Shown here: positions 1 through 40,032 of the stretch, piece by piece
How positions within the stretch are numbered: the stretch's first letter is position 1
Layout: every line of letters begins with the position of its first letter
DNA from: Candidatus Bathyarchaeum sp.
Lineage (GTDB): Archaea; Thermoproteota; Bathyarchaeia; Bathyarchaeales; Bathyarchaeaceae
Direction: 5' to 3'
DNA length: 40,032 nucleotides
Assembly (NCBI GenBank): GCA_026014495.1
Contig: JAOZIF010000067.1
Coordinates: forward strand, 1 to 40,032
Translations under genes and position numbers: made by a program
Notes under the pieces: model-generated
What the model was told of the DNA's origin: nothing
What the model saw: only the letters and a program-made list of their open reading frames with translations
The model's database searches: none

Positions 1-190
1 TTTTGTGCGTATAAGAAAACAAGAAGAAACAATAAGAGAGAAAAGTTAAATTTTAGTCTTTTTCTTTTTTACTATCTATTCCTCTTATCTCTATTTACTC
101 TTCTTCACACAATACACAAAAACCAAATAATATAAACTAAAAAACTCACACACAAACGAGAGAATTCGATTTCAAGAATTTTTCAAGTTA

Positions 191-1909
191 TTATTCTTTT
201 TTTAAATTGGATAATCGAGAAAATGGATCTCTAGGATATCGACGTTTGTGATCTTTGTGCGCACGCTCATCATCATTTTGTTCGGTTTGACTAATATGTT
301 TTGAGAGAAATCCGTTTTTCTGATTAGTTAACATGCGTATCAATAAAAATATAATCAATAGTAAAAGTGCCACTTCTAGTACCATACAAATTGAGAAAAA
401 CAAATTATGATGGGAGAGATTGAAGAATTTATTCAAGTCATCAACAATCCGAATGGTTAAAGCAGTAACGGGTAAAATTTCAACTATTGCCACTGTTAAA
501 TTTATATTGAAAAATTTGTTTATACCAAATAAGAAAACTGCGTAAACCGACAACACAATTATGTTAATTATTTGGTTTGTAGTAAATGTTCTAAGAGGCA
601 AATTATCAAAAACTATTAACCATTCATGTTCTGGAATTTTTGTTGGAGAATTATAGACGAACGATAACGTCTTTCTGTTTTCTTCCGCGTCACGAATTAT
701 ATTTTCATTTGGATTTGAAGTGATAATTTCAACATCTGGCGGAAGAATAAACTTAACCTCAAAATTACCTGTTAAGTCAATTTTCCAAAAGTCTATTTCT
801 GAAAAATTAAATAATAAACCTGTATACCCTCTATATGGTTCCCAAGGTTCAATCTCATATTCTCCTTTAACTGCTATATTTGGAACAATAAAGGTTACTT
901 CAACTTCTAATTTGGCTAATTCGTTTTGATGGCTCTGACGTGGAAAAACCCAAACACACCGATTAACATCATCTTCATAATATTGCCCTAAAAATTCATT
1001 GTCCATTAATGTATATTCTGATAACTTTCCTTCAATTTCTTCACATTCACCTTCACCATCAAAAACTGATTTAACTTTTACTGGAGTTGAATACAAAGGA
1101 AAAGAAATCTTTACAGGAATGTTTATCGTTACATTCCAGATCATAATCTCAACAGGAAGGTTATAAATGAGTTTTATGGTTTCTTCCAAAGATGTATCGT
1201 CACTATAAATTGGAATGTCTGCAGTAATCTCAATTGATGTTATAGTTCGGTCAAGAGAAAAAGGGACAAATATCACTAAACAATTTACAGGTTCACCTTC
1301 AGTAAAGTTCCAATGAAAAGTAGTTTGACGATTATCAGAGTCATTCACTGTTCCATTAAGCCATTCAAAAAACTCATACGCCTTTGGAAGTTTGAAAGTG
1401 ACGGACATAGGGTTAGATAATGTGTTTAGGTTATAATGCCAAACAAAATGATTGATCTCATTATCAAATTCTGCACCTACCACAACAAAATGAAGAGTAA
1501 CCCTATACTCAAAATTAGGAAAAAGGGTTATGTTGTTGATTTCAGGGGTTTCAATCTTTGTTTCATCAATGATGGGAAAGTATTCATTTCCCAGATTGTC
1601 TTTAATCCATACATCAGTTGGTTGGCTGTCTGTATAATGTGCGAGATAACCTTGCACTAGAGTAAGGTTGGTTAATTGTGATGAACAAATAATTGCGGTC
1701 ATTTCATATTCTACACTAAAATTTAAATTAAATATTGAAATCGGTGAGTCTAGTGTCGGTTCATTGAGAGATGCAATTATTTCATACTTCTCAGTTATGG
1801 GTTCAGCTCTGATGATGCTAACATTTGCAGAAAGTACCATTGAGACAATTAGAAATAGAAGCAAAAATTGAGATTTCATCAATAATTTTACAGTATGACG
1901 TAGTTTCAT
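191..1909 (-). CDS. Secreted, membrane-anchored protein of unknown function (signal peptide, beta-rich ectodomain, about 3 C-terminal TM helices)
   Basis: 572-aa ORF with GAGGA RBS upstream of the ATG. N-terminal K-rich plus hydrophobic signal (MKSQFLLLFLIVSMVLSANVSIIRA), many N-x-S/T sequons, hydrophobic C-terminal segments and a basic tail. Confidence 0.8.
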   Translation of the reverse strand: MKLRHTVKLLMKSQFLLLFLIVSMVLSANVSIIRAEPITEKYEIIASLNEPTLDSPISIFNLNFSVEYEMTAIICSSQLTNLTLVQGYLAHYTDSQPTDVWIKDNLGNEYFPIIDETKIETPEINNITLFPNFEYRVTLHFVVVGAEFDNEINHFVWHYNLNTLSNPMSVTFKLPKAYEFFEWLNGTVNDSDNRQTTFHWNFTEGEPVNCLVIFVPFSLDRTITSIEITADIPIYSDDTSLEETIKLIYNLPVEIMIWNVTINIPVKISFPLYSTPVKVKSVFDGEGECEEIEGKLSEYTLMDNEFLGQYYEDDVNRCVWVFPRQSHQNELAKLEVEVTFIVPNIAVKGEYEIEPWEPYRGYTGLLFNFSEIDFWKIDLTGNFEVKFILPPDVEIITSNPNENIIRDAEENRKTLSFVYNSPTKIPEHEWLIVFDNLPLRTFTTNQIINIIVLSVYAVFLFGINKFFNINLTVAIVEILPVTALTIRIVDDLNKFFNLSHHNLFFSICMVLEVALLLLIIFLLIRMLTNQKNGFLSKHISQTEQNDDERAHKDHKRRYPRDPFSRLSNLKKE

Positions 1910-1919
1910 ATTGATGTCC

Positions 1920-2447
1920 TCAACTCATTAAATTGAATAAATTGCTGTTAAGCTTTAGGGCACACGAAATAAAATGTGATGAATCATCAAACGTGTTAAT
2001 TATGTTTAGCAGATATGTCCAAAAGCAGTTAAGCTCAAGGCTTTCTGGTGAAACACCCTGTTCTCAAGTCTCTGTATCGAACTTAAGCTTTTCATGTAAC
2101 GTTCACAGTTTCATGTCCCCACGTTTGCCCAGCATACTTTTGAGTTTGTTTTTGAACACATTAAAGACATCTACGTCTTTTTTCTGAGTCCCAAAATACT
2201 TGGAAAAAATTTTGATATAACATCAAATTAGATGTTGCCCATAATCCAATCCAAAAAAGGCCTTTATCTTCTATGTACCTAAGTTCGTTATCTCTAAGTC
2301 TTGTCTTTTTTGTATATTAACTCTTGGAACATTTACTTTTGTTTGGAAGTATTTTTCAAGCATTTCAAGGAATTCTTTGTTCACTTCTTTATCAAGAAAT
2401 GCTGTTTGCCATTCCTTCCAGCATGAACACCGTCTTTCCAAACAAAA
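1920..2447 (-). pseudogene. Probable degraded gene upstream of the 572-aa membrane protein
   Basis: One minus-strand frame runs about 176 codons of protein-like sequence (KEWQTAFLDKEVNKEFLEMLEKYF...YIKIFSKYFGTQKKDVDVFNVFKNKLKSML...) with only 4 internal stops (TAG 2271-2273; TGA 2223-2225, 2103-2105, 2064-2066). Its final TGA (1920-1922) overlaps the RBS of the next gene. Confidence 0.35.
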
Positions 2448-2647
2448 TCACTCTCATCTAACTTTCGACAATATGAGGAAATGGCCTATGAAATAGCGGC
2501 ATAATTTAATGAAATCACAAACTAATTGCAGAATGAAAACATCAGTTATTGATTTGTGTCTATGTTGTTTTTTGTAATGCTTCTGTGATGGAAATATGGT
2601 TTAATTGTGGTTGTTTTGTTGTTTGGTTTTCGGTAGTTGGTGTGGTT

Positions 2648-2995
2648 ATGGTTGGTGGAAAGGTGGAGGCTAGGTCGGCTAATGCTCGTAATGTTATTTT
2701 GAAGTATGATGATAAGCTGTATCATGTTGATAAGGTGAATGTTCAGTATTCTGAAGAAAAACAAAAGTACAGTGCGGTTTTTCGGGCAAAAAGAGTTGGG
2801 AGCAGGCAGTTGCTTAATTTGGATTTTGAGATTTCTCAGAAGCTGTATGATGTGCTGGTAGATTATACGAAGCTTGATGATTCTGACCTTTTGCTTGTGT
2901 TGTATGTTGAGGATGGCAAGTTTAAGTGGTCTTTTGTGAGTGATAGTTGGGTGCAGCAGCAAACTAGGAGCAAGGCTAGCTGGTATGTGGTTTAG
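2648..2995 (+). CDS. Hypothetical beta-rich cytoplasmic protein (about 115 aa)
   Basis: ORF track gives 2549..2995. The ATG at 2648 follows a GGTG-like RBS and the sequence upstream is low-complexity G/T. The downstream sequence is protein-like; the antisense ORF 2546..2962 is not. Confidence 0.65.
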   Translation: MVGGKVEARSANARNVILKYDDKLYHVDKVNVQYSEEKQKYSAVFRAKRVGSRQLLNLDFEISQKLYDVLVDYTKLDDSDLLLVLYVEDGKFKWSFVSDSWVQQQTRSKASWYVV

Positions 2996-3168
2996 TTTTG
3001 TTTTAAACTTGATTGTTGTTAGGGTTTTTTGGTAGCGTTCAGTAATCTGGTATATTAAGACATAATATTTTTATCCTTTGAACACCCCTAATCGAATTCG
3101 GGTGGAAACGTAATGAACAGACTAACACAAAACACCACAAACCAACAAGGGTTTGGAGCGAAATAACA

Positions 3169-3537
3169 ATGGCAGGAGTTCTAATAGCAGACGACGCCTC
3201 ATTCATGAGAAACGTCCTAAAAAGAATCGTCCTGCAATCAGGACACGAAGTAATCGCCGAAGCAGGATCTGGAGACGAAGCAATACTACTATACCGACAA
3301 CACAAACCAGACCTTGTTTTAATGGACATCGTAATGCCTGCAGGAGAAATGGCGAAAGACGGAATTGAAGCACTCAAAAAAATCATGTCAGAAGACGCAT
3401 CCGCAAAGTGCGTAATGTGCAGCTCAATGGGACAACAAAGCCTAATTGTTGAAGCCCTAAAATCTGGAGCAAAAGATTTCGTCACAAAACCGTTCAAACC
3501 CCAAAAAGTCTTAGAAGTTCTGTCCAAGTATTGCTGA
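3169..3537 (+). CDS. cheY: Chemotaxis response regulator CheY
   Basis: Single receiver domain: LIADD, DLVLMDIVMP (phosphoacceptor Asp), CSS, GAKDFVTKPF; first gene of the che cluster. Confidence 0.95.
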   Translation: MAGVLIADDASFMRNVLKRIVLQSGHEVIAEAGSGDEAILLYRQHKPDLVLMDIVMPAGEMAKDGIEALKKIMSEDASAKCVMCSSMGQQSLIVEALKSGAKDFVTKPFKPQKVLEVLSKYC

Positions 3538-3658
3538 GGACCTCCTTTTGTGGACCCAACTTTGCCAACTGCTGTTTCCAATCAACACGCTAGGCGCTAA
3601 CTGGAACAAACCACCGACCATAGATTCTCTCACAGCAAAGCCGCCACTCACAGCTCAG

Positions 3659-4177
3659 GTGTCATTACCTTCAAGCGTCCAAAGACTTGACGATTCAGCA
3701 ATAACAGAGGTACGAGTTGACATGGCAGACATGAAAGTGGAAAGCAGACCAGTCACGTTAGTAACAAACGTTGGCTCTTGTGTCGCAATTTGCATCCACG
3801 ACCCAATAAACAAATGCGGCGGATTAGCTCACATCATGCTGCCCAGCTCAAAGATAACTCAACACAGCTATCTGCCTTCCAAATACGCTGACACAGCAGT
3901 GCCAGCCCTAACCAGCGCCATCCGAAGAGCAGAAAAAAGCAATTGTGGCTTAACCGCCAAAATCGCGGGTGGCGCAAACATGTTTCCAAAACTTAACTCC
4001 AGCACACTAAACATTGGCATGAAAAACGTTGAAGCAGTAAAAGAAGCCCTAGCAAACAAGGGAATCAAACTGGTAGCCGAAGACGTCAGGGGAACTTACG
4101 GCAGAAGAGTGGCATTCAACATCGCTGATGGCTCAGTGTGTGTAAAAAACGGAAATGGAGAGATTAAAAAAATATGA
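3659..4177 (+). CDS. cheD: Chemoreceptor glutamine deamidase CheD (start uncertain; ORF open from 3548)
   Basis: NVGSCVAICIHD (catalytic Cys), GGLAHIMLP (His), KYADTA, AKIAGGANMF, IGMKN, LVAEDVRGTYGR. The in-frame GTG at 3659 gives a typical length. Confidence 0.93.
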   Translation: MSLPSSVQRLDDSAITEVRVDMADMKVESRPVTLVTNVGSCVAICIHDPINKCGGLAHIMLPSSKITQHSYLPSKYADTAVPALTSAIRRAEKSNCGLTAKIAGGANMFPKLNSSTLNIGMKNVEAVKEALANKGIKLVAEDVRGTYGRRVAFNIADGSVCVKNGNGEIKKI

Positions 4178-4800
4178 CCGAAAGCATAACACAAAACAAA
4201 GATACCAACAACAGTATAGATTTGGAAATCTTTTTAGAACTAGGAAGCATAGGTGCAGGAAACGCAGCTACATCACTATCCGAAATCTTTCAAGAACAAA
4301 TTTCAATACAAGTCCCAAAAATCCACACCTTACCGCCACATCTAGTTCCAAAATTCTACGAAAAACATGACGTACCCACAACAGCAATATACATGCAACT
4401 AACAGGCGAAGCCGACTGCGACATCTTACTAATGTTCGAAGTAAAAGAGGCAAAAAAAATCGCAGCAATGATGACTATGATTCCCGTGGAAGAACTAGAC
4501 CCAGAAATGGAAGCATCAGCAATAGAAGAGCTGGGAAACATTGTAATTGGCTCATTCTTAACTGCATTATCCGACTTCACTAACGTAAATCTGCTCCCTA
4601 CGCCCCCTCAACGAACAACTGATTCCTTCGACGCGATACTTGACAGCTTCCTGATAAAACAGCTACTTGATTCAGACATGGCAATAATCTTTGACACATA
4701 CTTCAAACGTTCTGACGGCAACATAAGCGGAATTCTAATGCTGTTCCCAAGCAGAAAACTACAGTCCGTATTAACTGAAAAAGCAAAAAACTGGGTGTAA
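4174..4800 (+). CDS. cheC: CheC-family phosphatase, copy 1
   Basis: Two pseudo-repeated CheC sites: LELGSIGAGNAATSLS (Asn replaced by Ser) and SAIEELGNIVIGSFLTAL...P. Confidence 0.92.
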   Translation: MTESITQNKDTNNSIDLEIFLELGSIGAGNAATSLSEIFQEQISIQVPKIHTLPPHLVPKFYEKHDVPTTAIYMQLTGEADCDILLMFEVKEAKKIAAMMTMIPVEELDPEMEASAIEELGNIVIGSFLTALSDFTNVNLLPTPPQRTTDSFDAILDSFLIKQLLDSDMAIIFDTYFKRSDGNISGILMLFPSRKLQSVLTEKAKNWV

Positions 4801-4804
4801 AAAA

Positions 4805-5461
4805 ATGACGCAAACAATTAACGAAAGCGAATACCCAAAAAGAATACAAGACACCAACAACGGTGAAAACCAGCTAGACATTGAAATACTAATAGAACTA
4901 GGAAACATAGGAGCAGGAAAAGCAACCACAGCTCTTTCAGAAGTAGTTAACGAAAAAATACAGGTAGAAGTACCTAGACTGCACATTTCCCCGCCACATC
5001 TGGTGCCAAAAATTTTTGAAAAACATGACGACATCATGGCAGTTATCTACATGCAACTAAGAGGCGAAGCCGACTGCGACATCTTACTGCTCTTTGAAGT
5101 TGAAGAAGCAAAAAAAATCGCAGCAATGATGGCAATGGTTCCCCTAGAAGAACTAGACCCAGAAACCGAAACATCCGCAATAGAAGAACTAGGAAACATC
5201 ATGATTGGCGGCTTTCTTAGCGCAATCGCAGACTTTACAGACACAAACATGGTCCCACGACCCCCTCAACTAGTCAAAGGCTCATTCGATGCAGTCCTAG
5301 ACACGTTTCTTGTAAAGCAAGCATTAACATCTGAAGTTGCCTTAGTGTTTGACGGCTCTTTCAGACGAAGCAGCAGCGAAGCAAAAGGAATCATAGTAGT
5401 ATTCCCTAGCGTGGAACTACAAAAAATACTGATTAACAAAAGTCGAGAATGGCTAACATAA
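4805..5461 (+). CDS. cheC: CheC-family phosphatase, copy 2
   Basis: IELGNIGAGKATTALS and SAIEELGNIMIGGFLSAI; close paralog of the upstream gene (shared GEADCDILL, KKIAAMM). Confidence 0.92.
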   Translation: MTQTINESEYPKRIQDTNNGENQLDIEILIELGNIGAGKATTALSEVVNEKIQVEVPRLHISPPHLVPKIFEKHDDIMAVIYMQLRGEADCDILLLFEVEEAKKIAAMMAMVPLEELDPETETSAIEELGNIMIGGFLSAIADFTDTNMVPRPPQLVKGSFDAVLDTFLVKQALTSEVALVFDGSFRRSSSEAKGIIVVFPSVELQKILINKSREWLT

Positions 5462-5579
5462 AACCTACGACAATAAAATCAAAGCACATTTTGTTTGAAA
5501 AAGACTGCAACAAATATTGCCGATACTAAGTGACGATTCATAAGTGCTATCTTTCGCTGGCGACCTTGATTGACGAAGT

Positions 5580-6422
5580 GTGGGTGAAACAGCAGTGGAA
5601 CAAACAGTTTGTAGCGAAAATTTCGATGACGATACTGACTTTAAGAAACTCAAAAAAGTAATGCACAAAGGCACAGGAGTAAACGTTGAGTATTACCGTG
5701 AAGCTTACCTGAAAAGACGACTCAAAGTTAGGCTAATGGTAACAAAGACAAACACATATTCTGAGTATATCCAATACTTAAAAGCAAACCCAGATGAATT
5801 CAGCAGCCTAGTTAACGACCTCACCATAAACTACACCAAATTCTTCAGAGACCCAGACGTTTACGTGTTTTTAAAAGAAAAACTTCTTCCAGAATTGATT
5901 TTATCCCCCAAGAAGTGGGTTAGAATCTGGAGTGCTGGATGCGCCACAGGCGAAGAACCATACTCATTAGCGATGCTAACACAAGAAGTACTAAAACAAT
6001 CACCAAAACAGTGCCAAGTAACCATCTATGCTTCGGATCTTGACAAAACGGCTTTAGCAAAAGCTAGCAGTGGAACATATAACCGACGCGCAGTTCAGGG
6101 CATTGATGAAGAGCTGCTTAGTAAATACTTTGAACTGGATGGCGAGTTGTATAAAGTGAAACCGTTTGTCAAAAAACCCATCCATTTTGAGGATCAGGAT
6201 TTGATGACTCCACCGATAAGACGAAACCTGGATTTGATTTTGTGCAGAAATGTTATGATATATTTTTCAAGAGATATTCAGCAACAAATTTACACTAACT
6301 TTTATGACTCGTTACGGACTGGGGGCTATTTGATAACGGGTAAAACAGAGTTTGTGGCTGGCGAGGCAAACAACAAATTTGTTGACGTAAATCCTGCGTG
6401 TCGGGTTTACAAAAAGGCATAA
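5580..6422 (+). CDS. cheR: Chemotaxis methyltransferase CheR
   Basis: LTINYTKFFRD, RIWSAGCATGEEPYSLAM, IYASDLD, LDLILCRNVMIYF, GGYLITGKTE. Confidence 0.96.
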   Translation: MGETAVEQTVCSENFDDDTDFKKLKKVMHKGTGVNVEYYREAYLKRRLKVRLMVTKTNTYSEYIQYLKANPDEFSSLVNDLTINYTKFFRDPDVYVFLKEKLLPELILSPKKWVRIWSAGCATGEEPYSLAMLTQEVLKQSPKQCQVTIYASDLDKTALAKASSGTYNRRAVQGIDEELLSKYFELDGELYKVKPFVKKPIHFEDQDLMTPPIRRNLDLILCRNVMIYFSRDIQQQIYTNFYDSLRTGGYLITGKTEFVAGEANNKFVDVNPACRVYKKA

Positions 6423-6433
6423 CAAATATTATG

Positions 6434-6455
6434 GCTAAAATAAGCTTGTTTTAGC
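6434..6455. terminator. Near-perfect palindrome after cheR (terminator or operator)
   Basis: gctaaaataagcttgttttagc, followed by a second inverted repeat ttttttct-ttcatt-agaaaaaa at 6479-6500. Confidence 0.4.
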
Positions 6456-6581
6456 AAACGATACAGCTTACAGCAATGGTTTTTTCTTTCATTAGAAAAA
6501 AGATTGCACATTTTTTGGAGTTTAATTTCTCCCGTATAAGTTATTCGTCATCAACTGTCCAACTGTGCGTACGAATACCAG

Positions 6582-6603
6582 ATGTACATAATCTAATAAC
6601 TTT
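6582..6603 (+). promoter_or_regulatory. Conserved upstream motif of receptor 1
   Basis: atgtacataatctaataacttt; the 13-bp core acataatctaata (6586-6598) is identical upstream of receptor 2. Confidence 0.55.
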
Positions 6604-6647
6604 TCGAGGCTTTTTGTTATAAAAATACGAAATGGAGAGAAAAGTTA

Positions 6648-8411
6648 ATGGCGAAAGCAACACAAACCGAAGAAAAAAACCTTGACTACCTTCAATACCT
6701 TGAAGGCGTACAAACACCGGTATTAGCAATCAACAAAGACTATGACCTAGTCTACGTCAACTCTGCTGGTGGAAAACTAGTAAACAAAACTAGTGACAAA
6801 CTTGTTGGGAAAAAATGTTACGAAGTATTCAACACCACAGACTGCAGAACAAGCAGGTGCGCTAGTGCCATTGCCATGAAAACCAAGAAACCATCATCTT
6901 CTGAAACAATATCTAACGGAACATTAAATGTAGAGTATACGTCTTCACCGATTTTTGACAACTCAGGCAAAGTCATTGGTGCAGTAGAATATGTTGTAGA
7001 CACAACAGAGCTGAAAGCCGAGATGGCTAAAAGTGCACAACAAGTACAATATCTTCAAGGCGTACAGACCCCAGTCATGGCTATTGACCGTGACTTCAAC
7101 GTTGTTTTCATGAATGAGTATGGCGCCAACCTGCTGGGAACAACCACTGACAAAATTGCGGGCAAAAAATGCTATGACCTATTCAAAACAACTGACTGCA
7201 ATACACCCAAATGTGCATGTGCAGTTGCAATGAAAACAAAGTCGCCCGCAACCTCTGAAACCGTATCTAATGGCAAAATGCACATCCAGTATACTGGTTC
7301 ACCGTTGACTGATGAGGATGGCAAAATTGTCGGCGCACTAGAATTTGTCGCGGACATAACCAAAATCAAAGAGATGATGGCCACCATAGAAAATGTTGTT
7401 AAAGCTAGCACCGAAGTGTCTGAGACCGTTGAAAATCTTTCAGATCAGGTGCTAAAGTCAGCAGAGAACATAGGAGCTATGGGAGTCCAAGCTGCACAGG
7501 CAACTGACAGGCTAAGCAGCAGCATGCAACAAGTTCAAGCAGCATCACAAAACGTCTCTGATGGAGCGCAGAACCTTTCAAAACTTGGGCAGAACTTGGC
7601 TAAAAGCGCAGAAGAAACAATGAAAATAGTAAGAGAGGTCAATAATAACGCAACCGAAGTAAACAAGGTTACAAGCGACTCCAACAACTTAGCAACCCGA
7701 ATGGGCGAAGACGCAAACAAGGCACTTGAATCGCTAGAAGACATCAAAAGAGCATCTATTGATGTTAACGAGTCAATTACCCATTCAAACTCCGCAGTAA
7801 AGAAAATTGGTGGATTAACAAATGACATCTCCGACATTGCGGGACAAGTTAACATGCTTGCATTAAACGCAGCAATTGAAGCAGCCAGAGCAGGAGAAGC
7901 AGGACGCGGTTTTGCAGTTGTAGCTGATGCAGTCAAACAACTTGCAGGTCAAACTGGAGAGACGACAAAGAATGTTATTGACACCGTTGATGGAGTAACA
8001 AGCAGCGGAAACCAAGCAGCCTCAAGCATGAACAACGCAAACAAAGCAGTAGAGAAAGGTGGAGAACTCGTCGGAAAAGCAGTTAAAGAAGCCCAGCAAG
8101 TTGTAGGTTCAATGGGAAAAATCATTGGAATAACAGACAATCTAGGCAAAAACGTTGACAACGCTGTGCAACGTCTTGAGGACATAAACAGCAACATCCA
8201 ACAGGTGGCAAGCATCGCAGAGGAATCAGCATCCGCATCAGAAGAAACATCGGCAAGCATAGAGGAGCAAACTGCATCCACAGAAGAGGTGGCAGTTGCA
8301 GCAAAGAAGATTCAAGAAGAAGGCTCCAACGCAATAAAGCTCTCACAAGAAATTGTAGGCGCAGTCAAGAAGCTCAGAGAAGAACTTGGTAAAGTAGATT
8401 TGTCAAAGTAA
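6648..8411 (+). CDS. Soluble methyl-accepting chemotaxis protein with two Cys-rich PAS domains
   Basis: No TM segment; two PAS repeats (YLxGVQTPVxAI...GKKCY...GAxEYV); signalling hairpin [25 protein letters not shown]; methylation heptads [20 protein letters not shown]. Confidence 0.95.
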
Positions 8412-8427
8412 AACAAGGGGATTACCT

Positions 8428-8928
8428 ATGACACAAATTGATGACCAGCAGATAGTTAAATTCACTATCGGTGAAGTGAACTACGGCGTACCAGTAGAGC
8501 AGGTCAGGGAAGTCAGGGACATGCAAGCCGTGACCCCTGTCCCAGGAGCCCCTACCTATGTTGAAGGCGTAACAAACCTCAGAGGGCAGATAATAACTGT
8601 GATGGACCTACGGAAACGTTTGAACATAGAGGAAAGAAAAGGAAGCGGTGCAAAAATCATTGTCATTGAAATGGGTAAAGCAGCCGTTGGTGTTGTAGTT
8701 GACACAGTAACAGAGGTTTCAACAATTGCTGAAGCAGACATAGAACGTGACATCCGAGTTACTAACAGATTAGAAAAATATGTAGAAGGTGTTGGAAAAC
8801 AAGCAGAAAAGCTCATAGTAGTTCTGAATCTAGCAAAAATAATCTCGGACATCAAAGAAGACTTGCCTGAACATGAAAAAGCTGCAACCAAGATACCAGT
8901 GACAGTTGAGCAGGTGCCCATTGCATAA
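8428..8928 (+). CDS. cheW: Chemotaxis coupling protein CheW, copy 1
   Basis: YGVPVEQVREV, TPVPGAPTYVEGVTNLRGQIITVMDL, VGVVVDTVTEV. Confidence 0.95.
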   Translation: MTQIDDQQIVKFTIGEVNYGVPVEQVREVRDMQAVTPVPGAPTYVEGVTNLRGQIITVMDLRKRLNIEERKGSGAKIIVIEMGKAAVGVVVDTVTEVSTIAEADIERDIRVTNRLEKYVEGVGKQAEKLIVVLNLAKIISDIKEDLPEHEKAATKIPVTVEQVPIA

Positions 8929-8929
8929 T

Positions 8930-8961
8930 GAGAAAAAATCCGCACGGAACTTTTTTTTCTC
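8930..8961 (+). terminator. Hairpin plus T8 tract after cheW1
   Basis: gagaaaaaa-tcc-gcac-gga-ac-ttttttttctc directly after the stop codon. Confidence 0.55.
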
Positions 8962-9101
8962 TCCCAATTTTTGTGTTCTTTAAAGTTTAAGTTGTAAATG
9001 CTTAATGGTTTTAGAAAAATGATTTCGGTTCATGTTTGACATAGAATGCGAGTTTACGAAATGCGGTGATATAGATTCAAAGTTGTATGTCATATTGTGT
9101 T

Positions 9102-9123
9102 ATGCACATAATCTAATAGTTTT
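9102..9123 (+). promoter_or_regulatory. Conserved upstream motif of receptor 2
   Basis: atgcacataatctaatagtttt; core 9106-9118 is identical to 6586-6598 and at a similar distance from the start codon (68 vs 62 nt). Confidence 0.55.
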
Positions 9124-9173
9124 TTCTTGGCTCTTTTTGCTGTATTGGGGTATAAGGAGGCAAAAAACGAGCT

Positions 9174-10922
9174 ATGCCTAAATACAAAATGCTAAACACG
9201 ACAGCGACAAGATATCTTCAATACCTTCAGGGTGTCCAAGGAGCTGTTGTTGCGATAAACAAGGATTTTGATGTCACATACATTAATGAGTATGGCGCAA
9301 AAATGCTGAAGTCAACTCCGGGCAAGATTATACGCAAAACGAAGTGTTATGATCTGTTCAAGACTTCAAATTGCAAGACTGCAAAATGTGCTTGTGCTAT
9401 TGCTATGAAAAACAAAAAATCAGCGTCTTCGGAGGCTATGTCTGATAATCAGATGAATTTGTGGATGACGGGTACGCCAACGTATGATAATGAAGGTAAA
9501 ATCAGTGGTGCGATAGAGTATGTTGTTGACATAACGTCGCTTAAGAGGGAGTCGGAGCAAAATAAGCAGCAGATGCAGTATCTTGAGGGTGTGCAAACTC
9601 CGGTTATTGCTATTGATGAAGAATTTAATATTAAGTACATTAATTCTTTTGGCGCCACCATATTGGGGTCTACGGCTGACAAGCTTGTGGGCAAGAAGTG
9701 TCATGATGTCTTTAAGACTGGGGACTGTAAAACTTCCAAGTGTGTTTGTGCGATTGCTATGAAAAGCAAGAAGCCAGCAACTTCAGAGACATCCTGCAAT
9801 GAAACAATGCAAATCAAGTGTACGGGTTCTCCGCTTTTTGATGATAAGGGCAAAATTGTTGGTGCTGTAGAGTATATTGCGGATATAACTGAACTAAAAG
9901 GGATGCTGGAGAGCACACAGGGCTTGGTTGAGGTTAGTACTTCTGTAGCTAATAATATTGAGGGGCTTTCAGGGGAAGTTCTGAAAACTGCAGAAAGTAT
10001 AGGAGCAATGGGTGCTCAATCGTCACAGGCTTCTGAGCGGCTGAGTAACACGATGGAGCAGGTTATGGCAGCGTCCCAAAATGTTTCTGATGGTGCACAA
10101 AGTCTGTCAAAGCTTGCTCAAGAAACGGCGAAGAATGTTCAATTATTGATGGATAAAATGACCAACGTTAACACAAACACAGTTGAAGTAAACAAAATCG
10201 TAAATGAGTCTAACAAAGTGGCGCAAGTCGCAAGTGAAAGCGGAAAAGAGGCACTAAAATCGTTAGGTGCAATAAAAGATGCATCAAATGATGTTGGAAA
10301 AACAATCGGCGAAGTAAATGCTTCAGTCAAAGATGTGGCTGGATTAGCAGATGATATCTCACAAATTGCAGGACAAATCAACATGTTAGCCCTGAACGCG
10401 GCGATAGAAGCTGCCCGAGCAGGAGAGGCAGGGCGCGGTTTTGCGGTTGTAGCTGATGCAGTTAAACAGCTTGCTGGGCAGGCAGGAACTGCAGCTAAGA
10501 CCTCTGTTGAATCTATCGACACGATAACAAAAGCTGGAGAAAGGGCGGGTAGCATGTCAAAGAGTGCGGATCAAGCAGCCATTGAGGGGAACGTGAATGT
10601 TAACGAGGCGGTTAATGGTTCACAGCAGGTAGCATCGTCTATGCAAAAGATTTTGGGGGTAACTCAGAATTTGGAAACAGCTGTTCAAGAGAGCGTTAGA
10701 TATCTTGAGGAGGTTGGGGGTGTCATTGAGCAGGTGGCGAGTTTCTCAGAGGAGTCTGCGTCTGCGTCAGAGCAAACCGCGGCAAGTATCGAGGAGCAAA
10801 CTGCAGCCACTGAAGAGGTGGCGGTTGCGGCTACAAAGGTTCAGGAAGAAGTTAGGAAAGTTATAGAGTTGGCGCAAAAAATTGCGGCTGAGGCAAAAAC
10901 GTTCAGGGACATGTGGCAGTAG
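9174..10922 (+). CDS. Soluble methyl-accepting chemotaxis protein with two Cys-rich PAS domains, paralog 2
   Basis: Same architecture as 6648..8411; GGAG RBS; [25 protein letters not shown]. Confidence 0.95.
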
Positions 10923-10934
10923 AGGCAGTGTGTT

Positions 10935-11435
10935 ATGACAGTGACTGGAGATGTGCAGATAGTCAACTTTACCGTCGGCGACGTAGACTATGGTGTGCCT
11001 GTGGAGCAGGTTAGGGAGGTCAGGGATTTTCAGGCTGTGACCCCTGTTCCAGGAGCGCCCAGCTACGTTGAGGGGGTAACCAACCTTAGAGGTCAGATAA
11101 TAACTGTGATGGATTTACGGAAACGTCTGAACATAGAGGAGGGTGAGGGGGCTGGTGAAAAAATTATTGTCATTGAAATGGGTAAAGCAGCGGTTGGAGT
11201 TATGGTTGACACAGTAACAGAGGTTTCAACAATTGCTGAAGCAGACATAGAAAGGCACATTCAAGTCAGCAAGAAACTGGAAAATTATGTAGTTGGCGTT
11301 GCAAAGCAAGGCGAAAAGCTCATAGTTGTTATGGACTTGACGAAGATAATCTCTGACAATGATGAAGACTTGCCTGAGCATGGAAGGCTTTCGTCTAAGA
11401 AGCCACATGTGATCGAGCAGATGCCTTCTGCGTAA
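10935..11435 (+). CDS. cheW: Chemotaxis coupling protein CheW, copy 2
   Basis: YGVPVEQVREV, TPVPGAPSYVEGVTNLRGQIITVMDL. Confidence 0.95.
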   Translation: MTVTGDVQIVNFTVGDVDYGVPVEQVREVRDFQAVTPVPGAPSYVEGVTNLRGQIITVMDLRKRLNIEEGEGAGEKIIVIEMGKAAVGVMVDTVTEVSTIAEADIERHIQVSKKLENYVVGVAKQGEKLIVVMDLTKIISDNDEDLPEHGRLSSKKPHVIEQMPSA

Positions 11436-11523
11436 CTGTGAAGCAAGTAATAGGGATAGACAAAATGTTCTGGCTCTGTTTACCCCTTTTTTTAACGGAA
11501 CATGAAGACATAATGGATGGTGA

Positions 11524-12531
11524 ATGTTTTTGCGGGTTTTGGTTGTTGATGACTCTTCTTTTATGCGAAAAATCATAACAAAAATGATTGATTCAGACCC
11601 TCAGTTGACTGTTGTTGGTACAGCATTTGATGGAGTAAATGCGTTAGAGAGGATTGAACAACTAGAACCAGACGTGATTACGCTAGACGTTAACATGCCG
11701 CGCATGGATGGGTTAACGACTCTAAAAGAGGTTATGAAAAAAAATCCGATTCCAGTAATAATGCTTAGTGCCACTACACAAGAAGGAGCCGAAATAACCT
11801 TCAGGGCACTTAAACTTGGAGCCGTTGATTACATCCAAAAGCCTTCAGGTCAAATATCTTTGGACATAGAAACCGTCAGAAACGAGTTAGTAAATAAAAT
11901 CAAAACCGCCGCAAAAGCCAACATAGTTACACACGAAGACGCAACTTATGCTCAACTAAAAACTAAACAGCAAATTACAGAAAAAATCATCACTATCGGA
12001 GCTTCAACTGGAGGACCACCTGCAATAGAAGAGATACTAGTGCACCTGCCAGAAAACACGCCGCCGATACTTATTGTGCAGCATATGCCAGTTGGCTTCA
12101 CTAGCTTGTTTGCAAAGAGGCTGGATAGGCTTTGTAGTTTTGAGGTAAAAGAGGCGCAGGATGGGGATGAAATCAAGCAGGGGCGGGCGATTATTGCGCA
12201 GGGAGGCTATCACATGACTGTTACGGGGGATGGGCGAGTGCAGCTTAACAGTGGACCAACTAAGCATGGTGTGAAACCAGCGGTTGACCCGATGATGAAG
12301 ACCATTGCAAATGTTTACCAGTCACAGACAATCGGCGTAATTTTAACAGGTATGGGACGAGACGGTGCTTCAGGCATGAAAGCAATCAAAGAGAAGGGCG
12401 GAAAAACAATAGCACAAAACGAGCAAACATGCACAGTATACGGCATGCCCAAAGCAGCAGCAGAAACAATCAACATAGACAAAATACTACCACTCTCAAA
12501 AATACCACAACAACTAATGAAATGGTGCTAA
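11524..12531 (+). CDS. cheB: Chemotaxis methylesterase CheB (receiver plus esterase domain)
   Basis: VLVVDDS...DVITLDVNMPRMDG receiver; catalytic triad motifs GASTGGP, VQHMP, LTGMGRDG. Confidence 0.97.
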   Translation: MFLRVLVVDDSSFMRKIITKMIDSDPQLTVVGTAFDGVNALERIEQLEPDVITLDVNMPRMDGLTTLKEVMKKNPIPVIMLSATTQEGAEITFRALKLGAVDYIQKPSGQISLDIETVRNELVNKIKTAAKANIVTHEDATYAQLKTKQQITEKIITIGASTGGPPAIEEILVHLPENTPPILIVQHMPVGFTSLFAKRLDRLCSFEVKEAQDGDEIKQGRAIIAQGGYHMTVTGDGRVQLNSGPTKHGVKPAVDPMMKTIANVYQSQTIGVILTGMGRDGASGMKAIKEKGGKTIAQNEQTCTVYGMPKAAAETINIDKILPLSKIPQQLMKWC

Positions 12532-12688
12532 AGCCGAAGTAGAATATACAATTAACAAGATTTTGTCATGCATATACTTTTGGAAAAAATCAGAAAAAAC
12601 ATTAACATAAAGAATTTTTATCAACATGAGAGCAGAATGCAAATATTTTTAAATTTATTTAGAGTTAAAGATAATAATTGGGAATTAA

Positions 12689-13000
12689 ATGCCCAAAAAG
12701 AAGAAAGAAGACTCTTTGGGTCTTAATAGACGACAAAAAGCATTTACTTTGAAAATTAACAAAATAAAGGGAGAAAGTGGGGAGATAGCGTTCAAAGTTG
12801 AGCAGAGACTACAAGGACATGACGTTAAAAAAGTTCACAAAGGTAGAGATTTTGTAGTTCAGGAAAAAGATGTTTGGGGAAGAAAACAAGGAAAGCCGTA
12901 CTCTGTTGAAGTCAAGAAAGGACCAAAAGCAGAGCTATCTGATGCACAGAAAAAGAGGAAAAAACAGGAAAAAAGACGATATAAAGTTGTTAGATATTAG
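12689..13000 (+). CDS. Small basic PD-(D/E)xK-fold nuclease-like protein (Hjc/VRR-NUC-like core)
   Basis: Motifs in the expected order: KGESGE (motif I Glu), GRDF (motif II Asp), VEVKKG (ExK), LSDAQK; very Lys/Arg-rich termini. Confidence 0.65.
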   Translation: MPKKKKEDSLGLNRRQKAFTLKINKIKGESGEIAFKVEQRLQGHDVKKVHKGRDFVVQEKDVWGRKQGKPYSVEVKKGPKAELSDAQKKRKKQEKRRYKVVRY

Positions 13001-13001
13001 G

Positions 13002-13024
13002 AGTAGTTGATGAAAACTACTTTT
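13002..13024 (+). terminator. Hairpin plus T tract after the nuclease gene
   Basis: agtagtt-gatgaa-aactact followed by ttt. Confidence 0.45.
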
Positions 13025-13089
13025 CATAAAATCACAATCATAACAGAAATACTGCGTCATTGATTGGAGTTTGTTCACACTTCTGTGCG

Positions 13090-13139
13090 GCATATTAGGA
13101 TACAAATAGAGGTACATTGTTGAAAACTAGCTTTTTTTC
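13090..13139 (+). repeat. 50-bp dispersed element, copy 1
   Basis: gcatattaggatacaaatagaggtacattgttgaaaactagctttttttc; 48/50 identical to 39617-39666. Confidence 0.9.
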
Positions 13140-13229
13140 TGAAATTTTCTGCACAGCACACGTTTGCTAAAAAAGTTCACACTTGTGTGTTCTAGCTGAA
13201 ATTCAAAGAGGGTTAATTGATAAGTTAGG

Positions 13230-13604
13230 CTAGAAAGGTAGGAGTGATTGTATTCCTAATAGTGCTGATATGACGATTGATGCTGCTGCTGTTGCGCCTA
13301 GTACCATGATGTTTTTTGGTGTTATTGGAAAAAATGATGAAGAGGCTTCTTGTTGTTCTTTGTCTTTGATTTCGTATTCTTTTATTTGCTCTGTTGTGGC
13401 GTCAATTTGCACGGTGGCAATTTTTTTGAGCAAGCCAACCTCAACTATGTAGAGTTCTTCTTCTAAAGAAGCTTTAATTGGCTTGAGACCCTGCTTGTTT
13501 CCAAGTCTCTTCAAAAAGTTTGTTGCAATTAACGTGACTTCTTCAGCATTAAGAAGCTTAGTCTCCTCTTCTTCCTCGTCGTAGGTTTCATCATCTGCGG
13601 ACAT
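13230..13604 (-). CDS. Small membrane-anchored protein with an acidic N-terminus and a PepSY-like domain
   Basis: GGAG RBS before the ATG at 13604; helix plus beta-meander pattern (AEEVTLIATNFLK...YIVEV...VQIDATT..IKEYEI); C-terminal TM helix. Confidence 0.65.
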   Translation of the reverse strand: MSADDETYDEEEEETKLLNAEEVTLIATNFLKRLGNKQGLKPIKASLEEELYIVEVGLLKKIATVQIDATTEQIKEYEIKDKEQQEASSSFFPITPKNIMVLGATAAASIVISALLGIQSLLPF

Positions 13605-13845
13605 AATCTTAGTCTCCAACAACGCTTAGTCAACAAAATTGTCTTAAAAAAAAGAGTGTGTAACTTTTTGAACTGACACAAAAAACAAAAACAAATTATA
13701 CACTAAAAGGATTCAAGAGCTAAAATGAATTAATCTATATTCTGGCTAGTTACTGTGTTTTCATAACCATTTTTACCCATCAACACCAACACTGACAACA
13801 AAAAATCAGACTCAAAAAAGAAAAACAGTCAATGAGGAATAACAG

Positions 13846-15825
13846 TTGAATGGGTGGTCAACTAAAGGATTTTGTTTATTCACAATCAGCCTAATATTGG
13901 TCACAGCCACCATAACGCCAACAGCCTTTATGTTAGTAGCCCCTGCATCAGCAAAACCCAATGTCCCGTACACCCTAGGAGACTGGACATACGTAAGCAA
14001 GCCTGTGCTTCCAATCAAAATTAACGAATCCCAGATTCCCATAGGCTCAGACTGGACATACGTTTACACCCTACAAGAAGGAATAGCTTACCGAGTCTAC
14101 TGCTACGGAGACTGGATAGACAGCTCCACACAAACAAACAAAACAGACTACGACATCTTCGTCTACGACCCAGCAGGAAACCTAGAATCATACCACACAG
14201 AAGCCGCAGGACTACCCGAACACCTAGGCACAACAGTCGACCACCCATACTTTATCCCAAAACAAAGCGGCGACTACAGCTTCCGAATAATAAATGACCC
14301 AAGAGAAAGCGACGGCGCCCAAGCAGCAACATTCATGATAATCGAGCACATCGAAACAAACACATGGTACCAACGCAGCATGCAAGGAAAAATAGACGAC
14401 CAGCCAGTAGAACAAACCAGCTGGGCATACGAATTCAACACAACAAGCACCAACATACAAATCAAAGTGCAAGTCCCAGACACTCTCGACATGTACGAAG
14501 CCCGACTTTACATCATGGCAAATCCAGCAACACAAACAGGCAGCATACTCAACGAAGTGCCCCTAGCATGGGAACAGGGATTATACGGCAACACCACAGA
14601 CATCTACGGCGGATACAACCTAGACAGCGAAGGCATCAGAATCAACGACGCAATGGCAAGCTGCGAATACCCAGGACAAGACATGCTAATCAATTTCACA
14701 GCCCCAGTTGAAGGAAACCTGCTCTACCACATTGTAGTTATAGCTGAGAACGGTGAAGGCGACATAAATTTCATAATAAAAACAGACTATGATGCCCCAG
14801 AGGTAACCGTGCTAAATCATGTAGACAAGGTTAACCCCAACAACGCAACAACCATACTCGCCCATGTACAAGAGCAGTTTAACCTAGAAACAGTTACCCT
14901 AAATTACACAAAAGACAACGGCGCAACATACACTGCAATAGAAATGATTGAAACAACAAACAGCACATACAACGCAACAATCCCAGGACAACCAGCAGGA
15001 ACAGCAGTCAATTACACTGTCTTGGCACGGGACATAAGCGAAAACACTGCAAAAGTTCAGGGCACATACTGGGTGAAAAAAACAGCAAACATCACTTTAG
15101 ACGTTTCAAGCCCAGCTGTTTACTATGGAGAAAACATCACGATAACAGGCTCAACCCCAGTAGGCGAAACAAACGTCACCATAACTTATTCAATAACAAA
15201 CAGTTCCACATCAAACGTCACCAGCCTAGAGTATGAAACAACAAACAACACGATGCTAAACTACACAACAAACAACTCTACAATAACAAGAACAGTAACC
15301 ACAGACGCCACAGGAACATTCCGTGACAAATACGCCCTGAACAAAACAGGAACATGGCTAGTTTGGGCAACATGGAACGGAACCGAAACATACTTTGACG
15401 CAACTAGCGACACCAAAAACTTCACCATCCAAAAAATAAACCTAGCAATATCATGCAACATAACGTCCAAAAGCGTAACTATCGGCGACAACATCACCGT
15501 AATAGGCTCAGTCTACCCGACAGCAAAGAATCTAACAGTTAACCTAACATTCTCCAGCGCCAACTCAACCATCAAACAAACCACACAAACAAACATGAAC
15601 GGAACATACAGGGTAAGCTACAAACCCGACACGATGGGCTTATGGCACGTTCACGCAAACATAACAGGTAACGCCTCAATAAGCACAACATACAGCAGCG
15701 TAACCACCTTCACAGTAAACGACACATTCCTAAACCAATACATGCTCTACATCATAGGCGGCGCTGGTGGCTGCGCAGGAGTCAGCGTTGTAATGTTCAT
15801 CAAAAAAAGACGAGAGTACGAATAA
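13846..15825 (+). CDS. Cell-surface glycoprotein with Ig-like repeats and a C-terminal membrane anchor
   Basis: GAGGA RBS plus TTG start; signal peptide ending APASA; many N-x-S/T sequons; Thr-rich beta domains; YMLYIIGGAGGCAGVSVVMFI-KKRR anchor. Confidence 0.85.
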   Translation: MNGWSTKGFCLFTISLILVTATITPTAFMLVAPASAKPNVPYTLGDWTYVSKPVLPIKINESQIPIGSDWTYVYTLQEGIAYRVYCYGDWIDSSTQTNKTDYDIFVYDPAGNLESYHTEAAGLPEHLGTTVDHPYFIPKQSGDYSFRIINDPRESDGAQAATFMIIEHIETNTWYQRSMQGKIDDQPVEQTSWAYEFNTTSTNIQIKVQVPDTLDMYEARLYIMANPATQTGSILNEVPLAWEQGLYGNTTDIYGGYNLDSEGIRINDAMASCEYPGQDMLINFTAPVEGNLLYHIVVIAENGEGDINFIIKTDYDAPEVTVLNHVDKVNPNNATTILAHVQEQFNLETVTLNYTKDNGATYTAIEMIETTNSTYNATIPGQPAGTAVNYTVLARDISENTAKVQGTYWVKKTANITLDVSSPAVYYGENITITGSTPVGETNVTITYSITNSSTSNVTSLEYETTNNTMLNYTTNNSTITRTVTTDATGTFRDKYALNKTGTWLVWATWNGTETYFDATSDTKNFTIQKINLAISCNITSKSVTIGDNITVIGSVYPTAKNLTVNLTFSSANSTIKQTTQTNMNGTYRVSYKPDTMGLWHVHANITGNASISTTYSSVTTFTVNDTFLNQYMLYIIGGAGGCAGVSVVMFIKKRREYE

Positions 15826-15874
15826 AAAATCACACACACCAACTAAAAACCAAGCACAACAAGAATGAGAATAG

Positions 15875-15957
15875 GAGCACACGCAAAAGAAGGAAGGCGA
15901 ATTGGCGTGTGGGTGGAAACGCTAACATTCAACCTTTTGAAATAGTTGCGTGTGCTC
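15875..15957. ncRNA. 83-nt long hairpin (candidate structured RNA or palindromic element) upstream of gatC
   Basis: Perfect 12-bp arms gagcacacgcaa (15875-15886) and ttgcgtgtgctc (15946-15957) enclose nested stems aagg/cctt, gaa/ttc and ttggcgt/acgctaa. Confidence 0.45.
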
Positions 15958-16130
15958 AATTCACGTTCCGACTCTAAGCAATAAAACAGTTCTGAATTCT
16001 CCGTACATAATTCAAATAAACAAAACTGCACACACCACAGATTGTGCAGAAGAGTTAAAAGTATTCCAGATAAGACTTGGAAATATAGAAGCTTGCATAT
16101 CACCTCAAGTTGTTACGAGAAGGAGTGAAC

Positions 16131-16424
16131 ATGAAAAAACAGCATCTGTCAAAGAAAGAAGTTGAACACGTGGCTTGGCTTGCCCACATAGAACTCTCTG
16201 ACGAAGAGAAAACGCTCTTCACCGAACAGTTCAACGAAATTCTTGAATACTTCAAAAAGATTGACGAAACAAACACACAAAACGTTGAACCCACATACAA
16301 CGTTTTAGACCTAACCAATGTCTCTAGAAAAGACGAAACAAAGCCTTCGTTGCCCACAAAAGAAGCCCTCAGAAACGCTCCAAAAAAAGAGAAAAAATTC
16401 TTTAAAGCCCCAAGAATCGTTTAG
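16131..16424 (+). CDS. gatC: Asp/Glu-tRNA amidotransferase subunit C
   Basis: EVEHVAWLAHIEL...EILEYF...RKDE...LRNAP...FFKAPRIV; GGAGTGA RBS before ATG 16131; directly upstream of gatA. Confidence 0.95.
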   Translation: MKKQHLSKKEVEHVAWLAHIELSDEEKTLFTEQFNEILEYFKKIDETNTQNVEPTYNVLDLTNVSRKDETKPSLPTKEALRNAPKKEKKFFKAPRIV

Positions 16425-16436
16425 GAAGCACATAAC

Positions 16437-17903
16437 ATGCCAAAATTACATGAGTTAACCGCCAAACAAACCATACAAAAAATACAAGACAACGAAGTAA
16501 CCGCACAAGAATGCGTCCAAGCAGTTTTCGAAACAATCCACAAACTAGAAGACAAAATCAACGCTTATGTTACCCTTGTTGAAGAAGAAGCACTCAACAA
16601 AGCAAAGGAAATTGACAGAAAAATCTCCGATGGAAAACCCGTTGGAAAATTAGCAGGCGTTGCAATCGCAGTGAAAGACGCAATCTGCACACAGGGAATT
16701 CTTACCACCTGTTCTTCTAGGATGCTACAAAATTTTGTTCCTCCCTACGACGCAGAGGTTATTGAACGAATTAAACGAGAGGACGGAATAATTATTGGGA
16801 AGACAAACATGGACGAGTTTGCCATGGGGTCTTCAACAGAAACAAGCTATTTTGGCCCAACACGCAACCCATGGGATACATCACGGGTTCCCGGAGGCTC
16901 ATCCGGAGGCAGCGCAGCATGCATCGCCACAAACGAAGCCACGTTAGCACTGGGAACTGACACTGGAGGCTCTATTCGTTGTCCAGCCAGCTACTGCTCG
17001 GTTGTTGGCTTAAAACCAACCTACGGATTGGTCAGCCGATACGGATTAATTGCATACGCAAACAGTCTTGAACAGATTGGGCCAATGACAAAAGACGTTT
17101 ACGACTGTGCACTGTTTTTGTCAGTTATTGCTGGACATGATTCAAAAGACGGCACCTCAGTGAACGTAGAGCCAAAAGATTACACAAAATGCCTAAAAAA
17201 CAACGCAAAGGGACTCAAGATTGGCGTTCCTAAAGAGTTCTTTGGCGAGGGCACAAACGAGGCTGTTGAAAAACAGGTCTGGAATGCAATCCATAAACTT
17301 GAAGAGCGGGGGGCATCCCACGAGGAAACTTCGCTTCCAAATCTTGAACATTCCCTTGCCACATACTATATCATAGCAATGTCAGAAGCCAGCTCAAACC
17401 TAGCAAGATACGACGGCCTAAGGTATGGTTACCGAGTTGACAAAGATGATGGAGACTGGGCAACAGTTTACTCAAAAAACAGGCGCGACGGATTTGGAGC
17501 AGAAGTAAGACGCCGAATAATTCTTGGCACTTATGCTCTTTCAGCGGGATATTACAACAAGTATTATTTGAAGGCGCTTAAGGTTCGAACTCTGATTCGA
17601 GAAAACTTCACAGAAGCTTTCAAGAAATTTGATGTTCTAATTGGTCCCACCATGCCGTTTCCACCATTCAAAATTGGAGAGAAAATACAGGATCCACTAG
17701 CACTTTACATGAGTGACGTGGATACAGTATCAACAAATCTAGCTGGATTACCAGCCATATCGGTTCCATGCGGATTCACAGATGGGCTTCCAATTGGAAT
17801 GCAGATTACAGCTCCACCCCTCCGAGAAGACCTGACATTACAGGCTGCGTACACTTTTGAACAAAACACAGATTACAAAACCAAAAAACCAGCAATTAAC
17901 TAA
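16437..17903 (+). CDS. gatA: Asp/Glu-tRNA amidotransferase subunit A
   Basis: Amidase signature: AVKDAI, GKTNMDEFAMGSSTE, PGGSSGGSAA, GTDTGGSIRCPA, EVRRRIILGTY. Confidence 0.98.
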   Translation: MPKLHELTAKQTIQKIQDNEVTAQECVQAVFETIHKLEDKINAYVTLVEEEALNKAKEIDRKISDGKPVGKLAGVAIAVKDAICTQGILTTCSSRMLQNFVPPYDAEVIERIKREDGIIIGKTNMDEFAMGSSTETSYFGPTRNPWDTSRVPGGSSGGSAACIATNEATLALGTDTGGSIRCPASYCSVVGLKPTYGLVSRYGLIAYANSLEQIGPMTKDVYDCALFLSVIAGHDSKDGTSVNVEPKDYTKCLKNNAKGLKIGVPKEFFGEGTNEAVEKQVWNAIHKLEERGASHEETSLPNLEHSLATYYIIAMSEASSNLARYDGLRYGYRVDKDDGDWATVYSKNRRDGFGAEVRRRIILGTYALSAGYYNKYYLKALKVRTLIRENFTEAFKKFDVLIGPTMPFPPFKIGEKIQDPLALYMSDVDTVSTNLAGLPAISVPCGFTDGLPIGMQITAPPLREDLTLQAAYTFEQNTDYKTKKPAIN

Positions 17904-17956
17904 AAAGCTACGAAACAACTATAGTCTGCGTTATCAACTAACTGCATGGTGAACTC

Positions 17957-18661
17957 ATGGACAAACCCTATTTCCGACAACTATTCGAGCCACAACTAAA
18001 AGACCCAATATTGATAGAGGGGCTCACAGGTTTAGGAAACATAGGAATGATTGCGGCAAGACACCTCATAGAATCCACTGACGCAAAAGTCTTTGCCGAA
18101 TTATATACGCCATACTTTCCAGACTATGTAGTCGTGAAAAAGGATGGAACATGCCGTCCACCACGTTACCAATTCTACGCAGCTAAAACCGAAAAAAATC
18201 ACTACATCATATTAACTGGCGACTCACAGCCCACCATGGAAGACACACTAGCACACTACGATATATGCGACGAAATACTGGATTTCGCACAAAAACATGG
18301 AACCAAATTCGTAGTCACCATGGGCGGAGTAGCCACAACAAACACAGAAAACGAAATTTACATATCAGCTACATCCGCAAAACTCGCCCAAAAACACATA
18401 GACAAAGGAATCCTAATTTACGGAGACGGAAAAATAATTGGCTCAACAGGACTACTGTTAGGGCTTGCAAAAAGGCGCGGATGGAAAGGCATCTGCTTAT
18501 TAGGGGCAACCACAGGTTTCGGAGACGAGAGAGCAGTAGCTCTTTCACTGTTTAAAGTGCTGACAAGTATACTTGACCCAGACACAAAAAATGAAACTGA
18601 AAACACACAAAAACCAGAACAGGCAATAAAAAACGAGAAAACAACCGCAAAGAAGTGTTAA
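17957..18661 (+). CDS. PAC2-family proteasome assembly chaperone-like protein
   Basis: LIEGLTGLGNIGMIAARHL, ILTGDSQP, VVTMGG, IIGSTGLLLGLAKRRGWKGICLLGAT. Confidence 0.88.
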   Translation: MDKPYFRQLFEPQLKDPILIEGLTGLGNIGMIAARHLIESTDAKVFAELYTPYFPDYVVVKKDGTCRPPRYQFYAAKTEKNHYIILTGDSQPTMEDTLAHYDICDEILDFAQKHGTKFVVTMGGVATTNTENEIYISATSAKLAQKHIDKGILIYGDGKIIGSTGLLLGLAKRRGWKGICLLGATTGFGDERAVALSLFKVLTSILDPDTKNETENTQKPEQAIKNEKTTAKKC

Positions 18662-18679
18662 ACTCTTCCGAGCGTAGCA

Positions 18680-20134
18680 CTATTTTTTTAGTGACTCCAA
18701 TTTCTCATGAATAAGCTGGTTAGCTAGCTGTGGATCAGCTTTGCCCTTTGTTGCCCGCATTAGTTGCCCCACAAGAAAATGAACCGCATTTTCGTCCGCT
18801 AGTGCGTCTTCTACACAGCTTGGATGTTCACTGAAAACTTGCTCCACAATACCCTCAAGGGCATCTCTGGAGGATATTTTCACTAAACCCTTTTCTTTGA
18901 TAATAAGAGAGGGCTGCTTTCCAGTTAGAACCATTTCAGGCAGAACCCGTTTGCCGATTTTACCGCTTATAACGCCTTCCTCTATTAACTTGATCATTTC
19001 AACCAGATGCTCAGGAGTAATCTTGCAGTCAGTGAGCACAAGGTTATTTTCATTCAGATTACGCAGAAGGTCGCCCATCATCCAGTTACTGACCTCCTTT
19101 GGTTTGTCATAAAGCTTCACTGTACACTCAAAAAAGTCTGCTAAAGCTTTGTCGCTAACCAAAACTTCAGCGTCATACTGTGGCAGACCATAGGCATCAA
19201 CAAAACGGCTGATTCTAGCTTCAGGCAGCTCAGGCATTTTCTCTTTGACGTTTTCGACAAAATCTTCTGTGATTGTTATTGGAACAAGGTCGGGTTCAGG
19301 AAAATAACGGTAATCGTGCTCTTTCTCTTTCATACGCAACGAGATGGTCACTCTGCGGGATTCATCCCAGTGTCTCGTTTCGTGTTTAACAGAGAGACCT
19401 TTTTTAACCAAGTTTTTTTGGCGCATAATCTCGAAGCTTAAAGCACGTTCCACCTCTTTGAATGATGAAATGTTCTTCACTTCCACCCGAGTTCCGCCAG
19501 TAAGAGAAATGTTAGCGTCACATCGTATTGAGCCTTCTAATCTGCCAGCAAAGATTCCCAAATGCTCCAAGATTGAACGCAGTTTTTGGAGAAAAATTCT
19601 TGCCTCCTTGGGAGAATCAAGGTCGGGTTCGGTGACGATTTCCAGAAGGGCAATTCCTGAACGGTTATAGTCAACTAAAGTGTAAGGAGAAGTGTCTATG
19701 GCGCCCTGATGAACAAGTCGTCCAGGGTCCTCTTCAAGATGAACTCTGCCAATTCGGACCTTCTTCCTTTTTGTGCCAACATCAATAACAAGAAATCCGC
19801 CCACAGCAAGTGGAACTCCTCCAGCTTGGTCGTACTGTGAAATCTGGAAGTTTTTGGGCATGTCTGGGTAGTAGTAATTTTTTCTGAAAAAGAACATGCA
19901 CTCGGAAACTTTGCTGTTTAGCGCTAAAGCAACCATAACAGCATAATCCACTGAATTCGCGTTAAGGACTGGAAGTGCTCCAGGTATCCCAAGACAAACA
20001 GGGCACACCAAAGAGTTGGGGTCTTTGCCCTTATAGTCTGAGGAACAGCCACAAAATAGCTTAGTTTTTAGGCTGGTTAGTTGGACGTGAACTTCTAGAC
20101 CTATGCGAACTTCGTTTTGGTTTTTGGTGGACAT
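18680..20134 (-). CDS. gatB: Asp/Glu-tRNA amidotransferase subunit B
   Basis: IGLEVHVQL, FFRKNYYYPDMPKNFQISQ, HLEEDPG, VEVKN, YRYFPEPDL; Yqey-like tail with GQLMRATKGKADP. Start refined to MSTK at 20134. Confidence 0.98.
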   Translation of the reverse strand: MSTKNQNEVRIGLEVHVQLTSLKTKLFCGCSSDYKGKDPNSLVCPVCLGIPGALPVLNANSVDYAVMVALALNSKVSECMFFFRKNYYYPDMPKNFQISQYDQAGGVPLAVGGFLVIDVGTKRKKVRIGRVHLEEDPGRLVHQGAIDTSPYTLVDYNRSGIALLEIVTEPDLDSPKEARIFLQKLRSILEHLGIFAGRLEGSIRCDANISLTGGTRVEVKNISSFKEVERALSFEIMRQKNLVKKGLSVKHETRHWDESRRVTISLRMKEKEHDYRYFPEPDLVPITITEDFVENVKEKMPELPEARISRFVDAYGLPQYDAEVLVSDKALADFFECTVKLYDKPKEVSNWMMGDLLRNLNENNLVLTDCKITPEHLVEMIKLIEEGVISGKIGKRVLPEMVLTGKQPSLIIKEKGLVKISSRDALEGIVEQVFSEHPSCVEDALADENAVHFLVGQLMRATKGKADPQLANQLIHEKLESLKK

Positions 20135-20276
20135 CTCTGTTACGTTATTTTTGTCTGTTGAATTTAGATGTTTTGCATTGACCATTTTTCAAAACAACAA
20201 TTTAAGGCACAAGACTCTTGCTCAAGCACATGAAAAGTGCGAAATAGTTAAATTTGCAGTTATCCACCGTGCACCT

Positions 20277-21434
20277 ATGCCTAGAATATGCCTAGTAACT
20301 CACTTTTTTCCGCCCCACATGGGAGGCATAGAAAAGGTAGCCTATGAACAGTGCAAACGGTTAACCGATGCAGGCTACGAGATAGATGTTTTAACAAGCA
20401 AAGTAAAAGGACAACAAAAGCACCCTGCAAAAGGAATTCGAGTTTTTGCATATCCAAGCCTAAAGATTGCCGAAAGATTTGGAGTACCTTACCCAATTCT
20501 TACAGTGCAAGCCTACAAACAGTTTGCACAAGTCATAAAGAATTGCGACTTAGTTCATGCCCACGGTCACGTTTACATGTCATCATACCTTGCGGGCAAG
20601 CTCGCCAAGAAATACAAAAAGCCATTCATAGTAACCCAGCACAACACGTGGATAGACTACAAGTCATGGCTAAACACAATGGAAAACATAAATGACTTGA
20701 CCATAGGCAAATCTGTTCTGAAAAGCGCGGACCGCATACTAACAGTTAGCAATGAAACAAAAAAATATGTTCTAAGATTAGGCGCAGACAAAACAAAAAC
20801 GTCAGTAATGTACAACGGTGTGGACACAAAATTTTTCTGTGCAGCAAACAGAACAGAAAGCAGACAAAAGCTTGGGCTGCCCAAAAAACGAAAAATAGTT
20901 TTCAGTGCAAGAAGGCTAGTTTACAAAAATGGGTTAGACACCTTGATAGAATCGGCTCACATTGTTGCAAAAGATAAACATGATGTGCTGTTTGTTGTCG
21001 CAGGAAAAGGTCCAAGCAGAAAACTTATTGAAGATAGAATAAAAGAGCTTGGAATAGCAAACAGCATTATGTTAGCAGGATTCGTTCCAGACGAACTGCT
21101 ATCAACATACTACAACGCTGCCGACTACTTTGTTTTACCTTCTGCATCAGGAGAAGGACTGCCCCTCGTTCTTTTTGAAGCCATGTCATGCGGATTGCCA
21201 GTTGTCGCGACACGGGTTGGAGGAACACCAGAAATAGTTACGCACATGAAAAACGGGGTTCTTGTGCCCGCCAGAAATCCAAGGGCAATGGCAGAGGCGC
21301 TGTCTAAGTTGTTAGAGAAAGAGGGGCTAGGAAAAGAAATTGGCGAAGCAGCAAAACAAAGTATCCAAAACAAGTTAAGTTGGGAAGAAAATGTTCGTCA
21401 ACTAAAAGAAGTGTACAACCAATTTCTTGCGTAG
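20277..21434 (+). CDS. GT4-family glycosyltransferase
   Basis: FFPPHMGGIEK, VHAH, VMYNGVD, FVLPSASGEGLPLVLFEAMSCGLPVVATRVGGTPE. Start refined to MPRI at 20277. Confidence 0.93.
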   Translation: MPRICLVTHFFPPHMGGIEKVAYEQCKRLTDAGYEIDVLTSKVKGQQKHPAKGIRVFAYPSLKIAERFGVPYPILTVQAYKQFAQVIKNCDLVHAHGHVYMSSYLAGKLAKKYKKPFIVTQHNTWIDYKSWLNTMENINDLTIGKSVLKSADRILTVSNETKKYVLRLGADKTKTSVMYNGVDTKFFCAANRTESRQKLGLPKKRKIVFSARRLVYKNGLDTLIESAHIVAKDKHDVLFVVAGKGPSRKLIEDRIKELGIANSIMLAGFVPDELLSTYYNAADYFVLPSASGEGLPLVLFEAMSCGLPVVATRVGGTPEIVTHMKNGVLVPARNPRAMAEALSKLLEKEGLGKEIGEAAKQSIQNKLSWEENVRQLKEVYNQFLA

Positions 21435-21618
21435 AGAACTAAAACGAATTTAGCATCTGGACTTTTCTTAAGGAATAGGTTTTTTACAGTTTTTTTGAGA
21501 TATGCCACAAAAAGATGCTTCAGAATTCTTTTATTGGGACAAGCCTAAATGTAAGTTTAACTCGTAGAGGCTTATACTATGAAAAGAAGGGTTTGCCGTT
21601 TTCAGGGGATGGTGTAAG

Positions 21619-22209
21619 TTGAAGACACACCAAAGCAAGTTTATGGAAAAGAGAATTAAGAAAACTTCGCAGGGTACAGAGTCTACGTCAGGTGACAATG
21701 AAGAAAAAACAATAATTCTCACGATTTTGGTATCAATTGTAATTATAGGTGCACTCTTAGTAAATCTGATATTTTTTACGCCCGCAACCACAGAACCGTT
21801 TTCTGCGATATATGTTCTTGATTCAGAAAAACAGACAGCTAACTTGCCAAAAACGGTGGTTTTGGGTGAGAACAGCACTTTCATGTTATGGGTTGGCGTG
21901 GAAAACCAAAATGACACAACAATGAAGTACCAAGTGCAGGTTAAGATGGATGATGGAAATGGGCAACTGAATCAAAGTTTAGCAGAGCTAATTCAAAGCT
22001 TTGAGAACACACTCTTAGATGAAGAAGTTTGGGAGTTCAATGTAACAATAAACATTGACCAGTTGGGAAATAATAGGATAATATTTGAACTAATGACATT
22101 CAATAACACAATAAACGATTGGCAATACACAGGAAACTGGGTTAACATTTCAGTTGAAGCAACCCAAGCAACTTCAATAAATGCAAATGAACAACAGAAA
22201 GGTACATGA
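21619..22209 (+). CDS. DUF1616-like membrane-anchored protein
   Basis: One TM helix, then EPFSAIYVL...NLPKTVVLGE...VGVEN; this family is often found at archaeal glycosylation loci. Confidence 0.7.
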   Translation: MKTHQSKFMEKRIKKTSQGTESTSGDNEEKTIILTILVSIVIIGALLVNLIFFTPATTEPFSAIYVLDSEKQTANLPKTVVLGENSTFMLWVGVENQNDTTMKYQVQVKMDDGNGQLNQSLAELIQSFENTLLDEEVWEFNVTINIDQLGNNRIIFELMTFNNTINDWQYTGNWVNISVEATQATSINANEQQKGT

Positions 22210-22325
22210 AACACTGTTTTTTGGACAATGTGACCCCCCTTTCTGATGTAGAATAGGTTGAGTTCATTGGAAAGATTAACTAATGAGTTGCCCCTTAGAT
22301 TCCAGTCATTAATTGAGGAATTGCC

Positions 22326-23264
22326 TTGAAAACATTCAATGATAAAGAAGTTGTTGTTACTGGCGGCGCTGGCTTCATAGGCTCTAACCTGTGTAGAACT
22401 CTCTTAGAGCAAGGCGCCAAAGTAACTGCATACGACAACTTGTATTCAGGAAAAATGCATTTCATAAAAGACCTCATAGACAAAGGTCTTAACTTTGTAC
22501 AAGAAGACATCAGAGACCCAGTGGCGCTAGAAAAAGCAACAAAAAACTGTGAAGTTATTTTTCATCTAGCAGCACAAACAAGTGTTCCATTTTCTATGGA
22601 AAATCCCCAAGAAGACTGCGAAATTAACGTTGTTGGAACAGTAAATGTGCTTGAAGCTGCAAAAAAAGCTGGGGCTAGAGTGCTTTTTGCTTCTTCATGT
22701 GCAGTTTATGGCAACCCAGAGCAAAGACCGACACCTGAAACGTATCCGACAAAACCTATTGCATTTTATGGGTTAACAAAGTTGCTTGGCGAGAACTACT
22801 GTCGGTTTTACCAAGAACATTACGGTTTAGAGATTGTTATGTTCCGCATATTCAACGTTTATGGTCCAGACTGTCATGGAGCCATATACGATTTTCTCAA
22901 CAAATTACGAAAGACACCCGACAAACTTGAGATTTTAGGCACAGGAAAACAATCTAGAGACTTTGTTTACATATCAGACATGGTAAACATCTTACTAAAA
23001 GCCGCAATTTCTCCTGCAGCTCCAGGACAGGTCTTTAATGTGGGCACTGGAACCACAACATCCGTGGCAGAGTTAGGAAAAATGATTATTGAGATTCTTG
23101 GACTTGAGAATGTAAAAATTTCTTTCACAGGTGGACAAGCATGGGAAGGAGACATGGATATAACCCTCGCAGACAACAGAAAAGCAGTAAATACGCTACA
23201 GTGGAAACCTCAAGTTAGTTTAAAGGAAGGACTGAAAAAATTAATAAGCTCAGGAAAATACTAG
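22326..23264 (+). CDS. NAD-dependent NDP-sugar epimerase/dehydratase (extended SDR)
   Basis: VTGGAGFIGS, FHLAA, FASSCAVYG, YGLTK (YxxxK), RIFNVYGP, RDFVYISD. Confidence 0.95.
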   Translation: MKTFNDKEVVVTGGAGFIGSNLCRTLLEQGAKVTAYDNLYSGKMHFIKDLIDKGLNFVQEDIRDPVALEKATKNCEVIFHLAAQTSVPFSMENPQEDCEINVVGTVNVLEAAKKAGARVLFASSCAVYGNPEQRPTPETYPTKPIAFYGLTKLLGENYCRFYQEHYGLEIVMFRIFNVYGPDCHGAIYDFLNKLRKTPDKLEILGTGKQSRDFVYISDMVNILLKAAISPAAPGQVFNVGTGTTTSVAELGKMIIEILGLENVKISFTGGQAWEGDMDITLADNRKAVNTLQWKPQVSLKEGLKKLISSGKY

Positions 23265-23275
23265 GCTCGATTTAA

Positions 23276-24142
23276 ATGGCGTCGCTTAAAAAAAGGCTAA
23301 AAGCCGTTATTATGCTGATTCGACCGCCATATTGGCTCATGACTGGTGGTCTCTCAGTTTTAACAATAATTACTTTGAGAAGAGGCATGCTAGAAGCTTC
23401 TGACGCTATGTCATTAGCGTTAGTAGTTTTATCTGCAATTTGCATTAGCTCTGGCGGTTTTGCTTTCAACGATTACATTGACCAAGAATCAGACGCCATA
23501 GTAAAAAAGAACAGACCAATCCCTTCACAAACATTAGCACCATGGGAAGCCCTTGTTACAGCGGTAATCCTTTTCACAATTGGACTTGCAGCATCCATAA
23601 CAATCAACTGGTTATGTTTTGCAATTGCCCTCATGGACATGATTCTTCTTGTTGCTTATTCCAAAGTTATAAAGAAACATGCTGGCTTTTTAGGAAGCTT
23701 TCTTATGGGCCTGCTCATAGGAACATCATTTGTTTATGGCGAAGCAGCCATCTATGGAACAATAACAATCACATCATTCTCGTTATCGTTCATGAGCATG
23801 GGCAGCATCGGCGGAAACGTACTACGAGACGTACTAAGTTTAGAAGGAGACAAAAAGGCAGGCTACACAACTTTGGCAGCTAAAAGAGGCACAGAATTTG
23901 CTACTAAAATTGGAGCAATTTTCTTTTTACTCAACGTATTGGGTTCGCCCATTCCTTACTTGGTAGATGCAGTTAGTTATGCATACCTGATTCCAATAGT
24001 TATTTGGGACATAATTTTGGTTGTTTCAGGAGTGTCCCTGCTAAAAAACCAAAATATTGAAGCCGTAAAGAAACATGAAAGATTAGTGACCAGAACAATG
24101 ATACTAATACCAATTGCATTAATCGCGGGGGCTTTAGCGTGA
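23276..24142 (+). CDS. UbiA-family prenyltransferase, DGGGP-synthase-like
   Basis: LIRPPYW, FNDYIDQESDAIVKKNRPIPS, YSKVIKK..GFLGS, second motif RDVLSLEGDKKAGYTTLA; multi-TM. Confidence 0.88.
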   Translation: MASLKKRLKAVIMLIRPPYWLMTGGLSVLTIITLRRGMLEASDAMSLALVVLSAICISSGGFAFNDYIDQESDAIVKKNRPIPSQTLAPWEALVTAVILFTIGLAASITINWLCFAIALMDMILLVAYSKVIKKHAGFLGSFLMGLLIGTSFVYGEAAIYGTITITSFSLSFMSMGSIGGNVLRDVLSLEGDKKAGYTTLAAKRGTEFATKIGAIFFLLNVLGSPIPYLVDAVSYAYLIPIVIWDIILVVSGVSLLKNQNIEAVKKHERLVTRTMILIPIALIAGALA

Positions 24143-25641
24143 AAGACGAGGAACAAAAAATTCTTAGGGAAACTTTCAGCGTTTGCCCAGTGTGCCTAAA
24201 AAAGATAAAAGCACAAGTTGTGGAAAAAGACGGAAAAGTTTTGATTATAAAAGAGTGCAAAGAACACGGAAAGGTTAACGATACTTACTGGGCTAGAGCA
24301 GACATTTACCACAGGGCAGAAGAATACAAAAAGCCCTCACCTACTCCATTTCAAGACAACTGTCCCATGGGATGTGGAGTAACAGAGTGCAAAAACCACG
24401 TGTCTACGACAGTCATGGCGGTTATCGATGTAACCAACGAGTGTGACCTAAGGTGTCCAATATGTTTTGCAAACGCATCAAAGCCACCTGACCTGTATAG
24501 ACCAAGTCTAGAAACAATTCATAACATGCTAAAGTTCTTGAAGAATCAGGACCTGCCTCCGCTAGCAGTGATGTTTGCGGGTGGAGAACCCACAGTCCGT
24601 GACGACATAGTTGAAATCGTCAAGATGGCCCATGACATGAAATTCATGATTCTTCTTGCAACAAACGGCATCAGAATGTCCAACGACCCAGAACTGGTCA
24701 GGAAACTAAAGAAAGCAGGACTAAACATAGTATACCTGCAGTTTGATGGACTCACAGATGAACCCTACGAGAAACTAAGAAATGCAAAACTGCTCCCAAA
24801 TAAACTGCGGCTTGTTGAGCTTTGCCGAAAACATGACATTGAAATAATTTTGGTTCCAACAGTGCAGGGTGGCATAAACGACAACGAAATAGGAGACATC
24901 ATCAGGTTTGCCTCAAAAAATGTGGACATAATAAGAGGAATAGTTTTCCAGCCAATGTCATTTACAGGAAGAACATCGGAGTATGCGTCTAGAAAAAACA
25001 GAATCGACAACTCGCTTCTTGCCCAACTAATCGAGGAACAAACAAGAGGCATGATCACAGAAGAGGACATGTTTCCTGTTTCAGTTATGGTTCCACCGCT
25101 TAAAGTTATGAACAGCTTCTTAGCAAAAACATGGCCCCCATTTACGCCTACACCATACTGTGGACTTTGGAACTGGATTTTAGTTTCCAAAAGAGGAAAA
25201 CACATGTTTACACCAATCAACCGTTTCTTAAAGTTTGACAAGTTCATGTCAGACCTGAAAGTCTTAAATGGGCTGATTAAAAAGAAAAAAATTAGCAAAC
25301 TCGGGATTTACTTGAGGCTGTTTCTTGCTTCGGTTGGTTCTTTAGATTGGAAGAAAGTGCAAAGAGAAGCAGGTCTTTTGAATGCAATAAAAACACTGAT
25401 TCAAATACACACAGACCCGTCATACGATTCGTTAGGGTACATCAGACGAAGAATGCTACTGATAGGAGGCATGGCATTCATGGACCCATACACGTTCGAT
25501 GTTGAACGGGCACATCATTGCGTTATTCACTACGCAACTCCAGATAACCGAATTATACCTTTCTGCGTATACAACATGTTCTACCGAAAACAAACAGAGA
25601 AAAAATTCAGCATACCACAAATTAAAGTCAAGAACAAATAG
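24139..25641 (+). CDS. tes: Tetraether synthase (Tes/GDGT-MAS, MJ0619 family) radical SAM enzyme
   Basis: N-terminal SVCPVC...ECKEHG; CPxxCG...CxxH; rSAM motif CDLRCPICF; GGEPT, TNG, YLQFDG, LVPTV..GIND, FQP.SFTGR; C-terminal MAFMDPYTFDVER..CVIHYATPD.RIIPFC. GTGA overlap with the prenyltransferase. Confidence 0.85.
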   Translation: MKDEEQKILRETFSVCPVCLKKIKAQVVEKDGKVLIIKECKEHGKVNDTYWARADIYHRAEEYKKPSPTPFQDNCPMGCGVTECKNHVSTTVMAVIDVTNECDLRCPICFANASKPPDLYRPSLETIHNMLKFLKNQDLPPLAVMFAGGEPTVRDDIVEIVKMAHDMKFMILLATNGIRMSNDPELVRKLKKAGLNIVYLQFDGLTDEPYEKLRNAKLLPNKLRLVELCRKHDIEIILVPTVQGGINDNEIGDIIRFASKNVDIIRGIVFQPMSFTGRTSEYASRKNRIDNSLLAQLIEEQTRGMITEEDMFPVSVMVPPLKVMNSFLAKTWPPFTPTPYCGLWNWILVSKRGKHMFTPINRFLKFDKFMSDLKVLNGLIKKKKISKLGIYLRLFLASVGSLDWKKVQREAGLLNAIKTLIQIHTDPSYDSLGYIRRRMLLIGGMAFMDPYTFDVERAHHCVIHYATPDNRIIPFCVYNMFYRKQTEKKFSIPQIKVKNK

Positions 25642-25662
25642 TCAGGTATATTTTGTGTAGTT

Positions 25663-25698
25663 CAGTTCTTAGTTGTTTAGGATAACAACTAGGAGCTG
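25663..25698. terminator. Long hairpin between convergent tes and oxidoreductase genes
   Basis: cagttcttagttgtt-taggat-aacaactaggagctg; about 15-bp stem with G-U pairs. Confidence 0.55.
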
Positions 25699-25734
25699 TT
25701 CTATTGTGGGTCAGGTCGTTCATTAAACATTTGG

Positions 25735-27162
25735 TTAAAGTTTGTAGTAGTGCTCAAGTAGATGATGGTAATGTTCCGGAGGCATAAGGGAACGAAAGGC
25801 GCGTTCAACAACTTCGCTTAGAGCAGGGTGAATGTGCATGCTATCAAGTAGAGGTTTGGCGGTCTGTTCGTGCGTGTACATTAAGGGTATTATTTCGTGT
25901 ATGAGAACAGATGCATATGGTCCTATGATGTGGGCTCCAAGAATTTTCGTGCTGCCATTTTCCACGATAACTTTGACAAAATAGTCTTTTGCATCCATTG
26001 CTTCTCCTTTTCCGGTATCTTCGTATCTGTAAAAACCAATCAGCACCTTGTCTGCGCCATACTTTTCTATAGCAGCTTTTTCGCCCAAACCAACTGACGC
26101 AATCTCGGGATACGTAAAAACAGCGTGGGGCACTGCATGATAATCAGCCTTCACTTTTTGTTTCAGCACAGCATTATAGTAAACAACAGCCGCTTCGTGA
26201 TTGGCTACATGCTTGAATGGATGTTTGCCATTGGCGTCTCCAAGAGCCCAAACATTAGGCTGCGAAGTCTCCAAATACTCGTTAACAACAATCCAGCCAT
26301 GACGGTCAGTTTTTATTCCAGCTTTTTCGGGATGAAGCACATCAGAAAAGGAGCTTCTTCCAGTGGCTAGCAGTATCTCGTCTGCAGTTATTTCCAGTTT
26401 TTCGTTGGTTTGTAGATTAGTGGCAACAACACTTTTCTTGCTCTGAGAAGTCAATTTTGTCTCCTGAACTTCATAGTTGGTATAGATTTTCACATACTTT
26501 CCAAGTTCGCGTTTAGCAAGAGCCGACACTTCTGGTTCTTCAGCGTCGATAAAATCGGGAAGCCTACCAACAATTGTGACCTTTGCGCCCATGGAAGAAA
26601 AAAAGTGACCATATTCTGCGGCTACGTAACCGCCACCCACAATCACAAGGCTATCCGGCAGTTCAGTCATCTTAAGAACAGAATCGCTTGTAAGGTAACC
26701 AGTTTTGTCTATACCTTTTATTGGCGGGATAAGGGGTTTTGATCCTGTACCCAGAATAATCATTTTTGCAGTGATTGTTTCTTTGCCAACCTTGAGTGTG
26801 TATGGAGCAATAAATTCTGCAGCTTCAGGGTAATAATCCAAATGTTTTGATTGAGAAAGCCCTTGGCGAATATTGTTTATGTCCTCGTAGATTTTGTGTC
26901 TCATTCTTTCCATGACTTTGATAAAATCTACCTTTTTTAGTTCATAGTCGATTCCAAACGTTTTTGCCTTGTCAATTGTTTTCACTAACTCTGCAGGATA
27001 CAAAAGAAGCTTAGAGGGAATACAGCCCCTTGTTAAACAGATGCCTCCAGGCTCATCTTTGTCGATGACTGCGACCTTCGCTTTAGGGTTCTCTTGAATC
27101 ATAGCCTCAACAATAGCAATCGCAGAACCAGAGCCTATACAAATTAAATCGTACTGCTTCAT
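25735..27162 (-). CDS. Class I pyridine nucleotide-disulfide oxidoreductase (mycothione-reductase-like branch of the dihydrolipoamide dehydrogenase family)
   Basis: IGSGS FAD loop, GGICLTRGCIPSK redox CxxxxC, GGGYVAAEYGH, ALGD, HIHPALSE. Start refined to MKQYD at 27162. Confidence 0.88.
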   Translation of the reverse strand: MKQYDLICIGSGSAIAIVEAMIQENPKAKVAVIDKDEPGGICLTRGCIPSKLLLYPAELVKTIDKAKTFGIDYELKKVDFIKVMERMRHKIYEDINNIRQGLSQSKHLDYYPEAAEFIAPYTLKVGKETITAKMIILGTGSKPLIPPIKGIDKTGYLTSDSVLKMTELPDSLVIVGGGYVAAEYGHFFSSMGAKVTIVGRLPDFIDAEEPEVSALAKRELGKYVKIYTNYEVQETKLTSQSKKSVVATNLQTNEKLEITADEILLATGRSSFSDVLHPEKAGIKTDRHGWIVVNEYLETSQPNVWALGDANGKHPFKHVANHEAAVVYYNAVLKQKVKADYHAVPHAVFTYPEIASVGLGEKAAIEKYGADKVLIGFYRYEDTGKGEAMDAKDYFVKVIVENGSTKILGAHIIGPYASVLIHEIIPLMYTHEQTAKPLLDSMHIHPALSEVVERAFRSLMPPEHYHHLLEHYYKL

Positions 27163-27254
27163 AACAAAACCTCCAGAACACAATCTAACGTAACACAGAA
27201 TCTGCTTAAATCAATTCCTTAAAGGGCACAAAAGATGCCCTTTGAAGATTCAAC

Positions 27255-27527
27255 CTAGTGTCCGTGTCCTTCGTTCTCTTCTTTTATGTGATGTGCCACG
27301 TGGATGCCTAACACAGTTGCAGAGCCTGCGGCGACGCCAAGCAATAACTCAGTAAGTAGTTCACTTTGGTAAAACAGAGCAAAAATTGCAAGCGCATCAA
27401 AGACTAGCGCTACAACCAGATACTGGTAACACCAGCCTTTCATACTTGTTCCTCCAGTAGGGTCATTGATGCCAACAAGCAGCATTAAAACAAAGAGCAC
27501 AACAAAACCAATTGCAAAGTAAATCAA
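27255..27527 (-). CDS. Small 3-TM membrane protein with a His-rich C-terminus
   Basis: GGTGA RBS before the TTG; three hydrophobic segments; tail HVAHHIKEENEGHGH. Confidence 0.75.
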   Translation of the reverse strand: MIYFAIGFVVLFVLMLLVGINDPTGGTSMKGWCYQYLVVALVFDALAIFALFYQSELLTELLLGVAAGSATVLGIHVAHHIKEENEGHGH

Positions 27528-27590
27528 ATTATTTCACCACAAGTACTCATCGTGTATAACTGTTAGAGAAACGGGTTTGACACAAAATTC

Positions 27591-27605
27591 TATATAAAGT
27601 TTCTG
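27591..27605 (-). promoter_or_regulatory. Archaeal BRE-TATA promoter for the small membrane protein and oxidoreductase
   Basis: Minus strand reads cagaaac-tttatata, about 65 nt upstream of the start codon. Confidence 0.6.
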
Positions 27606-27830
27606 TCCAAGCGCAGGTGTTACAACCGTCAACTAAAAAGAACAGATTCTGTTTTGGTACCAAGACGATTAGCAGAAGATTTTAAATGTTGCAAAACATT
27701 AAAACAGGAAAACACTCCAAGAGACATCAACTAGGATTCCCATACGGAGTATAATTAGTCTACAAAATTTGTGGGCAATAAAACTAGGATTATTGGTTAA
27801 AAAGGAAAAGGACGGAGAAATCGCAAAAGA

Positions 27831-29117
27831 ATGACAACTAAATACGCTGAAACTTCGGTTGTTTACGAAAAAGCAATGCACTGGCCACCTTACACGTACC
27901 GAGATTATCCCAAAGCGTCGCCAGAATCGCTCCAAGAATTCATGGATATGCTAGCGACAGAGAACACCAGCAACGACAGAAAGGAACTACAACCATGGAT
28001 ACCTTTCTGCACGCTAAAGTGCAACTTTTGTTATTTTCCCACAGAACTGATTTCTAAAAACAAAATGGGAAACTACCTTGAGGCTCTAAAAAAATCGTTA
28101 AGTAGGTATGCAAAAACAAAATACATTAAGACAAGCGAGTTTTCCGAGGTATACTTGGCAGGTGGAACCCCAAGCATAATGTCCACCGATCAGACAATTG
28201 GTCTGTTATCGTTTTGTGAAAAAAACTTTGACATAAGTAAGGACCGAGAAATCAAAGTGACAGGATGCACTCACGATTTTGACTACAACAAACTCAAGGC
28301 ACTTTCAGAATATGGTGTTGACCAGCTGGATTTAGGTGTGCAAACCTTTGATGATAACATACGAAGATTAGTCAATCTGCGAGATAAAGCAAGAAATGCA
28401 GAAGAAATGATTAAAACAGCACATAAGCTGGGACTTCGCGTAAGCATCGATTTGATGTATAATCTTCCTGGACAGAGCCTAAAAGTCTGGGGCAGCGACA
28501 TACAAAGAGCCCTAGAATTGGATGTTGAAAGCGCGGATTGTTATGCGTTAGAAGTTTATCCTGGAACTAAGTTGGCTCAACAGCTGCAGTCTGGTGATTT
28601 ACCGCCTAGAGCTGACCAAGGAGCTGAAACACAGATGTACCTTGAAGCAAATAGTGTTTTCAAGGCGGCAGGATATGAAAAGACATGTCACAACCGGTTT
28701 TCGAGGATACCAGAAGACTTCCAAGAACCATGCATGGAGGTTCTGGGCACAGGTGCAGGCTTTTTTATGGGAAACTTGGGAAAATTCTCGTATGTAGACA
28801 TCGCGCCTTCCGAAGCATATATTGAAAAGATTAACAACGGAGAGTTTCCGATATCAAAACTTTCAGTGATGTCCACGGATGATGAGATGGGAAAGATGAT
28901 GATGCGTCTGTATATCCGTTTGCCCGTCAATAAGCAAGAGTTCAAGGTGCGTTTTGGAAAACTTCCAGAAGAAGCTTTTGAAGCAACAATCAACAAACTG
29001 GAAAAGAAGGGGCTAATTGAGATTGATGAACAGGAAATAAGGTTAACAAAGTTGGGCGACATATGGAGATATAATGTCTGCTGGGAGTTCTCTAGACCAC
29101 AAGAAAACAGTTCGTGA
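27831..29117 (+). CDS. HemN-like (class C-type) radical SAM enzyme
   Basis: IPFCTLKCNFCYF, VYLAGGTPS, LGVQTFDD, DLMYNLPGQ, LGTGAG, HemN-type C-terminal domain (IRLTKLG). Confidence 0.88.
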   Translation: MTTKYAETSVVYEKAMHWPPYTYRDYPKASPESLQEFMDMLATENTSNDRKELQPWIPFCTLKCNFCYFPTELISKNKMGNYLEALKKSLSRYAKTKYIKTSEFSEVYLAGGTPSIMSTDQTIGLLSFCEKNFDISKDREIKVTGCTHDFDYNKLKALSEYGVDQLDLGVQTFDDNIRRLVNLRDKARNAEEMIKTAHKLGLRVSIDLMYNLPGQSLKVWGSDIQRALELDVESADCYALEVYPGTKLAQQLQSGDLPPRADQGAETQMYLEANSVFKAAGYEKTCHNRFSRIPEDFQEPCMEVLGTGAGFFMGNLGKFSYVDIAPSEAYIEKINNGEFPISKLSVMSTDDEMGKMMMRLYIRLPVNKQEFKVRFGKLPEEAFEATINKLEKKGLIEIDEQEIRLTKLGDIWRYNVCWEFSRPQENSS

Positions 29118-29132
29118 TGTTATTAGCGGGGG

Positions 29133-29972
29133 TTGATGTTGAACGCGCTAAAAGTCTTTAGGGGCTTGATGGCTTTTCTTACAGCCATCCCTGTGAAGAT
29201 GGATGAAAGTTTTTTGGATATTTCTGCCAAGTTCATGTTCCTGTTTCCAGTGATAGGTATTATTATAGGAGTCCTTGTCGGAGCATATGCCCGATTCGCA
29301 AACACTGTTTTGTTCTCTCTTTTTGGCGCCATAAACAACATTGTTTTTTCAGGTTCTTACGAAGCTTTTTTCCAGTTTGCAGCCAAGGGGCTTGCAAGCG
29401 CCATGATTATCGCGTTCATACTTGTGATTATAGGGCTTCAGCACACAGACGGCTTAGTTGATGTTGGTAACGCTTTAGGCATGAGAAAAGCGTCCCTTGA
29501 AGATAAAGTGGACATTGCTCACGTATGGACGGTTACACGAACAGGAGCCTTTCTTGCTCTGGCTGTTTCGTTCTTCACGTTTTTACTTATCTTCCTGACA
29601 AAAACGGATGTAATAATCCAAGCGCTCATAGTTGCAGAGGTTTCAGCTAAATTAGCAATGGTTACTACTGGGTGGCAAGGCACGTCCCCACCGCCCAAGT
29701 TCTATGAAAACAGGTGGGAAAAAGGAAGAAGCTTCATTGATTCAATTAGGAAAAAACATGGGCTATACGCTATTTCGTTAGGTATTTCACTTGTCGTTAG
29801 CGTTGCATTATTTGGTTTAACGGGTGTTTTTGCCGTAGTTGCTGGAATGCTGGTAGGTAGCGTCATGATAGTTGTGGGCAAGCAGGTTTTTGGAGGAGTA
29901 AATGGAGATATTTTTGGCGCCACTAATGAGATTGCCCGAATGGTTGCATTGTTTGTGTTGGTGATTTTGTGA
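29133..29972 (+). CDS. cobS: Adenosylcobinamide-GDP ribazoletransferase (cobalamin synthase) CobS
   Basis: FLTAIPV, FPVIG, GLQHTDGLVD, GGVNGDIFGATNEIAR; multi-TM; adjacent to cobY. Confidence 0.88.
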   Translation: MMLNALKVFRGLMAFLTAIPVKMDESFLDISAKFMFLFPVIGIIIGVLVGAYARFANTVLFSLFGAINNIVFSGSYEAFFQFAAKGLASAMIIAFILVIIGLQHTDGLVDVGNALGMRKASLEDKVDIAHVWTVTRTGAFLALAVSFFTFLLIFLTKTDVIIQALIVAEVSAKLAMVTTGWQGTSPPPKFYENRWEKGRSFIDSIRKKHGLYAISLGISLVVSVALFGLTGVFAVVAGMLVGSVMIVVGKQVFGGVNGDIFGATNEIARMVALFVLVIL

Positions 29973-30583
29973 TGCAAGTGGTAGCGTTGATTATGGCGGG
30001 AGGAAAAGGAACCCGTTTTAGTGGAGACACTGAAAAACCTATGGCACAATTCGATGGCAAACCGCTCATAAGAAGAGTTATTGACGCCGTCAAGGAGTCC
30101 AAAAGAATTGCAGATATTTACGTAGCGGTAACCGCTTACAGTCCAAATACGGCTCAAGAGGCAAAGAAAGCAGCAGTAAAGGTTATCGAGACCGACGGAA
30201 AAGGATACCATGTTGACGTGCAACAAGCAGTAAAGAAAGCGAACATATCGTGTCCTGTTTTTATTATCTCAGCTGACCTTCCTTTGATTAATGGAAAGTT
30301 TCTTGATGAAGTAATCGGCAAATACGAAAAGTCAGGCAAACCCGCTTTAACTGTGCTGATTCCTGAAGAAGCTTTTCGCGAGTATGGCTTGTCAGCTGTT
30401 TCGCTTTATGAGCAAGAGGGAAAAATGTATGCAGTTTCAGGCATCAACATAATTGATGGTCAAAGAATCTTAGAGGAACAAGAACAAGAAGTTGTTGTCA
30501 GCAGCAAACCCGAAGCTGTCTTCACAGTTAACTCACGTAAAGATTTGATTGCAGCACAGGAGTATCTATCGCGTACCAAGTAG
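29969..30583 (+). CDS. cobY: Adenosylcobinamide-phosphate guanylyltransferase CobY
   Basis: LIMAGGKGTRF...EKPM...GKPLI, GKGYHVD, ISADLPLI, SGINII, FTVNS; overlaps the cobS stop codon. Confidence 0.88.
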   Translation: MMQVVALIMAGGKGTRFSGDTEKPMAQFDGKPLIRRVIDAVKESKRIADIYVAVTAYSPNTAQEAKKAAVKVIETDGKGYHVDVQQAVKKANISCPVFIISADLPLINGKFLDEVIGKYEKSGKPALTVLIPEEAFREYGLSAVSLYEQEGKMYAVSGINIIDGQRILEEQEQEVVVSSKPEAVFTVNSRKDLIAAQEYLSRTK

Positions 30584-30611
30584 ATTCGACAAGGCAATCA
30601 AGAAGAAAGAG

Positions 30612-31751
30612 CTATTTTTGTTTGTTTAAAGATTTGATTGCGTCTATCAGTTTTTTGTTTTCTTCTGGTCGCCTAACTGTTACTCTGAAGAATCTGTTGT
30701 TTAATCCGTCGAAGTCTTTACAGTCTCTTATTAGCAGACCCTTTTTGGCAAGTCCCTCTTTGATGTGTGTTGAAGTTAACTTTCCTTGGGTTACTTCAAT
30801 TAGTAAAAAGTTGGTTTCAGAATGATGTACCTTCAACCAAGCAATAGACTTGAACAGCTTAATCATTTCTTTTCTGCTCTTTGAAACAAGAAGACGACTG
30901 TTTTTGATGAAGTCGACGTCATTAACTGCCGCTGCAGTCGCAAACATGGCTAAACTGTTTACGCTCCAAGGCATTTTTACATTATTTAGGACATTAATAA
31001 GGTCAGGTGAGGCTATGCCAAAACCTATTCTGACGCCTGCTAAACCAAAGAATTTTGTTAATGACCTGAGAACAAACAGGTTGTTGTACTCGTTAACGTA
31101 CTCAGCCATTGAGTATCTTTTGGCATCGTCAACAAAGTCAATGTAATCCTCGTCAAGAAACACAAGAACATTGCGTTTTGCAGCAAACCTAATGATGTGC
31201 AGGAGGTCTTCTTTTTCATAAAGCACTCCAGTTGGACTATTTGGATTACAAAGAAATATAATTCTAGTTTTTTTTGAAATTGACTGCTCCAGTTCTTTGA
31301 CGTTTAGCTCAAAATTCTTTGCTGAATCACATTTTAGAAAGGTCATGTTTCCGCCGAATCGTTCTATTGCTGCTTTGTATTCACTAAATGATGGGACAGG
31401 AATAACAGCCTCGTATCCATCCTCAAGAAAGACTTCATTGAACAAGTAGATTAACTCAGTGGAGCCGTTGCCCAATATCACATTGTTAGGATTTACGCCA
31501 TTAGACTTTGCAAGAATTTTAAGAAGCCATTCAGGATTGGGGTCAGGATAATGTTTTATCAAGTTGAGGTGTTCGCTGATAGTTTTTAGTGCAGTTTCGG
31601 GTGCACCTAGGGGGTTGGTGGAGATGCTAAAGTCAATAAGTTGGTCTACAGGAATGTCATATTTTTCTGAAATTTCCCAAACGTTTCCGCCGTGAAAGTA
31701 GGGAGTTAAGTCTCTAAGAGATTTCTTAGCCAGCTTGGAAACATCTACCAT
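30612..31751 (-). CDS. cobD: L-threonine-O-3-phosphate decarboxylase CobD (PLP, HisC-like)
   Basis: HGGNV, DFSISTNPLG, YPDP, GNGSTELI, CNPNSPTG, DEDYIDF, RSLTKFFGLAGVRIG. The cob context favours CobD over HisC. Confidence 0.82.
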   Translation of the reverse strand: MVDVSKLAKKSLRDLTPYFHGGNVWEISEKYDIPVDQLIDFSISTNPLGAPETALKTISEHLNLIKHYPDPNPEWLLKILAKSNGVNPNNVILGNGSTELIYLFNEVFLEDGYEAVIPVPSFSEYKAAIERFGGNMTFLKCDSAKNFELNVKELEQSISKKTRIIFLCNPNSPTGVLYEKEDLLHIIRFAAKRNVLVFLDEDYIDFVDDAKRYSMAEYVNEYNNLFVLRSLTKFFGLAGVRIGFGIASPDLINVLNNVKMPWSVNSLAMFATAAAVNDVDFIKNSRLLVSKSRKEMIKLFKSIAWLKVHHSETNFLLIEVTQGKLTSTHIKEGLAKKGLLIRDCKDFDGLNNRFFRVTVRRPEENKKLIDAIKSLNKQK

Positions 31752-31796
31752 AATGTGCCTTCCTGTTTAGGTTTTCAGACTTTATTGTTCAGACAG

Positions 31797-31806
31797 ATAT
31801 AAAAAT
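31797..31806 (-). promoter_or_regulatory. TATA box of cobD
   Basis: Minus strand atttttatat about 50 nt upstream of the ATG; GGAAGG RBS at 31758-31763. Confidence 0.5.
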
Positions 31807-31826
31807 TAACAGCCAAAACAAGAGCG

Positions 31827-32444
31827 TTAACTGGATTTTTGATCAAGCTCCTTTAGGAAACGCAGCAACTCATCCTCGATTATCCACTGCATCTTGAAGT
31901 GATTATTGTAGTCGTTAAAGATTCTATAGAGCCAATACGCAGCTGCTAAACCAAAGGTTGCAACACTAAGAAAAACATACTTACCTATCGCAAATTTGGG
32001 TGTAGTCGCGTAACTTTGGATGTTCAAAGGCACTCCAGAATCTTTTGCCAATGCAAGTATTTCATGCAAAAAATCGTGTTCGTGCTCTTCGTGTTTTTGA
32101 AGGTCAGTCTTTAAAGAGTAAAAAAGGTAAAAGGCTGGAACAATTAGAAGCGTTGAAAGAGTCAAGGCTTTCTCATTTCTGGAGGACAGTTTAACTGTTT
32201 TTGGAGATTCGGGTGCACTCTGTGGATTTCGAGTTTTTCTAAGCTTGCTCAGGATTAGTGTTTCCAGTTTTTCTTGTCTAGCGAAGTGGTCGTTTCTTCT
32301 TTTGATTGTGTAGTATATCATTGGAAACCAAGCTATTCCAAAACTTGCTACCGATAGAACAGCCCACATAGAGAACCACATGATGCGGTCTGTTTCTTTT
32401 CTTGTTGCGATGTTTTTTTCGATTTCCAGCAGAGTTTGCTTCAC
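31827..32444 (-). CDS. DUF4234-like membrane protein with an internal duplication (ORF open from 32531)
   Basis: Two similar halves (LSVASFGIAWFPMIYYTIKRRNDHF and LSVATFGLAAAYWLYRIFNDYNNHF); GGAG RBS upstream of the GTG at 32444. Confidence 0.65.
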   Translation of the reverse strand: MKQTLLEIEKNIATRKETDRIMWFSMWAVLSVASFGIAWFPMIYYTIKRRNDHFARQEKLETLILSKLRKTRNPQSAPESPKTVKLSSRNEKALTLSTLLIVPAFYLFYSLKTDLQKHEEHEHDFLHEILALAKDSGVPLNIQSYATTPKFAIGKYVFLSVATFGLAAAYWLYRIFNDYNNHFKMQWIIEDELLRFLKELDQKSS

Positions 32445-32567
32445 TTTGGTTAAGTCTCTCCATGAGTGTTCATGCTGTGAACAACAATGCAGAACTACAA
32501 CCTGATTTAATATAAAAAGTGAACCATTCATTCACTTGTATGAAAGTGTTGGCAAACTATTTAATTC

Positions 32568-33311
32568 ATGAAAGGGGACATCTCTGAGACAATGGCAAAA
32601 GGTAACAAAGACATGGAGCGAGAAAATTTTTTCGTTTCTGTTATTATTCCAGTGTTCAATGAGGAAGTAACGGTAGGAGGCATAGTTACTCGAACAAAGG
32701 ATACTTTGGAAAAGATGGGAGTGTTATACGAAGTTTTGGTTGTTGATGATGGGTCAGATGACAGGTCAGCAGAGGTAGCAAATGAACGAAAAGCCACTGT
32801 GATAAGTGCTGCCCATCAGGGGAAAGGTTTTGCGCTCCGTTCTGGTTTTAGACAAGCTAAAGGCGAATTTGTAGTTACATTGGATGGGGATGGTTCTCAC
32901 AAGCCAGAAGAGATTCCGTTGGTTCTACGGGGCATAATGGAGGACAGGGCTGATTTTGTGGTTGGTTCAAGATTCGCTAATTCTGAAGACAACAAGACTA
33001 AGATTCCGAAAATAAACAGGATGGGAAACAGGTTGTTTAACAACATGACTGGATATCTTACTGGCGTAAATATTTCGGATTCTCAATCTGGTTTTAGAGC
33101 AATTCGAGCATCATTAATCAAAAAGATGAAGTTAACTTCTCACGGCTATGAAGTTGAGTCTGAAATGCTTGTTAAAGCATTGCGGATGGGCGCAAGAGTT
33201 GCGGAAACGCCCATAAGTTTTGACCAAAGGACGGTAGGAAATTCTAAGCTTGACCCCATAAGAGATGGCGCAAGAATACTTTATGCCATAATAGCATCTT
33301 ATTTATCATAA
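32568..33311 (+). CDS. GT2 DPM1-like lipid-phosphate glycosyltransferase
   Basis: SVIIPVFNEE, VVDDGSDD, HQGKG.ALRSG, TLDGDGSHKPEEI, VVGSRF, DSQSGFRA, YEVESEM. Confidence 0.92.
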   Translation: MKGDISETMAKGNKDMERENFFVSVIIPVFNEEVTVGGIVTRTKDTLEKMGVLYEVLVVDDGSDDRSAEVANERKATVISAAHQGKGFALRSGFRQAKGEFVVTLDGDGSHKPEEIPLVLRGIMEDRADFVVGSRFANSEDNKTKIPKINRMGNRLFNNMTGYLTGVNISDSQSGFRAIRASLIKKMKLTSHGYEVESEMLVKALRMGARVAETPISFDQRTVGNSKLDPIRDGARILYAIIASYLS

Positions 33312-33363
33312 AATAGGTTAGTATCATTAGTGGGTTACAAAACAATACCAAAGGGGCAACCAG

Positions 33364-34389
33364 TTGAAAAACAAAGAGCCTAAACAAGAAAAGGAGCCGC
33401 TTTTAGGAGTTAGCATAATAGTAACCACATTTAACAGCGCACCGACAATAGATGAGTGCCTTCGCTCGATTCTGGAACTGGATTACCCCAAAGAGTTACT
33501 TGAAGTAATAGTGGTTGATGGGGGTTCAACAGACGCAACAATGGAAATCGCAAAAACACATCCAGTTAAACTGGTTTATAGTCAACTTAACCCTGCTGCT
33601 GCTTACAACCTTGTTTTGAAAAATGTAGAAAACGAGGTAATAGGCTTAATTGATTCTGACGCCAAAGTGGAAAAAAGTTGGCTTAGAAAGCTTGTTAGGC
33701 ACTTAGATGACCCAGAGGTTGCTGGAGCAAGCGGAACCGTGGAAACATGGAACAGTGATAGTTTGGTTCCAAGAGTTATAGGTTATGAACTGAATTACAG
33801 GTATCAAAGGCTTCCCAAAACGGTTGAAAGAGTAGCAACCATGAACCTGTTACTGAAAACGAAGGTAACCATGGAAATTGGAGGCTTTGATGAGGCTCTT
33901 CCAACACAGTATGATACAGACATAGGAGCAAGATTAGCCAAGAAGGGCTACAAGATAGCGTTTGACATTGAAGCAAAATGTTACCATTTTCATCGTCCAA
34001 CACTGAGAACGTTCTTCAAGCAGCAGTACAAGTATGGTCAGAACACGTGGAAGCTGTATTTCAAACATCCAAAGTTGGCTAGTGGTGACAAAATAACGGA
34101 CAGGTGGATGAATGTTCAGCCAATACTGTGTGGGGTTGCAGGCATATTGCTTCTAGTTAGTGTAGTTACAGGCTTTCATTGGATTCCATCATTGATGTTT
34201 CTAGCTATTGTTCTTGCAACAACACTGCATTACGTGTTGTCTGCTGTAAAAATTTCATACATTTTTCATGACCCAACAGCCATGTATCTTGTTGTAATTT
34301 ATTTCACCAGAGCCTTAGGGTGGACACTAGGAGGAACAACCTCTTTAATCCAAACAGCGTTAACACGAGGAGAGGACAGAAAAAATTGA
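33364..34389 (+). CDS. GT2 glycosyltransferase with C-terminal TM helices
   Basis: SIIVTTFNS, VVDGGSTD, IDSD, IGGFDE, QQYKYG (QxxRW-like), C-terminal hydrophobic segments. Confidence 0.9.
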   Translation: MKNKEPKQEKEPLLGVSIIVTTFNSAPTIDECLRSILELDYPKELLEVIVVDGGSTDATMEIAKTHPVKLVYSQLNPAAAYNLVLKNVENEVIGLIDSDAKVEKSWLRKLVRHLDDPEVAGASGTVETWNSDSLVPRVIGYELNYRYQRLPKTVERVATMNLLLKTKVTMEIGGFDEALPTQYDTDIGARLAKKGYKIAFDIEAKCYHFHRPTLRTFFKQQYKYGQNTWKLYFKHPKLASGDKITDRWMNVQPILCGVAGILLLVSVVTGFHWIPSLMFLAIVLATTLHYVLSAVKISYIFHDPTAMYLVVIYFTRALGWTLGGTTSLIQTALTRGEDRKN

Positions 34390-35576
34390 ACGTGTGCTTT
34401 GTAACTCCAGAGTACTTCCCAATTTCAGGCGGAACAGGAGCTTATGTGTATTATCTTTCACATAGTCTCCAAAAAATGGGACATAACGTTCACGTGGTAG
34501 CCAGAGACAAGCAAGACTCTGAGCGAACAATTAACGGAATCCAAGTCCATTACATAAAAGGCGTAGGAAACGCCCTAACCAGATACTGGCGATTCGCCCG
34601 CTCAGCCTCCAAAAAAATAAAAGAACTGAACAAACAAAGTGGCTTGGACATAATACACGCTAACCTTCCTTTGGTTCCAAGTTTTGCCATACCAAACGTT
34701 TCATCCAAGGTTGTTTGTGCAGTTCACTCAACATGGAAAGGAGAAGCCATAGTAACAAAACAAGACAACCCCAAAGAGCTAAATCCCAACGAAAAGTCGA
34801 TGCTTCGCTTCAATTTTGTGCTCAGAAAATACGAAAAAAGTTTGATGAAGCGTTCAGATGCCCTGATTGCAGTGAGCAAATACACTGTTAATGAGCTAAC
34901 AGACCTTTATGGCATCAACAAAAATAAGATTCATGTAATCTACAACGGTGTTGACACACAAAAATTCAAGCCACGACAAAACAGGGCTGAGCTACGAAAA
35001 GAATTTGGCTTAGAAGAAGACAAGAAAATAGTTCTCTTTGTTGGGCGCCTCTATCATCGAAAGGGGCTGGAAACCTTATTGCAGTCAATTCCGTCAGTCC
35101 TTAAAGAAGAAAGTAACGTAAAGTTTGTCATATCAGGAAAAGGCTTCAAGCAAAAAGAAGAAAACCTGAAAAATCTAGCAAAAGAGTTGAATATAGAAGA
35201 TTACGTGACGTTTCTGGGTTATGTTCCAGATGAAAAACTGCCTAACTTATACTCTGCATCTGACATATTTGTGCTACCAGCAATTTACGAAAACTTTCCA
35301 TTCGCCATACTTGAAGCCCAATCTAGTGCGCTTCCAGTTATTTCTACTAAAGTTGGAGGAATACCAGAGTTTTTAGTAGATAACGAAAACGGGTTTTTGA
35401 TAGACCACGGAGACCCAAAACAGATAACACAAAAAGTGTTAGCTTTGCTGCAGAATCCCAAACGTGCACAAGAAATGGGTGAATATGGAAGAAAGTTAAT
35501 AGAAGAAAAGTTTGATTGGAACCTGATTACCAAGCAAGTAATTGACTTGTATCACAAGCTTTTAGAGGAAACTTAA
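34386..35576 (+). CDS. GT4-family glycosyltransferase
   Basis: TTG start overlapping the upstream TGA; YFPISGGTG, IHAN, IYNGVD, FVGRL..RKG, FVLPAIYENFPFAILEAQSSALPVISTKVGGIPE. Confidence 0.93.
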   Translation: MNVCFVTPEYFPISGGTGAYVYYLSHSLQKMGHNVHVVARDKQDSERTINGIQVHYIKGVGNALTRYWRFARSASKKIKELNKQSGLDIIHANLPLVPSFAIPNVSSKVVCAVHSTWKGEAIVTKQDNPKELNPNEKSMLRFNFVLRKYEKSLMKRSDALIAVSKYTVNELTDLYGINKNKIHVIYNGVDTQKFKPRQNRAELRKEFGLEEDKKIVLFVGRLYHRKGLETLLQSIPSVLKEESNVKFVISGKGFKQKEENLKNLAKELNIEDYVTFLGYVPDEKLPNLYSASDIFVLPAIYENFPFAILEAQSSALPVISTKVGGIPEFLVDNENGFLIDHGDPKQITQKVLALLQNPKRAQEMGEYGRKLIEEKFDWNLITKQVIDLYHKLLEET

Positions 35577-36577
35577 CGGGGCAAAGAGTTGTCCCAGTGT
35601 TTATCTATCCACTCTTTTCCTTTGATTTCTGTATCGACTTTCCTGTAGACATTCAGGCAGCCCTGTAGCATATTCAAAAAGGGTGTGCCAAAACAAAGGC
35701 GTGTAAGAAAATAGTTTTTGTAAACCCATCGCTGAGTACGAACCGCCAAATCAGCATATGGAAGAAGAAAAGGGCGTTTCACATTTTCGATGTTTTCGCC
35801 TATAATTTGGGTCCGGCTTTGTTCGCGTTGCAAATGTTTGTCAATAAACTTTAGGTAACTGATGTCAGCCCAGTCAATGCCCATTATTTCACAGCACAGC
35901 TTGTCCATGGCAAGAAGATCACTACTTGCTAGGATAAGATTCATGGGTATGACAATTCCTCTGTTGGGTCCGTTTCCTTCCATGGCAAACGTAGCGTCCA
36001 TAACAACAAGCTTGGGTTTTAACAAAACTAGCAAATCATGCATAACCATGTCAAATTTAGGATGCAGAAAAATGCGTCTATCGTTTGGTATGCAGCCAAA
36101 CAGGTTCTTCATGGCGCCACTGTAGGTTGTGAACTCGTGAGTCTTCATAACTGGAACGTCAATAACACAGTCCGCGGCTACAATAGTTTTAGGCAATGGA
36201 AAAATGTTCAAACAAAAGGTTTTGTCACTTTGAACGTTTACGGTTTCGTCGTTAGACAAGTTGATTGCAGTTCCGCCAGCTTTTTCAACAACCTTCTTTA
36301 CGCCAGTCATTGCCAGAGCATCGTCGCAACAGTAATTGTAGCCGTTAGATTCGCCGACAATAACTTCTTCAGCTCTGTCCCGAAGAAGACACACCAAATG
36401 AAACAGTAAAACAGGGTTTGTGACAGCCCCCTGAATGTAATATTTAGAGCACAAATTTGGTTTTATGAAAACCTTACCGCGAACATGCCTATCCCAGTCA
36501 GCAGCTTTTAGTGCCTCTTTTAGGGCTGACTCTAAACTGTCATCGGTTTTAAAAACACCAATATTTACCGTTTTCAT
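35573..36577 (-). CDS. DUF362-domain protein
   Basis: VFIKPNL, VTNP, VIVGES, VPVMKTH...GAMKNLFG, DATFAMEGNGP, ASSDLLAMD; 3 bp downstream of the rSAM/SPASM gene. Confidence 0.85.
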   Translation of the reverse strand: MKTVNIGVFKTDDSLESALKEALKAADWDRHVRGKVFIKPNLCSKYYIQGAVTNPVLLFHLVCLLRDRAEEVIVGESNGYNYCCDDALAMTGVKKVVEKAGGTAINLSNDETVNVQSDKTFCLNIFPLPKTIVAADCVIDVPVMKTHEFTTYSGAMKNLFGCIPNDRRIFLHPKFDMVMHDLLVLLKPKLVVMDATFAMEGNGPNRGIVIPMNLILASSDLLAMDKLCCEIMGIDWADISYLKFIDKHLQREQSRTQIIGENIENVKRPFLLPYADLAVRTQRWVYKNYFLTRLCFGTPFLNMLQGCLNVYRKVDTEIKGKEWIDKHWDNSLPR

Positions 36578-36580
36578 TTG

Positions 36581-37993
36581 TCAGTCGCCCTCCGATAATT
36601 TTCTGATGCAGCCGGGGTCAGACATAAGATAGTCGTCATGATACGCATAGGCTCTTGCTCTGCATCCGCCACAAACAAACTTGTAATCACATTTGCTGCA
36701 GCGCCCCTTTAGCTTTGCTCTGTCTCGCAGGTCATTTAAAACTGGAGAGTTAAACCAAATGTCTTCTATGCGTTCAGTCTTTAGATTTCCGACTACCAGT
36801 GGCATGAAAACACAAGGTTGAACGTCACCTTCTGGAGAGATTGCGCAATAGAATCGTCCAGCGCCACATCCGCCAATAAAGTCGGCTAGAGCTTTTGCTC
36901 TTTTGCTTACCTTAGCGGCTTCCATGTGTGCAAGAGGCAACACAATGTCCTCTTGGGTTGGAGAATGACACTGCAAAGCAACTCGAGCAAGTTGAGGCGT
37001 GGTGCTCAGTATCGCTATTTTATGGTCCTCAGACAATTGTTTATTGAAGTAGCGTAAAAGTTCCTCTCGCTCTTTTGGAGACGGATCAGCAGCAACTATC
37101 TCTTTGCCTCTACCTGTGGGAACAAAATTGAATAACGTAAACCTGTCAATTCCCATATTCTCAGCCATTTCAAGAACTGCAGGAATTTCTGTCAGATTAT
37201 TTTTAGTTCCAGTTATTGCGATGCATGTGCAGATTCCTTTGTTCATGCAGTTTTTTAATCCCTGTAAAGTCTGCTCAAAAGCCCCAGTTTTTCCCCTGAA
37301 GAAATCGTGCGTTTTAGCGTTAGCTCCATCAAGGCTAACTTCCACGTAATGGAGCCCAATTTCTTTGAGTTTTCTAACGTTTTCCTCGTTAAGCAAGGTT
37401 CCATTTGTAGCTAAAGAGACATACAGTCCCGCATCAACTGCGTGACGTGCAACTTCAAAGAAATCTTTTCTCATCAAGGGTTCACCCCCTGAAAAGGCTA
37501 AAGATGTTACACCAAAATCTGCTAATTGGTCCACAACTTTCATGGCTTCCTCGGTGGAGAGTTCCATCTTTGAGCTGCTGCCCGAGTCTGAGTAGCAGTG
37601 TTTGCATTTGAGGTTGCATTTGTATGTGAAATTCCATACAACAAGAAAGGGGGCATGAACTTGTATTGGACGGTTGAAACCAAACTCGGCAAATCCATAC
37701 ACTATGCTGTTTATGGCTCGTCTAACATAAGAGTCCGAGAAAAGTTTAGAAACACGGCTCTTTTCAACAGCTAACGATTTTTGTATAAATTTTATCCAGA
37801 ATTCTATGACTCTAACGTAAATGCTGCACGATGAGCAGTTTGAATGATTCTTGCCAGAATAATTGTCTAACGCAGTTTCAAGTGGGGTGTGATTACATTT
37901 TGAACAAGTTTTCAGAGCGGTGTTCAGCATCCATTTTACGGGAGGCAGCTTTAGGATTGCATTCCAGAGTTTTTCGTTTGTTAGCACATTCAT
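36581..37993 (-). CDS. Radical SAM/SPASM enzyme with an N-terminal CxxC...CxxC site, candidate GMGT synthase (Gms)-like
   Basis: CSKC-x19-CSSC; APFLVVWNFTYKCNLKCKHCY; SGGEP; FNFVPTGRG; SPASM motifs GGCGAGR...QPC...CSKC...CGGCRARAY...DPGC. The rSAM/SPASM call is firm; the Gms assignment is inference. Confidence 0.85.
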   Translation of the reverse strand: MNVLTNEKLWNAILKLPPVKWMLNTALKTCSKCNHTPLETALDNYSGKNHSNCSSCSIYVRVIEFWIKFIQKSLAVEKSRVSKLFSDSYVRRAINSIVYGFAEFGFNRPIQVHAPFLVVWNFTYKCNLKCKHCYSDSGSSSKMELSTEEAMKVVDQLADFGVTSLAFSGGEPLMRKDFFEVARHAVDAGLYVSLATNGTLLNEENVRKLKEIGLHYVEVSLDGANAKTHDFFRGKTGAFEQTLQGLKNCMNKGICTCIAITGTKNNLTEIPAVLEMAENMGIDRFTLFNFVPTGRGKEIVAADPSPKEREELLRYFNKQLSEDHKIAILSTTPQLARVALQCHSPTQEDIVLPLAHMEAAKVSKRAKALADFIGGCGAGRFYCAISPEGDVQPCVFMPLVVGNLKTERIEDIWFNSPVLNDLRDRAKLKGRCSKCDYKFVCGGCRARAYAYHDDYLMSDPGCIRKLSEGD

Positions 37994-38196
37994 TGAAATC
38001 GGTCCAAACTGATGGTTGGAGATACCGTATTAGGTTAGTAGTGGAAACGGAAAAAATAAACTTACCGAGAAAAAAGAGGCGTAAAACTCTAACAAAAAGC
38101 CACGTCAAATAACTTAACAGATTTTTGTAAAGCAACAATTTAAAAGCAATTCTCTAATTGTTTAGTCTAATGGTTAGCTCCAATAGGGTATGAAAA

Positions 38197-39597
38197 ATGA
38201 CGAACAAATCAGTCAAAATAGCGCTGGTAAATCCACCTACATTAAAAGGCGTCTATAGACACCAGCTTTATCTACCCATTGGATTAGCATACCTAGCCGC
38301 TGTTCTTGAAGAGAATGGACACGAAGTAACAGTGATGGATTGCCCAGCATTACACATGGATAACGAAGATTTAAGAAAAAAATTATCCAGCTTTGAACCA
38401 CAGATTGTTGGAATCACATCTATGACACCAACAATACAGTCTGCTCTTCTAGCTGCACAGGTTGCGAAAGAAGCCTGCCCTGAAGCAACAGTTGTTCTAG
38501 GAGGAGCCCACGCCACATTCATGGATGAACAACTAATCACAGAGCAAGCAATTGACATAGTAGTAAGGGGCGAGGGCGAAAAAACCATACTAGAACTAGC
38601 ACAAAATGTGTCCAACCCAAAAGCGCTCAATAGCATTGAAGGAATAACATTTAGAAACAACGGACAAACCGTTCGTACACCTAACAGAGACCTCATACAA
38701 AACCTTGACGAATTGCCACTTCCAGCATACAAACACTTCTCGTTAGAAAAATATCGGCTTTTTGGACGAAAAATACTTCCAATAATAAGCAGTCGAGGAT
38801 GCCCGTTCCAATGCTCGTTTTGTGTAACAAGTCGGATGTTTGGAAAAGCATTCCGTGCAAGAAGTCCCAAGAGTGTAGTGGATGAACTGGAATGGCTAAA
38901 AGATGTGCATGGAGCAGATGCATTCACGTTTTACGATGACACATTTACATTTGACAAAAAAAGAGCACTTGATATTTGTCAAGAAATGAAGAACCGAAAG
39001 ATTAAGATTCCATGGGATTGCCAAACAAGAGTTGACCAAGTGTCTAAAGACATGTTACAGACAATGAAAGAAGCTAACTGCCAACAGGTTTTCTTTGGAA
39101 TTGAATCAGGCTGCCAACAAATGCTCAACACCATGAAAAAAAGAACATCAATTGAGCAAAACGAGCAGGCAATCAAATGGGCAAAAGAAACAGGACTATT
39201 TGTCGCTGTACCCTTGATTATTGGGTATCCAGGAGAAACAAAAGACACATTCAAGCAAACACTTGAGTTCATCCGAAAAGTACAACCCGACGACGCGTAC
39301 ATATGCGTAGCAACACCTTACCCAGGCACTGAACTTCGCAAAACCGTTGAAAACAACGGATGGAAAATGTCTTCCAACTGGAGCCAATACGATACAATAA
39401 CACCAGTTTTCGAAAATCCTCTACTATCATCTGAAGACATCACAAAAATAAGAAGCAAATTCTACAACAGCTTTTACTCACCAACATACGTTATCAGACA
39501 ATCAATAAAAGGACTAAAAGGCAACTTTTATAGCAAAATTATGGCGCGAACCGCGATTAACCACATGATTTGGCGAGCAAAGTCAATATTTATGTGA
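38197..39597 (+). CDS. Cobalamin-binding (class B) radical SAM enzyme, probable methyltransferase
   Basis: B12 domain LPIGLAYLAA, VGITSMTP, GGAHAT, VRGEGE; rSAM motif SRGCPFQCSFC; YDDTFT, GIESG, IIGYPGET, TPYPGTEL. Confidence 0.92.
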   Translation: MTNKSVKIALVNPPTLKGVYRHQLYLPIGLAYLAAVLEENGHEVTVMDCPALHMDNEDLRKKLSSFEPQIVGITSMTPTIQSALLAAQVAKEACPEATVVLGGAHATFMDEQLITEQAIDIVVRGEGEKTILELAQNVSNPKALNSIEGITFRNNGQTVRTPNRDLIQNLDELPLPAYKHFSLEKYRLFGRKILPIISSRGCPFQCSFCVTSRMFGKAFRARSPKSVVDELEWLKDVHGADAFTFYDDTFTFDKKRALDICQEMKNRKIKIPWDCQTRVDQVSKDMLQTMKEANCQQVFFGIESGCQQMLNTMKKRTSIEQNEQAIKWAKETGLFVAVPLIIGYPGETKDTFKQTLEFIRKVQPDDAYICVATPYPGTELRKTVENNGWKMSSNWSQYDTITPVFENPLLSSEDITKIRSKFYNSFYSPTYVIRQSIKGLKGNFYSKIMARTAINHMIWRAKSIFM

Positions 39598-39616
39598 ACC
39601 AATAAAACAAAACCGA

Positions 39617-39666
39617 GCATATTAGGAGACTAATAGAGGTACATTGTTGAAAACTAGCTTTTTTTC
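39617..39666 (+). repeat. 50-bp dispersed element, copy 2
   Basis: gcatattaggagactaatagaggtacattgttgaaaactagctttttttc; same orientation as 13090-13139. Confidence 0.9.
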
Positions 39667-39741
39667 AAAAAAAAGTTACACGCACAAACTTGACAAAAAA
39701 GGTACAGCAACCAAATTAGAGTCTACTTTGCTTGTAGATTC

Positions 39742-39786
39742 AAAAAAAAAAGAAAAGGAGTGGACTTGAACCGTTTCGGTCAAGTC
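39742..39786 (-). terminator. Hairpin plus U-tract terminator of the last gene
   Basis: gacttg-a-accg-ttt-cggt-caagtc (39763-39786), then a long T run on the minus strand (plus-strand A run 39742-39756), 5 nt after the stop codon. Confidence 0.7.
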
Positions 39787-39790
39787 TTAC

Positions 39791-40032
39791 TTATTTTCGC
39801 TTTCTAAGCACGTAGAAGCTAACTACGCCGATACAAACAGCGACAACAACTGCTGCTATTATTGCTACTTCTGTGGTTATGAGTGATTCACTTGCAGTTT
39901 CTTCTGGCTCGGTCACAGGCTCTTCAGTTACAGGCTCTTCTGTTACGGGTTCTTCAGTGTCAGGTTCTTCTGGAGTTATTGGTGTTGAAGCAGAGACAGC
40001 AGGATCTACGCCTATCGCTGTTTCTGCGTATG
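39791..40032 (-). CDS. C-terminus of a membrane-anchored surface protein (partial, continues beyond the window)
   Basis: Manual translation: ...YAETAIGVDPAVSASTPITPEEPD(TEEPV)x3TEPEETASESLITTEVAIIAAVVVAVCIGVVSFYVLRKRK*; Pro/Glu linker, TM helix, basic tail. Confidence 0.85.
   Translation of the reverse strand, partial: YAETAIGVDPAVSASTPITPEEPDTEEPVTEEPVTEEPVTEPEETASESLITTEVAIIAAVVVAVCIGVVSFYVLRKRK
39914..39958 (-). repeat. Three 15-bp coding tandem repeats (TEEPV)
   Basis: act gaa gaa ccc gta / aca gaa gag cct gta / act gaa gag cct gtg on the minus strand. Confidence 0.85.

Follow-up and report, generated by a model that had tools for sequence, protein, structure and literature searches.

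What does an uncultured sediment archaeon of the Bathyarchaeia build from a block of DNA in which tetraether-lipid, sugar-transfer and cobamide genes lie side by side? Unusual butanetriol lipids have been reported from the genus Candidatus Bathyarchaeum. The block studied here occupies positions 20,277-39,597 of a 40,032-nt stretch (the window) from Candidatus Bathyarchaeum sp. (GCA_026014495.1 JAOZIF010000067.1:1-40032). A first-pass annotation had read it as a single locus that builds, cross-links, methylates and glycosylates tetraether lipids and carries late cobamide steps for its own B12 enzyme. Gene families were assigned by comparison with Pfam and NCBIfam profiles against curated cut-offs.

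Results

Gene content and conservation of the locus

Every gene class in the first-pass annotation was found where it had been placed (Pfam, NCBIfam), and a dihydrolipoyl dehydrogenase gene inside the block had been overlooked (Lpd; 25735-27183, minus strand; NF004947, 759.6 bits against a cut-off of 592). A membrane-protein gene without a family name (31827-32531, minus strand) likewise lies inside the block. With genes on both strands, the block comprises at least seven transcription units and is not one operon. A whole-genome search gave 46 radical SAM matches per 2.19 Mb; four such genes within 19.3 kb compare with a Poisson expectation of 0.4 (P ~0.001), an estimate to be read against the general clustering of radical SAM genes in the Ca. 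Bathyarchaeum genome.

A core of fourteen genes, 40-59% identical between the two lineages, is common to Ca. Bathyarchaeum (Bathy-8) and a sister family of Bathy-6-type MAGs. The sister-family core is tighter and rearranged with its genes still together, in the blocks GT4a-(GT2)-DUF1616, epimerase-UbiA2-Tes2, CobS2-CobY2, Gms-like-DUF362, GT4b-GT2b-GT2a and membrane protein-CobD2. Linkage was seen at 16 loci retrieved from the sister family and at about 35 more from further MAGs, among which block order and orientation vary. Congeners share the gene order of the entire window, gatCAB, PAC2, Lpd and the che genes included, so synteny at that level is uninformative. Synteny among relatives had been proposed as a check on the locus, and linkage of the core is kept well beyond the genus despite rearrangement, persisting at this divergence after flanking gatB, PAC2 and Lpd have disappeared.

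Three genes of the block stand outside this core: Lpd, the HemN-like gene and the B12-radical SAM gene beside the Gms-like one (described below). Lpd is missing from the sister-family clusters, sits at the same spot in congeners, and is a genus-level passenger. The HemN-like (class C-type) radical SAM gene (27831-29117, plus strand) has ChuW/HutW as its best match and scores below every named cut-off (ChuW/HutW, 212 bits against 400; HemW, 153 against 205; HemN, 118 against 325). It occupies the same spot in four of ten congeners, has a 49% identical paralog on contig C193, and has counterparts that recur at the edge of the cluster in the sister family; it is an accessory, variable member.

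In the complete genome of a congener (G005), the block is the end of an island of about 66 kb, in which the cluster runs on directly into counterparts of contigs C129 and C193 (CbiB2, CobS1, CbiZ and B12-binding/MtrH genes). In the genome from which the window comes, C129, C193 and the window together account for 15 of the 46 radical SAM matches. One sister-family genome has large PQQ_2/Big-domain proteins within the cluster or at its flanks.

Sugar-related and small membrane proteins

The block opens with a GT4 glycosyltransferase (GT4a; 20277-21434, plus strand; Pfam Glycos_transf_1 and Glyco_transf_4), a core member in both lineages. Its longest open reading frame begins at 20103 and overlaps gatB; the likely start is the ATG at 20277, and sister-family orthologs are 385 aa long. 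The DUF1616 membrane protein that follows (21619-22209, plus strand; PF07760, 59.6 bits) has one hydrophobic helix and keeps its position in the sister family. The next gene encodes an NDP-hexose 4-epimerase-type SDR (22326-23264, plus strand; PF01370, 203 bits), the closest solved structures of which are archaeal UDP-glucose 4-epimerases. It is the first gene of the epimerase-UbiA2-Tes2 unit, in which an 11-bp gap separates it from UbiA2 here, compared with a 4-bp overlap in the sister family.

Three further glycosyltransferases, all core members, lie on the plus strand. GT2a (32568-33311; PF00535) is a short GT2 that scores 172 bits against a cut-off of 325 for TIGR04182 and resembles polyprenyl-phosphate hexose transferases of the AglJ or DPM type; GT2b (33364-34389; Pfam GT2 families) has two hydrophobic helices at its C-terminal side; and GT4b (34320-35576) matches GT4 models of both Pfam and NCBIfam. 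The small membrane protein noted above matches no Pfam or NCBIfam family above threshold, has two to three hydrophobic segments, and is transcribed ahead of CobD2, which always adjoins it in both lineages.

Additional UbiA and tetraether-synthase paralogs

UbiA2 (23276-24142, plus strand; PF01040) is a paralog resembling DGGGP synthase, the UbiA-family enzyme that makes the second ether bond of archaeal lipids. It shares with that enzyme its best-matching NCBIfam models, about eight hydrophobic helices and a first Asp-rich motif of the form NDxxDxxxD (here NDYIDQESD), and differs in its sub-cut-off scores (NF009521/NF009523; 151.3 bits against 296 and 161.5 against 269) and in a second motif of the form D..S...D. 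That motif reads RDVLSLEGD, with Ser at the position of the usual middle Asp. A DGGGPS-like paralog on contig C122, 27% identical to UbiA2, scores higher (191.6 and 237.4 bits) yet also falls under both cut-offs. Among 301 genomes of the class, UbiA2 is confined to Ca. Bathyarchaeum and one sister family, and just 20 representatives were found at E<1e-30 in 1.84 billion proteins.

Overlapping UbiA2 by 4 bp is Tes2 (24139-25641, plus strand), a tetraether-synthase paralog scoring 502.9 bits against a cut-off of 450 for NF045702 (502.7 bits in the genome-wide search) and 436 bits against GDGT-MAS (7TOL). Homology to Tes/GDGT-MAS (Saci_0703, MA_1486, MJ0619; 7TOL/7TOM) runs over the full length, with the same four metal-site motifs. 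Aligned to 7TOL and compared with the published metal-site residues of GDGT-MAS (PMC9433317), Tes2 keeps the rubredoxin CX2C..CX2H, the N-cluster Cys3+His and the radical SAM CX3CX2C, together with equivalents of the labile Met439 and the conserved Tyr459 (GDGT-MAS numbering). Its N-cluster is C-x3-C-x4-C-x2-H rather than C-x3-C-x2-C-x2-H, a two-residue insertion. The score and this alignment bear out the assignment to the Tes family, and the retained motifs predict a catalytically competent enzyme, which counts towards a lipid product.

Tes2 and UbiA2 are additional paralogs; the main Tes and DGGGP synthase lie on other contigs. The housekeeping Tes1 on contig C72 (679 bits) is 41% identical to Tes2 and was found in 137 of 151 genomes from the order; those bearing the cluster carry both. 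Tes2 forms a separate clade from Tes1 (100% SH-aLRT) on a stem of 1.36 substitutions per site, which rules it out as an ortholog of the GDGT-forming housekeeping enzyme. It differs from characterised Tes/GDGT-MAS in being an additional, rapidly evolving copy that is coupled to a UbiA paralog in every case. The sole second Tes copy to have been assayed, M. acetivorans MA_1114, produced macrocyclic archaeol in trace amounts only, and no GDGT (PMC8941075).

A Gms-type enzyme and its neighbours

The gene at 36581-37993 (minus strand) encodes a Gms-type (GMGT synthase) radical SAM/SPASM enzyme, the only one in the genome, with radical SAM at residues 121-276 and SPASM at 376-436. A 115-aa N-terminal extension precedes the radical SAM domain, and the N-terminal region carries four cysteines that are invariant in this lineage. 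Gms-type homologs at 38-48% identity are spread across anaerobic archaea. Li et al. (2024) counted as Gms those proteins longer than 420 aa that matched characterised Gms by BLASTP at E<1e-50 and more than 30% identity, and their homolog sheet includes the congener ortholog UCC58939.1 (44.65%, E 3e-108, 470 aa; these values belong to the ortholog, not to the window protein) and KON32415.1 (47.15%, E 3e-109). The window protein, 77% identical to UCC58939.1, falls under these criteria through that ortholog and was compared only by way of it; this supports the Gms-type identity of the SPASM enzyme.

Gms enzymes run from an N-terminal helical domain through the radical SAM domain and a bridging region to SPASM at the C-terminus. 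Like Gms of Thermococcus guaymasensis (gms-grs-gmm) and METOK_RS04425, the window enzyme combines radical SAM and SPASM, and its N-terminal extension may correspond to their extra domain; the gene arrangement resembles Gms-Gmm systems, in which a B12-radical SAM gene adjoins gms. Gms homologs of other archaea lack the company of DUF362, glycosyltransferases, Tes2/UbiA2 and cob paralogs, whereas the window gene is embedded among them. The DUF362 gene (35573-36577, minus strand; PF04015, 159.7 bits), downstream of the Gms-like gene, pairs with it solely inside this cluster; its model (pLDDT 81) has a fold nearest to LarA-type racemases at a TM of only ~0.4, and a search of the genome found no LarC gene.

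Divergent from the Gms-like gene, with 203 bp between them, is a B12-binding radical SAM enzyme (38197-39597, plus strand; PF02310 and PF04055). Its NCBIfam matches are all under cut-off, the best being generic models for BchE and HpnJ. In MAGs of Alkanophaga and Archaeoglobaceae, B12-radical SAM genes beside Gms homologs encode proteins 40-41% identical to it, and it is a candidate Gmm-like lipid tailoring enzyme. Its 67% identical ortholog in the complete congener adjoins CbiB2, not the Gms-like gene. The notion of a single locus accordingly survives for the co-conserved core and fails for the HemN-like gene and Lpd, which are outside it, and for the B12-radical SAM gene, which lies elsewhere in the congener's island.

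A second, diverged set of cobamide-type genes

CobS2 (29133-29972, plus strand; PF02654, 85.8 bits against 23.2) is an integral membrane protein and a divergent cobamide-5'-phosphate synthase paralog, under the TIGR00317 cut-off (93.5 bits against 110). The canonical CobS1 lies beside CbiZ on contig C193, and a 100% branch separates CobS2 from the CobS genes adjoining CbiZ or CobY1. In CobS2, 27 residues invariant in the family are conserved, five fixed differences lie next to the HxDGxxD region, itself conserved, and the protein exceeds canonical CobS by about 25 aa. Overlapping it by 4 bp is CobY2 (29969-30583, plus strand), a MobA-like NTP transferase of the CobY type, also under cut-off (TIGR00454, 122.1 bits against 174.7; NF045495, 99.1 against 250) and separated by a 100% branch from CobY genes adjoining canonical CobS. 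CobD2 (30612-31751, minus strand), a paralog of the threonine-phosphate decarboxylase/HisC family, passes both TIGR01140 (296.7 bits against 290.55) and the HisC model (280.2 against 276.55); its nearest structure is Salmonella CobD, and it belongs to the cluster in each of the two lineages. CobD1 (310 bits) adjoins CbiB1 on contig C59.

Among 401 genomes of the phylum, CobS2 is restricted to UbiA2-bearing lineages, and UbiA2 is present in all 22 of the other CobS2-positive genomes. CbiB2 occurs in the same lineages, in 17 of the 18 congeners and in 26 of the 35 genomes of the sister family; where both are on one contig, 1-25 kb separate it from the cluster. Co-occurrence across class and phylum genomes thus supports the suggestion that cobamide-type genes are inherited together with the lipid genes.

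Compared with the canonical CobD-CbiB-CobY-CobS pathway (Salmonella and archaeal), the four families, the CobS/CobY overlap and the CobS invariant residues are shared; the difference is a second, diverged set beside the canonical one, co-inherited with lipid genes. The genes read as cobS, cobY and cobD are of these families but are not the housekeeping copies, and as a diverged second set their role is less certain than the supply of B12 to one enzyme. No CobY-type gene besides CobY2 was found in the genus, which nevertheless keeps CobS1, CbiZ and CobD1-CbiB1; thus, CobY2 probably still guanylylates adenosylcobinamide phosphate.

Discussion

We consider it reasonably probable that this region represents the lipid end of a large cobamide/radical-SAM island, and that its 14-gene core makes a specialised ether glycolipid with its own cobamide supply. 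The island would belong specifically to a pair of related lineages within the Bathyarchaeia, namely Ca. Bathyarchaeum (Baizosediminiarchaeum, Bathy-8) and the Bathy-6-type sister family. Judged from family membership, UbiA2 would add an isoprenoid chain onto a lipid precursor, and Tes2, translationally coupled to it, would connect chain ends. The Gms-type enzyme would then cross-link both biphytanyl chains to give GMGT, the GalE-type epimerase would provide a sugar donor, and two GT4 and two or three GT2 enzymes may add the sugars. CobD2, CobY2 and CobS2, with the nearby CbiB2, most likely finish or remodel a cobamide for the island's many B12-radical SAM enzymes, of which the neighbouring Gmm-like gene would be one.

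Several observations weigh against this account. The cluster lacks an additional GGGP synthase, so it is not obvious what would feed a separate lipid pool, and the glycosyltransferases could serve a surface glycan and not a lipid head group. The sub-cut-off scores of UbiA2, the Ser in its second motif and the MA_1114 precedent also count against it. As Tes2 and Gms have no need of B12, cofactor supply fails to explain the tight divergent pairing of CobS2-CobY2 with epimerase-UbiA2-Tes2. Of all the blocks, CobS2-CobY2 has the tightest tie to that unit, lying divergently beside it at each sister-family locus, including those from which the Gms and glycosyltransferase blocks have moved off. This would suit a Kennedy- or LicC/LicD-like logic assembled from cobamide paralogs, in which the second nucleotide-loop set no longer makes cobamides and instead builds a phosphodiester head group or unusual backbone on the UbiA2/Tes2 lipid: CobD2 would yield an amino-alcohol phosphate, CobY2 its GDP derivative, and CobS2 would transfer it to a lipid or sugar hydroxyl. 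The fixed differences and extra length of CobS2, the coexistence of canonical CobS1 (and, in the sister family, CobY1) with the second set, and the absence of a corrin-handling gene within the core all fit such a route. We nevertheless hold it to be rather unlikely, given a matching CbiB2, a corrin-specific amide synthase, nearby in the same lineages, the probable guanylylating role of the genus's sole CobY-type gene, the cobamide-rich island around the cluster, and a literature search that turned up no precedent for a non-cobamide CobS.

Alternatively, the block might chiefly serve the cell envelope, as a glycan or lipoglycan cluster. The GT4 and GT2 enzymes (including the AglJ/DPM-like one), DUF1616 and the epimerase would then assemble a surface polysaccharide, UbiA2 and Tes2 would supply only a special carrier or anchor lipid, and common descent would account for the neighbouring cob genes. 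The affinity of GT2a to polyprenyl-phosphate hexose transferases, the standing of PF07760 as an archaeal membrane protein family and the PQQ_2/Big-domain proteins of one sister-family genome point this way. Yet the core has no oligosaccharyltransferase or flippase, a fixed member is the genome's sole gene of the Gms type, a family acting on tetraether cores, and descent alone after repeated rearrangement does not predict strict co-occurrence of cob paralogs with UbiA2; we think a glycan cluster improbable. Least of all do we credit a chance neighbourhood without functional unity, held by shared ancestry in a radical-SAM-rich genome. Colinearity of the whole window within the genus and the use of both strands in several units are compatible with it, but it is already disfavoured by a core kept while flanks were lost and block order altered, by the coinciding phyletic patterns of UbiA2, CobS2 and Tes2, and by 4-bp gene overlaps inside blocks.

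With a lipid cluster as the preferred explanation, the core product is most likely a specialised membrane-spanning ether glycolipid, predicted from the gene families and additional to the housekeeping tetraethers. It may be a GMGT or have an unconventional backbone; methyl-GMGT and butanetriol lipids are candidates only. The extra lipid, sugar-adding and B12-finishing genes of this uncultured archaeon are concrete candidates for the synthesis of such lipids.

Results

The genome that holds the window is a 2.19-Mb MAG estimated to be 93% complete. Bases 1–20 kb of the window are occupied by gatCAB, PAC2 and a cluster of chemotaxis genes. The first-pass annotation had proposed that the remainder is a single locus for tetraether lipid synthesis and tailoring with cobamide genes, and Pfam and NCBIfam searches recover all the gene classes that it named at ~20.3–39.6 kb, together with a bona fide dihydrolipoyl dehydrogenase (Lpd; 759.6 bits against a cut-off of 592) and a small membrane protein without any known family. 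The cluster is divided into several units and uses both strands. In the epimerase > UbiA2 > Tes2 unit, 11 bp separate the first two genes and the last two overlap by 4 bp (UbiA2, 23276–24142; Tes2, 24139–25641); in a HemN-like > CobS2 > CobY2 unit the spacing between the first two is 15 bp, again with a 4-bp overlap of the last two. A membrane protein > CobD2 unit lies on the minus strand (the three cob genes fall within 29133–31751), as does the SPASM > DUF362 unit (36581–37993 and 35573–36577), and GT2a > GT2b > GT4b form a further unit. A B12-radical SAM gene (38197–39597) is divergent from the SPASM gene, with 203 bp between them.

Outside these units, the chemotaxis cluster (3548–12531) is complete, comprising CheD, two CheC, CheR, PAS-MCP/CheW in two tandem pairs and CheB, and is conserved in G005, a complete genome of a congener. 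The first 2,000 bases have 31% G+C, against ~41% elsewhere, and hold a 572-aa ORF without a Pfam match (191–1909, minus strand).

Tes2 and UbiA2 are accompanied in the same genome by higher-scoring counterparts, namely a second tetraether synthase (Tes1) on contig C72, which scores 679 bits against 503 for Tes2 and is 41% identical to it, and a DGGGPS-like UbiA on C122. In a tree of 45 Tes sequences, Tes2 of the genus and of the sister family (Bathy-6-type Bathyarchaeia) forms one side of a branch with 100% SH-aLRT support and has a long stem, while Tes1 sequences are short-branched. In the order, 137 of 151 genomes encode Tes1, and those with the cluster carry both types. Tes2 aligns end to end with GDGT-MAS of M. 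jannaschii and retains the rubredoxin site, the CX3CX2C motif, the equivalents of Met439 and Tyr459 and, with a two-residue insertion, the N-terminal cluster ligands. Because these metal sites and key residues are kept, Tes2 looks like an active enzyme. M. acetivorans provides an earlier example of a second Tes whose output differs: MA_1114 is reported to yield no GDGT, and macrocyclic archaeol in traces only (PMC8941075). Two further Tes-like types were encountered: a very divergent third type (locus L174, G327:C146:20952–22436; 41% identical to Tes1, terminal branch 2.25) and a 'TesX' type, 50–53% identical, in other families of the order.

Among 301 genomes of the class, UbiA2 was detected only in the genus and the sister family. 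At E<1e-30 it matches just 20 cluster representatives in a library of 1.84 billion proteins, and near-identical congeners fill the matches listed from a search of 5.8 billion proteins; distant relatives (33–41% identical) stand alone or on tiny contigs and give no informative gene context. Apparent second copies of UbiA2-Tes2 (C184, a 1417-bp contig with UbiA2 between the end of the epimerase gene and the start of Tes2) and of GT2a (C164) were rejected as duplications. These fragments are 76–80% identical to the window and 87–89% identical to G005, which has a single UbiA2-Tes2 copy, and probably derive from another Bathyarchaeum population binned together with this one.

Synteny within the genus was rejected as evidence of linkage, as the whole window is colinear among congeners, housekeeping genes included; the HemN-like gene is at the window's position in only 4 of 10 congeners. 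The synteny across Bathyarchaeia that the first-pass annotation had proposed as a check was found in the sister family, where the same genes are grouped despite orthologs being just 40–59% identical. This linkage is based on 16 fetched loci, two annotated records and ~35 additional loci from MAGs, with Bathy-6-labelled and Bathycorpusculum MAGs among them. Sister-family genes are more tightly packed than those of the window, in the orders GT4a > GT2 > DUF1616; Tes2 < UbiA2 < epimerase, with 4-bp overlaps throughout; CobS2 > CobY2 > SPASM > DUF362, divergent from the preceding unit; GT4b < GT2b < GT2a; and membrane protein > CobD2. Block order and orientation vary between genomes while the gene grouping is kept, and gatB, PAC2, Lpd and an ortholog of the window's HemN-like gene are absent from the sister-family cluster. 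Across 401 genomes of the phylum CobS2 was likewise detected only in the genus and sister family, and UbiA2 is present in all 22 other CobS2-positive genomes of that sample. No description of this gene combination was found in a literature search.

In hot-spring MAGs of other Bathyarchaeia orders (L132, L136, L137, L139 and L141–L143), PAC2 lies 1–4 kb upstream of a Gms homolog. In the window PAC2 (17957–18661) is 18 kb from the Gms-like gene, with the cluster in between, an arrangement suggesting that two formerly adjacent genes were separated by growth or insertion of the cluster.

The cob genes of the window are a second set. A canonical CobS1 is encoded on C193 beside CbiZ and B12-binding/MtrH genes, and a CobD-CbiB pair on C59. 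Trees of CobS and of CobY each resolve two clades with a 100% split, separating the lipid-adjacent copies of both lineages from canonical copies. Relative to canonical CobS, CobS2 is ~25 residues longer and shows five fixed differences; it retains 27 residues that are invariant in the family. No CobY-type gene other than CobY2 was found in the genus. CbiB2 occurs in the same lineages as the cluster, 1–25 kb from it where the two share a contig. In G005 the counterparts of C129, C144, C135 and C193 run on from the cluster without a break, forming one cobamide/radical-SAM/lipid island of ~66 kb (G005:C1:421000–487000; loci L183, L182, L012 and L013) that includes CbiB2, CobS1, CbiZ and B12-binding/MtrH genes. 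Four or five contigs of our MAG (C193, C129, C144, C135 and the window, C49) are represented in this one island, and findings made on each of them belong together; the window and the contigs matching the island hold 15 of the genome's 46 radical SAM hits. CobS1 of the genus (C193:45298–46041; congeners L149, L152 and L153) sits on a very long branch (2.5 substitutions per site); a neighbouring CobY1 was not found in the genus, and CobS1 may have changed role after loss of CobY1.

In the SPASM enzyme, the radical SAM and SPASM domains are preceded by an N-terminal extension of 115 residues. Its 77%-identical ortholog from Ca. Bathyarchaeum bin115 (UCC58939.1) is among the Gms homologs listed by Li et al. 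2024 (sheet 'Archaeal domain-Gms-homologs'; 44.65% identity, E 3e-108), as is a sister-family ortholog (KON32415.1) at 47.15%, and by sequence the window's enzyme is a Gms homolog. The genome has no second Gms-type gene; its closest other SPASM paralog is 37% identical. Homologs 38–48% identical are encoded by Methanomicrobiales, Archaeoglobaceae, Thermoplasmata, Methanomethylicia and other anaerobic archaea, and lack the cluster partners beside them. An ESM Atlas look-up returned generic names only. Four cysteines in the N-terminal 60 residues (C30, C33, C53 and C56) are invariant in the window's lineage and could form an extra metal site; alignments to homologs from other archaea in many cases start past this region, at query residue 17 to 72.

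The adjacent B12-radical SAM enzyme, which has eight or more paralogs, is 40–41% identical to B12 enzymes encoded next to Gms homologs in MAGs of Alkanophaga and Archaeoglobaceae, and its ortholog adjoins CbiB2 in G005. Gmm, a B12-radical SAM methylase of GMGTs, often adjoins gms and has many Gmm-like paralogs in Bathyarchaeota, according to Garcia et al. 2024. The predicted structure of DUF362 (pLDDT 81) loosely resembles LarA-type lactate racemases, its nearest fold (Foldseek probability 1.0, TM ~0.4). A nickel-pincer (LarA-type) assignment was rejected, given the weak fold match and the lack of a detectable LarC nickel-insertion gene in the 93%-complete genome; a PDB sequence search with DUF362 gave no match.

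Discussion

Family membership and linkage, from which every step is drawn, suggest that the conserved core most likely makes a specialised, membrane-spanning ether glycolipid. UbiA2 would add a chain, Tes2 would couple the tails, the Gms homolog would cross-link them, and the epimerase and glycosyltransferases would add sugars. The cobamide-finishing set would supply the island's many B12-radical SAM tailoring enzymes. Real cobamide chemistry is favoured because CobY2 is the sole CobY of the genus, CbiB2 is found in the same lineages and the cluster is contiguous with a cobamide island, and these same observations stand against the unlikely alternative that the second cob set was recruited to attach a phospho-amino-alcohol to lipid. 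However, CobS2-CobY2 is most tightly tied to the B12-independent epimerase-UbiA2-Tes2 unit, and cobamide supply leaves this bond unexplained.

Another reading, which we also consider improbable, is that UbiA2-Tes2 and the diverged CobD2, CbiB2, CobY2 and CobS2 build unconventional tetraethers rather than duplicating known chemistry. The second cob set would then synthesise a non-glycerol or phospho-amino-alcohol unit and attach it, and the resulting non-standard diether would be the substrate of UbiA2 and Tes2. If true, this would explain why butanetriol tetraethers (BDGTs) are the lineage-specific lipid and biomarker of the window's genus, as a review that cites Dong et al. 2025 states (PMC12694404). 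This genus corresponds to Bathy-8; the cultured Bathyarchaeum strain M17CTs has been equated, in a review, with the genus Baizosediminiarchaeum, former subgroup 8. No BDGT enzymes are named in the literature consulted. The other known producer of BDGTs is Methanomassiliicoccus luminyensis. As the cluster also occurs in the sister family's MAGs from soil and peat, for whose lipids no data were found, a role in BDGT synthesis is a lead, not a finding. The preferred reading remains a specialised ether glycolipid, with the second cob set finishing cobamides.

Archaeal lipid genes are usually scattered, and to our knowledge several sedimentary biomarker lipids have no known enzymes, among them butanetriol and pentanetriol tetraethers, many methylated forms and glycosidic head groups. 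The cluster also prompts the question why lipid genes should be co-inherited with an entire second pathway for finishing cobamides. For such lipids, its extra core-lipid enzymes, the only Gms-type gene, glycosyltransferases and B12-linked enzymes provide a short, testable list of candidates that is both compact and conserved.

Follow-up and report, generated by a model that had tools for sequence, protein, structure and literature searches.

A single Gms orthologue and a non-canonical Gmm-family paralogue at a conserved lipid-gene island of Candidatus Bathyarchaeum

The 40,032-nucleotide stretch of Candidatus Bathyarchaeum sp. DNA analysed here (assembly GCA_026014495.1, contig JAOZIF010000067.1), which we call the window, carries two divergent radical SAM genes that we read together, with a probability of roughly 0.7, as the genome's single gms and a lipid-tailoring B12 radical SAM enzyme of the Gmm family, the latter drawn from a lineage-specific set of several paralogues. 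By sequence comparison ORF A (36581-37993, minus strand, 470 aa) is an orthologue of the GMGT synthase Gms, and would be the sole GMGT synthase of the source genome. ORF B (38197-39597, plus strand, 466 aa) is a non-canonical, ‘Gmm2-like’ paralogue within the Gmm family of B12-binding radical SAM enzymes. The initial annotation correctly assigned Gms to the radical SAM/SPASM enzymes and Gmm to the B12 radical SAM enzymes (PMC11214058, PMC11186832). GMGTs (H-shaped tetraethers) and their methylated forms serve as sedimentary biomarkers, and which lineages produce them affects how the proxies are read. Two papers of 2024 have already described Gms and many Gmm2-type genes in Bathyarchaeota; they give accessions for near-identical proteins and assign to this group most of the gms reads from peat and marine sediment. 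The window therefore adds one more genome to a gene set already reported from the lineage, and no new idea. What is useful beyond this is the conserved island of tes, cobamide, gms, DUF362 and glycosyltransferase genes, the large set of B12 radical SAM paralogues, and the variable N-terminal four-cysteine site of Gms.

The orthology of ORF A was judged from trees and reciprocal best hits, which had been named beforehand as the test on which a Gms reading could fail. Seventy proteins bearing an N-terminal extension, ORF A among them, separate from 41 AhbD, AhbC, NirJ-like and fused proteins with an SH-like support of 0.999, and the same split at 0.999 is obtained from the full alignment and from an alignment of the core only (residues 117-465). 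Phylogenetic separation from the AhbD outgroup is the first criterion for Gms in Garcia 2024; ORF A lies outside the Ahb and the peptide-maturase clades, and the ‘Gms-like’ of the initial annotation can accordingly be strengthened to Gms orthologue. The clade that holds ORF A also contains the Thermococcaceae gms products encoded beside gmm, as well as Archaeoglobi, Methanococci and Methanobacteriaceae sequences. Reciprocal searches with the Gms of Thermococcaceae, Archaeoglobi and Methanococci single out ORF A alone as best hit in both directions; each of these proteins scores 361-432 bits with it, whereas no other protein of the genome exceeds 265 bits. Nearer relatives tie it to the published set: ORF A is 77-86% identical to PVX24752.1, UCC58939.1, PVX24567.1 and TRO51186.1, all listed as Gms homologues in the Source Data of Li 2024, where these four proteins show 44.6-49.3% identity (E 1e-105 to 1e-113) to the assayed query, M. 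okinawensis Gms, to which the likewise assayed T. guaymasensis Gms is 47.9% identical. The link from ORF A to assayed enzymes runs via genus- or family-level orthologues and the Li 2024 table, type strains being absent among the matches listed in our sample of related loci. One protein in the comparison, P0267, had been guessed from its amino-acid composition to be of Thermococcales origin and turned out to be of the bacterial Gms type (Aerophobetes, Latescibacteria, Planctomycetes, Clostridia).

The core of ORF A raises the question of whether it might be an AhbD, AhbC or NirJ-like enzyme of the alternative heme pathway, unrelated to lipids, since its best NCBIfam model is AhbD (TIGR04545, 309.7 bits), followed by NirJ2 and others. 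This score, however, lies below the cut-off of 500, the match is restricted to residues 117-464, and the split described above sets ORF A apart from the AhbD/AhbC clades of heme-making methanogens and Firmicutes in the core-only tree as well. The genome, moreover, has other Ahb/NirJ-like proteins, one on C151 (which at 368 bits against the AhbD model scores above ORF A), three on C193 and one on C129. The neighbours of ORF A are Tes and glycosyltransferases, and a Pfam scan of the neighbourhood revealed no tetrapyrrole ring-modifying genes. ORF A thus has none of the marks of AhbD membership, namely a score at the TIGR04545 cut-off, the lack of an N-terminal extension and clustering with ahb genes. 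We regard the heme-enzyme reading as largely refuted already and give it very little credence.

The architecture of ORF A agrees with its position as Gms, whose defining arrangement is an N-terminal extension followed by an AhbD-like core (PMC11214058). An extension of 116 aa precedes the core, in which Pfam recognises Radical_SAM at residues 121-276 (E 2e-31) and SPASM at 376-436 (E 1e-11); BLAST alignments to Thermococcaceae Gms begin at residue 38, within the extension. In the AlphaFold2 model (pLDDT 93.9) the extension is predicted to form six helices between residues 7 and 104 (block pLDDT 79-94); these, together with two bridging helices and a beta-hairpin, agree with the published description of Mo-Gms. 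Judged from the length, the BLAST alignments and the predicted helices, this corresponds to the extension of ~100 aa (COG4001), forming a separate helical domain, that serves as a criterion for Gms. Foldseek searches of the models against the PDB returned generic SPASM or class-B radical SAM folds only; we know of no solved structure of Gms, AhbD or Gmm.

The cysteines of ORF A fall into three groups. The radical SAM motif is C126-x3-C130-x2-C133, and the SPASM region contributes C376, C394, C432, C435, C441, C444 and C462, which are 99-100% conserved across the Gms clade; ORF A thereby has the full set of radical SAM and SPASM cysteines conserved in that clade, corresponding to the CX3CX2C motif and two auxiliary [4Fe-4S] clusters by which membership is judged. 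N-terminal to the radical SAM motif, the extra CxxC-x19-CxxC site noticed in the initial annotation is indeed present, as C30-x2-C33-x19-C53-x2-C56. It occurs in about half of the Gms family and so is not peculiar to ORF A; it lies in the N-terminal domain by which Gms is recognised, where it most likely binds a metal in a structural role. A parallel had been drawn between this site and the metal site at the N-terminus of the Tes-like protein, and here only one half stands: Tes is real and has a Zn_ribbon_HMPTM domain at residues 8-51, but the two cysteine sites share no detectable homology, residues 1-116 of ORF A matching no Pfam family (best E 0.058).

By analogy, a 5'-deoxyadenosyl radical formed by ORF A would take hydrogen from one biphytanyl chain of the GDGT made by the neighbouring Tes, and formation of a C-C bond to the other chain would then give the H-shaped GMGT, 2 Da lighter. 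Electron transfer might be carried out by the two SPASM auxiliary clusters, with the lipid perhaps held by the N-terminal six-helix domain. The surroundings of gms are consistent with such a role. An epimerase, a UbiA-type prenyltransferase and Tes, the tetraether synthase, are encoded at 22326-25641 on the plus strand (Pfam, NCBIfam), with Tes at 24139-25641 scoring 502.9 bits against its NCBIfam model (cut-off 450), and Tes would supply the GDGT substrate. These genes stand beside cobS-cobY-gms in four related loci (L035, L037, L125 and L126). In the window, cobS (29133-29972, plus strand) and a cobY-like gene (29969-30583, plus strand) are assigned from NCBIfam matches below cut-off, the latter to CobY, and cobD (30612-31751, minus strand) from a CobD match of 296.7 bits (cut-off 290.55); this cobamide nucleotide-loop group (29133-31751) is syntenic with gms in relatives. 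Three glycosyltransferases identified by Pfam (GT2, GT2 and GT4; 32568-35576, plus strand) belong to the conserved island by synteny. A DUF362 gene (35573-36577, minus strand; Pfam DUF362, E 1e-46) starts 3 bp after the gms stop codon, and its place downstream of gms is conserved in this Bathyarchaeal order: the pair is kept in eleven related loci (L023, L051, L035, L036, L037, L118 and L122-L126) and missing in the genomes G090 and G098. In relatives, genes for B12 radical SAM paralogues are repeatedly found near the island.

We now turn to ORF B, in which Pfam finds B12-binding at residues 25-134 (E 9e-25) and Radical_SAM at 196-359 (E 6e-24), and none of the NCBIfam models scores above its cut-off. 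Its AlphaFold2 model (pLDDT 95.1) matches the folds of AprD4, TsrM, MgmA, OxsB, CysS and TokK. An amphipathic C-terminal membrane helix was unsupported by a simple hydrophobic-moment test (muH 0.13 for residues 444-465). The published search for Gmm (Garcia 2024) asks for B12-binding and radical SAM domains, no fewer than 400 aa and a match to Tg-Gmm at E ≤ 1e-65. ORF B has these domains and this length, and matches the Thermococcaceae B12 enzymes encoded beside gms, which we take from their position to be Tg-type Gmm, at about E 1e-94 to 1e-95 (individual values 3e-94 and 1e-95) and 35-36% identity. Judged from sequence, ORF B is a member of the Gmm family but not a canonical Gmm, by which we mean, as a definition of our own, the clade of B12 enzymes encoded beside gms. 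In our tree a clade of 21 enzymes, most of them encoded beside gms, unites sequences of Thermococcaceae, Archaeoglobi, Methanobacteriaceae and Bathyarchaeia; ORF B falls outside it (SH-like 0.935), and hence apart from the canonical placement (Gmm1, clades A-C). ORF B lies within a Bathyarchaeal expansion (SH-like 0.88) that is joined weakly (0.56) to non-adjacent Methanobacteriaceae ‘Gmm2’ copies; its pairwise matches to such extra copies (38-42% identity, about E 1e-105 to 1e-113) can be set beside those to the gms-adjacent Methanobacteriaceae copies (35-39%, about E 1e-82 to 1e-91). A resemblance to the ‘Gmm2’ type is on this sequence evidence weakly supported. The source genome encodes at least six near-equidistant paralogues, ORF B included, with copies on C129, C135, C87 and C70 among them; canonical Gmm proteins match five or six of the set about equally, and relatives carry islands of four or five B12 radical SAM copies. 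The proposal of the initial annotation that ORF B is a GMGT methylase therefore survives at the level of the family and fails at the finer level, where ORF B stands outside the gms-adjacent clade as one paralogue among several.

Which reaction ORF B would carry out can be considered by analogy. The tetraether core is the most likely substrate of ORF B, and among possible chemistries methylation by way of methylcobalamin would be the likeliest. Butanetriol and pentanetriol tetraethers are attributed to the Bathyarchaeal lineage. We find it possible, though we lean against it, that ORF B is not a methylase and performs another B12 radical SAM lipid reaction, such as Ted-like desaturation, ring formation or methylation elsewhere, for example on the glycerol backbone (butanetriol-type), the paralogues then making up a diversified lipid-tailoring set. 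Its place outside the canonical clade, in a lineage-specific expansion, speaks for this; the same B12 radical SAM family includes Ted, a Bathyarchaeotal Gmm homologue shown to be a desaturase, together with Cgm and Pgm, which methylate other substrates (bioRxiv 10.1101/2025.10.20.683597), and the function of Gmm2 was left open by Garcia 2024. On the other hand, ORF B is nearer to canonical Gmm, with 35-39% identity at ~E 1e-90 to 1e-95, than Ted (31%, 1e-60) or Cgm (34%, 7e-72) by their published figures, although these values come from different searches and allow only a rough comparison. With its 466 aa it is also shorter than the length filters of these groups (at least 495-500 aa for Ted, Cgm and Pgm membership). 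The hydratase partner of AttH/CrtC type, whose gene overlaps that of Ted, was likewise not found: the window has no AttH/CrtC gene, and a search for PF07143 gave no match in 121 Bathyarchaeia genomes. A broader proposal, which we hold to be rather unlikely, is that ORF B and its at least five paralogues would constitute a diversified B12 radical SAM lipid-editor toolkit in Bathyarchaeia, the reaction of ORF B being other than C-13-type GMGT methylation (methylation at another site or on the glycerol backbone, or desaturation) and DUF362 acting as a dedicated Gms accessory factor.

The reading we prefer, of one Gms accompanied by a Gmm-family tailoring enzyme, carries no implication that the two genes are regulated together. 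The initial annotation described them as head-to-head and 203 bp apart, and both ORFs are found divergent at exactly the coordinates given above, with start codons backed by the lengths of homologues (nearly all 470 aa for ORF A, 462-468 aa for ORF B). The spacer (37994-38196, 203 bp, on neither strand) is AT-rich, at 33% GC, with a TATA-like A/T-rich stretch visible by eye on each side, and the 36-40 kb part of the window has no Rfam match and no tRNA. Because the adjacency of ORF A and ORF B is not conserved, the spacer has no counterpart in relatives. The further suggestion of a co-regulated module fares poorly: the head-to-head pair is absent from the closest relatives, and neighbouring gms and gmm genes elsewhere follow one another in tandem, sharing a strand. 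Of 55 named Gms loci, 7 have a B12 homologue no more than 300 bp from gms, and in each of these the two genes run in the same direction. In Ca. Bathyarchaeum bin115, the closest complete genome, ~200 kb separate gms from the orthologue of ORF B; the distance is ~17 kb in G090 and ~12 kb in G038, and in G098 the two genes are on different contigs. Among the sequencing runs listed in a search for expression data none was of RNA, and 24% of the sampled words were present in a single DNA run from sediment. Co-regulation of the two ORFs is unsupported, and their arrangement looks like a recent local rearrangement, not a conserved regulatory unit.

One may go further and suppose that the two genes were brought together by misassembly or by a neutral rearrangement and are functionally unlinked. 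Among the genomes examined, the adjacency is limited to this one; 435 bp of contig remain beyond ORF B; in bin115 it is a HemN-like gene that lies upstream of gms; and short contigs of one sediment metagenome cover both sides, with none of those listed bridging 37934-38071. Against this, B12 radical SAM paralogues of the same family lie within 7-17 kb of gms in genomes of the same genus and on the cobD side of the island in relatives from the same order, so that a loose physical association is recurrent; a role of B12 enzymes in the same pathway is suggested by the cobamide genes of the island. We consider this reading rather unlikely on balance.

Lastly, the two proteins may be set beside known systems. 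Characterised Gms enzymes (M. okinawensis METOK_RS04425/AEH06837.1, T. guaymasensis AJC70771.1, T. celer, and P. furiosus AAL80771.1; PMC11186832, PMC11214058) are 466-480 aa long, a range that includes the 470 aa of ORF A; its 42-45% identity to Thermococcaceae, Archaeoglobi and Methanococci orthologues is at the level seen between the assayed Tg-Gms and Mo-Gms, and its host is likewise an anaerobe encoding Tes. Unlike the Thermococcaceae enzymes, ORF A has a complete N-terminal four-cysteine site; its gene is followed by DUF362 and set among cobamide and glycosyltransferase genes. With AhbD, AhbC and NirJ it has in common the core radical SAM/SPASM fold and sequence, and it differs from them in its additional N-terminal domain, separate clade, sub-cut-off score and lipid rather than tetrapyrrole context. 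ORF B resembles Gmm (T. guaymasensis; Gmm1 and Gmm2 clades of Garcia 2024) in its B12-binding and radical SAM domains, its length of ~460 aa and a genome that also has gms and tes. It differs in lying outside the gms-adjacent clade, in being a multi-copy, lineage-specific paralogue, in its divergent instead of tandem orientation to gms, and in being nearer to the extra, non-adjacent Methanobacteriaceae copies than to their gms-adjacent ones. The tetraether desaturase Ted, from Bathyarchaeota, and the GDGT methylases Cgm and Pgm belong with ORF B to one B12 radical SAM superfamily and act on tetraether tails; by description, the published search filters of at least 500 aa for Ted and more than 495 aa for Cgm differ from the 466 aa of ORF B, and the AttH-like hydratase gene that Ted overlaps has no equivalent at ORF B.

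The divergent gene pair described in the initial annotation lies exactly where it was placed: ORF A (36581-37993, minus strand) encodes a 470-aa protein with Radical_SAM and SPASM domains (Pfam), and ORF B (38197-39597, plus strand) a 466-aa protein with B12-binding and Radical_SAM domains (Pfam), the two being transcribed divergently from a 203-bp spacer of 33% GC. By the organism names of its close homologues, the DNA belongs to Bathyarchaeia, within or close to Ca. Bathyarchaeum. Gms, the synthase of the H-shaped tetraether GMGT, is defined by homology to AhbD combined with an additional ~100 aa at the N-terminus (COG4001) (Garcia et al., 2024, PMC11214058). The NCBIfam AhbD model aligned with residues 117-464 of ORF A only, at 310 bits against a cut-off of 500, leaving over a 116-aa N-terminal extension. 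Were ORF A an alternative-heme enzyme, it should group with AhbC or AhbD; the tree comparison proposed earlier instead places it outside the AhbD, AhbC and NirJ-like proteins. In this tree of 111 proteins (the named loci listed from the genome scan, Thermococcaceae genomes and the paralogues of the window's genome), the 70 proteins that carry the extension, among them ORF A, all split from AhbD, AhbC, NirJ-like and fused proteins with an SH-like support of 0.999, and a core-only tree (residues 117-465) gave the same separation.

Gms queries from Thermococcaceae (those encoded beside a B12 gene), Archaeoglobi and Methanococci each returned ORF A as the clear single best match in the window's genome, at 361-432 bits, with the next protein at no more than 265 bits. 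Four proteins that are 77-86% identical to ORF A (PVX24752.1, UCC58939.1, PVX24567.1 and TRO51186.1) appear in the ‘Archaeal domain-Gms-homologs’ table of Li et al., 2024 (PMC11186832), with 44.6-49.3% identity (E 1e-105 to 1e-113) to the M. okinawensis Gms assayed in vitro in that study; the assayed T. guaymasensis Gms is listed there at 47.9% (4e-105) against the same query. The AlphaFold2 model of ORF A (pLDDT 93.9) has six N-terminal helices, two bridging helices and a beta-hairpin at 349-363, a predicted fold matching the published description of Gms in these features, and the protein retains every radical SAM and SPASM cysteine conserved in the 70-member Gms clade, the radical SAM motif being C126x3C130x2C133. 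Tree, reciprocal best hits, extension and predicted fold thus bear out the ‘Gms-like’ label, and we consider ORF A a Gms orthologue with high confidence. It joins a family already known from Bathyarchaeota, for which 188 Gms sequences have been counted (Garcia et al., 2024).

Two other longer protein types were seen. On contig C151 of the same genome (6537-8456; L009:640-2559), a 639-aa protein joins a ~290-aa N-terminal region, without a Pfam match, to an AhbD-like radical SAM/SPASM core; no other protein of that genome scores as high with the AhbD model (368 bits), and it clusters with AhbD rather than Gms, and has homologues of 644-705 aa in five other Bathyarchaeia loci. Thermococcaceae (L104 of G150, L105 of G184 and similar genomes) encode Gms-like proteins of a second type, extended further at the N-terminus (ORFs of 552-622 aa); their genes usually lie 6-10 kb away from one for a B12 radical SAM enzyme (~190 kb in genome G146), and in the tree they cluster with Methanotrichaceae, Acidilobaceae and Hyperthermus sequences, not with the Thermococcaceae gms directly adjacent to gmm-like B12 genes.

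The extra N-terminal CxxC-x19-CxxC site noted earlier corresponds to C30xxC33-x19-C53xxC56 and precedes the radical SAM motif. It is real, yet not unusual within the Gms clade: about a quarter of the 70 proteins align all four cysteines, among them Archaeoglobi and some methanogen sequences, and a further quarter or so align three, the second being apparently shifted by the alignment; many Bathyarchaeia Gms align three of four. In the same alignment the site is missing from Thermococcaceae Gms, so at least some lineages can carry out the reaction without it. It has no detectable homology to the zinc ribbon of the tetraether synthase Tes, whose metal site it was said to parallel.

gms lies in an island (window 22326-37993) whose order is nearly invariant in order-level relatives: Tes-UbiA-epimerase, cobS-cobY-gms-DUF362, GT4-GT2-GT2, and membrane protein-cobD (also loci L035, L036, L037, L118, L122, L125 and L126). 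In the window, Tes (502.9 bits, cut-off 450) and cobD (296.7 bits, cut-off 290.55) were recognized by NCBIfam models, and a UbiA-type prenyltransferase, an epimerase, cobS, a cobY-like gene and three glycosyltransferases are also encoded. This recurring order speaks for a lipid role of ORF A and suggests that B12 enzymes act in the same pathway. The presence of cobamide loop-assembly genes inside a tetraether gene cluster was unexpected. The DUF362 gene (35573-36577, minus strand), starting 3 bp past gms, may encode an accessory factor; the pair is retained in most relatives of the order, is missing in G090 (a genome of the same genus) and G098, and recurs within 300 bp at five of the 55 named Gms loci listed, none seen in other phyla. 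Radical SAM genes are frequent at the island edges, either B12-type paralogues or a HemN/ChuW-like gene. The HemN-family gene (27831-29117, plus strand; best model ChuW/HutW, 212 bits, below cut-off) changes position within the island, lying beside cobS in the window, divergent from gms in Ca. Bathyarchaeum bin115, the closest complete genome, and past cobD in genome G102.

A ‘co-regulated cross-linking plus methylation module’ over-reads the gene pair. The ORF B orthologue in the bin115 chromosome (73% identity) is ~200 kb from gms, with the HemN-like gene in the place divergent from gms; in G090, where five B12 paralogues form an island that includes it, the distance is ~17 kb; in G038, where it sits at the lipid island's cobD end, ~12 kb; and in G098 it is on a different contig. 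A B12 homologue occurs within 300 bp of gms at 7 of the 55 named loci listed, in the same direction in all seven. Together these positions indicate an enzyme family loosely but recurrently associated with the lipid island; the head-to-head layout, as assembled, is peculiar to the window's genome among those compared, and nothing supports shared regulation of gms and the ORF B gene. The G090 island (C1, ~449-472 kb; L113, L121), immediately upstream of gms, also holds a NirJ-like SPASM protein, a class I SAM methyltransferase and an 853-aa PQQ-repeat protein. Beyond ORF B, a gene interrupted by the contig end (39790-40032, minus strand) encodes EEPVT-like C-terminal repeats, a hydrophobic tail and basic residues, a sequence suggestive of a surface-protein anchor; this segment has very high word depth in a sediment metagenome.

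ORF B has class-B radical SAM architecture and a matching predicted fold, its model (pLDDT 95.1) being structurally closest to AprD4, TsrM, MgmA, OxsB, CysS and TokK. Gmm, the GMGT methylase, is defined as a B12 radical SAM enzyme often clustered with gms (Garcia et al., 2024), and ORF B passes the published Gmm search threshold, with 35-36% identity (E ~1e-95) to Thermococcaceae B12 enzymes directly adjoining gms. The proposal of a GMGT methylase therefore stands as to family; against it, in two trees (SH-like 0.89 and 0.935) ORF B lies outside the clade that unites gms-adjacent enzymes of Thermococcaceae, Archaeoglobi, Methanobacteriaceae and several Bathyarchaeia. Its own group is a Bathyarchaeal expansion (support 0.88) with at least five other members in the window's genome (two on C129, others on C135, C87 and C70), weakly united (0.56) with extra, non-adjacent Methanobacteriaceae copies, and canonical Gmm queries match the genome's paralogues about equally. 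ORF B is a Gmm-family paralogue of unproven chemistry. Gmm homologues include the GDGT methylases Cgm and Pgm and the Bathyarchaeotal tetraether desaturase Ted (2025 preprint, 10.1101/2025.10.20.683597). In many Bathyarchaeota the sole Gmm homologues are of the multi-copy ‘Gmm2’ type (non-canonical, clade D) (Garcia et al., 2024), and the pattern of ORF B agrees with Gmm2, a provisional label drawn from the published description.
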